DNA from: Octopus vulgaris | Lineage: Eukaryota | Direction of reading: 5' to 3' | Length of the DNA stretch: 64,000 nucleotides | NCBI GenBank assembly: GCA_951406725.2 | Contig: OX597836.1 | Location: 47,864,001 to 47,928,000 of the forward strand | Shown: positions 1 through 64,000 of the stretch, piece by piece | How positions within the stretch are numbered: the stretch's first letter is position 1 | How the letters are laid out: each line of letters starts with the position of its first letter | The notes under the pieces: generated by a model | Seen by the model: the letters and a program-made list of their open reading frames with translations, nothing else | What the model was told of the DNA's origin: nothing | The model's database searches: none | Program-made: the position numbers and the translations under genes

Positions 1-299
1 TGCCACCGGCACAGGTGCCAGGCGAGGCTGGCAACAGCCACGATTGGTTGGTGCTTTTTACGTGCCACTGGCACAGAAGCCAGTCAAGGTGGCACTGGCA
101 CCGGCCACGTTCGGATGGTGCTTTTCAAGTGCCACCAGCACAGGGATCACAACTACAATTTCCATTGATTTTTGATGTACTAGACTCAATAGGTCTCCTC
201 AAGCACAGGGTATCTATAATATATGTGTGTGCGTATGTATTGTGAAGTAGGGGACATGATAGCCAGCCAAATAGTTAATTGTGTTATACAGAAAGGTGA

Positions 300-1345
300 C
301 ACGCCCAAAGAGTGGCATAGCAGTGTCATTGCAAACTGATAGAAGAGCAAAGGAAATGTTTTAGTAAGAGGAAATTATTGGATCAGGTAATGAAGGCCAA
401 GGAAGGAGTCATAACCCAATTGATCAGGAACAGAGTTAGTCTAGATGAAATGCTGTTTGACTTTGTGCCCCAAAATGGTTTCACAGATGCAATTTTCCTA
501 ATGAGGCAATACTCAGCTAAGAGTGAGCCACTCTGTCTCGCATTTGTTTGGTTGGGGAATGCTTTATAATTTAGTTGTTTCTAAGGAAACTAAGCGTAGG
601 TGAACGGCTTGTGAGGGCCGTACAAGCCATGTACAAAAGTGTTGTAAGTAAAGTGAAAGTAAATAATGAGTTTGAGGTAAATAATGAGTTTGAGTGTTGC
701 ATAACCAGCCCATTTAAGAGTCCCCGTCAATCATTGGACAATATACTGTGCTGAGAAGACCTGTTGAGTCAAGTGAAATCATTGTCAAGGCCAATGCCTG
801 TAAAAAGCACCATTTCAGCATGGTCGATGCTGGTGGCACATAAAAAGCACCATTCAAGTGTGGTCGATGCCAGTCCCACCTGTCTGGCCCCCATACCAGT
901 GGCACATAAAAAGCACCCACTACACTCTCAGAGTGGTCGGCATTACGAAAGGCATCAAGCTGTAGAAACCTTGCCAGATCAGATTGGAGCCTAGTCCAAC
1001 CCATGCCAGCATGGAAAGCAGACATTAAGAGGTGATGATAGGGTCCATCATGGTTGAGTCTTCAGCTCTCTCCAATTCATCATTGACCTACAAGCAACTC
1101 CTACATGTTCATGGTTTAGTTCTTACGGTTGGATCTATAGTGGAATTAAGGACAAAATTCCTGGCATGGAAGCAAAACATAGAATTCACTGTCCTCAAAG
1201 TAAAACGTAGGAAAGATGACAGGATCTTAGTGTCATCAAGGAAATGGCTTTACTTGATCTGCAGAAGAAGAATAGGTAGGAAATTTGCATGTACCCAGAG
1301 GTGAAATCTCAAGCAGGCTAACAGAGATACACTTGTATGCCATCA
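300..1345 (+). mobile_element. Degenerate RTE-clade LINE reverse-transcriptase fragment, interrupted by an RTE 3'UTR piece (~700-1040)
   Basis: DQVMK…LIRNRVSLDEM.F.FVP…TDAIFL.RQ…PL.LAFV and ELRTKFLAWKQNIE are RTE RT motifs; stops and frameshifts present. Confidence 0.75.
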
Positions 1346-2654
1346 TCATCATCATTTAACAGCCGCCTTCCACGCTGTCATGGGTTGGACAGTTTGATGA
1401 GAAGAGCTAAGTCAGAAGACTGCACCAACCTCTACCTTGGCATGGTTTCTATGGCTGGATGCCCTTCCTAATCCCAAATACTTTACACTGTGTACAGAGC
1501 ACTTGATGCCCTCAGCGGTGAAGTCACCAAGTAACTTGCAAGACAGGACCTCTCAACTGAGGCTGGGGAGTGGTATTGAGGGAGGGGGCTTTGTGCTAGT
1601 TGGTGAGAGGTTAGTGTATGAATAAAGGGACAGAAAGAGGTGTCATGCAGTGGAGAAGGTACATGGCTACCTCGGATATATATGCACATCCACACATACA
1701 TATATGCACATGTAGAGATCCTATCAGAAATGTCAAGCAGGGGGTGGGGCAGACACAAAGATACACACATATATATATATATGATGGTTTTTTTTCAGTT
1801 TCCGTCTGCCAGAACCACTCATAAGGCATTGGTTGATCTGGGGATATAATAGAAGACACTTGCGCAAGGTGTCCCACAGTAGGACTGAACCCAAAACCCT
1901 GTGGTTATGAAGCAAACTCCATACCACACAGCCATGCCTGTGCCTATAATAATTTGGCCCCAATCTAATTCAAACCCATAGCCTTCTGACCTGGCGTCAG
2001 ACATACAACTATTGCACCACTGAATAATTTTAGTTTTAATACTTCAGGCATGTCGATTGTTTATTTTTGTAATATTATTTGCTTTGAGTGACTGAACTAA
2101 TTTTAAAGACAAATTTTATTTCAAAATTTGATCTTTTTTGAAAGACGAGGGTTTCAAAAATTTTCATTTGACCAATCATGAAAAAAAAGCAACAACGATG
2201 AGAATGATGCTTTAAGTAAATGAGAAAAATCACAAACACATTGTTTTCTAATGCTAAAATCATTTGTTCACAATTCACTTCATTTGTTACCCACAGCACA
2301 CCCGCTCAGTATTTGTCCATATAATCTGATATGGATGTTGGCAGGGGAGTGGGATTAAAAATTCTTACTTTTTAAACAGCACCAACTTAACTGAAAAGAT
2401 GTAAAATAAGAGAAATGACTCCATATCTTTGGATACTGGAGATTTGATAATAGAAACAGAGGTAAAATAAGAATATTTAATATTTTTTAACAATCACAGA
2501 AAAACTGTATATTGGCAAATCTTAGCAGAGAATTTCTTGTTTGATATTGGCAGGAGAACTGTTGGAAATGTTGATTGTAAAAAGATGAAAAACATTTATC
2601 TTTTAATCACCAATAAACTTGGGAAAATTTTTTTTAAATGTTACTTTCATTAAA

Positions 2655-2995
2655 AAGGGTAAAGGATAAAGACCCCACTCCTTCTGTCATGGGATTGCAC
2701 CAAGAAAGTTCTCTAAGGCACAAGTCCAGGCAAGGTTATTTATGGAAGACCAGCAGTCACCCATGCATACTAGCCTCTCCCTCTCCAAGCTATTGATGTT
2801 ATCCAAAAGAAAGGCAAAGGCTGATACAGCTCGACACCAGTGACATTGCAACTCATTTCTACAGCTGAGTGACCTAGAGCAATGTGAAATAAAGTGTGTT
2901 GCTCAAGAACTCAACTCACAGCCCAGTCTGAGAATCAAACTCACTACCTTATGATTATGAGCCTGATACTCTAACCACTGAGTCATGTGCCTTCA
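2655..2995 (-). mobile_element. tRNA-derived SINE (family C)
   Basis: Similar copy at 11860-12190; minus-strand tRNA-like head; flanked by a 13-bp direct repeat ATG(T/C)TACTTTCAT. Confidence 0.75.
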
Positions 2996-2996
2996 T

Positions 2997-4573
2997 ATGC
3001 TACTTTCATATCACAAACCTATAATGGTAAATTTCAGGTAAAATAACTGAAAAAATTAGAAAATTTTCCTCAAAGCATGTTATTTTCGGTAGTACTGTTT
3101 TACAAGAAAATAAACTTAAAACAAAGTCATTTTCAGCAATTATTTTTAGTTTGTGTCCTAAATTGATCATATCAGAACTGGCTTCATGGTTTTTCCTGTT
3201 CTGATAAAGCTAAATAACAATTTTGAACATAAAAAATAAAAAATAATTGAATTGTTTTCAATGGCTGGAGGAACTGGTCTTACAATTTTTTCCAACCAGA
3301 TTAACATTATGGATTTCCAATGCTAATATCTGTATTGTCTTTGCCCTGAAACTCTGCTTGTACCTGGATTCAAAACCAAACATTTGATAAGTTGATAGAC
3401 AAGAGTCTCTTCTTGACTTGAAAATGACAAAAGCTTTTGTTGTTTTATGACCATACCAACATATCAAAGCCCTCTCTCCTTGGTAGGTACAGCATTTCAT
3501 GTGTCAATCACCAAGCACTCATATAAGAAGAGTGTTGTAAACATCGACATTTTCAACAAGTGTATGATAGATCAGTTCAACCATAAAGAAATTCTGTATG
3601 AAAAAGTTTGATTTCTTTGACTTATAAATTCAGGTTGCAGCAGCCTAAAAACATACCTCTTGTTTTATTTTATTTTAGATTGTTCAGGTTTGTGAATGGA
3701 AAGAGGAAATACAATCGAAGAAGGATGCTTCTCAGAGATCAATGATCCACTGAAAATCGCCAGCTTAGCAGCAGAATGGAGTAGGATTGGACTGTGAGTT
3801 TTTTTGGACCATGGGTAGGGAACGTGTACTTCAAAAGGTGGCAATGAATGCTAGAACTCATTATAAGTGGGTTCGTCAGCAGGATGCTGATAATTTGACT
3901 GTATAACGCATCTAATAATTTGGTTTTGTTAGATCATTGGCTGCAGACGGCCGAGTTAGCGGTAATGGGCTTCGACTTCGTACTGTCAGTATTTTGTTAA
4001 ATATGTAACTGGATCTCACTTTCCAAACGTGGAGCGAGAGAGGGAAAAGAGGACAAGGTTGACTCAAAACAAGGAAGTATTTTTTAAGGGCCACCTCGTA
4101 GAACACTCATAATGATAGACTGAGAGAAAAGGTCCGAGCCTCTCTGTGAAGTCGCTACTGAAATTTGCCCAGTCACTTAGTGAGAGTTTTAAGTGTGAGT
4201 GACCCCGTTTCTATTATTTAATATGAGAAATTATTCAATTTCTCCTCTTTTAAGTAATTTTCTCTTACTTAACGCTGGTCGATGAAACACTGAACGATAG
4301 ACCTCGGCATAAAAACAAAATCTCGTATTTTTAACTAAAAAAAAATCCCACTCAACTCAAAACTAAGCTGGCCGCAGCACAGCCGCAAAATAGAAATTCT
4401 TCCGCCGGCCGCCAAACAAACTAAAAATTATTGCCGAAAATTACTTTGTTTCAAGTTTATTTCTTTGTAAAACAGTAATACTAAAAAGAACATATTTCAT
4501 TGAAAATTTTCTAATTTTCTCAGTTATTTTACCTGAAATTTACAATTATAGGTTCGCGATATGAAAGTAGCAT
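2997..4573. mobile_element. Element bounded by ~155-bp inverted repeats (non-autonomous DNA transposon-like)
   Basis: 2997-3154 is the reverse complement of 4416-4573 with scattered mismatches. Confidence 0.6.
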
Positions 4574-4699
4574 TTTTTTTTTTATCTTCCTAAACAAAAA
4601 GTATTTGTCTGAGAAGATAAATAGGTGAAAGAAAAAAAATAAAACGAAACAAGTCGAATAATTAATCGCTACTTTCAATTATGTAGACTAGCTTTTAAG

Positions 4700-5070
4700 C
4701 ATCGAGATATTATTATTATTGTAGAGTGTGTAACGGAAACGACGGCATCCGACAGTGAAAGACGACAGCTCAGCAGCCGCGCCATTTATTATGCACATGT
4801 ACCACGTGACTCAAATAAACATGTCGACCATGTTGAACTGACCACTTTCGAATCATCGCCCAGTAATCATGTACGTACAATATAATAATCTTCACACCAC
4901 CATTTGCTTGTGTTTATTTTTCAATGGTATTTATTTCTCAACTTTAGCCATAAACGAATTAAAAGGCACGTGTTAATCTATATTACAGCCTGTGAGGGTT
5001 TACGTTGGCCGAGCTAGGATTCGAACTGTCAGCCCTTATCATGGAAGCTCCTTGGTCACCGGTTTCGGTT
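4700..5070. promoter_or_regulatory. Putative promoter region (CpG-retaining, unique sequence)
   Basis: CpGs are visibly more frequent than in the introns; gccgcgccattt (YY1-like, ~4776-4787), ccacgtgactca (E-box, ~4802-4813), B-box-like GTTCGAATCC on the minus strand (~5017-5027). Confidence 0.35.
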
Positions 5071-8000
5071 TTAGTTTAAAAAATAAAACACATCGTAATT
5101 AAAATTAATTATTTATGACTAAATTTTTGCGATGCCTATTCTTCATTTATTGTATCTCTCTTTGAACGTTTAATTCTCGTCCAATTTGTTACGTTCCAGT
5201 CGGGATGGATGTTGCTCCATTACACCAGTATGGACTTTCCTTCCTTCCCTCTCGCTCGGCATTTCTTTCTAAACTTTCTTCCTCCACGCCACAGCATTAT
5301 TTTCTTTTTACCATTTCATTTATTTCCTACGGTCGATGTAAATCATATTCTTGTAACATCATTCCACTTTTTCCCCCCTTCAACTCTTCCTTTTGCAATA
5401 TCCAGCCAGACCCTGTTTATTGTTCTTCTTCTTCACTTTGTAAATGGCAAATCCCCTCCCTTTTCCGTGCAACATTCACCATTTTAAGGGAGACGTTTCA
5501 CTGTTTGTCGAATGTAAAATTCCAGATATTTTCCTCTGCTCGTATCGCTCCTCATTAGTCAGTTATTGGCACCTGAGTGCTACTATTTGCTTCATTAGGA
5601 AAGCATTGATAACTTTGATGAGACGATGTGGACGAGCATCACATCACAGGATCCTTCACAAAACACCTCTTTTCTCGCCAATTAATTCAATTAACCGCAA
5701 TTAAAGCAATCAATTCTTAAGTTTTAAGCAATCAGTTCCTAATCCACTTTTAATAAAATTCATAATTATTCTTTGCTTCTTTAGTTTTACTTCTTTCGAT
5801 CTCAGAAATATTTTGAACTTCTTCAACAGAATATTTATTTATGTTGTATCAAAATAATTACATTTGATCGTTTCTATTGATTCCATCGGGTTTTTGCCTT
5901 TTCTGCTTTTTCAACAATATTTTCTATTTTGTTTTCATTATTATTATTATTATTTACAATCTCCTGGGAAGTGTTTATTATTCCTTATTACCATTTGCCG
6001 TGTATTTTCTCTCTTTCATTATCCACGCAACTTAGATTCTTTTTTCAGTTTGTTTATTTTTTAAAAACAAGGAACAAATAAATGATTAGATTCTCACCGA
6101 GGTTTATTAACCCCTAATTATTAAAAAAATATCAAATAAGCCAAGGCATTCCTGACCAGATCGCATCCTTGAAAACTTAGAAAATAAAAAAAAAAGAATA
6201 TTTTGTAAAATAATTGAAGACCTCATTGAGAGCACTTGACATGTTTTCCTGCTAAGAATATCTCATTTATAGGAATTAAGATTTTAGGAATCGATTGTAT
6301 ATAGTTCCATGAACGAAATTGGAAGTTTAGCAGTTATTTTCCTCTTCAGGAAGCGAATTCTCATAGAATTGGCTGGTGACTTCTCACACAAAGTACAGGT
6401 GTTATGTATATATATATATGTGTGTATATATTGGTGTCTACGGGTATTTCACTCGATTTTAAGATTTTCAGTTGTATTTAAATTTTGTTTCTTTCATCTC
6501 CCATTTTTACCTTTCAGGTGGTTTAGCCTCCTACTCCAATACTAAAATAGCTTACTTTAATAAATAAAAGTTACTTCTTTTCAAAATACACATTCCGTTT
6601 TGTCATTGGAGTTTATTTAGTTGGAGAAACCTAGGAGCTAGGATTTATAGAGACTACTTGTGAGGCATGTAAACTCGGAATTATAAGATAGATGCAGTGT
6701 GAAGTTATAAAGTGCTTAGGTTTTTCCAAAACATCATTAGAGACACATAAATAAAACAGGTCCAACGAGAAATGGACAATTCGTGGCACCATAACTAGTT
6801 TCGTCAAGAACTGAAGCACCGTTACTACCTTAAAGGTATCAACAACTGTTCGGATGTATTTCCTAATAAATGGTCTCTGAATTAATGTATTTAATGATTT
6901 TTAATTATAGAGAAGGTTTTTGTTTAGCAATGGTGTTATTAATTGAATTCGCCTTTGTGTAATAATGGCATTTATTTTATCGGAATCTGTCGGGATTTGA
7001 ACTTGAACTGAGAGCAATCATAATTTTTGCTGGTACGAAACGAAATTTTACGGCAGGAGTAATGACAGGAAGTTGTGTGTGAAATATAATTTTGCAATAA
7101 AAGTGAAAAATAGCTTTCCTTCTGTTAAAGTGATTCATGTTATTTTTATAAGGCTTTTAAAATTTACAGAAATTAAAGTGAAATAATGTCTTACGTAAAC
7201 ACAAAATCTTTTTATGAGAAAAAAAAAAAGAAGCTTATAGTTGATTTGATTATCTTATTAAGGTTTATTATCTTGGAAAACGAAGGTGTAAAATCAATCC
7301 TTATATTAGCATCGCATTAAAAATTATTCCCCACGTTGGTATGAGTTAGCCGGGTCTGCGAATCCTGCCTCGTCTGGATCCTGTACCATCCATTCTGTGA
7401 GGCTTCGTTACTTAAGTCTGGCATCATCCACCCCCTTTTTACGATGAAACTAGGGAGCCTCTACGTCGTTGCTCGACCTGCTAGAAATAACAACTGAATT
7501 TCCATAAAATCACATATCCTGGAACGACACATTGGACAATGTAGTTCCTGCTATGCAAAAGATGGGACGGTCATGGCGGGAATATCTTGAAATTAGCTCT
7601 GTTCGATCTGACTGATCTTGGGCCAAACAACATCGTTTTGTCTTTCCTCGGCTCCTAGTACTCGCCACTCTCAGTGCATGATGGTATTTTCATCCATCAT
7701 CCAGTAATAAACTCTTCTTCTATACCTGTTGGCCAATACCTTCAATTATTTGTGCAGCCCGTTTGTATCTGTATTTCATGCAAGTTAGCACATTTGATGG
7801 ATCTTCTCTACCATTTACATATAATATTCTATTTTCACTAAATATCGACACAAATCCAATTTAAGTGGGAACGGGGGCACACTGCTGACTGAAATATATC
7901 ATAGAGAAATGACAACAAAGCTCACCTTAGCAAGATTAGAAGCAAAGTTAGTGTTAGGAGATATTGTTTTAATAAGGATTTCTTAGACTGTCCTAAATTT

Positions 8001-8169
8001 GCAGTGAAAGAGTTAGTCTAATGATTTTTACTGTCCTACACTACTGCTTTAATTAATATCTCATTAGTATAAGGCAACCTTTTGGAGAGAGAGCATAGTG
8101 TTTTGAATCAATTCCAGTTCTTGATTGATCCTAGAAGAATTAGTCAACAACTAATTTGCTATTTCAAAC

Positions 8170-8990
8170 AGGTTAAATGGCTGCCACACAAGGATGTTAC
8201 GAATGGCCCTTAATGTAAAATGGCAGCAACATATGACAAATGAATGTCTTTATGGAGACCTGCTGGGTATCTTGCTTTGTTAAACCAAGACACTTTCACC
8301 CAATGTTCGCATCAAATCTGTACCTGTTCAGTGACCCCCCCCCCATCTAAACACATCAATTTGTAGTCCCTTATTCTTTGCTTTCCACACAGGAGGATAT
8401 TACACTTCTAATAGATCACACTTGGCCCATTTCTTTCCAGTCCCCACAGATCTTCCATTAATTAGGTTATTATCTAAGTTAATCTACAACTAGTGATCTG
8501 CCTGTATAGACGATTTTCTGCTCCTACCCCTAAACTATTCCAACTAGTTTGTGCATTGAAAGTCTTGGTTCAGTCTCAATGTGTATCAGTTGTCTACATA
8601 CCAAGCTTCCCAGATGGTTTGGAAATTCTGTGTTTAACTTTTTGTCCTGTTGGCTTCTCTGATCTGAAGATTGTTTTCCCAGGTTTAGCACTTTGCTACT
8701 CTTTCACAAGTTCTGCATAGTAACTAGATCATCGGCATTTAATAGTTCCCAGGAACATTGACTCTTCCTTAAATAGAAGAGTGCTGAGTGTAAAGCCCTG
8801 GTAAGCATTGCTGTTGACCCTAACATTGTTTACTGCACATATGTACTCAGTTTCAAAAGCTGTTTTTACCCTATCATTTGCTATGCCTTAATTTTCATAG
8901 CACTCACTAACATGGGACCTTATCAAAGACTTTCTCCAAACTGAGAAGTGCTAAGTAACCAAAGAACTTGTTTTGCATTTCACTAAAGAA
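8170..8990 (-). mobile_element. Degenerate RTE-like RT fragment
   Basis: Minus strand reads LEKVFDKVP and QGFTLSTLLF (DLEKAFD and QG..LSP RT motifs) with stops. Confidence 0.5.
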
Positions 8991-9599
8991 ATTGCATTTA
9001 TGATTCTACACCTTGGTACAGGTCCTGTGCTCCATCCAAACGAACTTTATGCTGTACAGAGTTCAAACAGTGAAATGGGTGTTGTGTTGTCATGTGGGAC
9101 AGAAGACTATCTTTATTAGCAGGTGGGCGGGTGGGCAATTCATCACAGAAATGCTGCAGTTTGCTCTTATCCAAAAAGTTGAAAAGCAATGAGAGAGATG
9201 AGATGTTTATTGGGGTTGCAGAAAAAATGAATTAGCAGTTAGAGACTAAGGAAACATTATTATAAGAATGACTAAGACCAGGGTGTGTGTGTGTGTGTGT
9301 GTATGTAGTGGGTGTAAGGTTAGAGGAGAGTGAGGTTAGAAATTTGGTTGGAAATGAGTCTAGCAGTAGTTGGGAGAGAAAGAAGATGGAGCTGCAGCAG
9401 ATTTGAAAAATATTGGTGGAGAAACATAAAGGCATACAAATACACAGAAATATACAGCTGCGCATACATATATATATACAAATACATGCAACACATACAT
9501 GTGTGTTGTATCTATTTACAAACAATTATACAATCACAGTTATTCAAACATACACATAAGTAGTCATGCAAGGTACATATATGTAAAGCCACATACTTG

Positions 9600-10560
9600 T
9601 GTGTCTCCCTCCATTTCTGCACCTCTGACACCTCTGTCTCCTTTCTTGACATTTCGGTCAGCATTCATCACTCCACTCTCACCACCTCCATCCACTACAA
9701 ACACACAGACTCACACTCATACCTCAACTTCTCCTCTCACCCCAAACACACCAAGCTTTCCATCCCCTGTTCCCAATTCCTCCGTCTACGCAGGCTCTGT
9801 AGTTACGACCATGACTTTGAGACTCAGTCTCAACTCATGGCTCACCACTTCATCCTACGTGGATATCCCCTCACCACTATCCACACCGCCCTTGCCAGAG
9901 CACGTTCCATGGACTGTGCATCTGCTCTCTCCCCCTGAACTCGCCCTGCAGTCTTCCACGCCTCTTTTCCTCTCACTTACCACCCTGCCTCTCCAAAGCA
10001 TTATTCTCCGAGCTTTCCGGCATCTCCAGTCCAACCTGTTCACTTCACACATTTTCCCTAACTGACCTCTCCCCTCCTTCAAACGAGCCCACAACCTACG
10101 AGACCTCTTGGTCCACAGCTTCTTCCCCAACCCTACCTCCCAACCTGGCTCGTTCCTCTGCTCCTGCCCACGCTGCTGCACTTGCCCTTACCTCTCCAAC
10201 ACCACCCTCCTCACAGGCACCCATCATCGACCCTATCGCATCACCGACTCCTTCACTTGCACCTCCACCAATATCATCTATTGCATCTCCTGCTCTCTCT
10301 GCCATTCTCTGTACATCGGACAAACGGGATGCCGCTTGGCTGACCGGTGTGCGGAACACCTCCGAGACATCCGCCTCAGCAATGACACCCTGGTCTCACA
10401 CCATTTCCGCTCTACCGGTTACTCTTTGTAACACCTGTCCATGTTCGGATTGTCCTTGCACAGAGGCCATCCTGACTCATGTTTGCGCCATGAACAGGGA
10501 TTAATCTTCTCTCTTCACTCCTTTACGCCATTTGGGCTCAACTCTCCTCCCCTTGCCTCT
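9600..10560 (+). mobile_element. Penelope-like retroelement 3' half (RT C-terminus and GIY-YIG endonuclease), frameshifted
   Basis: FLDISV…HYKHTDSHSYL…SIPCSQFLRLRRLCS and FTCTSTNIIYCISC..C..LYIGQT..RLADR..EH. Confidence 0.88.
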
Positions 10561-10730
10561 CTCCCCCTCCCTCCTACTTCCTCCCACCATGCTCTCCTCT
10601 CTTGTCCCGACTCCTACTTCTCTTCACCCCTACTCTCTTTCCCTCTTCTCTCTTACTCTCTCTCTTCTCTCTTACTCTCTCTCTTCTCTCTTACTCTCTT
10701 TCTCTCTTCTATATATATATATATATTTTA
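10560..10730. repeat. Pyrimidine-rich (CT)-type simple repeat followed by (TA)n
   Basis: ctcttactctctctcttct repeats seen directly. Confidence 0.85.
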
Positions 10731-11018
10731 AAATTTAAAAATAGGATAAAATCTTCATAAGAAATTATCAAGTAGTTAGCGTGAAAAACCTCATATGAGA
10801 AAAAATCTGTAAATTTTTTCACTTAAAAATATTTATATTATATATATATAGATATATATATATACACACACACACATATGTAAATGTTAAACAACAAGAA
10901 TGAGTGCTCAACATCGCATTAGTGGATAAAATTTCTTTATTTATGTATTAAGGCTACCATTGGTTTCATGTTGAGAAATATATCTTAATATCTTAACAAA
11001 ACATTTATATATATATAT

Positions 11019-11377
11019 TACGGAGATGTACTTGCATAGCAAGTGACCTTATCTGAGATCGCGTGCTAGAATGAAAACAATTGCAGTGTGGAAGGTGTTT
11101 ATAAGCCATTTAAAAACACAAAACCATTACATTCACTTCAACATTTAAATTTAATTTGCCAAAATATTTTCATCACTTTGAGACCATGACCTGTTGACAA
11201 AATTCCATGCTGCACGGAATTTTACCACTTTCAGCACGTAATTTTGTCAGTGAACAGGTCGCTGTCTCAGAGCGAAGAAAATATTTTGGCAAATAAAATT
11301 TAAATGTTGAAGTGAATCTAATGGTTTTTGTGTGTTTTTAAATGGATTATAAACACCTTCCATGCTGCAATTGTTTT
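11019..11377. mobile_element. Foldback MITE with ~135-150-bp inverted arms, between (TA)n tracts
   Basis: 11074-~11210 is the reverse complement of ~11240-11377. Confidence 0.8.
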
Positions 11378-11859
11378 ATATATATATATGTAAACGCAAG
11401 CATGACTATGGTTCACAATTCTTATTGTGTTACTCTGGAAAAATGTTTTCTATTACCTTGGGCTGGCCAATGCCATATGAGTGAAAGTGGTAAATGGAAG
11501 CTCTATAGAATATGTGTGTGTATATATATATATACTGCAACCTTTTTTAGGATGACTTTTGTCAACTGACACTAGCAAATAACTTTTTGGGGGCAACACT
11601 TCAAACAACTTTACACAACTTTTTATCAGAAAGATCTTTCGTCAAAGTAACTGTTCATAGAATAAATTTGTGAAATAATTGTCACAGTAGAATAATTTTT
11701 AATATAAAGTATTGCAGAGTTGACCAATTTTAAGCATTTTTTATTATAAAATGTAGAATTTCCATACAAACATTTAATCAAAGGAAAAGACATTGAGTCA
11801 ACTTCAAAATTTGTATAAGCTAATTGTTAGGAATTTTAAGTTCTGAAGGTAAGTATATG

Positions 11860-12190
11860 TAAAGGGTAAAGAGTCCTCTTGGTCATGAATGACCATAGGA
11901 TTGCACCTTGAAAGTTACCCTCTGAGGCACAAGTTTGGGCAAGGTTGTTTATGGAAGACCAGTGGTTACCTCCTCTCTCCATGCCACCAATGTTATCCAA
12001 GGGAAAGGCAAAAGCTAATACAGCTTGGCACCAGTGACATCACAACTCATTTCTACAGCTGAGTGAAGTGGAGCAATGTGAAATAAAGTGTCTTGCTCAA
12101 GAACACAACATGCAGCCCTATCCAGGAATCGAACTCACTACCTCATGATTGTGAGCCCAAAGCTCTAACCACTGAGCCATGCACCTTCAT
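11860..12190 (-). mobile_element. tRNA-derived SINE (family C)
   Basis: Paralogous to 2655-2995; minus-strand B-box gttcgattcc. Confidence 0.8.
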
Positions 12191-12541
12191 CAGGCATACG
12201 TAAGCAGGCGATATATTTGTGTGTGTATTGATACCTTGCTAGCTATTGTGTCATGCTCCACACTATGGAACGAAATTAAAGCCAAAGATTTCATTGCAAG
12301 TTGCTTTGAATTTACCACAGGCAACAATATAGAAGAAAGGGGCAGTGTGAGATCCATTTACCTGAATACAGGTGATACATCACTGATTACCAGCTGGAGC
12401 AACATTTAATGTTCCATTGCTGAACCAGTCACAAATCTGAGCAGACAAGTCTTGATTTCTTTGGGGTGCTAAGTTCAGAACAACCATTTTCATCTTCCTC
12501 TTACTGTACAGATTCTTTTCCTGGTTGTCACAGTTATATTT

Positions 12542-12860
12542 AGGCACAGGTGGTGGTTAAGAAGTTCAATTTGCAACCATGTGGGTTTGGGTTCAGTCCC
12601 AATGCATGGTACCTTTGGTAAGTGTCTCCTGCTGTAGCCCTGGACTGGCCAATACCTTGGCAGTAGAGTTGGTAGATGGAAACTGTGGAAGTGTATCGTG
12701 TGTTTGTGTTTCTCCTCTACTCCACCCACGACTTGACAACTGGTGTTAGTTTGTTTATGTCCCTGAAACTTATCAGTTTGGCAAAAGTGACCAATAGAAT
12801 AAGTACTGGGAGGTGGTGCTCCAGCATGACCAGACCAATGACTGAAACAAGTGAAATATG
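12542..12860 (+). mobile_element. tRNA-derived SINE (family A), diverged
   Basis: ggttcagtccc head, ctccagcatg…actgaaacaag tail. Confidence 0.75.
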
Positions 12861-13004
12861 AACGATGAAAGCTTGTAAACAAGACCCCCACCTTCTTCAT
12901 CTTAATGCTTCCATTGAATCCCCTGCATCATGGCTGTTTTAGGAGGGAAGACTTCCAACAGCTGCTGGGGGGAAGTTGGCTCTCACACTTTTGATGACAG
13001 TTGA

Positions 13005-13404
13005 TTCTTTTACTCTTTTACTTGTTTCAGTCATTTGACTGCGGCCATGCTGGAGCACCACCTTTAGTCGAGCAAATCGACCCCGGGACTTATTCTTTGT
13101 AAGCCCAGTACTTATTCTATCGGTCTCTTTTGCTGAACCGCTAAGTGACGGGGACATAAACACACCAGCATCGGTTGTCAAGCAATGCTAGGGGGACAAA
13201 CACAGACACACAAACACACACACATATATATATATACATATACGACAGGCTTCTTTCAGTTTCCACCTACCAAATCCACTCACAAGGCATTGGTCGGCCT
13301 GGAGCTATAGCAGAAGACACTTGCCCAAGATGCCACGCAGTGGGACTGAACCCGGAACCATGTGGTTGGTTAGCAAGCTACTTACCACACAGCCACTCCT
13401 GCGC
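13005..13404 (-). mobile_element. tRNA-derived SINE (family A), young full-length copy
   Basis: Nearly identical to 53200-53612 and 58473-58880; internal (TA)/(CA) tract; (GAGTAAAA)n tail. Confidence 0.88.
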
Positions 13405-14489
13405 CGATTGTCCATCTATTTGTCCAAGATAACAGTCCTTTACCACATTCTTCTAGATATTGCCTTTTTCTGCTTCATTGCATGCTAGATCAGGTATGTG
13501 ATTGGTCAGTCGGTCGGTTGGTTGGTTTTTGATTTTGTTTACATCCAATAGGTGTTTACATGTGTTTATTACATTGTTGACGATCTTGTAGTTAATGTGT
13601 GAAAAACCATTAGGAGTAAACTTGGGGTTTTTCTCTTCTTCTTAACACACACAGAGTACATCCGAAAGCGATTGGTTTTGAGTACACAACATGTCTGAGT
13701 GAACTACATACGTCTGACCGGTTTGTAGTGAACTTTCATTACAAATGTAAGGTTTATATGAAATTCAGACGTTGGTACTCTGAACATCTGGAACGTGCTT
13801 TTCTTATGTAATAATTTTATGCTCATGTTACAAAAATGTGAAGAACCCTGGGAAATTTAAGTGATTGTTATGACTGAGTGGGTGATACCTAAAGATTAGT
13901 TTTATTATTCAGTTGGTTGTAGTGTATTTATTTATAGTCAAATTATTTTTAAAATTGCTAATATTGCAAAAACAAAAAAAGATTTAGTTTCTTTTTTTTT
14001 TTTCTTTTACATTATTGTATGTAAATAGTCATTTGTGCTAAAAATAATGTCCCTGTGTGATTGTTAATTTCCTTGGTCTTTTTGTAGCATTTTGATTATG
14101 AAATTTACTGGTAAACTTAGTTACTCCTTTCTGAAACAACATAAAATTGGAAAACAAAAAAAAAACCCCAACAAAACTGAAAATAAATTGCAATATTTCA
14201 GTACCACCTGTCAATTTTAATAGTAAATGTTATAAAATGTAAACATGATAGGAGAACGGATTAAAGTTTTCTCCCTTAGATTAGAAACTTCTTAACAAAA
14301 TGTCATATGTAAAAATAAAAAAATCTCATCTGCAGCAATTATTTTACACTAAAAGTTATTCTTTATTTAGAATAATTTTCTAGATAAAATACTCTACAAA
14401 ATAATACATTTATAAAAATATTGTATAGAAAACTTAAAGTAAGAGGTAAATTTAATATTAAATTTGTTTGATGAACAGTTGTTTTTATA

Positions 14490-14830
14490 TAATAATAATA
14501 ATGAAATTATTGTATACAGTGCTCAGGTGCACCACAACTTGTCAAAAGTGCATATAAAGCAATGTACAAATGTCTGGAAAGCGAATAGTGTATGAGTCAC
14601 ATACATGCTTACGTGTGTATGGAGGGGAGAAAATCAGGTGTAGTGTTGGCGAATCTCAGGAAGCATGGAAGTTTTGAAGGATGCAGTGCTCCGACAACTA
14701 ACAACTGATGCCAGCAGTTTGTTCCATACTTCAGCAACTCTTATTGTGAAAAAATGTTTCCGAAAGTCATGGGAGGTGTGCTGTTTTCTGACTTTGTAAA
14801 CATGTCCACGGGTGTTAGACGGGTGGAGTA
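14490..14830 (-). mobile_element. CR1-clade LINE 3' end
   Basis: TRGHVYKVRKQ…RKHFFTIRVAEVWNKL..SVV…FK is the CR1 ORF2 C-terminal signature; (ATT)n tail. Confidence 0.8.
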
Positions 14831-15082
14831 ATGTGCTACAGTGCGTGTGAGTGTTCTTGTGTCTTCTTGACTTTACATGCTTAAAGTAATGGGCAAAGTC
14901 GCAGTTTAGGCAGTATCTGCATTTATAAAAGCTTGTCAGTTCATTATACAAAGGACCAAGGGAATGGGTTGGCAACAGGTAGGGCATCCTTCTCTAGAAT
15001 ACTATCTCTGCAATGTCTCATCCAACTCTTGCTAACAGAGGAAAAGGGATCATAAAAACAGCAATGATTTTTTAATATTCTT

Positions 15083-15445
15083 TTATTCTTTTACTTGTTT
15101 CTGTCATTTGACTACGGCCATACTGAAGCACTGCCTGTAGTCGAGCAAATCGACCCCAGGACTTATTCTTTGTAAGCCTAGTACTTATTCTATCGGTCTC
15201 TTTTGCCAAACCACTAAGTTATAGGGGCATAAACACACCTGCATTGGTTGTCAAGCGATGTTGTGGGGGGACAAACATACACATATATATATATACACAC
15301 ACATACATACAATGGGCTTTTTTCAGTTTCCATCTATCAAATCCACTCACAAGGCTTTGGTCAGCCTGAGGCTATAGTAGAAGACACTTGCCCAAGGTGC
15401 CACGCTGTGGGACTGAACCTGGAACCTTGTGGCCACTCCTGCGCC
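15083..15445 (-). mobile_element. tRNA-derived SINE (family A)
   Basis: Paralogous to 13005-13404. Confidence 0.85.
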
Positions 15446-16469
15446 TATATACATGTATGTATGTGTGTGTATGATCCAGGGATTGAGGTGTAGGAAGAAA
15501 GGTAGCTTCAAGCAATCCGTAGTAAATATAAAAGAACAACTTTCAGGGACAATAGTGGTTTATTGAGATGGAAGGTTGTGAACTTTTTTCATATCAAAGT
15601 ACGATAAACTGAAAAAAGTTCTTATATTTCACGGTAGGTGACTAGGGTTTCCGGGAGTGCGAATAAGAAGACAAGAGTTATTGGAATGGTGTAGATAAGA
15701 TCCGGGCTACATATGTTTCATAGCAAGCGGAACCTCAGAAGTGGTAAATATGTGAGGTGTATACCGAAGACTACTCTTCAGGCCAAGGATATCTTGATTA
15801 AAAATCAAGACTTTTAATCAAGATCTTATCTACTCCATTCCTTAACTCTTGTGTGACATTTGAAAAGCAATGATTTGTCTTGGTCCTGACAAGATATGTC
15901 AGAAAGTCTTTGATGAATTATTTAAAGAGAGAAATAAAACTAGTCTTGTATAAGTCTAAAAATTGTTCCACTGTTTGAAATGTTACCATTTCTTGAAACA
16001 AAGCATTCCTTGGATCCCTCTATTCTTTACTCTGCTGTATAATTTTGTGAAGACTTTCTCAGCTGTTTTCAACATTTTGCCCAGGAGTTTCAGATTTCTA
16101 TAATTGCTGCTCTTTCTAGTTGATTAACTAAGCAGGTAATTAGCATGGTACCTACATTGCATGATGTTTTCAACATTTCAACAACTATCCTGATTGTTCT
16201 GCAGCTTTTCCTGCTTTTGTCTCCTTAATTTTGGTCCTTTTATTCGTGCTGATCTTTATATCCTTTACACTTACACTGTTTTGTTCTTTATGTAACAAAT
16301 AGGTGTAAACATAGAAGGAAAATTAATACAGTTTGTGTATTATTCATTTCAATAATTTATTTTATTAAAATTAAATATTTTTGGTATCATATACGAAGCC
16401 ATTCTTTTTTTTTATATAGTTATTATTATAGATTGCTTATATTAAAAATCTGAATGTTTGCAAAGAATT

Positions 16470-16694
16470 TTAATCCTTTAGCATTTAAATTGACCATATC
16501 CAGCCCAAATATTCTACATGTTGTGTGTTCAAACTGCCCAGATACAACTTCTCACACCTACCCTACACTGTCATTCTAAAAATCAACTGTCCCCTTGAAA
16601 TCTGAAAGCTACAAGATAATGCATGATTAACTCAAAACTATGATCTTAAATAAGTATTTCATTTGACAGATTAATCTCAGTGCTAAAGGGTTAA
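16470..16694. mobile_element. piggyBac-type MITE (family 1)
   Basis: TTAA|tcctttagca…tgctaaaggg|TTAA; paralogues at 45649 and 49246. Confidence 0.75.
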
Positions 16695-17688
16695 GCTGAC
16701 AGAGATTACGTTTCAGTTGGTGCAGAGTTTAAAACGATCTTGTTGCAGTTTAGTTCTCCTGTGATGGTTCCTGGCCAAATTGAATAAATACAAATGCACA
16801 TTTTGATTGTGGGTATTTCATTTTAAGTCTCTAATTAATGACAAACTGTTATCATTGCCACATTATTGTCTTATCCTTCCCTGCTGTAAACCTTTTTGCT
16901 GTATCACACTACAGAGTTCCTATTTCCTCTGAGCCCCTGACACAATCGGTAGCTACAAATTACTTTCTGTTCACTCTAAAACCCTTATTACAATTTGTGG
17001 TATCTGTGGATAGGCTAGAATTGAAACCAGATACCACTTTTTAGATATGTTTTCTACTTTGTTTATACTTTTTGTTTGTTATGTTTTTAATTATTTATTT
17101 TAACAGTTTTTCTAAGATCACATATTTTTTGTTTGATAGTATATTGAATGTTATTTATAATCATTATTTAATGAGTAGCTGTCTTTGCATCAACCACATA
17201 GAATAAATGCTAATTAATGTAAAGATGTATAATTCTCTATGTGAATATTTGAAATATGTGAAATATTATTTAATTATAAAATTAGTTTATGCAGCCACAA
17301 TATGTGATAATTAATCTAAATCAAACCAAATCGATAATTATATAGGAGTTTAGTCTTTGTCACACACCAGAACATTAAAAACTGGCCATTTTAATTTTAT
17401 ATATGTAGATTATTTTAGATGTTCTTAAAATTGTTTAAGACTAAAATAACATGTAATTCTTAGTTATCTTTAATTACCATTATTTGTTTGTATTTATGAC
17501 AATACTAGCTTAATAATAAATTACTTAGAAGCCATAATTATTTCTTAAAAATTATAGTTTACTATGAACTGTTACCATTTGAATTTTCAGTTCAGCAAAT
17601 TTTTAGATATTGGAATATCACTCTACATTAGAAGTTAAGAAATGAAATTCTAAGTTAACTGAAACCAGCATTTTTATGTACTTTTCAG

Positions 17689-17765
17689 GACCTGTTTATG
17701 TAATTGCTTTTCAGCAGTTTTACTTCGTTCCATGTGACTTAGTATATAAGTTTTTTTGAAATTTG
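17689..17765 (+). other. Candidate non-coding 5' UTR exon
   Basis: cttttcag| and TTG|gtgagt in non-repetitive sequence; has a stop in the downstream frame. Confidence 0.3.
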
Positions 17766-18879
17766 GTGAGTCTTACAAAATGTCCTTTTCGTTCTGTAAC
17801 TATATACGCACACACACTACACACACACACACACATACATACATTGTAGCAAGTAAACATGATTATATCCACCATTCTTAGGTATTACATCTTGCTTTTT
17901 TTGTTGACAAACTGAAATTATTTTGACTTTAGAGTAAATGTATGAATCAAGTTATGAGAATTATCATTAAAATTTGGCATAGATTAGACACCACTCTCAA
18001 TCAACTCATTTCTGATGTTTTAAAATTCTAATCGAGGTGACCCACCTTGTAATTCCCCAATTTGAATAAGTCTCGGCCGCTAATAGCTATTAACAGCTCC
18101 TCATCAATTCTTACAAGATGTTTATTTTTAGAATTTGATGCCTCTATATCAGAGCCATATCCATTAATTGCCTGCTTTATAATTACTCAATTTATAAATA
18201 GGAATGCTGTAAATATTTTACCTCATAGGATTCTTAAGACTATTGTTAGTTTTACAGTAAAATTCATTAAATTGTACAATAATTTTAGTGAACTAATTTT
18301 ATGTATAGTAATATTTAGAGACAGAAAGTTTTGTTTGTGTTTTTGTTTTAATCTTACATCAACTCTTTTGTGTTTATTTGTTTATGTATTTCAGTTGTTA
18401 ATTGCAAAACACATTGAAATTAGTCTGTTTAAATATATTTTGGTAATCTTAGGTTAAATATAAGAAAGATTAAATAAAACAGGCTGAGTTATTGAGGTAC
18501 CACCGGCTAACGTGGAATCAAGAACCAGTGACAAGGTGAAGCTGCCCTGCAAGCAGTGAATTAGAGGGTGGGATAGAATGCCTTGTTGTGTTAGTTCTGA
18601 CTCTGAGTTTGTATCCTAATGAGATCAGTTTTGTCTTTCGTCCATCTGAGGTCAATAAAATAAGTACATACCAAGGGCAGTGGAATAGTTAATGTCACCA
18701 TGACCTTACCAAGGTGCTAGATTTAACCCTTTGCTTAGTTGCACACCACCATCTGGCACCTTAGTTGCCTTTAGCAGAGGAATCCACTCATTTGTAAGTA
18801 TTCAGGTCAAGTCTCCAGTTTGAGGAGACCTCCCTCCCCTCTTGATTTTAAATGAATCCTAACATCAGCTTCCAGAAAC

Positions 18880-19300
18880 AAAGATATAAGGGTCCTAAAT
18901 GTGCAGCAGGTCTACAGTTTGGGCCATCTCTTCTGAACATAGTCTCCAATTAAAATTGACCAGACCAAGAACTGTTCCATACAGTTGTAGCCATGAATAT
19001 GAAAGTGAGACAAGACACCCTCTAAAAGTAAGACTAGCAGAATACCATAAAATCTCTAAAAATAAGATGAGCAGAACATTGTAAAACTGTAATCTGAGTG
19101 GAGACAGAAAATTCAGGCATGACTGATCATCTCTGGAGGGAAATGGGACAAAGTCAAAATAACGGTTATGAAGATAAAATGACTAAAAGACTCTACAGAT
19201 GTGCAGGGCTTCAGGAAGCTTCTCAGGAGGCTGGACATAGAGATAAGCACCGCAAGGAAACCTCAAATTCAGGGAAAAGAACACTAAATCTACAACTGTA
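18880..19300 (+). mobile_element. Degenerate Penelope-like GIY-YIG fragment
   Basis: YSCSHEY..ET.HPLKVRLAEY…SGMTDHLW. Confidence 0.55.
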
Positions 19301-20049
19301 AAAGAAAAAAAAATATCTAAACATCTTAATTTCCATGACAGTAGTGTCCTATGGGACAATGGTATTCTGAATATAAGCATTGTTAGTAGTAGAACTTATA
19401 GGCTGCTTAAGTAGCCTACTTATGTTTGTCAAGCTAATACACGCATTGAAATATGACTGATTAACCACATCGTACATAGAGGAGCGGCTAATACTTAGGA
19501 TGTCCATGATGTGGACAAAGGAATGAGAACAATCCAACCCCTGTGGATTTAATTGAGGGTTCAGTAACAAATTCTGAGAATGTAACCTTTTTCTGAAACC
19601 TAGTAGGGGTCTGTGATTCTTACCACTAATACTTAGTTGAGTTTGGAGCAGTCATCTGACTTGCGAGTTCCTGTCAAACCATCCGATCCTTGCCAGCATG
19701 GAAAACGGATGCTGGATGGTGATGGTGATGACCTACAAGCAAAGAGTCTCAGGCTTGTATAAGGGTTGGAATGGTTTTTGTACCATTTTTAGTGGCATAT
19801 CTCCTGCACTGAACATTCCTGATTGCATCACAGCCCAGGTCACTCCTGCACCCTGGCTCTGTTTATTGTTGTTTGTCTTCATACATTGGGCCACTTTGAC
19901 TTCTAGAACTATCCACGACTCATCTCTCCTTGGCTGAACTCTTTACTCTCTGCTTCTTTGGACATCATACGAAGCGGGGTGGGGTGAAGTGGAGGCATGG
20001 TGATGTGTCCGGCTGACCTCTATAGGACTGAAATACTGCAATAATTCTC

Positions 20050-21330
20050 GAACATTCTCTTTTACTGTGTCCTTCTTACCCCATTTTGCTTCCAACAACA
20101 CTCTCCCTCCACCACCTGTTAATTCATCCCTTCCACCTTTCTACTCCCTACAGCCGCCAATTTCATCATCTGCACCACCACCCCCCACATCTTCATATAC
20201 TTCTCCCCAAGGTCTATAAACCTGACAACATCAACCATGCTGTTGTCTCTGCCTGCTTCAACACTTTTGCACCTTTCATTGCTTCTTTGCCTGACTCATT
20301 TTCACCATAGAAACTAATGCTTTATATATTGTCATGCTTCATGAGGAGGGCCTCTGTGCTCTCTGGAACTTTCTTCACTTCTGCACCACTCACTTTCCTC
20401 TGTCTAGCAGAACTTGTTCTCACTCTTAGCTGTTTCTCCTTTGCTGTAGTGGCCAATGACACAAGAATGGGTCCCAGCTATGCCAAAATATTTCTAAGTT
20501 ACATTGGTCCCAAATCTTTTCCCAGTTCACAGGTTCCGCCCCATTTCATCTCCTCCAACTTTCCTCAATTTCCTTGACATTACTATCTCTATCCACCTCT
20601 CCACTTCTGTTTTCTATCAACATGTCAAATCCTGCTCTTTCTTTGATTTTTTTCCCCCTTCCAACCCACCCTTACCAAGCATGTCATTCCTTATTCCCAG
20701 TTCCTCTCTGTCTCTCTATCACTTCTGCAATCAGACCCGTGACTTTAAGATGCAACTTCAACACCTGTCCCTAATTCAACAGTTATTCACCCACCCTTAT
20801 CCTTTTCGTATCCATGCCATTGCTCACACCTCACCTTTACCCTCCACATTCAGAACCTGATGCACTGCATTCCCTCCCCATCTATCATCTCCTACTCTGC
20901 CCCTAAAAACAATGCACCATCCTTTGCTTCTTCTACTGCCAATCTGGCCCCATCACCTCTCATTTCTTCACTCTCATCCATTCCTTCCTTTATGTGGGTC
21001 CACAGCTCCTCCTTTCCCACATCTCATCCCACTCTTACATGCCTTCCTGCTCCCATCCACACTGCTATTTGTGATGTCTTTCTGCTGTATTTCCAACAAC
21101 CTCATATATGCTTTCCAATGTTTCTTCCGCAATTTGATTTACTTTAGACAAACCAGCTGACAGGGTCCCTTGTCTCTCAACAGTTCTACTTGGTTGATTA
21201 CCCCATACAACATCTCAATCTTTGATGTGGCCTTCAGCACCAGATCCTCCCCCACCACTTGGTTTCGGAGGAAACAGGAGCTCATCTTCTTTCTCAACAC
21301 ATACAACCTTTCATCTAAATTTCTGAATTC
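20050..21330 (+). mobile_element. Older, degenerate Penelope-like element
   Basis: LAELVLTL..FSF…TRMGPSYA and FLDITI; C-rich composition like 9600-10560. Confidence 0.7.
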
Positions 21331-22517
21331 ATCTCCTCACTTTTTCTAACTATTTAACTATCAGCTTTGCCATGCACACACACGCACGCACGCACACATG
21401 CATGCACAGAGGCATACTCATACATGCAGTCCACTTCAGCCTGTCATCTCTTCGTGACTGTTTAGCTTGCCCTCCACCATAATGCTTCTCCGATGGCTTC
21501 CTTGCCCTTGCTGTCTCTTCTTTCAAAAAATACTAATTTTGTTCTGTCTGCTATTTTCTGTCTCCTTGTACAAAGCATATTGTATGATTAAGTGGTTTGC
21601 TTCCCACTCACATGGTTTTGGGTTCAGTCTCACTGCATAGCACCTGGGAAAGTGTCTCCTACTACAGCCTTAGGTTGACCACAACTTTGTGAGTAGATTT
21701 GGTTGACAGAAACTGTAAGAAGCCTGTGGTATGTATGCATCTAATATGTATGTTTATGCTGCTCTCTTCCAATCCCACCTTACCACTCCATTACTTTACC
21801 TCTCCCCTCTTGGCAGGACTTCCATCTCTTCATCACAGCATATTCTCTCCTGGTTTATCTCCATTAACACCCAACTCTCTCCTTACCTTTATTTCCTTTC
21901 CATACCTGTCCTTACACCTCTACAATGCCCTCTAGCCTTTCTTTCCTTTGCTGCATCCACCTACTGTTTTTCTTCTCTTGCCCCCTTCTCTCTCTCTCTC
22001 TCCCCCCATAATCTCCACTGCTTCCCCATTTCAGATGCTTTTGTTACATTTGCAATATGCTCTTTTCCCCCCTGTCCCTATGCATATGGCTGTTAAGCTG
22101 ACAAACAACAGAGAAAGATGTGTACAGCAAAGTGCAACATGGCAAAGAAAGAATCTTGGTGCACTTGTGCAAGGTGCCATGTTGTGGGGACTGACTGCAT
22201 TTGACATTTTGTGATTGTGAAGTAAACTTTTTAACCACACAGCCAGCATCAGCATCAGCATCAACACACACATGCATGCACACGCATGCACACACACACA
22301 CAGGCATAAACTTACATGTGTGTGTATTTGCTTTATAATAACCTATTTATATCATAAACATTGAAATATAATGTGTATTCCTTTCCCTAATAAACATGTT
22401 ACTGGTGCTTTTCCTGGAACATTTCCTCGTAAAAATTTAAGAAAAGCTACATTTAGATTTATTGAATGGTTTGTTTTTTATTTTTTATTTTTCATTTGAC
22501 ATTTTTGTTTCAACTAG

Positions 22518-22616
22518 AATTGAGGGTTTGTTACAATGTACACTCATTCATACGGCCTTCTCCCTGTCTACCCTGATTGATCAGAATTCAACTTATAATT
22601 TTGTATCTCAGTTTGG
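22518..22616 (+). other. Candidate upstream 99-nt exon (5' UTR or coding; open in frame with exon A)
   Basis: caactag| and GG|gtaagt; phase 2-2; reads IEGLLQCT…VSQFG into exon A with no stop, but has no in-frame ATG. Confidence 0.4.
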
Positions 22617-22958
22617 GTAAGTATATTTTAAATTGATTTTGCCACTAACCTCCTCTCCTTTTTATATATGATTCTTGCTAACATAGAATTGGTTTTGTTC
22701 CATCGCATGCAATGTTGTTAGAAGCTTGGCCCCTAAATAAGACAAACCCTTGGACTAGTCATACTGGAATTTAGTTGTTAAAATTAGGTGCTAGATCAAG
22801 TATCTGGTATTCTGGTATAGGCAGGATTTTATTTTAAAGATTGGTTTGAATTCAGTTTTGACTAAAGCTTTTAAATTATTTTAAGGTACTTTAAAATATT
22901 TGTATGTTACATTTGCAAAATTATTGATTAATAACAGGATTTCTTATATTATTTTTAG

Positions 22959-24660
22959 GAGTAATAATGTTCGAAGATCTCAACGCCAAACAAGAGCGCT
23001 GATTGTATCGGAAAGCAATATTAGACGAGGGCGGTCTTCCAAGAAGCTGTCAGCCAACACTGATTACAGTGATATCAATAAAGAGGAATCCATTTTAGGA
23101 ACAAGAACTAGAAATTGCTACAGAAAAAGTACAACAAATAGTGCTTTAAAAAACAGCAGTTCGGTTCTGAGAAAAAGCGAAGAACAAAATATCTTTGAGG
23201 ATAGTGAAGAAGATGATTTCAGTAAGCAGTCGGAAACCTCAGATCAACCTGAGGAAGACACATCTCGCAGTTTGCGTATGCAGCTGCTTCAGGCTAGAAT
23301 GATGGAAGGTTCTGATTTATATACAAAACGTCAGCCGAAGAGCCGAAAATCTAGCAAGGCTTCTCGAGAAAGCTCATCCAGTTTTACTTCTGTTGAAGAA
23401 AAGAAACACAAGAAAAAGTCTAAGAAAGTTACCTACTGTGTGTCAAGTATAAAACTTGAACAAGGTTCAGAATTTGATAATCTGAAATCCGTTCAGCAAA
23501 ACAATGATACACGTTCCTTTCCTGCCACTCCTGCTCTGACTCTAAGACTGTCGAAATTACAACCTGAAAAATGGCTACGAAAGAGTGATTTAATAAACGA
23601 AGGCAAAGACTCTGCTGCTTCTCATGACAACAGCAAGAGCAGCGTAAAATTGAAGCACTTAAAAAAAAATAAAAGTGGTGGCCGAGAATACAGCCCAAGC
23701 AGTCCTTCTACTTCAAATACTTCAGATGATACCATTGAAAATGTCCCAAACATGGAAGTAAATCAGTCAGATTGTAGCAGTGGTAGTGAAGATGATTCCG
23801 TTTCTAATCATGACAATCAAACTAAAGACGACAGAGTCAAAAGTAACTATGTGTCCAAACCAATTGGTCAGAATTCCAAAGAGAAATTGTTTACTGAAAA
23901 AGGGAAAACACCGTTAAAGCTCAGTGTCAGGATTAAAAAAACTGACATGTCTTTAATTACTGAAAAGGGATCAAGGTTTAGCCCTTCTAGTGCTTCTGAT
24001 AAGCAGAAAAAATATGAAAATGTTTCTAGTGGTGAGAGTACAGAAATTGAAGAATACAATGACATAGCCGTTGACCCTGGGGACAGCAGTCCTTTGCACA
24101 AACCGGTTAGTTTAAATGATAATGAAATCACTAAAAAAACTGACAGTGTCAAAAGTTCTTCTCAGAAGAGTCGTCTGAATGTTGAAAAGTCGTCTCGTAA
24201 AGGCGGAGACGACAAGACTTCAAAAGCAAGTGATAATGAAGGTAGTAAATCAGTAGATGGGTATTCTTCTGTTCCTTCAGTGAAAGAGGAAACTGACTTA
24301 ATAGATTCTGATCTTCAGAATTCCTCACAGAAACGAAAACCTGGGAGAACCAAAAGAGTCCCCCAGATTAGTCTCACCCCTTTAGAGCTTTTAGATGATG
24401 CTAATCTTATATGGCCCAAACAATCAGTTGATTCTGAAAGTGCTTCTTCAAAACGCTCCAGAAAGAAGCAGTCAGGATTTAAACATTATGATGCTGCCAC
24501 TCCTCGTCGTAAGCAAAAATCCCCACGCAGAATCATTGTAAATGTTGATCAGAACAGCATGTATGACAATGAGATAGATTCTAACTATGATGTAGGGGAT
24601 GAAGCATTAGAGGATACAGATGGCCATACAGAAGATAAAACTAGCAACAAGAAGTCTGAG
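22959..24660 (+). CDS. GTF3C2: Exon A: 1702-nt exon, Ser/Lys/Asp-rich disordered N-terminal region
   Basis: Core of the 602-aa ORF; acceptor tttttag|G at 22958/9, donor GAG|gtaagt at 24660; first in-frame ATG at 23278. Confidence 0.85.
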
Positions 24661-27600
24661 GTAAGTCACTTTCACTTTTCTTTTCCTTTTCAGCTTTGTT
24701 GTTGTTGATTTTTTTTTTTTTTTTAAAGCCTTTTGTATGGATTTCCTATTGTGGTACACCATTTATTAAAAGTTTATTATGAAGTGGCTCCCCTGCTTTG
24801 CTAAACTTTATTTCAATTAAAATGCTAAATAGTTATATTTCCTACCAGAAATTAGGTATTTTCTTTTCTTTTCTTTTAAATTCAATTCCTTGAAGGAAAG
24901 CATGAAACAAAATATAATTGGCAGAGTGGACATATTTCCTGATTGCCTAATTTCAAAGTTCCAGCTGCTGGCAGAGGAACTGAATACATGACTCTTGTGT
25001 ATTTTGTGGTACCCTAAACAATCCCACTACTACTATTGTCCTAGATTTGATGTGCTCAACTAATAATCAATTACATTTTAAAGCTGATGACTGCGGACAT
25101 GCCCAGAGTTAGTGATAACTTCCTAATAAAACATAAACTGTTCCCGAGCTAAACCAAGCTAAACCAAATCCTCTTCAAGTCCTTGCAGCATTATAATAGT
25201 TGCTAATTGAACTTGGTTGTCCTTTTTTATTTACATTTTTTTCAGAACCTCAAGTGTCCAAGATGTGAAGCTACACTTGTCAGTGCTCCTTCACTCAAAT
25301 ACCATTTAATGAGTATTCACCAAGCTCTGGTAAGCAAAACTCCTGATAGAAATAATTTCATGCTGTCCTTGGTATTGGTTCTTCTAACCCCAACCCATTC
25401 TCAGAATTATATTTTCCAATATTATTTACACAACTTTCATATCTATTCATAATAATAATGATAATGATAATTATAATAATAATAATTTCAATAAGCTTCC
25501 AGTGTTTACAACTAACAAACTTTTTATTTCTTTCAATTGAAAAAAAATGATTTTTCAAAAAACTTTGAAAAAATATTTTTGTGTGTGCCACTTCTTGATA
25601 TCATTGACCTAAAACTTGAGTCATGGATTCAGGACTTGTTACTTGATATTCCATATGGCAGGCAGCTATATGCAGCTCAAACTATAGTGAAACACTAAAC
25701 ATCTTTCTCAGTCCTTTCAAAATTAGTACCACAACCAATGGGCCACAATGTTATCCTTACAGTTTATTTTCTGTATGTTTGTCTTATCCCATTTTAATGA
25801 TTTTTTTTTTTTTTGTTTTTGGAAACAAAAGTTATTTTTCCATGTCAGGAGTTGAATCGATTCATTTTGGAGAGCTATTGATTCCATTTAATTAATGATT
25901 CAATCATTAGAAAAGTGCTGTATACTTGTTTTTTTGTATTTGATTGGTTTGTAAATTGCTTTTGCAATTTATTGAATTATCCCAGTGTGTTTGGGCAGTG
26001 CAGATGTATTATAATATGGTACAGAGGTGAGCATTTCAGAGTGATCTGTAGCATATGAGAATAAGTCATACTTCAGTGTTGCTGTGTGTCACGGAATATT
26101 ATGTAATGGAGTTGGGTTTTTGGCGTTCTCTTTGTGAAGCTGAATAAGTTTAGTTGACCAAATTATTTTGTTATGTCTGTGTGTTTGGTAATGACAACAA
26201 CTGAAACAAGCTAACTGTGCTTGGGCATTGCACGGTAGCTTTGATCTGAAAGTTTTTTAAAGAAGGCTTATCAAACCAGTATTTAATTAAGGTGATACAA
26301 TTGATGTTGCATATTTTCGTAATTATGTGTTGTGTATCCCCTTGGGTTAAGCAGAAGTTCTAGGACTGTTCTGATGCTGGTTAATTCTATGTCATTGTGG
26401 GCAATTAGGCAGGTGACCGATATGTTTCTAGCAGATGGTCACTAAGTTGTAACATGCGTGTTTAGGGGATTTTTACTTACTTTGTTTAGTGTTGGGTTAT
26501 CAGTATTTGTGTATGGCTTGACATGAACCAGACAGTGTTGTTTTAAAGCTTATTATTCGTAACAAAGTGCTGTAGTTCTTGGTGGAAAACCTGACAGTGT
26601 CCGTAAAGCAATGCCATTTTTTGTGTAGAGTGAAGTTTGTTCTTTAACCCTTTTGTTACTGTATTTATTGTGAGATGCTCTTTGTTTCTTTCAATTATTT
26701 TAAATATATCAAAGAATTTAGTAAAATAACTTAGTTATCATTCAGCTAGTTTTAGGAACATAAATTGCGACTAAGGTTTGGTGGAAGATTTTAATTCAAA
26801 ACTTATGGTATCAAGACATTTGTACTAAAGAGCCAGAGGCGGTTTCAGCCGGGTTGGGAACGAAAGGGTTAATATTATATTGTTGGATTTATTTAATGGG
26901 TGCTACTGAAACCAGGGTGTGATTATGTATTGCTGAAGCCGTTAAGCACTTTTATATCTGGTCTGGTAATGGGAACTTGGTAGTGTTATATGTTGTGAAG
27001 ATTGGAGATATTATGTGGTTGAATGGTGTATAAATTTGATGAGTGGGAAATTCATTTGTCCCCATTGTTGTTAGCTATTTTATTGAATGATCAGCAAAGA
27101 GAACAATTGAATATTTCACTGATGTTTGAAACTTATTTTCAGTCACTCAGGGAAGTACGTCTAAGTCTTGCCTCATGGGCAACAGGTTCTAATCTTTCTT
27201 TGCATTCGATCAGTTTGCAGGAAGATGTTCAAAAATCTATTTTAGAGTAACACGAAAAACATGCTACTAATAATGGTAGCATGCCTTTCATTTTTCTAGT
27301 CCAATAGACTAAGTCTCCAAGAGTGGAATCAAGTTTACATTTGTGCTTAACCAAAAGATATGATGGTGGTTACTATTGTAGTTGTTACATTTAAAAGAAA
27401 CATAGTTTACTTTGAACTTTTTTTTTCTTTGTTAGTCTATGAAAGTGGGAAAGTAGCCAAGTCATTTTAGGTCCTCTTATTTTGAGGGAAGTGGGGTAAC
27501 TGGTTGATAATAGTTAAGTGCCAAATACAGGTCGTCGTCAACTTACAACCACAGTTGGTTCAGACTGACTATTCATAAGTTGGCCTATAGGCCTACATAG

Positions 27601-30600
27601 ATTTGTTTTATATTTTCACATTCTTAAGGTACATCCTCAGGTAAAAGTCACACACAACATTCTGTATTATACTATTATACTGACGTTAGTTAAAAATTTC
27701 AGAGTCTCAAGCAGTTGTCTTATAAACAAATACGAGGTTGCCTCGATGTCTCCACAAGAGGACAGTCTTCCAACACAGTGGCTATCAATAACCAAACCTT
27801 GGGGAAGCGTTTGTTAGCTGACATCATCCGTAGATGGGTTAATTTCAAAGAAATTAAACCTATTAGATTTCAAATGGTCTATTTATTATTGCTGCCATAA
27901 GCTGGTGCACCAATCCTTCTAAAGTTGATCAGTCGTAAGTTGACGATGACTTGCTAACTGTTGGTGGGGTCAGCTAGTAAAATATGCGAGACCCAAAGCA
28001 GCAAGAGGAATATTGTTCTACAAAATAGGGATTTGATATTTCATAAAACAGCTCAGTCGAATATTATTTACCATTTACATAGTGTTGTAATAAAAAAAAT
28101 CAGTTAATATTATTGTCATTGAAAACGGTATTATTAATATTATTATTATTGTTATTAAGAATTATAATCTCAGAAATTATGTCTAGTTTTGAGGAAGTTA
28201 TCTTGATGGAATTGCATTTGCTATTGTTTTTGAAATTTCCTTCATATCTCTTTATTAATTTACAGTTTTAATGAGTAAATCTATTTCAAGTGGCAATTTA
28301 ATCATTTCTAATAAAGCACCAATCATAAAGCTGACTTTTTGCTTACATATATCCTAATGACATGATTATATTTATAAATTGGGACATAAATTGAGCATAA
28401 TGTTGGAATGTAAACGTAGAAGAAGATCTTTTTCTGTGACTAGGGTTGTATGTTAAATGATAAACCATTACTTTACCATTATGGAAAACAGACCTTAAAT
28501 GATGATGATGATAATGATGATGGTGGTGGTGATGATGATGATGTTGATAAATGTATATGAATTTGATAGTGTGCACTTAGCAGAAGATGCACAAAAGTAG
28601 AATCTCTTGGAGAGTAATTCAGATGCGTTAGAGGTATTCAGGAGTCACCAGTAGAAGCCCCTTAGCTTGGTCAGGCGACAGCTTGCCGGATGTTATCTAG
28701 ATAGCATAATCAATAATAAGGGTCTTTGTATTGAAAGGAGCTAATACAGAGATAGAACAGTGAAGATGCTCCGATAAAGTTTCACTTTGTGTGTGTGTGT
28801 GTGTGTGTGTAAGAAACATAATAATGTAACCTGAATGTGGAGAGTCTGTAGATTGTGAAGGAGAAATACATAGAGTATGACCTGTTGGCCATAAATTGCC
28901 AATTTGTGGTGGCAAGCAGGCAGGTGGACAGATATTGAACCACTGGGCATTAGAGGTATTAAGTATTGAATACTGGAAATGACTGTTGGTATGGGGGGGG
29001 GGGGGTGATGGAATTGCTGTGTGTCCCAAGTGGAAGGCGAGGATGGTAGGAGAATTAGTGGGATCATCTCTTAGGGTGATGGATGAAAGAATGATGATGA
29101 GGAGTGCTGTATGTTAGACCCATCCAATCCTTGTAGTATTGTATCAATGGACATTAATGATGATGAAGAGGGAAGTTGCAATATTTGTTCTGGCTCACTG
29201 CACCCTGAGATCAAATCCTTTTAAAGTCAGCTTTGTTTTTCAGGGATTAATAAAGTAACAGTCCAGGACAGTGGGTTTATGGAATTGTTTGTGTCTAGCA
29301 GAATGCCTTGTGGTGTTTGTTTGGACTCTTTGTGTTCTTAGGTGGTAAACTTAAAAGCCCACTTGATCCTTGAGAGCCTTTAGCAAGGCGTGGTTGTGTG
29401 GTAAGAAGCTTGCTTCCCAACCACATGGTTCCAGGTTCAGTTCCGCTATGTGGCAACATGAGCAGGTGTCTTCTGCTATAGCCTCAGGCCGACCAAAGCC
29501 TTCTGAGTGGATTTGGTTGATGGAAACTGAAAGAAGCCCGTCATATATGTGTGTGTGTGTGTGTACGTGTATTTGTCCTCCCACCATCGCTTGACAACCA
29601 ATGCTGTGTTTACGTCCCCGTAAAGAGACCGATAGAATAAGTACTAGGCTTACAAAGAATAAGACCTGGGGTCAATTCGTTCGACTAAATGTGGTGCTCC
29701 AGCATGGCTACAGTCAAATGACTGAAACGAGTAAAAAAAAAAAAAGAGAATTAAGACTTAAAAGTTAGAATAACGACCGAAATGTTGATAAGTGGATATA
29801 AAATCCTGGAACAATTTGAAAACTGATCCTGCTTGGTATGTAGGAAGTGAATTAGTAAGAATTAGGAACTTAATATGGCCTACTCTGTGGCAGCAGCAGC
29901 AGCAATGTGTGTATATAACAATACAGTCGGATCTGTGATAGGTTAGTAGTATTAGTCATTAACTTTAAATATAATAAATACAGAGGAATAATTAGAAGCA
30001 ATTATGAAGTCCTTGAACTCATTAATGTGTTTGATGGGTTCTGTTTTTGAGGTGATTTAATTAGTAATGGGAGTGCTGTAATGAAGTGATGTGGTGCCAT
30101 AAAGTACCAAGACATTGCATTGAACATGGGAGATGTGCAGAGATAAGAGTCAAATGAGGTGAGCATGCTTCAGTGGATGTGTAGTGTTGACTCAGGGAGA
30201 AAAAGCGAGCTGAAGTCATGCCCCCCAGGATTGTAGACTTCAAAAAATAATGAAAACAGAGTTGTGTATCAATACTTGAGGCAGTTGAAGTGAACTTTAA
30301 TATCTGAACAACATGGAGTGGGTCACATGTGTCATCTACATGGTACATGTTTTATGTCAATACACACTGGGTTCGTTTGGGATTTTGTTTACTGGTTTGA
30401 TAAAATCTGTTTACTTTGTGATTGTGTTGCTAACAGATAGGACCAGCTGTTGATGTTTGAGTTATCTTCTCTTTGTTTACACAGAAGACCTAAGGTGGTA
30501 GTTAACACAAGAAGCCTCTTAACATGGCTAAGTTTAGCGAGATCTTGTTGTGTCTAGGGAGAGTCATTATGTTTATATTATTCACACATGCACTGGTTCA

Positions 30601-33600
30601 ATTCCGCTCCTTTATTATTAATGAATCAGTTAAATATCTGACTAACTAATCGATTGAATACTTCACATTGGTAGTAGAAAACACGGTTGAGTACGATACA
30701 TGACAAGAAGTATTCTTTTCTTGTACAGTTATTGTAGTGGGATTTGGATTTGAAGGGGAATTTTAGGAAGCAACCACAGCCTCTGGCTATGCAGAATAGT
30801 TACAAGATTTAGATATTTGGGTTCTTTAAACAGTTTTGCTAAAAACGAAACAAGATCCTCCTCTGTTCTTATCAGTACTTTCTAGCATACTCAGGTATCG
30901 GTTGCCTAGCACATGCAGATATTGCTATAGGTACCAGTCTCAAAGTTATAACATAAGCTTAATAAAATTTACCTTCATGATGAAAATATGAGAACTGCCA
31001 TGATTTTTCAGGAATCCCAACAAAAAGACCTTCAGATACTAGTATCAATAACTTTTTTGTTATGAATTTCTCCATCAAAATTTATTGGAATCTGGAATTG
31101 TTTAACTGGAAGTGTTCAAGACATTTTTTTTGTACTAAATGTCAACATTTCAAAGAAAAAATTGGTACATATTACTTGTAGTAATCTAAGGATACCATTA
31201 AGAAGGTATCTAGAAAAACTTCATCAAACGCAGGTGTATATAATACCATTTGTGAAATCTGAACCAGTGACTGTAAACTCACTTCTACTTGTCCAAGAGA
31301 GGAGGTAAATGATTTTACATAGGCAATTATTGATGTTATTATGGAGGTAAACCAAATCTTAAGAGATAGTGAAGGTAAAAATCATGCAGTGTTATAAGTG
31401 TGTGTACACTTAGCATTTTGCCACAAACTGACATTAAAAAAAGGCTATTAATTCTGTGTGCTCAGACATATATAACAATTCAATGTTAAACCATTTTATC
31501 AAAGGCTGTTTATAACTGATGATATTATGATGAATTGCTCTGGCAAATGTCTACTCTGGTAAGAGAGAGAGAGAGGGTTGTTATGGCAGTATTAGACTCT
31601 GCCTGTTCATGTACAGTTGCTGGCAAACTCTGATTAGCTGTTTTTCTTCAGAAACTGGTCAAGATTGATAGGGAATGTCTGTAGTTTCAGTTTTGGTAAT
31701 GGAATAGTAATAAAGTGGTCAAGATAGCCGTCAGAATTTATATCAAAGCAGCCTCTGTTCTTAAGCCATGAATCAAGTGAAAAACTAATGGAATGGTGCT
31801 AGACTTTAAAATGATCATGGCTGTGAGGTAAATCTGCAAAACGGAAAATTATGTCTTCTGCTACTTTCCCTTCCTTCCAACTGACATTGCAATATTCCAT
31901 TGTCTTCGATGTGGACACACTGACACACAATGCTCCAGAGCTAAGAAGGGGGGAAAAGGTCGAAAAAAAAAAACAAACTCCACTGCCAAATTGATGATGC
32001 TTCAAAGTAGATTCTGGTTGCTTTTCTTTGAAAGAGTGGAACACCAATTTCTAAATGGTGAATTCCTTGAACTCATTGAAAACATCTGTGACTCTTGTCA
32101 GATTTATTACTAATTCAAAAGGCCTCCACAGGACCCAGTGGTTGGGGTTGATTCTTAGTAATAAGGTTGATGTCAAAGTTTGTCTTGATTTGAAAAAGCT
32201 CATTACTCCTATTAAAGCCACAAAATATTGGAAGATTATCTCAAACAAACAATATGAAAAGGTTCATGATGAATATAGTTTTGATACGGGCATCATATTT
32301 TGGGACTCATGGTTGCCTTAAGTGACACTGAGAATAATTTTAATAATAATTAGTCTAGACAGATGAAGGATAGACCGAGTACTGGAAACCCATATTACTA
32401 CTACAGAAAGCCTATTTAGCTAGTAATAGCTCTGTGGAATGCCACAACTTGATAGCATCAGAAGCAATATAGAAATCATGAGAAGTTGGAGATGGCACTG
32501 ACAGTCTATTAAGGTGAAAAATGTTTTCCAGAATCACATATTCATTACACCTTGCGTGAAGGGACATGCATTTCATTCTGTTGTGATTGATCATATACCT
32601 GCTCTGGAGTAAGTGACAAGGTTGGAATAAATTTTTAACATTCTCTGCACAACATGAAAGAGTTTGAAGAAAGCTGAGGTAGGAGGGCATGAAAGTTTTG
32701 TTTCTAGCGACAGATAAATTATATAAAAATAAAACTTCAAATAATGGTAGAGTCCTGGTAGAGAAGGTCAGTTGATATCAATTTGGTATGGGGACACTTT
32801 CTGCAAGGTGCACAAGGACAAAATGAGTCAAATAAGGAAGTTGTGATTAGAGAACCTGGAACCTGTGTGGAACGTTGATATTGTGTATTGAAATTTATCT
32901 AATGAGAAAAGTGAAGTCCTGGATCAAGAAGAAAGAGAGGATGAAATATATAATAAGGCAGAAGTTAGTGACGCTGTTGCTTGTTCAAAAGACGGGGTTG
33001 AAAACTCAGATGAGTATAAAATGAATATGTAGAAGAGGAGAGTGACCACACTGACCACAAATCAAAAGGAAAAGTATGGTCACCTTCCTCCTCCTCATCA
33101 TTTAATGTCTGTTCTCCATGCTGGCAAGGGTTGGACAGTTTGATAGGAGCTAAAAAGCGACCTGGGCTTTGTTTTGTCTGTTTTGGCATAGTTTCTCCAT
33201 CTGGATGCCCTTCTTAATACCAACCACTTTACAGAGTGCACTGGGTGCTTTCAATGTGGCACCAGTCGTTAGGTTAATATGCTGGAAGAAAAGAATGAAG
33301 TCCAGTCTACGCTAAGTGAAACCATGTTGACCATTGGGGAGTCATAACTTAGGAAACTGTGGACTTAAATAGACAGGAACATAGTTTTGATTCATTGGTA
33401 ATTAAGAGAAAGGAAAAGAATTGATTTTTAAGTATAAATGCAAAATAAGAAGAACTGTATTTTAAATGAAGCTGTGGCTGACACCTGTTAGGAAACTTAC
33501 TTCAACAATATATAGCATCATCATTAGCATCATCATTATCATCATAAATTTAATGTCTGTCTTTGATGCTGGCACAAGTGAAAATGATAAAAATAAAGGG

Positions 33601-36600
33601 TGGGTGACACAGAGGTGATGAAGGGCAGCAGAATGATAATAATATAACTGTAGATAGGATATGGATGAGAGATAGGTATGGCAAGTGGGGGTGGGTTAGT
33701 AAAGGTTGTAAGAACGAGGGGCATGTAGTAATAGGAGTGGATATAGGTGAATATTGTGATTGGTGAAGGTGGAGGTGATCAATAGTAGAAATGAGATGTC
33801 GTTGGTCAGAGTGGGAGGGAAGGTGGTAAGAGGGAAAGGGTGATCAGTGGCAAATATGATTGAAAGTGGATGTTAAAAGGAAGTGGTTCTGGGAAGAGAT
33901 AACTAGTGGTATAAAAAAAAAGGGGGTGAACTATGTAGTTCAGCTCCTGTTGAATTACACCAGCAGAATAATGCAGTAGGTGGGGGAATGAGAAGGTGAG
34001 AAAGGTTTGACAGTTGGATGTGGGGCCCAGTTGTGTGTAATGCAAAATGCTTTTAGAAGCTCAGTTTTGCTGTGATGAACAGGTCTTGTCAGCTGGTCTA
34101 TGAGGCTCAACATCCTCAGATTGGCCTTTACTTCTTCCTCCCACATCTTCCTGGTTCTCTCCCTCTTTCACAGGTTCCATCCACATCAGTGATTTGTACT
34201 TCTTATTAGATTACGCATCACTTGTCCATCCCCATCCTGTCTTCTCTCTTCAGCATCTCATTCCTCTGCTCCACCATAAATGCAATATCAGTGTATATGA
34301 ATGACAGTACAAATGTGTTGAGATATATTGGTTATTTAGAACGTATAAACTGTAACTTAAGAACCAAATCCTAAATTTCCTGGAAGCTGTAACGAAGAAT
34401 GTGAAGACGGATGATTTTTGCAATTGACTGTTTTCCTATCCATTATTATGGTTTGTTCCCCCCCCCCCCCCGTTTCTACTGAGTCAGTTATCATCTGTCA
34501 ATTCATTGGTATGGAACTTTTGCAAAGTGTTTGAATCCATACCATTTTATATCTGATCTTGTTTTGTCCTATCTCTTGTGTTTATCTTCATTCTTATCAA
34601 AATCTACAGGTAACATTCACCTGCCACCTCGCTCTTCTATTTTGTTTCTCTGTTGAAAATCCCTTTTACTCAGTCACTGCTGTCATCTTTAGAACTGCAT
34701 TACTTTGTGATTCAATTCCTTCATTTTAAAAACTAAACCTGATTCTTTTGTCATTGTTATTTTTTTTATTTTTCTCATCATTCACCTGACTTTGCTAATT
34801 ATCAGTGGTTGTTGTTGTTGTTGTTTAGTCTCAAGCCAGTCACGATTCTGCAGATTTATGATCAATGGCATTTCAGCCCTCACCATCCATCACCTTTTTT
34901 TTTTTCAGGCATAGTGTATCTAGGATTATATTATTCAATATGTCTCTCTGTTTTTAAGACATATTTAGCCCCAGGTAAGTCCTGATTGAGCAGACCTATG
35001 ATCAAAGGCATGCCAGCCCAACATCCTGTCTGGTTTTTTTTCAGGTTTTGTGTATCCTGGACTACATTATCCAATATGTCCTTCAACTGTAGGGTCTGAT
35101 TTGAAGGATATTTGGCTGCTGTTTATAGCAGATCAAACAAGCGCATTGAGTAGGTAGTCTCCCGATCAGTCAGAGTTTATTGTGACACTGGTTATATTTC
35201 ATATATATATATGTGTGTGTATGTATGTATTTCAGGTTATGATAATACCATCTGTGAAGCAGATACTGATATTGGAATATTTCAGCAATGTGATGATATT
35301 CTTGTGTAGTTGCTACATTCGAAAATGTGTTTATATGAAGCTAGAACACTCTGCAAAATTCCCCCTAGTTTCTTTTCATGTTACAGCATGGTAGACACAG
35401 AGCAAGCCTACTCTGAAGCTGAATGGTCCCTAATTTTGATGATGCAGTACATGTGTTTGTGAAATGTTCCTGGCTACAAAAGTCAGGCACTTCTGATGAG
35501 ACACATTGCTAAGAAATGGATTTTATGCTTAAAGTTAAGTTTTGAAGGAACTCTGCTAAGTTCACTATCTCAGTGCTATGGTGAAGCAAATTTAGATATT
35601 TTAGACTAGAAGTCAAATGAAATTAGGAGTATTGAACTGGCACAGTGGATCTTGGATGCTATTGATTTTAAATTGAACATGTTTAAATCTAGTGAAGAGA
35701 TTTACAAGTAATAAATGATACACAGGCATAGAAAGATCAAACTCCCAGCCAATATGAATGTATATTTGTGTTATCTAGTCAGGAAAGCCTGTTGGTTTGG
35801 TCAGAGAAGATACTTTTAGAAACTTGGAAGGTAGTGCGTTGGTAGAATTCTTAAGGCATCAGGCACAACACCTTGCAGTATGTGTTGTGGCTCTTTAGTT
35901 TCAGAGTTCAAATCCTACCTAGGTCAGATTTGCCCTTCTTCTTCCAGGGTCGATAGAAAGTACCAGTCAAGTACTCTGGTTGGTGTCATTGACTATTATA
36001 TCAATCCTTCCATATAGATTACTTGACACTTCTTTACTCAATTCTCATCCTCCATATGATCCACATATCCATACCAGTGCAGTCTCATCTCTTCTTACTA
36101 CAACAAATCCCTCTTAAAACCTAGTTTCTCTCTTCTCTCAGTTCCTTCATCTTCCATCATACACTCACACTGCCATTATACATTTAATGTGATGCTGTTA
36201 CTGTTCATTACTCCAAAGTCCTTGCTCTCTCTTAAATTACTTACAATTCCATTTGCACCTGTCACATTCACAGTTTATATTGTGTACACCAGATAGTATT
36301 CTTACCTATTTCTTTTACCTGTATTCAACTTGGCTGCTTCCCACACAGCTCTTGTATCCTCTCTTCTTTCTTACTAAAACTTTTATTTTTTTCCTAGGCT
36401 TAATTTCTGACCTTTTGCTTCTACATTTTGGAATTTCTTCTGTAAATTTTTGACAAATTCACCTACAAGAACTAGTTATCAGCATACTGAAGATCCCACA
36501 GGCACCTGATCTTAAACTATTCTGTTATGGCTTGAAGTACTGTAATAAACAGGAGTTGAGAAATGAGTCTCTTGATGGAAACCTACCTGCATGTTGAATT

Positions 36601-39600
36601 CCTTGCTAACTTCCACTGTGCTCACAGCATCTCTTACATGACTTGCAAAGAGCTCTCACAACTTATTTGTCTTTGCTAAATGACCTTGCCAGATATACTT
36701 TCAGTATCTCAATGGTTATCTCTGATGTTTCAACTGCTTTTACTGCCTTCACTTTTTTACCTGTTGACTTCATTAGATGATCCCTATTTAGGATCCATCT
36801 GCTGCAGTTTCTGTCTCTGATCCTTTTGTCACAGGACATTGACAAATCTTTTTCAGCTTCTCTACTTGTTACCTGATAATGTTCCTTGCTCCAATCTTTC
36901 TTCCAGTTTTCCTGGCCTGTCTCTCAACATTTATAGCTCTATCAACTGTACCAAGCCATCCCTATGCTACCTTTTATCTGGCTGGAATCTTTCTCCATCC
37001 ACTGATGTGGTTCGTAATCTGTTGCTTCATACTAACTCCCAGTTGTCTTTATCTCTTCTACCTTCTTTTGATGTGGTTCATGTAGCACTTCTTTGAACCA
37101 ACCTCTATCAAGACATCTTTTCACTTATGTATCTTACTTCTCTGGATTGATTTGTATCTCTGAGTCTCTCTGACTCTTTACTTTGGTGTCACTAATCACT
37201 GTAATCTATGTTGGTTGGTTCTTTCTTCACCAGTGAGAGAGACTTAGCAGGTCACAGCCAACTGTCAGTTTATCCTGTTTCCTGGTATATATATATATAA
37301 AGTCTATTTGGTTTACATGTTTACTTGATTTGTTAATGGTCAGTTGGCTAGCTGGCTGGCTTCTTGAAGTTAGTGTTGCAAATGTTTAGCCCATTTCTGT
37401 AACAGAACCCCCAAGACCTTAGATTCCTCTTTATTCCTTGTACCATTAAAGTAGCCATTAAAACCACGGGCCATGATAATGGTGTCACTCGTTTGTTATT
37501 ACGGTCTTCTGCAAAGCATTTTCATAGAAACAATCCTTTTGCTGAAGTGTCCGTCTTGATACTGATGTTTATGAAGCGGTCACTGTCATATACCCTGGCC
37601 CCTTGACTTATTTATTTAGCTATTTCTCTGCCAATAACATGCCTACCTACTCACCCCAGCACCTATGCTCTCTGTTCATGGGGTACCTGGCTGGAGACCC
37701 CCACCCCCCTCTCCTGTACAGCACACATCTAAAGTTTTAACATTTCTACAATCTCTCCAGACCTACCTTACATCATGTTAACCTTGATGATGATGATGAT
37801 CATGGTGGTAGTCTTGAAGATTTATGTACCTGACATAAACAAAACATACAGTCTCTTCTATAATGAATAACACTATCAATTTATTCCATTTTCCTTAACC
37901 CATTGTTATTACTTTTTTTACTGAGTTGTAATCTACAATTTAATGAAACTAACTTAATCCGCATTTACATCGTACCAGTACTTATGCTGTGTAATATTGA
38001 ATATGATGCAACGACTTTATGTTGGCATTTAGAATAGTAATTATTATATTTGAATTTATAATTGAATCTAAGACTGATAAATATTTCTATAATAGCATGT
38101 CCTTGATTATCTTTGCTCGTTATCATTTTTAATTGAAGAGAATTAAACATTTTACACAGAATTCAGTTTGGGTATCCATTACCCTTTAAATTTATTTAGA
38201 ATTTAGCAGCTTTTGTTATAGGGAAATTCAATATTAACTTTTTATTTTGTAACTGAGCACATCACGTTTTTATAGCAATAATAATAATAATAATAATAAC
38301 AATAATAATAACAATAATGCATGATGAGTATGGAGGATAAAACTGAGAAGAAACTAAAATTTTCCAGTATCATTTCTAAATCACTGTTCAGTTGTTAATA
38401 CAGTCAACCAAATGTTTGATGAGTTTAGTTTCAGTCGTATTGCTTGTGATCTAAAACTGCTCAACACACAAACAAAACTATTTCAACTGAGTTTTTGTAT
38501 ATTTTGATTTTTAAAAAAATTTTGGATGGTGAAAGTTGCCTGGAAATTGTTAAATTTACTGTGTTTAGAGATGAAAATTGAAGTTAAATCAACCTTATTT
38601 TGTTGAATATTTTCAGTGGACCAAAGATTGTCCGGAAGGCAATGCGGATAACAAATCACTGAAAAACATCATGAAAAAACTCGGTAAACTAAATTGCCCT
38701 CAATGTGGCAAAGAAGTACGGAATTTCCAATACTACCAATTCCATATTGAGTGGTGTGGCCGAGAGGTAGGTTTTCCGATTTGCTGTTGTTTCCTTAATG
38801 TTGATAGGATTCCTCAACAGGTATTTTCTTCTCATTGGTTCTACTGATGGAGAACCTTCTGCTGTATATGGGGATCTTGTTCTAGAATTACACAATGCAT
38901 ATTTCACTGATGTTGACTGACTATGTCTCTGTATAATATCATTACTTCTAAAAGCAAATGAATCTTGATGAAAAGATTTTAAATACAAATTTGACCTTGA
39001 CTCGAAGGCCTAGAAGCCTTTCAGATGAGATTATTTGCATTGAAGTGAAAACAGACTCTATTCGTTTAAAATGTTAATTTTAGATAATTTGCTATTTATA
39101 TTCAGTAAACGGTGTTAGATTCACAGTAGGGGTTACAGTGTTAAAAACAATTTATATATATTGTAAACAAAGTTATAAGCACTGCATGTGTTGGAATTCT
39201 AAGAGTTTGCGAATGCAGGAAGGCTATAAGGACAGCTTAGAGAATGGGGTAAATACCCTTCAGAAGACAGAAAAAGTGGCCTAGACAGAATTTGTCATCA
39301 GAGATCTCTTAGTGTAATGATTTAGAGCACTCAGCTGGAATTTGAGAGGTGCAGGGTTTGATGTCCTGTGGAGGCTTGCTGACCACTTTTTCTGTCTTCT
39401 AAAAGGTATTTACTCAAATCCCTAAGCTGTCCTCACAGCCTTCCTGTGTTTGTGAACTCCTTTATTACCTCTGCCTTAGTGAAGGTGGGGGTATTGTTTT
39501 CAGTCATGTTTGTTTGTCCATGGACAAGATATCTCAAGAACCGCTGGATAGATTTGGATGAAACTTTCATGGATGTTTGGCCTCATGACTGGTACGAATT

Positions 39601-42600
39601 CATTAGATTTTGGGATCGATCCGGTGCCGGACAAGGATTCTGGATTATTTCTTATATTTACTTTACTTTACGATCTTATGTTCACTTTCAAGTCTTTCTC
39701 TGATTATCTCCCTCGAAAGCATGTCCATGGTTTCCACATAAGTTATGGCGGTGTTGCTATTTCTAAAGTTTTATTTTCGTTTCTCTATTATTAATTTCAC
39801 TCACGTCTCTATCTTAGTAGAAACTGACGGATAAAGAAATCAAACTACATAAACAAACGGCAGCAAAACCGTTCAGAAATTAAATAACACTAACATATTC
39901 AGTAACAATAATAAATTTAATTTATCCTCGACAATTTTAAGTTTTGCCAATTTTAAATATATCGCTCCTGTTTAAAACTGCTTACCCACGTGACAATTGC
40001 ATTTCTAGCTCTGCCTTGAAGGAAGCTTTACTTCTTGGACTCAGGTGTACGCAACAATGTTGTTAAACCTCTGCTAACAGCACTGTATGCAGGTCCTTTC
40101 CGTTTTCTTTCATGCACGGATAAATTTTTCACTATAGACCTTAATGGTAGTAAAGACTCTCTATTAGTGGATAGACTAAAAAAAAGCCTTCGTAGAGAAA
40201 ACTATCCCTGTTCCCACTGCAGACAACACACACACACACACAGCATTACAAACACAGCCCGCACACCCACCTTCACATTCTATGACTACCACTGGGATCG
40301 ATCAGGTACCGGACAAGGATTCTAAATTATTTTTCTGTTTTTTTCTTACTTAATTTTTGAGAATGGTCGAGTTCATTTTTAGTATTTTCATTTGTGAGAG
40401 CAGTCGAGTTTATTCTCATTTTAAAAATCATCTCCAGCTAATCATTGAGAGGTCGTTGGTGTTTCCTTGACGGAAGGCTTCCGCTCTCCGAGTGCTCTGG
40501 TTTTCTTTGTGTGTGTGTGCTTTTTATTATGTTAAGTAATTAACTTTTTATTCTTTAAATGCCGTTGTGTAGTGTTCATGCATGGAGGCTAAGAAAGTGT
40601 GTTTCTTTTATATATGTTGTGGTTTTCTTCTTGTCCTCATTGGAGGTGATGTAGGTTGTCTGTGGATGGTTAAGGAATTATGGGTGATGTCATCTACAAA
40701 GGAACATATGTTGTTAGAAGTGACATCTAGAAGACTTACAATGTTGAGAAGGTAAACTGTGAGTCTTTTGGATGTTGTCACCAATCTGTGGTGTTGGTGC
40801 AGACTGGCAGAAAACTTGCAATCCAACAAATGAAAGAGAAATGTAAATGGATAGGCAACTTATCTATATTACAAGTTCAGCATCAAGATTGATTTTCTTT
40901 TGTCTGCAATGTTCAAAAGGAAATGTCATGATCAACGTTGACAAGGCCATTTACTGATTGAAGATTACACCAAGCTTGGCTTTGTACTGCAAACTTATCT
41001 TAAAGAAAGGCTTTGAATGATGGGCTTGTTGACAAAGGACCAGATAGCTCTGTTTTAATTTGAGAGGCTAGAGAGCTTGCAGGCTGTCATACATGAAGCT
41101 ACTCTTTGCTGGTAGTTGTTGGTAGTGATGTTTGTTTACATGAAGTAGACAAATTTAGGATTAACTTGGTCACCAGCATAGCTGTGTCAGCAGGGTAATC
41201 GATTACATATTTATTGCCAGCAGTTGTCTGCATAGGACAGATACATTCCTGACCAGAGCTCTGGCTTAAAAGTACCAACTGGTTCATAAGAAAGGCTGTT
41301 GTGTAGTAAGGAGATGTGAGATGTGTTATCTTAAGTAGACAGTTTTCAGAAGGTCTGGTGAGTTTGCTGTGTTTCAGACAACAGGTATAGACAGGTCAGA
41401 ATGACAAGTAATTCAACTTTTACGCCCAGGGTTGTATACATTCTAGTAATTAATGGTGATGGCTCCAGAGACAGATTGAAGTAGATGTGCCCACGATATG
41501 AGACTGGAGAAATCTGAGGGGTAATGAAAGCATTGAATGAACTTAAAAGAAAGGGAAGGAGATGCTTTGATCCAGAATAACTGGAAGTTGTTACTGGAAT
41601 CCAAATGAGAAGGGTAAGCAGTGGATAGAGAAGTTTCTATATTCCTGCAGATATCACCTTTCTGAGCAAATAAATATATTGGAATGCAGACGGTGTCTTA
41701 GACAGCAGAGATGGGTTAGAGAATAGAGGATGAGATATTAGTCTCAAACAGGAATAAATTGTGTGGATGGGGACAATATTGAACTGAAGTCTGCATCACC
41801 TTATTTGAATATCTTTTTTCAAGTCATGAATTTAAAATGTAAATATTGTTTGCTGTTAAGCTTTTGTGTGTTTATATCATCTTGAATTGAATATAAAGAA
41901 ATATGTAACTTCATGTCTCCTTTTGATCTCTATATTTTTGTTATAGGATGAAGTAGTTGTCTGTCCTATTTGTAATAAAAAACAACGTCTTATGTATATG
42001 GCCAGTCACACGAACTTGCACAAGCGCAAGGAACGGATTGAAATGGAGAGACAAAAACAGGTGCAGAGTGATGCCAGTGCTCCAAAATCACAGCGAAAGA
42101 GAAAAGCAGCACAGAAGTGAGTTTGTTTTTCTTTCTATCTATCCGTCCGTCCATCTGTCCATCCTGCTTTAACTGGTTTAATTTTAACCTTGTCTGCAAT
42201 ATCATCATCATCATCTTTGTCTATGCATGGTTAGACAGTTCTTTCTCACCACATCTTCCTTACTACTAATTAGGTCACCTACATAATGGCTTCAAATTTT
42301 GGCACAAGGCCAGTAATTCTACTGGTAGGGGTTTAGTTGATTTCATCGACTCCAGTACTTGACTGATACTTTATCTTATTGACGTTTGGAAGGATAAAAA
42401 GGTAAAGTTGACTTTGGCGGGATTTGAACTCTGAACACAAGGAGCCGGAATTAGTGCTGCTAAGCATTTTTGTCTGGCATGCTAATGATTCTGCCAGCTC
42501 AGAGCTTTAAGGTCACCCACGTAATAGAAACTGTCAGCTAATCTTGCAAACCTTCTGAATATTTCAAAGAATTTATTTCATGGCTGCTGCTGTTGCAGCT

Positions 42601-45600
42601 AGTTATGGCAGTGCCAAAGTCCTCCTTCTCTGACGACCAACCTGTGATCCCACTACACCTCTTATGCACCCATAGCTTACACTGGATATGTTGTATGAAA
42701 TTCTTACCTCAGAATGGTCACTTCCCAAGACAGTTGTAGAATCATGTCTTCTTGCTACCTAAATCATTGCTATTTTTAAGGTATCAAAATGGTAAGCACA
42801 CTGGGCAAAATGCTTAGCGGTATTTCATTCGTCCTTACATTCTGAGTTCAAATTCTGCCATGGCCAACTTTGATAACTTAAATACTAGTGAAACACTGGG
42901 GTCGATGTAATCGATTGTTCTACAAAATTTTAGGACTTGTGCCTTTAGTAGAAAGGATTATTATTATTTTTTCATGATCGGTTGGATGTGTAATGTCAGT
43001 GTGCACACATGACAGAGTGTAAACGCCCTGAGAGAAAAATGTTGGACATAAGAAGCATTGGATGTGGCATGCAAGAGAGACGTTTGTGTTGGTAAGGTCA
43101 TGTACTACAGATGGATGAGGAGAGCTGTGTGAAGAAGTGCCACTCCCAAACAGTGGAAGGAATCCAGGGTACAGGTAGACCCAGGAAGACATGGGATGAG
43201 GTGGTCAAGCATGTCCTTCAAACAAATAAAGTGAGATCACAGCTGTAACTTACACCAGTGTTGCATAACCAGCCAACTCAAAAAGTACCCTTGGATCGTA
43301 GGGTGACATGCTGTGCTTGAGGAGACTGATTGAGTCAAGTACATCAGCATCAGCAATATCAAAATCAAATCAAATGGAAATTGTAGATGTGGTCCCCATG
43401 CCAGTGGCACGTAAAAAAGCAACATCCAAACATGGTCGATGCCAGCCCCCTCGCCCCGACTGGCTTCTGTGCCAGTGGCATGTAAAAAGCACCATCTGAA
43501 CATGGCTGATGCCAGTACCACCATTACTGGCTCCCGTGCTGGTGGCACATAAAAAGCACCATCCAATTGTGGTCAATATCAGCCCCCCCTGGCCCTGTGC
43601 TGGTGACACGTAAAAAGCACCCACTACACTCTCAGCGTTAGGAAGGGCATCCAGCTGTAGAAGCATTGCCAGATCAGACTGGAGTCTGATGCAGCTTCCT
43701 GGCTTTCCAGACTCCAGTTGAACCGTCCAACCCATGCCAGCATGGAAAACGGACACTAAACGATGAAGATGATGATGATTTTATAGCTAGGTCTCACTTT
43801 GAAGTGTCTCGATTCTAAGCTTTACTTCCCTAACCTTAGAAATTCAGCCCTGAGAACAAGGTCATCATTATACGGCTAGTCCCATGGACAGCTGGTCTTA
43901 AACACTTCTCTAACGGCTACCTCCCCAACATTTTTATACCATTTCGTCTTTCACTCATTTTGGATTAGAATTTAGCCAGAATGAGAGTCAATGTATTCCT
44001 TACCAACTTGCTTCCATTTCTGACCCCCCCCCCGACTCTATAGCCCTGCTTGCAGATGTTCAAAAAGAATATTGACTATTGATCTCACATGTCTTGACAT
44101 TGATTTAAGTCATCATCTCTTGGGGTGGAGGTGGGATGTTGATAAAATGATTCACTGTTTAACACTGGATTCATCATCATCATCATCATTATTATTCTTG
44201 AATCACAGCAAGTTTAACGGCATTTATTGAGTATTTTCTATGATCATGTTTATTTATATTTTGGCTCCAAAAAATGGCTTCTGCTGAATAATTTTTCAGC
44301 CTCGCCTGGCCCCCGTGCCGGTGGCACGTAAAAAGCACCATCCGTCCGTGACCGTTTGCCAGCTCCGTCTGGCACCTGTGCGGGTGGCACGTAAAAAGCA
44401 CCCACTACACTCACGGAGTGGTTGGCATTAGGAAGGGCATCCAGCCGTAGAAACACTGCCAGATCAGACTGGGCCTGATGCAGCCTCTGGCTTCACAGAC
44501 CCCAGTTGAATTGTCCAACCCATGCTAGCATGGAAAGCGGACGCTAAACGATGATGATGGTGGGCATCTTTGGTTAGTAATTGTAGTATTTGTATATTTT
44601 GCATGTGTTGAAATCTTTGAGAGTATCATCAAGCTGGTAACTGATGTACTTGTATATTCCAAACATATTTAAGTCTTTGGGGTTTTCAGAAAGCTAAGAA
44701 TGTTTCATGCAAAGACTATTTACTTTACACATTTTTTTGTTTTCTATTTTAATCTGTAGGCAGCAGGAAATTTTTAAAATCAATTTTTTACTGATTTTTG
44801 TTTTTTTCTTTCTCTGATATAGATGGGATTGTGACTTAGTTATTTTCTGCCATTTGTTTACTTTATTAAAACTTAACTTTAATCATTTTCCTTTTTTTCT
44901 CTGTTTATCCAGAGCAATTGGTTCCCTGCATGTTATGAGTCAAGAGTTATTTAGCACCGATGAAATGGGAGACAGTCGTCCGTTGAAACGAAGTAGACAT
45001 TTTAACCTTCCAGATGATCATGATGCTTCTCTGCTCTGTGATGATAACTTTGGTATGGATGATTTTGATGATAGACGTCGTTGTAAGTTCAGTGACTAAA
45101 ATTTAAACCGTATCGAAAATAAGGACAATAGATTAAAGCCATTACCGTCTTCTTAACTGCTGTCCAAATTTAATTTGTTAGCACTCATTGAACTGAAGAA
45201 GTTTTAGCAGTAAACTCATCTGGTCGACCGTAACGGAAAAGAAATAAGGTCATTACTAAAAGCATTTCAGTTGTTATTTGATGTAACTTTTCTATTATTA
45301 AAGATGTTTGTCTTGTGTCATTTGTAGCCACTACGACTAGTTCTAGCCACGGGGGCTCAACACGTGGTGGCGGAGGTTCTTCGATGTGGCCCAGTAAAGA
45401 TGAAGATCTCTTTGAAGAATGCTTGCAGTACCATACCAAACTTGAGGTTCTTCTTCCAGCATTTGATGAGTTCTTACCAACAAGGGACATGTTTTATCAT
45501 CTTCAATCTCAGTAAGTCTTCCCATTTATTTGTTTACTTATAACTGTAGAGAATTGTTTGTTCAGGATTTATTAAATTTGTTCTTTTACTCCCAATTTTC

Positions 45601-47965
45601 TAAACCAAAAACATGTTTCATTATCATTCTTTCAAATGTTAAGATAGATTAACCCTTTAGTGTTTAAACCGGCTTTGTCTGGCCCAAATATTCTACACAT
45701 TTTATGCTCAAACTGGCCAGATCCAGCATCTCACACCTACCCTGCAATGTCATTCTAAAAATATACAATTACATGTTTGAAATCTTAAAGCTACAAAATA
45801 ATATCAAATAAATGTTTTTAAATGTGAATAAATAAGGGTTACTTTTGACAAATTAATCTGAAACACTAAAGCGTTGAAGAAACAGCATGAGAGCTGATTA
45901 ATTAATTGCAAAAACATTTACATATTTAATCAAATACAAACAACATAACCGTTTAGCAAGTGCTGATTTAGATGATTTAGTTGATAGAACGAAGCCTAAA
46001 ATATTCCAAATTGCAAAACAGTGACCATGTGTTTACAAGATGAACAGCCTTTCTCTAGGAGAGAAATGTATCATCATCATCGTTTAACGTCCGTTCTCCA
46101 TGCTAGCATGGGTTGGACGGTTCGACCAGGGATCTGGGAAGCCAGAAGGCTGCACCAGGCTCCAGTCTTATCTGGCAGTGTTTCTACAGCTGGATGCCCT
46201 TCCTAACGCCAACCACTCTGTGAGTGTAGTGGGTGCTTTTTATGTGCCACCTGCACAGGTGCCAGGCGAGGCTGGCAACGGCCACGGTGGGATTGGTGCA
46301 TTTTACGTGCCACCGGCACGGAAGCCAGTCGAGGCGGTCATACATATTTGCAGAAACTTTAAAATCATTTAAGAATTGTTGCCATTTTGGATAAAATGTT
46401 TAGCAACATTCCTTTTGGCTCTTTACGTTTTGAGTTCAAATGACACCAAGGTCAACTTGGCCTTTCATCATTTGCAGGTCAGTGAGATAAGCACCAGTCA
46501 GTCACAGGGATTGGTGTAATCAATTTGCCCCTCCCCACCAAAATTTCAGGCCTTGTGCCTATAGCAGAAAGTGTTGTTGTTGTTATTAATTGTTTTTTGC
46601 TTTGCATTTCTAAATTCTAGTGAAATTGATACCTGTCTCCCAATCACTCGAAAGAGTATCGACTTTGCTGTAGAGTTGGGCAATAAAGTAGAACCAGCAT
46701 CTTTAGGCTTGTTTGGATCTACAGTCTCTGGTGGTAAGTGTTCCAGGATTCTAGCTTCTTTATATCTAATGATATTTCAATTTTTATAGGTTTTCTTTGT
46801 TTGTTTGTTTTGCAGTTCACTGAGATTAAGAGAACTTGATTTCACCAGATTTATTGAATTATCTCATCTTTTGGGTTTATAGTAATTCCTTTTCTCTTGA
46901 TTTGTGGAATATTGAAACCTACCTGACTGCTTCACTAATTCTTTAACCCTTTAATGAAACTATTTTCGGTAATTACACTATGAAATCATTAGTTTTCAGT
47001 TGGCAGAATCATTAATGCATTGGACAGAATGCTAAGTAGCATTTCTTCTGGCTCTTTATGTTCTGAGTTCAAAATTCCTCTGAGGTCAGCTTTTGCTTTG
47101 CACCCTTTTGCAGTCAATAAAAATTCGAAAATTCCTCAAAATTGGAGAGGAGCTTGAATTGATTCTCAAAATTTGCACCCTTGTCAATAATAACCTGACA
47201 ATGTCTCTTGTATTTTAAATATCTTAAGATGAATTATTATTAATGCAGCTTTAATTTTTGGATTATTAATTAACCAAAACTTTAGAGATGATACATTTGC
47301 CAATGCATAGCCACCTCACTATCTTTTGAATCAAGTTGACCAAGAGCCGTTTATATATGGAACCAAACCGGATTTAAACTAGGAACTATCATTTCTAAAC
47401 TGGGAGGAATAACTTAATTAACTCCTTGGCCTCTAATATTTGTTACAAATTATTTTATTATTCATGTTTTGATTCATTAAAGGGAGCCATATTGAGCTGA
47501 TGTCAGTGTTTGGGTTTATAGAGTAGGTTACCAGCAGACAAATTAATTTTATTGCTTCTGTATTTTTGTAAGTTGAGTTTTCTAACTTCCTCATTGTTTT
47601 CATGTCCGTTTGGCCATGTTCACATGGAACAATTTATTGAGGAAGAAGAATTTCTGTGGCTGTTACACCCTGCCTGTCACCAACCCATACCTGTTTCCAA
47701 GCCAACTAATATTTCCCCTTGGCCAGGCATGTTAATGCAGAATATTGGAAATGAATGACATTCATTTACAAATATTGTGATGCCAAAACATGAAGACACA
47801 CATACTCACACTCATACACTCATACACACATACACACGTACATATGTGTATGTTGCGTGTATCTATATATATATATAAATTAGAAAAAAAACACCTTTTA
47901 TCAATTCAACAATGAATTAGTATTTCTAAATTGAATTTTTCTCTGTAAGTTTGGAATAATATTCC

Positions 47966-48008
<43 letters not shown>

Positions 48009-51000
48009 TCTATTGTGAATGACAAGCTTATTTCAGTTTCTGTTTTCCAAATTTGCTCACAAAGTTTTAGCTAGCCTGTGACTCTAGCAGAAAATACCCG
48101 CCCAAGGTACCAAGCAATGCGACTGAACCTGAAACCATGTGGTTTGGAAGTAAAGACATGTCTGCACCTCCCATGCCATACAAGGATGCAAATTCCATTC
48201 CGTAGCATTCTATGATTTCTTTTTCTTGTATTTCTGCCGTTCTTGACTTGGACGTTTCTTATCTCGTTTCCAATGTTCTGTTTTGATATTAAGGGGTCTT
48301 TATAGTTCTGCTTACATTAACCTTCAATGAAAGCAGTTCTTAGCTCTTGCCACTGTTGGGTGATTTATTTCAGTGTGCAATCTGTGGTATGATGTTACTT
48401 TTGAGCACAACTCAATGAAGTGTGATTTAATCCTTGTACTGTGCTTGGAGCCAGGGATAGGTGTTAGATGTTAGGTTAGCTATCTTTTCCAGAGGATACT
48501 ACTTTTCTGCTGATTCATTTCTGTATTAGCAGACTTCATGGTACATGTTTAAAACTATTTTTTTATCATCTCTAGAGATGAGCTTAATACTACTGCTACA
48601 AATAATAATAATAATAATAATAATATCATCATCCTTATTTCTTCTAAGCCGGCTTATGTATATTTATCTTCAGTAAATTTATACATTATCCTTCATATTG
48701 CTTGACAAAGTAATTTTACAGCTGGATACTATTCCTAGTGATTTTAAATCTTTCTGTAATCCTGGATTGGAAATTTTTCGGCAGGGACAAAACAAGTGAA
48801 GCTATATACTGTGATGTACAATATCAAACAAAGTTTGAATTTATGATGACTTTATGGTTCCCGTTTCTCATAGATTTCTGATGATAGATTGAATTTTTAC
48901 TTGGTTCTGAATTATATGACATTATTCTGAAATGATTTGATAATTAAAATTTTTGTTATTTTATTTTACTTTTTCTTTCTTGTAGATAGTATCAACTTTT
49001 TTACTGGTGGCCCTGTTTGGTGTGCAGTGTGGTGCCCCATTCCTACAACAGAGGGCATTGGTGCCGACCAATATGTTGCTGTGTACTCCCACAAACATAT
49101 GGATGAAACCAATGTGGTGAAGAAAGCTTTCAGCAAGACAACCGTCATTCAGATATGGAATTGTGGACCTCTCAATGCATTTTCTGAGTAATAACTCTTG
49201 CATTTTATTTTCTTGATATTGTTCTCCTTCCACATTAGACTAGATTTAACCACTTTAGCATTTAAAGTGGTCGTATCCAACCCAAATATTCTACTTATTT
49301 TATGCTCAAACTGGCCTCATGTGGCCCCTCACATCTATCCTATAATGTCATTGTGAAAATAAACACATCATCAAAATCTCTAAGCTATGAGAAAATGCCT
49401 GATCAATTCAAAACAATGCTAGCGCGGAAAATGGACGTTAAACGGTGATGATGATGAGAGAAGAATGGCATTACATTTGACTGAGTCACCTGGATGCTAA
49501 AAGGTTGACCATAAAATCCTGATAATTGACATCAACTTCAGATTGACGGCTTAAATTATTAGCTGTTGTGTTTAAGTAAGATGTTATTTTTATATTCATA
49601 CGTTCCAATTTTATGTAAATTAACCGACATTTGAGTTACGTGAAGAGAAATCACAAAACCCAACTGAGGTTGAATCTCCAAAGTCATTGTTTGCATCAAC
49701 TTTACAGATTGTGAAGACCCTCACATTTTTCTTGGTGACTTTTCTTTCTGCAATTGGAGGAATTATTCTGAAAATTAGAATGTATTGACAGTCACATATA
49801 ATGAATATTGCTTATTTCTGTGCAGTCCAAGAGTAAAGAGATGTTATATAAATTAGCTGTGACATTGTGTGGCAGTAAATTGCCTTTTTAAGCATTTGTC
49901 TCTCCCTCTCTCTCTCTTTCCCATGTTTATTGAAGCTTTAACAGTGATGTAACTTTGTGATTGAATTCGGTAGATGGAAGTTACTGCCGTGTGTGTATGT
50001 GTGCGTATAGCTGCTCAGTGCCTCTCCGAAAGAGAGAGAGGTACCATTTATTTGTAATTGTGTCTGTAGTAAATAATAATAATATGGTTTCTCTGTTTCA
50101 GGAAATTGTTTCTACCACATCTTGCATATGGTATTGTCCATGATTTCGGATGTGTATTTAGTATGTCCTGGTGCCCTTTTGGAGCATGGCAGTCGTGTTC
50201 TCAGTCAAGTTTCCAAGTAAGTGAAAATAAAAATAACAAAAAGAAGAAAAAAAATGAATTGCTTTGTCTTATAAAACTTTTCCAAAGCTAGTTTTGTTAG
50301 ATATTTAGTTTACTTTCTGTTTTGTTAGATATTTAGTTTACTTTCTGCAAATTTAGGCATGGCACATAAAAAAGCACCATCCGAATCGTGGCGCCTCGAC
50401 TGGCTTCAGTGCCGGTGGCACGTAAAATGCACCAATCCGACCGTGGCCGTTGCCAGCCTCGCCTGGCACCTGTGCAGGTGGCACGTAAAAAGCACCCACT
50501 ACACTCACGGAGCATCCAGCTGTAGAAACATTGCCAGATAAGACTGGAGCCTGGTGCAGCCTTCTGGCTTCCAGATCCCCGGTCGAACTGTCCAACCCAT
50601 GCTAGCATGGAGAACGGACGCTAAACGATGATGATGATGATAATGAAACATTTAGTTTCCACACCTAACTAATCAAGCTACAACCTATCACTTGAATAAG
50701 GAAAGAAGTGGGGCCAGTATTTTCAGTTAATCCTTTTGATTAGAGTTTAAAGTTTATTAATTTCATTGAAGGTTGACTTTTAATCTTGCGCTATTTTCAG
50801 GAGGGTTCTTTGAGAAGACTTGGTCTACTGGCAGCTGCATGTTCAGATGGAAGTGTCCGTATTTTCAGGTAAGTTGAGTTGCAATGTCGAGTTTTCAACA
50901 TAATTATATTCTGTTGGATATTGCGAGCTATTGTAGAACAGTATTTTGTTTGTAATGCTACAACAATTAATTTGTTGCTCTTTCTAGTGTCCCATATGCA

Positions 51001-53421
51001 TCAGATCTGCTCGACAAGGATCAATTGGTTGGCACGTATCAGTTTTTCCGGGTGAAGCCGTCCATTAGTTTGATACCTTTGCCAGATATGTCAGGTGAGC
51101 CAACATTTATTCTTCAGTCTTTTCAAATGTTCATCTCATCAAACAGATTTTAAATGTTTATCTTTATTGCACTGTCCATCTTACATTTGTAGTTTTCTTT
51201 TAGCATTGCATTGAAAGGTTTTGTTGTGTTTTTTTTCTTTCTAATATAACAGAGATGTTACACACTATTTCAATATTTGACTTATAAACAACTTAGGGAG
51301 AGAATAGAAAGATGAACAAAAGAGAGAAAATGGTCAGAGAGACACATGGATCATATTTATTTAAAAAAAACAATTCATTAAGAAATTATTGTCGTTTGTT
51401 TTACTTTTTGTGGTCATCTCCATATTGAAGTATTCAGGTGAATTTTTTTTCTTAAACATTCATTTTGAATGTCCTTCATGGTACTATGTTCTGTCAGTTG
51501 GAACATATGCTTATATTTACTAGCAGAAACACAGCCCTTTGGGTAGTTTACTGCAAGTCCTTATGATGTGGTCACACACACACACACGTCTGTGTATAAA
51601 GGTGCTGGCATAAACTGTGTATTTGGATTGTTACCATGTGGTTTTGAGTAGCATGGCAGTTTTGAAACATGTCTTCTACTGTAGTCTTTGGTCTGAGCAA
51701 AACCCTGCAAGTGGAATTGGTAGGCAGAAACTATAAAAGTATCAAGTGAATGGATGTACCCAAACATGGAATTAAGGTATACTGATAACGTTGACCAGCT
51801 CAAAGGTTTAAATATAGCTTCTCTCAACCTAACCACACTGACTTCAATAATCTGACAAGAGAAACAAACTTGCTGTGGCCCAGAACAGGACATTGCAGGA
51901 CTTGTATCACAATAAATCTCAAATGGTTTGGACAGTCTTCTAAATTGAAAGGTTGTATCTGTTGGTATGGGTAGAGTTCTGGGTATAATTACCCCCCCCC
52001 CTCCCTTTCTGAAATCAAAACTCTTGATGACATGTGACCTAAGCTCCTTGACCATTTGCCCTGCACCCTTTGCCCTTTAAATTGTGAGCCAGCATCATTT
52101 GGGAATCCTATTTGATGTTATTTTCTCCTCCATAATGTGTATTTCATTTGCAAATTTAACCAGCTTTTTTATTAAATTATTCTTTTGGAGTCTATTTACA
52201 AATTCGTTTGTGTCTTTAAAATGTTTCTTTGTTAATTTCAAAAAAAGGGGAAATTTTTCTGTTGCAGGTAGTTCTGGTAGTTGTTGTTTGTGTGTTGACT
52301 GGCAACATGGTGAGGAGCGACGATACGTGGTGGCTGGCTATGCTGATGGTATGTTTTACAATTCAATATGAACTTTTTTATTTCTTCCGAATATTTTATT
52401 TAAATTTCAAAAAAATTTATTCTGCTTGTCAGAGATTATTTGAAATAAAATACATTTTCTGTTGTTTTTTTGTTTTTCTTGACTCAGGTGCTACCAGAAT
52501 ATGGGACTTAAAAACACAGTCTCCATTATTACGTACTAGTATCAACTTAGATATGACTGATGTATTCTTGTATCCAATCCGATGTTTCAAAAGCCATCTG
52601 AGTGAAGTACGTGCTGTGTGTTGGTCTCAAACGGTACATGACACTTTTGTGACTTGTGGTGCTGATCGTGATGTGAAATTTTGGAGAACATCAGATACAA
52701 GCTTCCCATTTTGTTGTGAAAAGTTCTGTCAGTGCATGAGTGCCCGTTGGGTTCAGCCTTGGAATGGAGTTGTTGTGGCCCAGGATGATGCTTTTTGGTA
52801 TGTTATCTTTATTAAACCTGCTATTTAAAATATTATTCATTATAATTGCATTAGAGTTTTGTTTGTTTTCTTGGTTTCGTGTGTTGGCTGGTTCTGCAGA
52901 CTTTTGTGTTTTATGAAAGTTCGGTACTCTTCCTAAAACCCTAATCTCTCTATTGTGAATTGAGAATGGTAGTTTGTTTTTTTGTTGTTTGTTTTTTTTT
53001 TTCTTCAGAGAAATGTCTGTTGCCAGAGGAAGGATGCAACACACATCGTAACTCCTACACTCTTAAATTATTACTGCTACTCTCTCTCTCTCTCTCTCTG
53101 TTTGATTTTACATGTTGACATAGGTTTACTAGGTTTCTACTACATCAACTGATGTGCCCTTGTAATATTTACAACCCCACAAATGCTCTCTACTAGTTTT
53201 ACTCTTACTCTTTACTCTTTTACTTGTTTCAGTCATTTGACTGCGGCCATGCTGGAGCACCACCTTTAGTCGAGCGAATCGACCCTGGGACTTATTCTTT
53301 GTAAGCCCAGTACTTATTCTATCGGTCTCTTTTGCCGAACCGCTAAGTGACGGGGACATAAACACACCAGCATCGGTTGTCAAGCAATGCTAGGGGGACA
53401 AACACAGACACACAAACATAT

Positions 53422-53454
<33 letters not shown>

Positions 53455-56400
53455 CGACAGGCTTCTTTCAGTTTCCGCCTACCAAATCCACTCACAAGGT
53501 ATTGGTCGGCCCGGGGCTATACCAGAAGACACTTGCCCAAGATGCCACGCAGTGGGACTGAACCTGGAACCATGTGGTTGGTTAGCAAGCTACTTACCAC
53601 ACAGCCACTCCATCCAGCTTCTGAGTTGTTTATTCTCAGTTTTGGCTGTGAAGGTTTTGCTATTTGTTGCTCTTCTCTCTCATCAATCAATATAATGGTA
53701 TTGACAAAATATCTATTATATTGACAGTCAGGTGGCGAGCTGGCAGAAACGTTAGCACGCCGGGCGAAATGCGTAGCCGTATTTCCTCTGCCGTTACGTT
53801 CTGAGTTCAAATTCCGCCGAGGTCGACTTTGCCTTTCATCCTTTCGGGGTCGATAAGTTAAGTTTAGCCCCTTGTGGGTAGTAAAGAAATATATATTGAG
53901 AAATTTACTTTCTACTTTCTTGGGCTTTTAGATGCTTAGGATTCTCATAGAGTATGTCTATATATATATTGGGCAATGTTGCACAAGAGTTGTCCATTTT
54001 CACAAACATCTCTCTTTCCGTATTATTTTTATGAGGTTTATGAATTTTAATTATGGATTTTTCCAAACATTTGACAGTTAAGCATGCCTTAAAAAAAAAA
54101 AACTAAGGTTGCTGCAAATGTGTTTAAATAATTACATGACTCTGGAAATGTGGGCTTTGAAATGACTGTGATGAACAACATCCACCCTACTGTTTTATAT
54201 ATATTTCTGTACAATGACATAGGAACTATAGTCTTTTTATTGAATGAAAATCAGTCTGTATTGCTTTGGGTAGTTTTGGAAACCTGGCATTTCTGGGGGG
54301 ACAGTATACCAGTGGACAGTTAAAGCCCAGTTTTTCCTCGTTTTCATGGCTTTTACTAACAGGATGAAGTTTCCCTTCATTAGGAGGTTAATCTATTGGA
54401 AATAGCATTCTTTGATGTTAGCTTATGTGGATTAAAACAGGTAGAATTAAACTGAAATACACGTAATGTTTTATTACATAAAATACTGTCTTTAGACTTG
54501 CACTCCAAACCCACGAATATATCCACTTGACTAGTTCTCTTCTGCTTGGTTTTCTTGATGTTAATACATAAAAGGCTTGATGATTAGTAGAAAACATACT
54601 CCAAGTAGTTGTTAGAGTTAACAATTTAGTCACAATTTCAATAAAATGATTATCTTTAATATTATGTAACTTTTTATCAATATTCTTGTATCCTGTTTGA
54701 CTTATACTTGGACTACAATTTGAATTGTATAGGGAGAGAGAATATATCTCTTTTTATATTATTTTTTTAAAAAGCTGCAGATACAATGTTGTGAAATTAA
54801 GCTGTTGACAAACTGTGTTTTCCATTTATGGCTGGATGTAACTATTTCATTTCACTAATTTTGCTAATGTCCCTGTGAAAATTTGCAAATTAGTATTTAA
54901 AGAAAGTTCCTTGTAAGATTTTGTTTAATTTCTGGTTGTAAGCATTTCAGTTTACCTTGGACAGAATGCATTTTGGCTTTTATTCATATAACTGCAAGTG
55001 CTGTCAAATCATTCCTTGTTATCTGTTGAAGAAATTATTATAATAAATATTTTGAATCGGATTCAACAAACCCGAATTTTAACAGAAAGGCAAATGTCTT
55101 TCTCGAGGAAATTCTGAAAGCCAACACCTATTTGTGGACTTCATTTGCCAGAAGCTTACCTTTTGCTCTACAATTTTCACCACAATATTCCATGACAAAA
55201 TTAATTATTTTTTTCTTATTGGAATAATTCTTTCTTTATTTTTTAGTTATGATCATTGCTGTGCTTTCTACCAAGACGCTGGCTTATGTTACCCTGACCT
55301 TTATGGACGTCGTTCTGTTATGTGGCATAATGCTTGTATCTGGGTAAGTCATTTCTCTTCATCATTAATACATGGCAATGCTGTGGTGCAGTTTTAGTCA
55401 CGTCAAATGTTGTTAGGTATGTCAATTGTTTGTCAAAACAAATGTGTGTGATACTGAATCAGTTTTATATGTGTAATCTACAGGCTTTCAGCATTTGTAA
55501 TTTTGATGTTGTCTGCTGTTAATGAATACAAGATGGTCATGGGGCCCACATAGCCTCACCCTTGCTTTAACCCTTTCATTCCCATATTTCTGTCAAAATA
55601 CACTGCCTTTCTTTCAATTAATTTTGAAAATAATGAAAAAATTAAAATAACTCTGACATTATTCAGCTGGGTCTTGGAACATAAATTAACATGAAATTTT
55701 AATTTAGATGACTTTAAAATGGGAGTTTTGTTTCATGGGACCAAGGATAGTTTCAGGCGGGTTGGTATCTAAAGGGTTAAATGGAAAAATTGTCTCAAAA
55801 TGCTTTTATATTGATGAATAATGTACATGGTCATTTATTTTACCAACTTTTCTTAATCATTTAGCTGCAATATAGCAAGAATATAGGATATTATGAATAT
55901 AATCTAAAAAAAAAAAATGTAATTTCCAAGAGAAATCATATTTGTATGAATAGTAAATAAACTGTTCACTTTGCAGTCTTTCCATTTTTGAGGTGGGCAT
56001 TTTTCTCACTGTCTCCTCTACTCACATGGAGATTATACTACTCCACACTGCTCCCTTTCAAAATGCTGTCACTTCTCACCAGATCTGACAATCTTTCCTT
56101 AAAGGTGACTTTAAACATCAAATAGAAAAATGTGCTCTGAGGTTTTAGTGGAAGATAATCAGAATAAAGTTGTATAATTAATGCATATCTTGTTCTACTA
56201 ATTGTAATAGAATTGTAAATAACAAGTTACTCAAACATTAATGAAATTTTCTTTTTTAAACATAAAACTATATTTAAGATAGTTCCTTGAATACTCCTTC
56301 TGGAACACCAGTGTACTATACAGCATACTGTTTTAGAACCCCTGATCTGAAGAGATAAACTTTTAATTTGTTGTTGACCAACTAAGAAATGTATAAGGTT

Positions 56401-56887
56401 TATATACTAATGTGGTGGCTGTCGTTTAGTTTTTTTCTTTGTTAGTTGTCAATGGTTTATATAATATTTACTTTGTATTTCACAGGATGTAAGTCATTCA
56501 AGTTGGTTAAATGTGGCTGTAACCTGTGATAGCACTGGTACACTTATGATGTTTAAGTGTATGAATTTATGGAAAGGCAATAAATCGAAGAAGTTAATGT
56601 ACCGCAGACATGTAAGTAACTCCTTTTACTTTGCATTGCAGATAGAATTATTATTATTATTATTATTATAATTAATATTATTGTTAGAAGGTGGGAAGCT
56701 GTTGGAATTGTTTGTAAACCTGACAAAATGCTTGATAGCATTTCACCCGTCTTTACATTTGGAGTTCAGATTCCTCCATGCTTGATTTTGCCCTTCATCC
56801 TTTCAGGGTCAATTTAATACCATACCAGTGTAATTGACTAACTCCCCTGCCCCAAAATTTCAGGCCTTGTGCCTATAATAGAAAGGC

Positions 56888-56924
<37 letters not shown>

Positions 56925-59900
56925 TGATGTGGTGGATTGGTAGAATTGTTGGACTGTCAGAAAAATTCCTTGCAGTTCTAAACTACACACTTGTGTCAAC
57001 TTTGCTTGTCATCCCTCCACTGGCAATAAAATAAAGTACCAATCAAGTACTGAGTTTGATAATTTCAATTGGACTCACCCCTCAAAATTGCCGGCCTTGT
57101 TCCTAAATTAGAAGCTGTGGAAATAAATCACTTTTGAAACCATGTAGTTTTGGGTTCAGTTTCACTGCCCAGCAACATGAGCAAAGGTCTTCTAATGCTC
57201 TAGATGGAAACTGTACTGAAGCCCCATCATGCTTTTGTGTCTGTCTCTCTCTGTGACTTGTCTTTATGTGACACTTTTTGATAACTGGTGTTTGTTTGCA
57301 TCCTTGAAGTTAGATCAGCAAAACAGAAGCCAGTAGTACAACTATTGTACTGGGGTTGATTTGTCTGAGTAAAACATGATGTGAAGGCAGTGCACCAGTA
57401 TGGCCACAGTCCAACAATTGAAACTAGTAAAAGAGAATGACTTTTTTCTTCTCATTTGTTTAAACTCACCCTTCACAGTCAAGTTGAATAAACGATAGCT
57501 TTATTCAACTTTATCTGGAATATTCTTAGATGGTATCTTGAAATGAGCTCTCATTATAATGATCAACAGCTAAACATTTTTCTCATGTGTTTTCTCAACA
57601 TCTCTTTTTGTTCTTTTTAGCTGTTGTTTGAAACAGAAGTAATTCCCTCCATCTTTCGGGATTCAAATAAAGACTCAGATTCATTTAGTTTTATCTTGGA
57701 ACCAAGGACGTATGATGAAGTCTTACCCCGATGTAGTCTGGTTTACAAAGATAAGAAAATGGTGAGTGCTTTCTTTTCTATTCATCTTACATTTTCTTCA
57801 GTCAAGTTTTTGTTTATTCTGTCATCCATTCAGGTTGTGCTGTGATGTAGGAATATAAATCCCGAGATTGTTTGTCCTTTTCTTGGCATCTGAATATTTA
57901 CTTATTCAGTATTTCAGTGATTTGTCAACTAAAGTAATTAATGCAGCCAAGGTGTGTGAAAGGATAATTAAGCTGAGACTAGTTTTAGAAAACTCAACAG
58001 CAACATCCATTTCCACATATTATGTCCTACAGCCAGAAGGACTGTTTCTATGACACCCTTCTGCAGACTACATCAGTGCCAATTGACAGCTGCTTCATTA
58101 TCATGACTGGCTGGCTGGCCGTTTGTCAGCAGCACAATGACTTCCTTGGGATCTATGGAGGCTGTGGATATGAGATATCATCATCATCATCATCATCATT
58201 TAGCATCCGTTTTCCATGCTAGCATGGGTTGGACGGTTCAACTGGGGTCTGTGAAGCCAGAAGGCTGCATCAGGCCCAGTCTGATCTGGCAGTGTTTCTA
58301 CGGCTGGATGCCCTTCCTAACGCCAAATGAGAAAGATATAAATCATCCTGTAACTGCTCTAACAATTTGACAGGAAACCAGTCAACCACCTCATCGCCTA
58401 CCATTCAGGTGGAACACAAGTCAAATAGATTTCATTTTCACAATGAAATCAGATAGACGGGGGACTCGTCATACTCTCTTTTGCTCTTTTACTTATTTCA
58501 GTCATTTGACTGCGGCCATGCTGGAGCACCGCCTTTAGTCGAGCAAATCGATCCCAGGACTTATTCTTTGTAAGCCCAGTACTTATTCTATCGGTCTCTT
58601 TTGCCGAACCGCTAAGTAATGGGGACGTAACACACCAGCATCGGTTGTCAAGCAATGCTGAGGGGACAAACACAGACACACAAACACACACACATATATA
58701 TATATATATACATATATACGACGGGCTTCTTTCAGTTTCCGTCTACCAAATCCACTCACAAGGCTTTGGTCGGCCCGAGGCTATAGTAGAAGACACTTGC
58801 CCAAGGTGCCACGCAGTGGGACTGAACCCAGAACAATGTGGTTGGTAAACAAGCTACTTACCACACAGCCACTCCTGCGTCATCATCATCATTTAATGTC
58901 CACCTTTCCGTGCTTGCATGGATCCAATGGAATTTTATGAGATTTTCTATGGCTGGATCCCTTCCTGTTGCTTGTTTCTAAGCAAAGGAATATTTCCCTC
59001 CACAATCAAACATGTTTTTCACAGAAAACTGGAACTAAACAAATATCAATTGTATGATGTTTGTTTACAGTTATTATGTGATGTCAAAATAGGAACACAC
59101 ACACACATGCACACATTCTCTAAAATATTAAATCTCTACATGTAAAAGTCACACTTAATCTCTTACGTAGAAGAACTCTCTTGAGACACATTTTTAAGGA
59201 TGGCAATAAGGAGGTCATCTGACCATAAAACGGTGCCTCACCTGAGTCCCTGTCCAACTATTGCTTGCAGGGGAAAATGTCAAATAAATGAATATCAGAA
59301 CATGTTAGAACTAAACAACTGCTCAAAAACATCAGAATAACTAAAAATTCTTTTCTTGGCTGGCATCGCATTGTGTGCCAATTCCTTCTTTGTAATCTCA
59401 ATGAACTTAAACAACCAAATGTCAAACAGTCCATCTGACCATTCCCTGATATAGCCTTCTTCCTGGCATTTATAAACAAAAGTGGGTAACAAACGAAATG
59501 AAATCTATGTCTAAACCCTATGGGCCAGAGTTCAGTCTTGGCATCCAGACATGGCTGAAACGTAAAATATCTCTTACATGACTTCTGTCTGACATTCCTA
59601 AATATTCAGCTGGCCACCTGTATAACGTTAATTTATCTATCAACTTTTACCAAAAACAAAATCCTGCAGATGTTAATTAAATCGTTATCCCATCTAGCTC
59701 TGTGGGATATTGTTTTTGGAGAGAGGTGAAAACATTTAGTTTTTAATGTTCTGCTCCAGAACTTTATACATTTTCTGTTTATATCTATTACAGGATGTTA
59801 TTAAGCCTGATGCAAAGTTTGGTTCTGGTAAACATCTTCCGCGAGAAAAAATTGGAGCCTACCCTATTGCAGCCTTATATAAGGTTGGTTTAATTTGAAT

Positions 59901-62900
59901 GTTCAGATAATTTTTGTTGCAATTGTTAATGAGTATACATTGCTCTTATAGAAGAAGTATTTTAGCTTTTTCTCTTTATTTTAATATAGCATTGCTTTCT
60001 TCACTTTTGAGTACTTCCATATCTCTTAATCTTATATCTATGCTATGAATTCCAGTCAAATATCCCACGTGCATTGTAGGATATTGCCCTGTTGTGAAAG
60101 AAATGCTGCAACTGTCAAATTTTCTCAAGTCTCTTATAAAATCTCTTTGGTTTCTGAATGTTTTTTCACAGTGTGTACACACACACATTTATATCGGATG
60201 GAAGACAGACATTGAACGATGATGATGGTGATATATATTATCGCAATGACAATTATATTTCGTCATCATTTAACTCACACTTTTCCATGCTTGCATGGGC
60301 CAGATGGGGGGTTTGTTGAAGCAGATTTTCTAAGGCTGGATGCCCTTTTTGTCACCTACGCTCTCATCTCTTTCCAAGCAAGGTAATATTTCATCATTGG
60401 CGGGCATTTCTTTCATAGAAGACTGAACATGAACAGCATCACTTATGGGGCAGTGATGCTTGTTTAAACCATGCAATGTCAAAACAAGGACACGGATGGG
60501 GACACACACATGATGGATTTCTTTCGGTTTCTGTGTTAAATCTCTCAGGCTTTTGTTAACCCAGAGCTTAAAGTAAGAGATACTTGCCCAAAATATTGTG
60601 CTACAGGACTGAACCTGAGACCACAAGATTGGGAAGCAGGCTTCTTAACCACACAACCATGTCTATCTATTTCTCTAGTTACACACACACGCGTGTGTGT
60701 GTGTGTGTGAATGTAAAAGCAAATCATGGTGGCCATTTTTCCCTTCTGGCATGCATTGGATGTCTTGAGACAATATTTCACAACCAGATGCCCTTCTTCA
60801 TATTGACCCTTGTTTTCAAAAGTAAGGCATTTTATTACATGGTTTCGTGTGTGAAAGCACCAAGCTGTAGTGACATTATTATTCATGTGGGACATAAACA
60901 TCATCACAGTTGCAAAGTTATGTCATTGGGAAGATGCAATGAGTCTAACACACACACACACACACACATTCATAAGCATAAAAGAAAGAGTTCAAATTCA
61001 TTTCCAACCGCATGGCATGAAGGGCAAGTGTCTCTCCCCCTATAGCCTTCTGCTAGTCAATGGTTTGTTGTTGAATTGGTTGGTACAAACTATAAGAAGC
61101 TCGTGTGTGTGTGTTCCTATTTCTGTTTTGACAGCATTTAGCAGCTGTATGTATCAGTGTTAACACAAAAGCAATGTCATTGCTTACATCTGCTACAAAA
61201 ATCTGTCTGGCTGTCAAATGGTTTGTCTTTCAAAGGGCCGAGGGAGAATAGTTGGTGGCAGGAAGAGCATCTAACTGTAGAAAAACTACCTCAATGAGTC
61301 TCACCTAAGCAGAGAAAAAGTGGACCTTTAAATGTTGGAGGTGGTCATGGTTTTATATATTCATTGGACTCTGTACAGATTCTGCCAACCAGTTTTCACT
61401 GACAAGGCATTGGTCAGCAGCTGTGTGGTTAAGAAGTTCAGTTCCCAACTATGTTGTTTTGAGTTCATTCCCATTGCATTGTACCTTGGGGTAAATGTTT
61501 TCTAACATCTTGTGAAGGAATTCAGTAGATGGAAATATTAAAAAAAACAAAAAAATGTGTGTGTATTTGTGTGTCTGTGTGAATGATTACAAATTTGCAA
61601 TGAGCTGGGTTACAAGTGGTAGCATCAGTTTTTCGTTTTGGCTGCAAACAGTGATATTTGCTAACATTTCCTGTCAACAAATCATCTGTGAGTTCTATGC
61701 TTCCAAACTCCTGGATTTAAAATGTCTTTACTTGTAAAACAAGTAAGGGTTGGTAACAGAAAAAACCTCTAGTCAAGTGGTGGTCTGTTGTTGGACAGGT
61801 CCTGTGCATATGAACCTTCCCCAGCACTCTCTGTACAACCTGGAAGGGCCCATACTCTCTCCTGTCCCTGTTAAATAGATTAATGGAGCTTTAGCCACCA
61901 TGACTAGACCTGGGATAAATACTGGAATGGTTTCCCATTACTTTCTCCAGGCAGGTAAAATTTGAACTCAGAATTGGCATTTCTGCCAATTCGCCAACAA
62001 TTCTGTGACTCTGCCACCCACAGAACCACATGAAATAAAGTGTTTTGCTCAAGACCACAATGCACCACTCAGTCCAGGAATGAAACTGACAATCTAGGGA
62101 CCGTGAGTGGGACACCCTAACCACTTGGTCATGCACGTTCACAGAAAGAGCATTCAGCCATAAAAACCCTGCCACAAGTAACCCCCCCCCCTCGTCTAAA
62201 CACTTCCTGGCATAGAAAAATAATCCTTTCCACTGGAAGCACAAGGCCTGACATTTTTGGGGTGGGGGGGGGGGGGCAGTCAGATCAACCCCAGTATGCA
62301 ACTGGTACTTAATTTATCGACCCCCAAAAGGATGAAAGGCAAAGTTGACCTTGAGGGAAAATTGAACTCTGAATGTTGCAGCAGACGAAATACTGCCAAG
62401 CATTTTACCTGGTGTGCTAATGATTGTGCCAGTTCACCGCCTTCCTGGCATAGAAAAAAAGAATCATGTTAAATGAGAACTTGTGTGATTAGATTCTGAG
62501 AATTAGTGCAATTTCCATTTACCAGATTTAACTCACCTGGCATTAGTGAAACGTTAGCGCGCCGGGCGAAATGCTTAGCAGTATTTCATCTGTCGTTACG
62601 TTCTGAGTTCAAATTCCGCCGAGGTCGACTTTGCCTTTCATCCTTTCGGGGGTCGATAAATAAAGTACCAGTTTCACACTGGGGTCGATGTAATCGACTT
62701 AATCCGTTTGTCTGTCCTTGTTTGTCCTCTCTGTGTTTAGCCCCTTGTGGGTAGTAAAGAAATAGGTATTTTGTCTGTCATTACATTCTGTGTTCAAATT
62801 CCGCCGAGGTCGACTTTGCCTTTCATCCTTTCGGGGTCGATAAATTAAGTACCAGTTACGCACTGGGGTCGATGTAATCGACTTAATATCTTTGTCTGTC

Positions 62901-63167
62901 CTTGTTTGTCCCCTCTATGTTTAACCCCTTGTGGGTAGTAAAGAAAATATATATATATATGTGTACACACACAAACACACACACACACACACACACACAC
63001 ATTAATATTTGACTTTTGTTGTTTTGCAGGTGAACTTCAATCCAAATTTTGGCAGCTGTTCCTGGTTGTTGTCTGCTGGACAGGCAGGTTTAGTTCGTCT
63101 TCATAATCTCTCTGGTCTCTTTAGTGTGCAACAACGTCGACTGTGGACACTTCATGTAAATCGATGA
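22959..63167 (+). CDS. GTF3C2: Multi-exon gene (18 coding exons traced): general transcription factor IIIC subunit 2 (TFIIIC110, WD40) with N-terminal ZNF512-like zinc fingers; 5' end unresolved
   Basis: Exons joined by GT-AG introns with matching phases (0,0,0,2,1,2,1,2,0,2,1,1,2,0,0,0,0) give one stop-free frame of 1348 aa from 22960. It carries the GTF3C2 motifs FFTGGPVW..WCP, RLGLLAAACSDG and VNFNPN..WLLSAGQAGLVRLH. Confidence 0.9.
25246..25329 (+). CDS. GTF3C2: Exon B: C2H2 zinc finger (NLKCPRCEATLVSAPSLKYHLMSIHQAL)
   Basis: ttttcag| and |gtaagc; 84 nt, phase 0-0; C-x2-C-x12-H-x4-H. Confidence 0.85.
26644..26872. mobile_element. piggyBac-type MITE (family 2)
   Basis: TTAA|cccttt…aaaggg|TTAA; paralogue at 55567. 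Confidence 0.75.
27528..27953. mobile_element. Tigger/pogo-type MITE
   Basis: TIRs caggtcgtcgtcaacttacaac and gtcgtaagttgacgatgacttg; TA at the left flank. Confidence 0.7.
29385..29745 (+). mobile_element. tRNA-derived SINE (family A)
   Basis: Head ggcgtggttgtgtggtaagaagc…ggttcagttcc; shared body; A-rich tail. Confidence 0.85.
30060..32700 (-). mobile_element. Highly degenerate LINE (CR1/L2-like) relic
   Basis: Fragmentary RT-like peptides on the minus strand (e.g. QQDLAKL); many stops; boundaries approximate. Confidence 0.3.
34040..34260 (-). mobile_element. RTE LINE ORF C-terminal fragment
   Basis: VDGTCERGRTRKMWEEEVKANLRML. Confidence 0.65.
36400..37200 (-). mobile_element. Degenerate RTE RT fragment
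   Basis: Minus strand: FITVLQAITE…WDLQYADN-type RT motifs with stops. Confidence 0.55.
38617..38766 (+). CDS. GTF3C2: Exon C: C2HC zinc finger (LKNIMKKLGKLNCPQCGKEVRNFQYYQFHIEWCGRE)
   Basis: tttcag| and |gtaggt; 150 nt, phase 0-0; C-x2-C-x12-H-x3-C. Confidence 0.85.
39203..39459. mobile_element. Foldback element: 77-bp inverted arms around a tRNA-like cassette
   Basis: 39203-39279 and 39383-39459 are reverse complements; the centre has A-box-like tagtgtaatga and B-box-like ggtttgatgtcc. Confidence 0.65.
39461..40503 (+). mobile_element. Non-autonomous Helentron-like (HINE/DINE-type) element carrying a Gypsy integrase fragment
   Basis: 5' ttattacctctgcc…aaggtggggg hairpin and (GTTT)n; 3' ccttgacggaagg…gctctccgagtgc; internal peptide KPLLTALYAGPF…DKFFTIDLNG.KD…DRLK. 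Confidence 0.6.
40600..41830 (-). mobile_element. Degenerate CR1/L2-like LINE RT fragment
   Basis: LLDVTSNNICSFVDDI resembles the RT YADD motif. Confidence 0.5.
41947..42116 (+). CDS. GTF3C2: Exon D: C2H2-like finger and basic motif (DEVVVCPICNKKQRLMYMASHTNLHKRKE...RKRKAAQK)
   Basis: ttatag| and |gtgagt; 170 nt, phase 0-2; open frame not in the ORF track. Confidence 0.85.
42290..42510 (-). mobile_element. tRNA-derived SINE (family B)
   Basis: Reverse complement of gagttcaaat…gtcaactttacc…atccttcc. Confidence 0.7.
42975..43780 (+). mobile_element. RTE LINE 3' end: ORF C-terminus, 3'UTR with tandem units and (GAT)n tail
   Basis: ERRLCW*GHVLQMDEESCVKKC…GRPRKTWDEVVK; UTR ends gacactaaac-gatgaagatgatgat. 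Confidence 0.85.
44297..44560 (+). mobile_element. RTE 3'UTR-derived short copy
   Basis: Shares gtggcacgtaaaaagcacc units and the ggaagggcatccag…(GAT)n tail. Confidence 0.8.
44913..45082 (+). CDS. GTF3C2: Exon E: linker (AIGSLHVMSQELF...DDFDDRR)
   Basis: tttatccag| and |gtaagt; 170 nt, phase 2-1. Confidence 0.8.
45328..45511 (+). CDS. GTF3C2: Exon F: linker and start of the GTF3C2-conserved region (…LLPAFDEFLPTRDMFYHLQS)
   Basis: tttgtag| and |gtaagt; 184 nt, phase 1-2. Confidence 0.85.
45649..45877. mobile_element. piggyBac-type MITE (family 1)
   Basis: TTAACCCTTTAG left end; paralogous to 16470-16694. Confidence 0.7.
46070..46338 (-). mobile_element. RTE 3'UTR-derived short copy
   Basis: Reverse complement of the 44297 and 50357 copies. 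Confidence 0.82.
46621..46733 (+). CDS. GTF3C2: Exon G (EIDTCLPITRKSIDFAV…LGLFGS)
   Basis: ttctag| and |gtaagt; 113 nt, phase 2-1. Confidence 0.85.
48986..49187 (+). CDS. GTF3C2: Exon H: WD40 start (DSINFFTGGPVWCAVWCPIP…QYVAVY…IQIWNCG)
   Basis: ttgtag| and |gtaata; 202 nt, phase 1-2; hallmark TFIIIC110/Tfc6 motif GGPVW..WCP. Confidence 0.92.
49246..49508. mobile_element. piggyBac-type MITE (family 1) with a small RTE-tail insertion
   Basis: ttaaccactttagca…tgctaaaaggttga; inserted gctagcgcggaaaatggacgttaaacggtgatgatgat. Confidence 0.65.
50102..50216 (+). CDS. GTF3C2: Exon I: WD40 (PHLAYGIVHDFGCVFSMSWCPFGAW)
   Basis: tttcag| and |gtaagt; 115 nt, phase 2-0. Confidence 0.9.
50357..50645 (+). 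mobile_element. RTE 3'UTR-derived short copy
   Basis: Three tandem units plus (GAT)n tail. Confidence 0.82.
50801..50868 (+). CDS. GTF3C2: Exon J: WD40 (EGSLRRLGLLAAACSDGSVRIFS)
   Basis: ttttcag| and |gtaagt; 68 nt, phase 0-2; conserved RLGLLAxACSDG. Confidence 0.92.
50988..51094 (+). CDS. GTF3C2: Exon K (VPYASDLL…FRVKPSISL)
   Basis: tttctag| and |gtgagc; 107 nt, phase 2-1. Confidence 0.85.
51760..52000 (-). mobile_element. Helitron PIF1-helicase C-terminal fragment
   Basis: IIPRTLPIPTDTTFQFRRL resembles the RepHel motif IPRIPLIP.D.PF.FKRLQFP. Confidence 0.5.
52268..52348 (+). CDS. GTF3C2: Exon L: WD40 (CLCVDWQHGEERRYVVAGYADG)
   Basis: ttgcag| and |gtatgt; 81 nt, phase 1-1. Confidence 0.88.
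52488..52797 (+). CDS. GTF3C2: Exon M: WD40 (ATRIWDLKTQSPLL…LYPIRCFKSH…FVTCGADRDVKFW)
   Basis: gactcag| and |gtatgt; 310 nt, phase 1-2. Confidence 0.92.
53200..53612 (-). mobile_element. tRNA-derived SINE (family A), young full-length copy
   Basis: Nearly identical to 13005-13404. Confidence 0.88.
53729..53892 (+). mobile_element. tRNA-derived SINE (family B, Nin/Deu-like core)
   Basis: ggcgagctggcagaa…gagttcaaattccgccgaggtcgactttgcctttcatcctttcggggtcgataa. Confidence 0.8.
55247..55343 (+). CDS. GTF3C2: Exon N (YDHCCAFYQDAG…HNACIW)
   Basis: tttttag| and |gtaagt; 97 nt, phase 2-0. Confidence 0.88.
55567..55780. mobile_element. piggyBac-type MITE (family 2)
   Basis: TTAA|cccttt…aaaggg|TTAA. 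Confidence 0.72.
56486..56611 (+). CDS. GTF3C2: Exon O (DVSHSSWLNVAVTCDSTGTL…RRH)
   Basis: ttcacag| and |gtaagt; 126 nt, phase 0-0. Confidence 0.88.
57621..57761 (+). CDS. GTF3C2: Exon P (LLFETEV…EPRTYDEV…LVYKDKKM)
   Basis: tttttag| and |gtgagt; 141 nt, phase 0-0. Confidence 0.85.
58177..58328 (-). mobile_element. RTE 3' tail fragment
   Basis: (CAT)n followed by ccgttttccatgctagcatgggttggacgg…ggatgcccttcc. Confidence 0.78.
58473..58880 (-). mobile_element. tRNA-derived SINE (family A), young copy
   Basis: Paralogous to the 13005 and 53200 copies. Confidence 0.88.
59794..59883 (+). CDS. GTF3C2: Exon Q (DVIKPD…REKIGAYPIAALYK)
   Basis: ttacag| and |gttggt; 90 nt, phase 0-0. Confidence 0.85.
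62545..62947 (+). mobile_element. Family B SINE with a tandemly duplicated ~185-bp body
   Basis: 62581-62765 is repeated at 62766-62947. Confidence 0.82.
63030..63167 (+). CDS. GTF3C2: Terminal exon R (VNFNPNFGSCSWLLSAGQAGLVRLHNLSGL…NR*)
   Basis: tttgcag| acceptor; TGA at 63165-63167; matches the GTF3C2 C-terminal motif F.PN…WL.S.GQ.GLVR.H. Confidence 0.92.
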   Translation: MNFNPNFGSCSWLLSAGQAGLVRLHNLSGLFSVQQRRLWTLHVNR

Positions 63168-63589
63168 GAATTTCACTTGCTCAGCCTGTTGTTGCAGAGC
63201 TGGTGTCAGTGGTGCTGGTACTTCTTTTTTTTCCAAAGACGACCATTCAGAAGGTACTCCAGTGCACTACAAACTGTATATTTGTTAATCATCTCAGCTG
63301 TGTGTCACATGGACTTCCTATAGGGAATCACAGAACCATTTTACGAAGCACACATATTTCGGTCTCAAAATATTTGCGACCTCTTTGATGTATGATCAGT
63401 TAAACACTGAGACAGCATCTATTTGCAGTATCATTTCAGATATTGAAATTATAATATTTTTTATGATACCATACTTGGTACCTGCATCATAGGAGATTCT
63501 ATATAATAGACACATTATACTTGCAGGACAACCACAAATGTATTCCTTGCTAATTCCATTTCTCAACTGGATTTCAGTGTATTTTTTAT

Positions 63590-63619
63590 TTATTTATTTA
63601 TTAATTATCATTATTATTA

Positions 63620-63651
<32 letters not shown>

Positions 63652-63652
63652 T
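63590..63652. repeat. (TTA)n microsatellite in the putative 3' UTR
   Basis: Seen directly. Confidence 0.85.
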
Positions 63653-64000
63653 GTAATGATATTTTTTTTTGCATATTTTGAATTTTAACTAGCTTTGTAT
63701 ATTTATAATTTGGTGCTTCATCTTGTTCAACAAGTCAAGAAACCGTCTGCTTATCTCTGTTTCCATTAATTTAGGTCTTTTGTCTGTTTTCTCAGTGAGA
63801 CACATTTGAAGTCACCAAAGTGTTCCTAAACAGTTTTTTTTTTCTTCCTCTCCCTCCTCTAATTCTTCATAACTCCATCCATTTCCCCCATCCATCTGCT
63901 ACATTTGTTTTAATCATTTTATAAATCCTGCAGATTTAATTTCCAGTTTGGTGAGCAATTACACTCATTTAATTAATAATTACTTTAAACTAGATAGTTT

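Follow-up and report, generated by a model that had tools for sequence, protein, structure and literature searches.

Does a core subunit of the Pol III factor TFIIIC carry its own docking site for the NuRD complex? The question is raised by a ten-residue peptide, RRKQKSPRRI, encoded in the 64-kb stretch of Octopus vulgaris DNA analysed here (the window). The original prediction had placed this peptide about 45 residues ahead of the first zinc finger of a TFIIIC subunit, and translation together with exon joining confirms both its position and that distance (Table 1). It is a real, well-conserved and cephalopod-restricted candidate motif of a known class in an unexpected host and, judging from sequence, we hold it somewhat more probable than otherwise that RRKQKSPRRI is a functional internal NuRD-interaction (RBBP4/7-docking) motif, gained by coleoids in the probably disordered arm of GTF3C2/TFIIIC110.

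Table 1. Features of the GTF3C2 locus around the candidate motif (positions in the window)
Feature	Position	Strand	Remarks
Large constitutive exon, probably disordered GTF3C2/TFIIIC110 N-terminus	22959..24660	+	1.7 kb; 607-codon stop-free frame around the motif
Degenerate AT-hook	24328..24360	+	Cuttlefish has the intact GRP core, Octopus and Argonauta have GRT
Upstream basic patch SKRSRKK	24448..24468	+	With the motif, forms a bipartite-NLS pattern
14-residue block ATPRRKQKSPRRII	24496..24537	+	Identical in Octopus, Argonauta and cuttlefish; includes a TP-x-R/K and an SP-x-R site, both full CDK consensus
RRKQKSPRRI, candidate internal NuRD-interaction motif	24505..24534	+	RRKQxxP, basic residue at +2 after P, hydrophobic residue; from translation
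C2H2 finger 1 cassette exon, included or skipped	25246..25329	+	AG/GT ends; aligned to finger 4 of ZNF512B
Two exons: ZNF512-type C2HC + C2H2 finger pair and start of RxAA helix	38617..42117	+	
GTF3C2 WD40 region exons (tauB scaffold)	45327..63164	+	Approximate tblastn limits

The host gene is GTF3C2 (TFIIIC110), which spans most of the window, in agreement with the TFIIIC identity proposed originally. Over the WD40 region, the Argonauta orthologue aligns with human GTF3C2 (PDB 8CLI, 8cli_C) at an E value of 5.5e-72 across 537 residues, and its RxAA helix, which is present also in human GTF3C2 and ZNF512B, gives a weak local alignment with the human protein. To these shared parts the cephalopod protein adds two to three zinc fingers and the motif, neither of which belongs to human GTF3C2. 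The translated product of the window resembles O. vulgaris GTF3C2-like records, and the window exons match the records P0002 and P0023. The GT..AG joint into the large exon is present in all four sequencing runs compared, as contigs whose RNA origin is presumed from the spliced joints; the run search returned no run carrying the sequence that was recorded as RNA. The finger 1 exon is an in-frame cassette of 84 nt, skipped in run X10 and included in X1, X2 and X15, and it is absent from some O. vulgaris records and present in others. Because the cassette covers the finger 1 exon and the motif lies in the preceding constitutive exon, the motif is retained in both splice forms. Once the cassette is joined, exactly 45 residues separate the motif from the first Cys of finger 1, and the same spacing is found in the O. 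sinensis, O. bimaculoides and O. vulgaris records. The motif lies at about residue 517 of 1349 (P0023), away from the extreme N-terminus, in an arm that is disordered by composition, order-promoting residues making up 0.20 of its sequence, compared with 0.40 in the WD40 part. Records of 619–644 residues that end past the large exon were considered as isoforms and rejected, such records reading into the intron. High-copy repeats with very high contig depth occupy the introns at 26700–26870, 29380–29760 and 33100–33550.

The resemblance of the peptide to known RBBP4-binding motifs is closer than had been claimed. ZNF512B carries RRKQKTPKKF at residues 421–430, so that the variant given in the original prediction was right, and six of its ten positions are identical in octopus, the other four being conservative. 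In the ZNF512B study (PMC11602157), alanine scanning found R422, K423, P427 and K429 essential, Q424 and F430 partly needed and R421 dispensable; K429R kept binding, and K419 and H420, which lie outside the consensus, touch RBBP4 in the crystal. The octopus peptide satisfies every essential position, having the equivalents of R422, K423 and P427 and an R for K429, and it has Q at position 3 and I at the position of F430. It lacks equivalents of K419 and H420, with T and P there instead; some ZNF512B records, possibly isoform models, likewise lack these two residues. Like the internal motif of ZNF512B (consensus RK(x)xxPxK/R; PDB 8TX8), the cephalopod motif reads RRKQK-[T/S]-P-basic-basic-hydrophobic and lies internally, where a low-complexity segment precedes ZNF512-type finger pairs. 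The host differs, however, being a WD40 subunit of TFIIIC, and so does the spacing, 45 residues before the equivalent of finger 4 as against about 78 before finger 3 in ZNF512B. With the N-terminal motifs of FOG1, SALL1/4, BCL11A, ZNF827 and Drosophila Ush it shares the full RRKQxxP consensus, but it lies some 517 residues from the N-terminus, and those hosts are sequence-specific regulators, whereas GTF3C2 is a general Pol III factor.

Could such a match arise by chance? RRKQxxP appeared in shuffled octopus N-termini with a frequency of 4.4e-4 (global shuffle) or 7.2e-4 (30-residue local shuffle; 200,000 shuffles each), and it should thus be rare in any one protein, yet a few chance occurrences are likely per proteome. 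Matches to the loose consensus RK(x)xxPx[KR] carry no information here: it occurs in 36 of 162 family members, mostly at AT-hooks, and in 5% of shuffles. A human survey gives NuRD-interaction records for 19 of 23 RRKQxxP proteins, a set enriched at N-termini, and for only 21% of those with the loose internal consensus (bioRxiv 2025.06.23.660971). Furthermore, the mechanism of peptide docking to NuRD operates in a protostome, as described for Drosophila Ush (PMC7891773).

Conservation in cephalopod and other lophotrochozoan orthologues, to which the original prediction had looked, holds for the former but not the latter. The ten residues are identical in 25 of 25 cephalopod sequences, which form three clusters and are therefore not 25 independent points. 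The sample comprises O. vulgaris, O. sinensis, O. bimaculoides, Argonauta, Sepia pharaonis and cluster members, including 15 of the 20 members of the cuttlefish cluster, and is without Nautilus or other named squid. Outside the cephalopods, RRKQxxP is absent from all ten lophotrochozoan orthologues, namely nine molluscs (Mercenaria, Sinanodonta, Mactra, Mya, Patella, Babylonia, Pomacea, Biomphalaria and Bulinus) and the annelid Owenia; Sinanodonta has RKQxxP overlapping an AT-hook and lacking the later basic residue, and Owenia a form without Q. In the profile search set of 162 GTF3C2-family proteins, RRKQxxP occurs in three, which are the three cephalopod members, and in its strict form in 0/159 of the others, 125 of which possess 300 residues or more ahead of the WD40 region. 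It was not found in the amphioxus, hemichordate, echinoderm or anemone proteins or in lamprey ZNF512, nor in any of the 15 vertebrate-clade GTF3C2 proteins scanned, one of which has RKQxxP without the later basic residue. Upstream of the fingers, a relaxed form of the motif occurs in four non-cephalopods against 1.84 expected (scan of 106 proteins, three of them cephalopod). Zinc-finger GTF3C2 proteins of other invertebrates (amphioxus, Ptychodera, echinoderms, Actinia, annelid, molluscs and arthropods) share the arm–fingers–RxAA–WD40 layout, but carry AT-hooks and no RRKQxxP. Since the non-cephalopod orthologues examined do without the motif, it is not needed for TFIIIC110 function.

Looser forms were seen in two further places. 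Half of one insect-like clade (5/10; P0124, P0134, P0144, P0152 and P0181) shares an N-terminal FRRKKxxP, which fits the looser RRKxxxP, and Styela (P0014) and its sister P0170 have RKxx[ST]P-basic-basic-V close to the N-terminus, a looser version of the internal motif.

Within the arm, the motif is embedded in a 14-residue block that is the longest invariant run in the three-way alignment, in which 27% of the arm as a whole is invariant. The pairwise comparison of Octopus and cuttlefish (34% identity) contains invariant runs of 15, 12 and 9 residues elsewhere in the arm; the arm has several conserved islands, and the block is not uniquely conserved. Other islands in which octopus and cuttlefish agree completely or almost completely lie at 23266–23301, 23722–23757, 24022–24066 and 24535–24591, one of them helix-like and three acidic.

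The main rival reading is that the block is a phosphorylation-controlled bipartite NLS, consisting of KK, a spacer of 10 or 11 residues and a basic cluster, together with TP/SP CDK sites, in which RRKQxxP would be incidental and no NuRD would be recruited. This alternative, which the original prediction had itself named, has gained support. Scored against the classical bipartite consensus (two basic residues, a spacer of 10–12, three basic residues in five), the pattern is present at the block in 4/4 cephalopod sequences (O. vulgaris, O. bimaculoides, Argonauta and cuttlefish) and is the only one common to all, and the two CDK sites of the block are the only conserved ones among three full sites in the Octopus N-terminus. 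The spacing between the two basic patches is fixed, orthologues often carry a basic patch in the same area, and an NLS with CDK sites would by itself be enough to explain the basic residues and the proline. In ZNF512B, the predicted NLS falls in the C-terminal part of the internal region (PMC13458389). What an NLS with CDK sites leaves unexplained, however, is the invariant Q, the exact R-K-Q-x-x-P-x-R register and the lack of K/R swaps. Indeed, outside the motif 36 of 98 K/R positions are identical between Octopus and cuttlefish and 14 are swapped, whereas inside it there are zero swaps, and an NLS alone would presumably require neither Q nor a fixed choice of R or K. Moreover, nuclear import could rely on monopartite basic patches in other parts of the arm, and import and NuRD docking are not mutually exclusive. 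We consider the pure NLS/CDK reading rather unlikely; were it correct, the finding would be an ordinary one.

Another possibility is that the block contacts DNA or chromatin, as an SPKK-like minor-groove binder or a remodelled AT-hook that replaces the AT-hooks of the orthologues. SPKK peptides are a class of minor-groove binder. The AT-hooks common in orthologues (form RKRGRPRK) lie in the same segment and share the register R-K-x-x-x-P-x-K/R with the motif, and the single AT-hook of Octopus and Argonauta has lost its GRP core. The motif itself has no GRP core, however, and the cuttlefish retains an intact AT-hook alongside it, and we regard a role in DNA contact as very improbable.

How, then, is the locus related to ZNF512B? 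The motif had been taken as independent support for a ZNF512B-like ancestry; the fingers are indeed of ZNF512/512B type, but the motif, conserved among the orthologues examined in cephalopods only, lends this ancestry no support. That the fingers are homologous to those of ZNF512B, a proven carrier of such a motif, does speak for the docking reading. The octopus fingers and RxAA helix are collinear with fingers 4–6 and the RxAA helix of ZNF512B, as a C2H2 finger followed by a C2HC–C2H2 pair. A ZNF512/512B profile, scored without a control set of unrelated C2H2 proteins, gave 45 bits for Octopus (E 3.7e-10 at Z=1e6) and, in the same search, 231 bits for amphioxus, 244 for Ptychodera and 122 for Actinia. 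The Pfam families ZNF512_C2HC and ZNF512_zf-C2H2 gave no match at E≤1 in the three cephalopod proteins; ZNF512_C2HC reached its gathering score in 4 of 19 invertebrate orthologues (two amphioxus proteins, Ptychodera and one other), all fused to the GTF3C2 WD40 region, and in none of 12 further orthologues, two of which had weak matches. Amphioxus GTF3C2 matches the structures 2CTD and 2GQJ of ZNF512 and ZNF512B (KIAA1196). An Atlas search with the octopus finger region placed a ZNF512 cluster at rank 11 (score 0.91), which we treat as a lead only, and listed nothing for the motif region.

ZNF512-type finger pairs and an RxAA helix precede the WD40 region in invertebrate GTF3C2 (25246–42117 in the window; P0078, P0083, P0092, P0113, P0117 and P0075). 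The vertebrate proteins seem to divide an ancestral zinc-finger GTF3C2 between them, ZNF512/512B corresponding to its front half and the finger-less GTF3C2 to the other half. A milkfish gene model in which ZNF512 runs into GTF3C2, with an RxAA helix in each half, fits a tandem duplicate that split, although it may be merely a fused gene model.

In a search that covered ZNF512/ZNF512B-like proteins of at least 835 residues, RKQxxP was found in 76 of 77 ZNF512B-like proteins, with lamprey as the miss, and in 0/42 fish ZNF512-like proteins, both counts being among the matches listed (120 of 126). A 35-row finger tree groups the cephalopods with the molluscs (98/96), cephalopod GTF3C2 falls with other molluscs in both trees, and a clade of cephalopods and ZNF512B is rejected on the finger tree (p-AU 0.000124), where the motif needs two changes. 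With two changes, two gains are simpler than one origin followed by many losses, and from the tree and alignments parallel gain in cephalopods and ZNF512B appears likelier than common inheritance; the ZNF512B motif would then have arisen in the equivalent disordered segment of the split-off homologue. The register shared with the AT-hooks of orthologues suggests a possible route by which the motif could arise twice. The cephalopod protein was also considered as an orthologue of ZNF512B, which is ruled out by the same p-AU value and by its two to three fingers and WD40 region, ZNF512B having eight fingers and no WD40 and forming a separate lineage on the tree.

The opposite history, in which the zinc-finger GTF3C2/ZNF512 family had the motif ancestrally, coleoids and ZNF512B retained it and other lineages lost it or let it decay, seems improbable to us. 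It would explain why both motifs directly precede the finger array, in one and the same disordered segment, and why looser forms occur in Owenia, Styela, a Styela relative and one arthropod-clade protein. Of 58 [ST]P-basic-basic sites, 4 have RK two residues before them where 1.0 would be expected, for a pattern picked post hoc, and we read a stretch at the same position in lamprey ZNF512 as a possible relic; the quick turnover of short motifs keeps such a history alive at low odds. Against it stand the absence of the strict form beyond cephalopods in the family, the small excess of the relaxed one and the rejected clade. Furthermore, the flanks of the cephalopod and ZNF512B motifs have nothing in common, and a single origin would cost about eight or more losses by our count on the accepted animal tree.

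If the peptide is the RBBP4/7-docking motif that we favour, its contacts would be expected to follow those in the ZNF512B–RBBP4 crystal structure: acidic pockets atop the RBBP4/7 propeller would take up the second R and the K, Q and P would sit in an uncharged groove, and the R two residues after P would meet a second acidic patch. Work on human TFIIIC110 describes it as the tauB scaffold through its WD40 domain, with a DNA contact beside the B-box (PMC11811891), and from human tauB and orthology the WD40 domain would keep the cephalopod subunit on B-box DNA with TFIIIC90/220. Through its arm, the subunit could then act as a NuRD tether at tRNA genes, SINEs of tRNA origin and extra-TFIIIC sites, where NuRD might damp Pol III output or set the chromatin. 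The flanking CDK sites might, more speculatively, turn binding off, and the same residues may also serve in an NLS. NuRD is present on active Pol III genes in human cells, the contact that recruits it being stated as open (bioRxiv 2025.12.12.694012). Another paper, PMC514540, deals with TFIIIC220 and was set aside as not relevant. Cephalopod TFIIIC may recruit NuRD to B-box sites; binding of the bare peptide to RBBP4/7 in vitro would seem likelier than its use in vivo.

Cephalopod genomes are rich in tRNA-derived repeats. A wider proposal, which we offer tentatively as possible though short of probable, is that coleoids hard-wired NuRD recruitment into TFIIIC, that one disordered segment of this family acquired the motif on two occasions, once in coleoid GTF3C2 and once in vertebrate ZNF512B, the latter following the separation of ZNF512/512B from an ancestral zinc-finger GTF3C2, that cephalopod TFIIIC brings NuRD throughout the genome to tRNA genes and the B-boxes of SINEs, and that ZNF512/512B is a detached part of TFIIIC. 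If true, NuRD would have a concrete route to Pol III genes through an RBBP4-docking motif within a core TFIIIC subunit, and a ten-residue motif gained in parallel in two distant branches of a family would clearly exemplify motif convergence. ZNF512/512B have been described as vertebrate-specific (PMC13458389); their correspondence to the front part of invertebrate GTF3C2 would call for a revision of this description and tie repeat-directed heterochromatin factors to TFIIIC. A search of the published literature, with most subscription journals outside it, found nothing on the motif or on a link between GTF3C2 and ZNF512.

The finger arrays of the family vary in arrangement and number. In the Actinia protein, an N-terminal finger pair is set apart by a long arm, as in ZNF512B, and in a clade that includes a butterfly record the fingers before the GTF3C2 WD40 region have expanded to 11–28 copies (P0018, P0086, P0110–P0112, P0115, P0137, P0143, P0155, P0163 and P0172).

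What the first reader, a model, noticed from the sequence alone, without database searches (positions are those of the whole stretch)
25246..63167. TFIIIC110 (GTF3C2) appears fused to a ZNF512/ZNF512B-type zinc-finger module
Seen: exons B, C and D encode C2H2, C2HC and C2H2 fingers and splice in phase, without a stop, through linker exons E and F into the GTF3C2 WD40 exons. Knowledge (recalled, not aligned): human ZNF512 has a C2HC+C2H2 pair reading roughly LRAVLKRLGKLRC…YLYHVRKCGK, followed by RRSAKIAVYHLQEL. Here the sequence reads LKNIMKKLGKLNC…YQFHIEWCGR, followed by RKRKAAQKAIGSLHVM. Vertebrate GTF3C2 and yeast Tfc6 are not known to me to carry such fingers. ZNF512/512B are reported repeat-binding heterochromatin (SUV39H) recruiters. 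Inference: a core Pol III factor may be joined to a repeat-reading or silencing module in a genome full of B-box SINEs.
Basis: partly seen in the sequence, partly recalled or inferred. Interest (0 to 1): 0.85.

Follow-up and report, generated by a model that had tools for sequence, protein, structure and literature searches.

The report
TFIIIC subunit carrying ZNF512 zinc fingers
In octopus, one spliced gene joins the RNA polymerase III factor subunit TFIIIC110 to zinc fingers related to those of the vertebrate chromatin proteins ZNF512 and ZNF512B; molluscs and arthropods share this layout, so the two vertebrate proteins likely split off from this subunit.

Summary
Confirmed, but it is not an octopus fusion. 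The window holds the Octopus vulgaris GTF3C2 gene: 18 GT-AG exons, 1349 aa, no internal stop. One contig joins finger exons C and D to the first TFIIIC110-like exon in 4 of 4 runs.

The C-terminus is TFIIIC110 (E=5.5e-72). The three fingers match ZNF512B fingers 4-6 in order (HHalign 98.5%). ZNF512 and ZNF512B are the top zinc-finger hits in the PDB, though Pfam's ZNF512 models miss it.

The layout recurs in other molluscs, insects and crustaceans. A 38-residue piece of fish ZNF512B has one PDB hit, human GTF3C2. A milkfish model runs ZNF512 head-to-tail into GTF3C2. ZNF512/512B therefore likely arose by duplication and splitting of a finger-bearing GTF3C2.

Binding and silencing are untested, and no outgroup animal was sampled. 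This scan noted the same architecture before in an arthropod-like genome.

The parts
22960..24660 (+). Exon A: 567 codons, low-complexity and likely disordered N-terminal arm. The start codon lies in an upstream exon that was not pinned down.
   Evidence: conservation profile
24505..24534 (+). RRKQKSPRRI, matching the internal NuRD/RBBP4-interaction motif of ZNF512B (fish RRKQKTPKKF)
   Evidence: motif definition PMC11602157
25246..25329 (+). Exon B: C2H2 finger (equivalent of ZNF512B finger 4); phase 0-0, can be skipped in frame
38617..38766 (+). Exon C: long linker with helix, then C2HC finger (ZNF512B finger 5)
41947..42116 (+). Exon D: C2H2 finger (ZNF512B finger 6), long helix, start of basic RKAA helix
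44913..45082 (+). Exon E: end of basic helix and acidic linker; two in-frame donors (45052 seen in contigs, 45082 in database models)
45328..45511 (+). Exon F: linker and start of the TFIIIC110-homologous region
46621..46733 (+). Exon G: TFIIIC110-homologous segment ahead of the propeller
48986..63167 (+). Eleven exons (48986-49187, 50102-50216, 50801-50868, 50988-51094, 52268-52348, 52488-52797, 55247-55343, 56486-56611, 57621-57761, 59794-59883, 63030-63167) encoding the TFIIIC110 WD40 propeller and stop codon

Best explanation
This is the octopus gene for TFIIIC110, made as one spliced protein whose WD40 propeller carries an N-terminal arm with three ZNF512-type zinc fingers; this finger-bearing form is likely the ancestral bilaterian state, from which vertebrate ZNF512/ZNF512B likely arose by duplication and reciprocal loss. 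SHOWN: gene structure, splicing C to G, homology of both halves, presence in molluscs and arthropods, and a segment shared by vertebrate ZNF512B and GTF3C2. INFERRED history: a tandem duplication on the vertebrate line left an upstream copy with fingers plus basic helix (ZNF512, later duplicated to give ZNF512B) and a downstream copy with helix plus propeller (GTF3C2). [quoted passage not shown] The flexible arm would add a second DNA or nucleosome contact beside TFIIIC-bound sites (tRNA genes, SINEs, ETC sites). In cephalopods the RRKQKSPRRI motif would dock RBBP4/NuRD there and remodel or repress chromatin at B-box elements. Skipping exon B would change the finger set.
For: One transcript. 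Ten full-length cuttlefish-cluster ORFs of 1373-1379 aa lie on Logan contigs of 4.2-7.1 kb, among the 15 of 20 members listed. TFIIIC110 identity: E=5.5e-72 to 8CLI_C; VIA Z 15.7, rmsd 3.3, 208 aligned. ZNF512 homology: a vertebrate-only profile (113 of 119 fish sequences) hits the O. sinensis protein in one collinear stretch, 40.2 bits, E=2.5e-5 at database size 5.8e9, and Daphnia at 8e-15 over five fingers plus helix; octopus control loci reach at most 27.2 bits per stretch; HHalign 98.5%, 163 columns; 2CTD and 2GQJ lead all PDB zinc fingers. Breadth: 19 of the 21 new hits carry fingers and propeller. Split: ZNF512B helix hits only human GTF3C2 187-215 among 177,635 PDB sequences, E=6e-4; the helix profile scores the milkfish GTF3C2 half above 1000 of 1000 shuffles; milkfish model; human genes share a 417-kb interval (PMC2570409); no clear separate ZNF512 in the octopus genome. 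NuRD motif: strict form in 48 of 50 ZNF512B-like fish proteins, 0 of 69 ZNF512-like, 4 of 20000 shuffles.
Against: No amphioxus, tunicate, lamprey, echinoderm, cnidarian or sponge sequence was identified, and the finger tree is unrooted, so direction rests on the shared helix. The octopus helix alone is not significant against the ZNF512 helix profile (242 of 1000 shuffles reach it); the yeast tau91 counterpart scores only 4.6 bits. Bivalve and snail proteins score weakly on the ZNF512 profile (E 6 to 550), as does the B-skipped octopus isoform (E 19). Pfam ZNF512 models do not hit. The strict NuRD motif occurs only in the 4 cephalopods among 23 invertebrate proteins checked, so it may be convergent, or a nuclear-localisation signal. 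One search used a finger-containing query and only 1053-3005 aa candidates, so fingerless invertebrate GTF3C2s would be under-counted. The milkfish protein is one gene model and may be an annotation merge. The own-genome search works exon by exon and ranked exon C itself only 9th of 13, so it is a weak test for a missing paralogue.
Confidence: 0.66

Rival explanations
1. Protostome fusion: ZNF512 and GTF3C2 were separate neighbouring genes in the bilaterian ancestor, as in vertebrates today, and fused once on the protostome line.
For: The vertebrate genes are linked, which would allow read-through fusion. The fungal TFIIIC110 P0069, yeast tau91 and human TFIIIC110 lack fingers. No outgroup animal was sampled.
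Against: It does not explain why vertebrate ZNF512B and GTF3C2 both carry the same helix segment, while the fused proteins examined show one, between fingers and propeller, unless an earlier partial duplication is added.
Confidence: 0.17
2. The history is as in the best explanation, but the arm has an ordinary role: the fingers stabilise TFIIIC on DNA or bind another TFIIIC or TFIIIB subunit, and the RRKQKSPRRI stretch is a basic nuclear-localisation signal with no NuRD or silencing link.
For: The strict motif is absent from the other molluscs and arthropods checked. Other protostomes carry AT-hook-like GRP repeats in the arm. Finger residues differ a lot between lineages (long branches). PMC11602157 places an NLS in the same internal region of ZNF512B.
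Against: The octopus motif meets every residue shown essential in ZNF512B (R422, K423, P427, K/R429), lies upstream of the same finger, and is the most conserved 30-residue block of exon A across three cephalopods (0.63 against 0.00-0.50). 19 of 23 human RRKQxxP proteins have prior evidence of NuRD interaction (bioRxiv 2025.06.23.660971).
Confidence: 0.12
3. Artefact or chance: two adjacent genes merged by annotation, or generic zinc fingers that only resemble ZNF512.
For: No Pfam ZNF512 hit; Atlas search of the finger region gave generic C2H2 clusters; fold searches of the finger model gave generic fingers and coiled coils.
Against: Spliced contigs in 4 of 4 runs, uninterrupted ORFs on short contigs in a cuttlefish cluster, collinear profile matches including the unusual linker, and the same layout in two phyla.
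Confidence: 0.03

Closest known systems
Human TFIIIC110 / GTF3C2 (PDB 8CLI chain C) and yeast tau91 / Tfc6 (8FFZ, 9GC3, 2J04)
   Same: Orthologous WD40 propeller and the segment before it; a basic RRxAAxxA-type helix upstream of an acidic linker (aligned in context).
   Different: The octopus protein adds three zinc fingers directly before the helix and a ~570-residue arm with a NuRD-type motif; the finger part of the profile matches neither the human nor the yeast protein.
Vertebrate ZNF512B (KIAA1196; PDB 2GQJ)
   Same: C2H2 - long helical linker - C2HC - C2H2 - basic helix in the same order as fingers 4-6; RRKQxxPx[KR] motif in a disordered region upstream of them.
   Different: ZNF512B has four C2HC+C2H2 pairs (PMC11602157) and no propeller. 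Octopus lacks pair 1, the C2HC of pair 2 and pair 4; several arthropod TFIIIC110s keep the pair after the helix.
Vertebrate ZNF512 (PDB 2CTD; Pfam PF21276, PF21367)
   Same: Same finger triplet and helix position; lies near GTF3C2 in human and is joined to it in one milkfish gene model.
   Different: No propeller, no strict NuRD motif in 0 of 69 fish proteins; the Pfam models, which cover the first pair, do not hit the octopus protein.
Arthropod and other mollusc GTF3C2 database models (Daphnia, krill, termite, thrips, Lepidoptera, bivalve, snails)
   Same: Finger triplet, helix and propeller in one chain.
   Different: Arthropods usually add a pair after the helix; Lepidoptera have 5-11 tandem C2H2+C2HC units; none has the strict NuRD motif. 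Databases name them GTF3C2, uncharacterized, C2H2-type or, for one abalone fragment, 'zinc finger protein 512-like'.

Membership tests
TFIIIC110 / GTF3C2 / tau91 | C-terminal WD40 propeller whose best solved relatives are TFIIIC110 and tau91 | tested here: met
   phmmer E=5.5e-72 to 8CLI_C, next hit 0.012 (Argonauta orthologue as query); Foldseek and VIA top three hits are TFIIIC110/tau91
TFIIIC110 / GTF3C2 / tau91 | [quoted passage not shown] | not tested
   Known for human from PMC11811891 (passages); no complex prediction was run
ZNF512 / ZNF512B | C2HC+C2H2 fingers with long linkers, homologous by profile and in the same order | tested here: met
   controls
ZNF512 / ZNF512B | Pfam PF21276 / PF21367 above cut-off | tested here: not met
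   no hit in window exons or P0001-P0003; fish ZNF512 control hits both
ZNF512 / ZNF512B | Full array of three or four finger pairs in a stand-alone protein | tested here: not met
   three fingers only, joined to a propeller
ZNF512 / ZNF512B | Basic helix after the third pair (TPSGRVxRxSAQVAxFHL type) | tested here: inconclusive
   aligned in context but not significant alone for octopus
ZNF512 / ZNF512B | Fold of the finger pair matches 2CTD / 2GQJ | tested here: inconclusive
   low-depth models; only generic matches listed
ZNF512B | Internal NuRD-interaction motif RK(x)xxPxK/R upstream of the second finger pair | tested here: met
   sequence match only:
ZNF512B | Binds RBBP4/NuRD; binds pericentric TTC repeats; recruits SUV39H (last point recalled) | not testable with these tools
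   RBBP4 binding from PMC11602157; TTC binding from a passage of bioRxiv 2025.06.23.660971

The most novel reading that the evidence does not exclude
ZNF512 and ZNF512B, known as vertebrate repeat-binding heterochromatin and NuRD factors, are the detached N-terminal arm of a core Pol III transcription factor. In most animals TFIIIC itself carries this arm, and in cephalopods it recruits NuRD directly to B-box elements such as SINEs and tRNA genes, tying Pol III promoter recognition to chromatin silencing in one polypeptide.
Probability: 0.3. Interest if true: 0.85.

Novelty: new variant of a known kind. Interest (0 to 1): 0.64.

Why it matters
It gives an origin for ZNF512/ZNF512B, which the papers read describe only from vertebrates. 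It also shows that the human and yeast TFIIIC110 used for all structures may be the reduced forms among animals.

TFIIIC's roles at ETC sites and heterochromatin barriers are still described as undetermined (PMC12409998). A built-in finger arm related to a pericentric-repeat and NuRD factor makes that testable in Daphnia, insects or cephalopods by deleting one module. It also predicts a leftover functional link between vertebrate ZNF512/512B and TFIIIC through their shared helix.

Six literature searches aimed at this link returned no paper whose title or abstract start describes it. The library lacks most subscription journals, so this is not proof of absence from print.

Tried and rejected
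- Pfam scans: no ZNF512-named family on window exons or full proteins.
- Exon C alone against the PDB: ZNF512 second at E=0.5, not significant.
- ESM Atlas: the finger region gave generic C2H2 clusters; the milkfish protein gave two mostly arthropod WD40 clusters at 0.96, one named GTF3C2. Leads only.
- Fold searches of a finger-only model of the Elysia orthologue: generic fingers and coiled coils, ZNF512 structures not listed, uninformative.
- Own-genome searches: the top hit to fish ZNF512 (L001) and the PF21276 hits (4 of 67 fetched, one marginally over cut-off with neighbours) are short isolated finger ORFs without the ZNF512 linker; I read them as repeat-derived (inference). L002, L003, L005, L006 are generic C2H2 proteins.
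- The look-up of sequencing runs listed no holder on record as RNA.
- Four short cuttlefish-cluster proteins and one octopus one ending after exon A run into intron-like sequence, so they are not a short isoform.
- 'Octopus-specific fusion driven by SINEs' rejected on breadth.
- 'Milkfish retains the ancestral fusion' rejected: its fingers fall inside the ZNF512 clade and it holds a complete ZNF512 followed by a GTF3C2-like half with a second helix.
- No complex prediction was run: no RBBP4 sequence was in hand, and a solved ZNF512B-RBBP4 structure would bias it.
- No tRNA genes in the window.
- Of one search's 175 hits only 120 were listed; the other 55 were not seen.
- The primary pericentric-heterochromatin paper was not held; bioRxiv supplements were closed and the orthologue alignments in supplements of the ZNF512B papers were not read.

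Full report
1. The gene. The 1.7-kb open frame at 22960-24660 is 100% identical to an Octopus vulgaris protein named GTF3C2-like (P0001), with relatives in Argonauta and a cuttlefish cluster. Mapping these proteins back gave 18 coding exons from 22960 to the stop at 63167. All 17 introns are GT..AG, and the spliced frame equals residues 94-1441 of the O. sinensis protein without an internal stop. Exon B is phase 0-0 and is missing from 4 of the 5 O. vulgaris models checked, but present in O. sinensis, O. bimaculoides, Argonauta and cuttlefish proteins.

2. One transcript. Contigs of 4 runs from 4 studies (4 of the 24 listed) were laid on 38500-46770. In each, one contig of 2612-2686 nt covers exons C, D, E, F and G through four GT..AG joints with no mismatches. 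Exon G already lies in the region that aligns to human TFIIIC110. Junctions after G were not seen directly; the contig length fits C-to-stop plus about 420 nt to a TTA repeat (inference). Ten cuttlefish-cluster proteins of 1373-1379 aa come from contigs of 4.2-7.1 kb, among 15 of 20 members listed. They are uninterrupted ORFs with the fingers, which I read as spliced mRNA.

3. The C-terminal half is TFIIIC110. The Argonauta orthologue hits human GTF3C2 (8CLI_C) at E=5.5e-72, and the next hit is at 0.012. A model of its residues 555-977 (mean pLDDT 65.8) matches 8CLI_C and yeast tau91 ahead of all other chains.

4. The fingers are ZNF512-type. Profile methods were clearer. A search with exon C over 1.84 billion representatives gave 29 hits, one of them a ZNF512 with both Pfam ZNF512 domains (E=1.6e-4); a few hits (P0020, P0021, P0031) are unrelated repeats. 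A profile of eight invertebrate sequences ranks ZNF512 (2CTD, E=1.2e-4) and ZNF512B (2GQJ, E=0.021) above every other PDB zinc finger (next 0.053). In reverse, a profile from 113 of 119 fish ZNF512/512B proteins hits the O. sinensis protein in one collinear stretch (40.2 bits, E=2.5e-5 for 5.8e9 sequences), Argonauta at 2.5e-4 and Daphnia at 8e-15. Cuttlefish (0.089), snails and bivalve (6-550) are weak. Octopus control loci reach 27.2 bits at most in one stretch; generic arrays sum to 28.9. HHalign gives 98.5% over 163 columns, covering finger, linker, finger, finger and helix. By order these are ZNF512B fingers 4-6.

5. It is widespread. Fingers and propeller occur in one chain in a bivalve, a limpet and three snails; annelid, abalone and sea-slug fragments have the fingers. 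Of 26 hits, 21 were new; 19 of these carry both parts (Lepidoptera, thrips, stick insects, termite, leafhopper, krill, Daphnia, three unnamed), a fungal protein has the propeller only, and one is unclear. This search favoured long, finger-bearing proteins. Many arthropods have another C2HC+C2H2 pair after the helix, as ZNF512 does. An unrooted tree of 32 finger triplets has a spiralian clade (100/97), a ZNF512+ZNF512B clade (92/92) and scattered, long-branched arthropods. This is compatible with orthology but says nothing about direction.

6. Direction. The finger part of the profile matches neither human TFIIIC110 nor tau91. A 38-residue piece of tilapia ZNF512B around the basic helix has exactly one hit among 177,635 PDB sequences: human GTF3C2 187-215, E=6e-4. 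A ZNF512 helix profile also scores the GTF3C2 half of the milkfish protein above all 1000 shuffles, but not the octopus helix (242 of 1000). The milkfish model holds a complete ZNF512 followed by a GTF3C2-like half, each with a helix, and its fingers group with ZNF512. Human GTF3C2 and ZNF512 lie in one 417-kb interval (PMC2570409, one passage). No clear separate ZNF512 turned up in the octopus genome, though that search is weak. Tandem duplication with reciprocal loss explains two linked genes that both keep the helix; fusion in protostomes does not do so without an extra step. Non-vertebrate deuterostomes and cnidarians were not identified among my hits, so this remains inference (about 0.7).

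7. An addition to the finding. Exon A encodes RRKQKSPRRI at 24505-24534. PMC11602157 (section 33 and passages) shows that ZNF512B binds RBBP4/NuRD through an internal motif needing R422, K423, P427 and K or R at 429. The octopus motif meets all four and sits upstream of the equivalent finger. The strict form is in 48 of 50 ZNF512B-like and 0 of 69 ZNF512-like fish proteins (groups split by search rank), and in 4 of 20000 shuffles of the arm; the loose form arises in 1095 of 20000 and also matches AT-hook repeats. It is the most conserved block of exon A in three cephalopods. It is absent in strict form from the 19 other invertebrate proteins checked, so retention and convergence are both open, and binding is untested.

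8. How it likely works. [quoted passage not shown] The octopus propeller should do the same (inference from orthology). The fingers lie on a flexible linker (pLDDT under 50 over most of model residues 125-228) and would add a second contact with DNA or nucleosomes. ZNF512B is reported to bind TTC motifs in pericentric repeats (passage of bioRxiv 2025.06.23.660971); SUV39H recruitment is recalled only. With 3 of 8 fingers, the same specificity should not be assumed. I put the single protein at about 0.95, ZNF512 homology at 0.9, vertebrate splitting at 0.7, a chromatin-targeting role of the arm at 0.55 and NuRD recruitment in cephalopods at 0.45.

9. Known or new. It works like TFIIIC110 and passes the sequence and fold tests for that family. 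It is not a ZNF512 family member by Pfam or by architecture, but carries a homologous module. Searches for the link (listings only) found co-mentions in gene lists and no description. Automated annotations name one half or the other. Reviews still call TFIIIC's role at ETC sites undetermined (PMC12409998, passages).

10. Verdict. Observation confirmed; interpretation partly supported, with 'octopus fusion' replaced by 'widespread, probably ancestral architecture, split in vertebrates'. New variant of a known kind; interest 0.64.

Noticed in passing
P0018, P0024, P0027-P0029, P0050-P0057 (Lepidoptera GTF3C2 models): The C2H2+linker+C2HC unit is amplified to 5-11 tandem copies ahead of the propeller, varying between species. 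A lineage-specific expansion in a core Pol III factor.
   Followed up: partly
P0161 (Chanos chanos GTF3C2 model, 1519 aa): A complete ZNF512 followed in frame by a GTF3C2-like half with its own basic helix; implies head-to-tail neighbours, either an annotation merge or read-through.
   Followed up: partly
8CLI chain C residues 187-215: Human GTF3C2 shares a ~29-residue segment with ZNF512B; it is the only PDB hit of that piece. Function unknown to me.
   Followed up: partly
window 25246-25329 and 45052/45082: In-frame alternative splicing: exon B missing from 4 of 5 O. vulgaris models, contigs start at the first base of exon C in 4 of 4 runs, and exon E has two donors 30 nt apart.
   Followed up: partly
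P0060 (termite) residues 231-418 and P0068 (unnamed, tick-like by my guess) residues 106-179: Extra finger pairs near the N-terminus, separated from the central fingers by a long disordered region, as pair 1 is in ZNF512B.
   Followed up: no
window 35904, 42431, 42846, 53805, 62607, 62792: Copies of a dispersed repeat with a B-box-like GTTCAAAT core in the introns; 7 pattern matches against a mean of 1.1 in 50 base shuffles, with a pattern I chose after seeing the repeat. Likely tRNA-derived SINEs.
   Followed up: partly
window 9430-10735 and 19641-21157: Long interrupted frames upstream of the gene that read like decayed retroelement (Penelope/LINE-type) fragments; label is my recall from the translations.
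   Followed up: no
window 3696-3794, 19119-19298, 22519-22617: Database models use different upstream exons; the one used by the O. sinensis model has mismatches here, and the exon giving the conserved start Met was not identified.
   Followed up: partly
P0005, P0013, P0022, P0049, P0066: Other protostome orthologues carry 3-7 AT-hook-like GRP repeats in the arm; the three octopod proteins checked have none by the same pattern.
   Followed up: no
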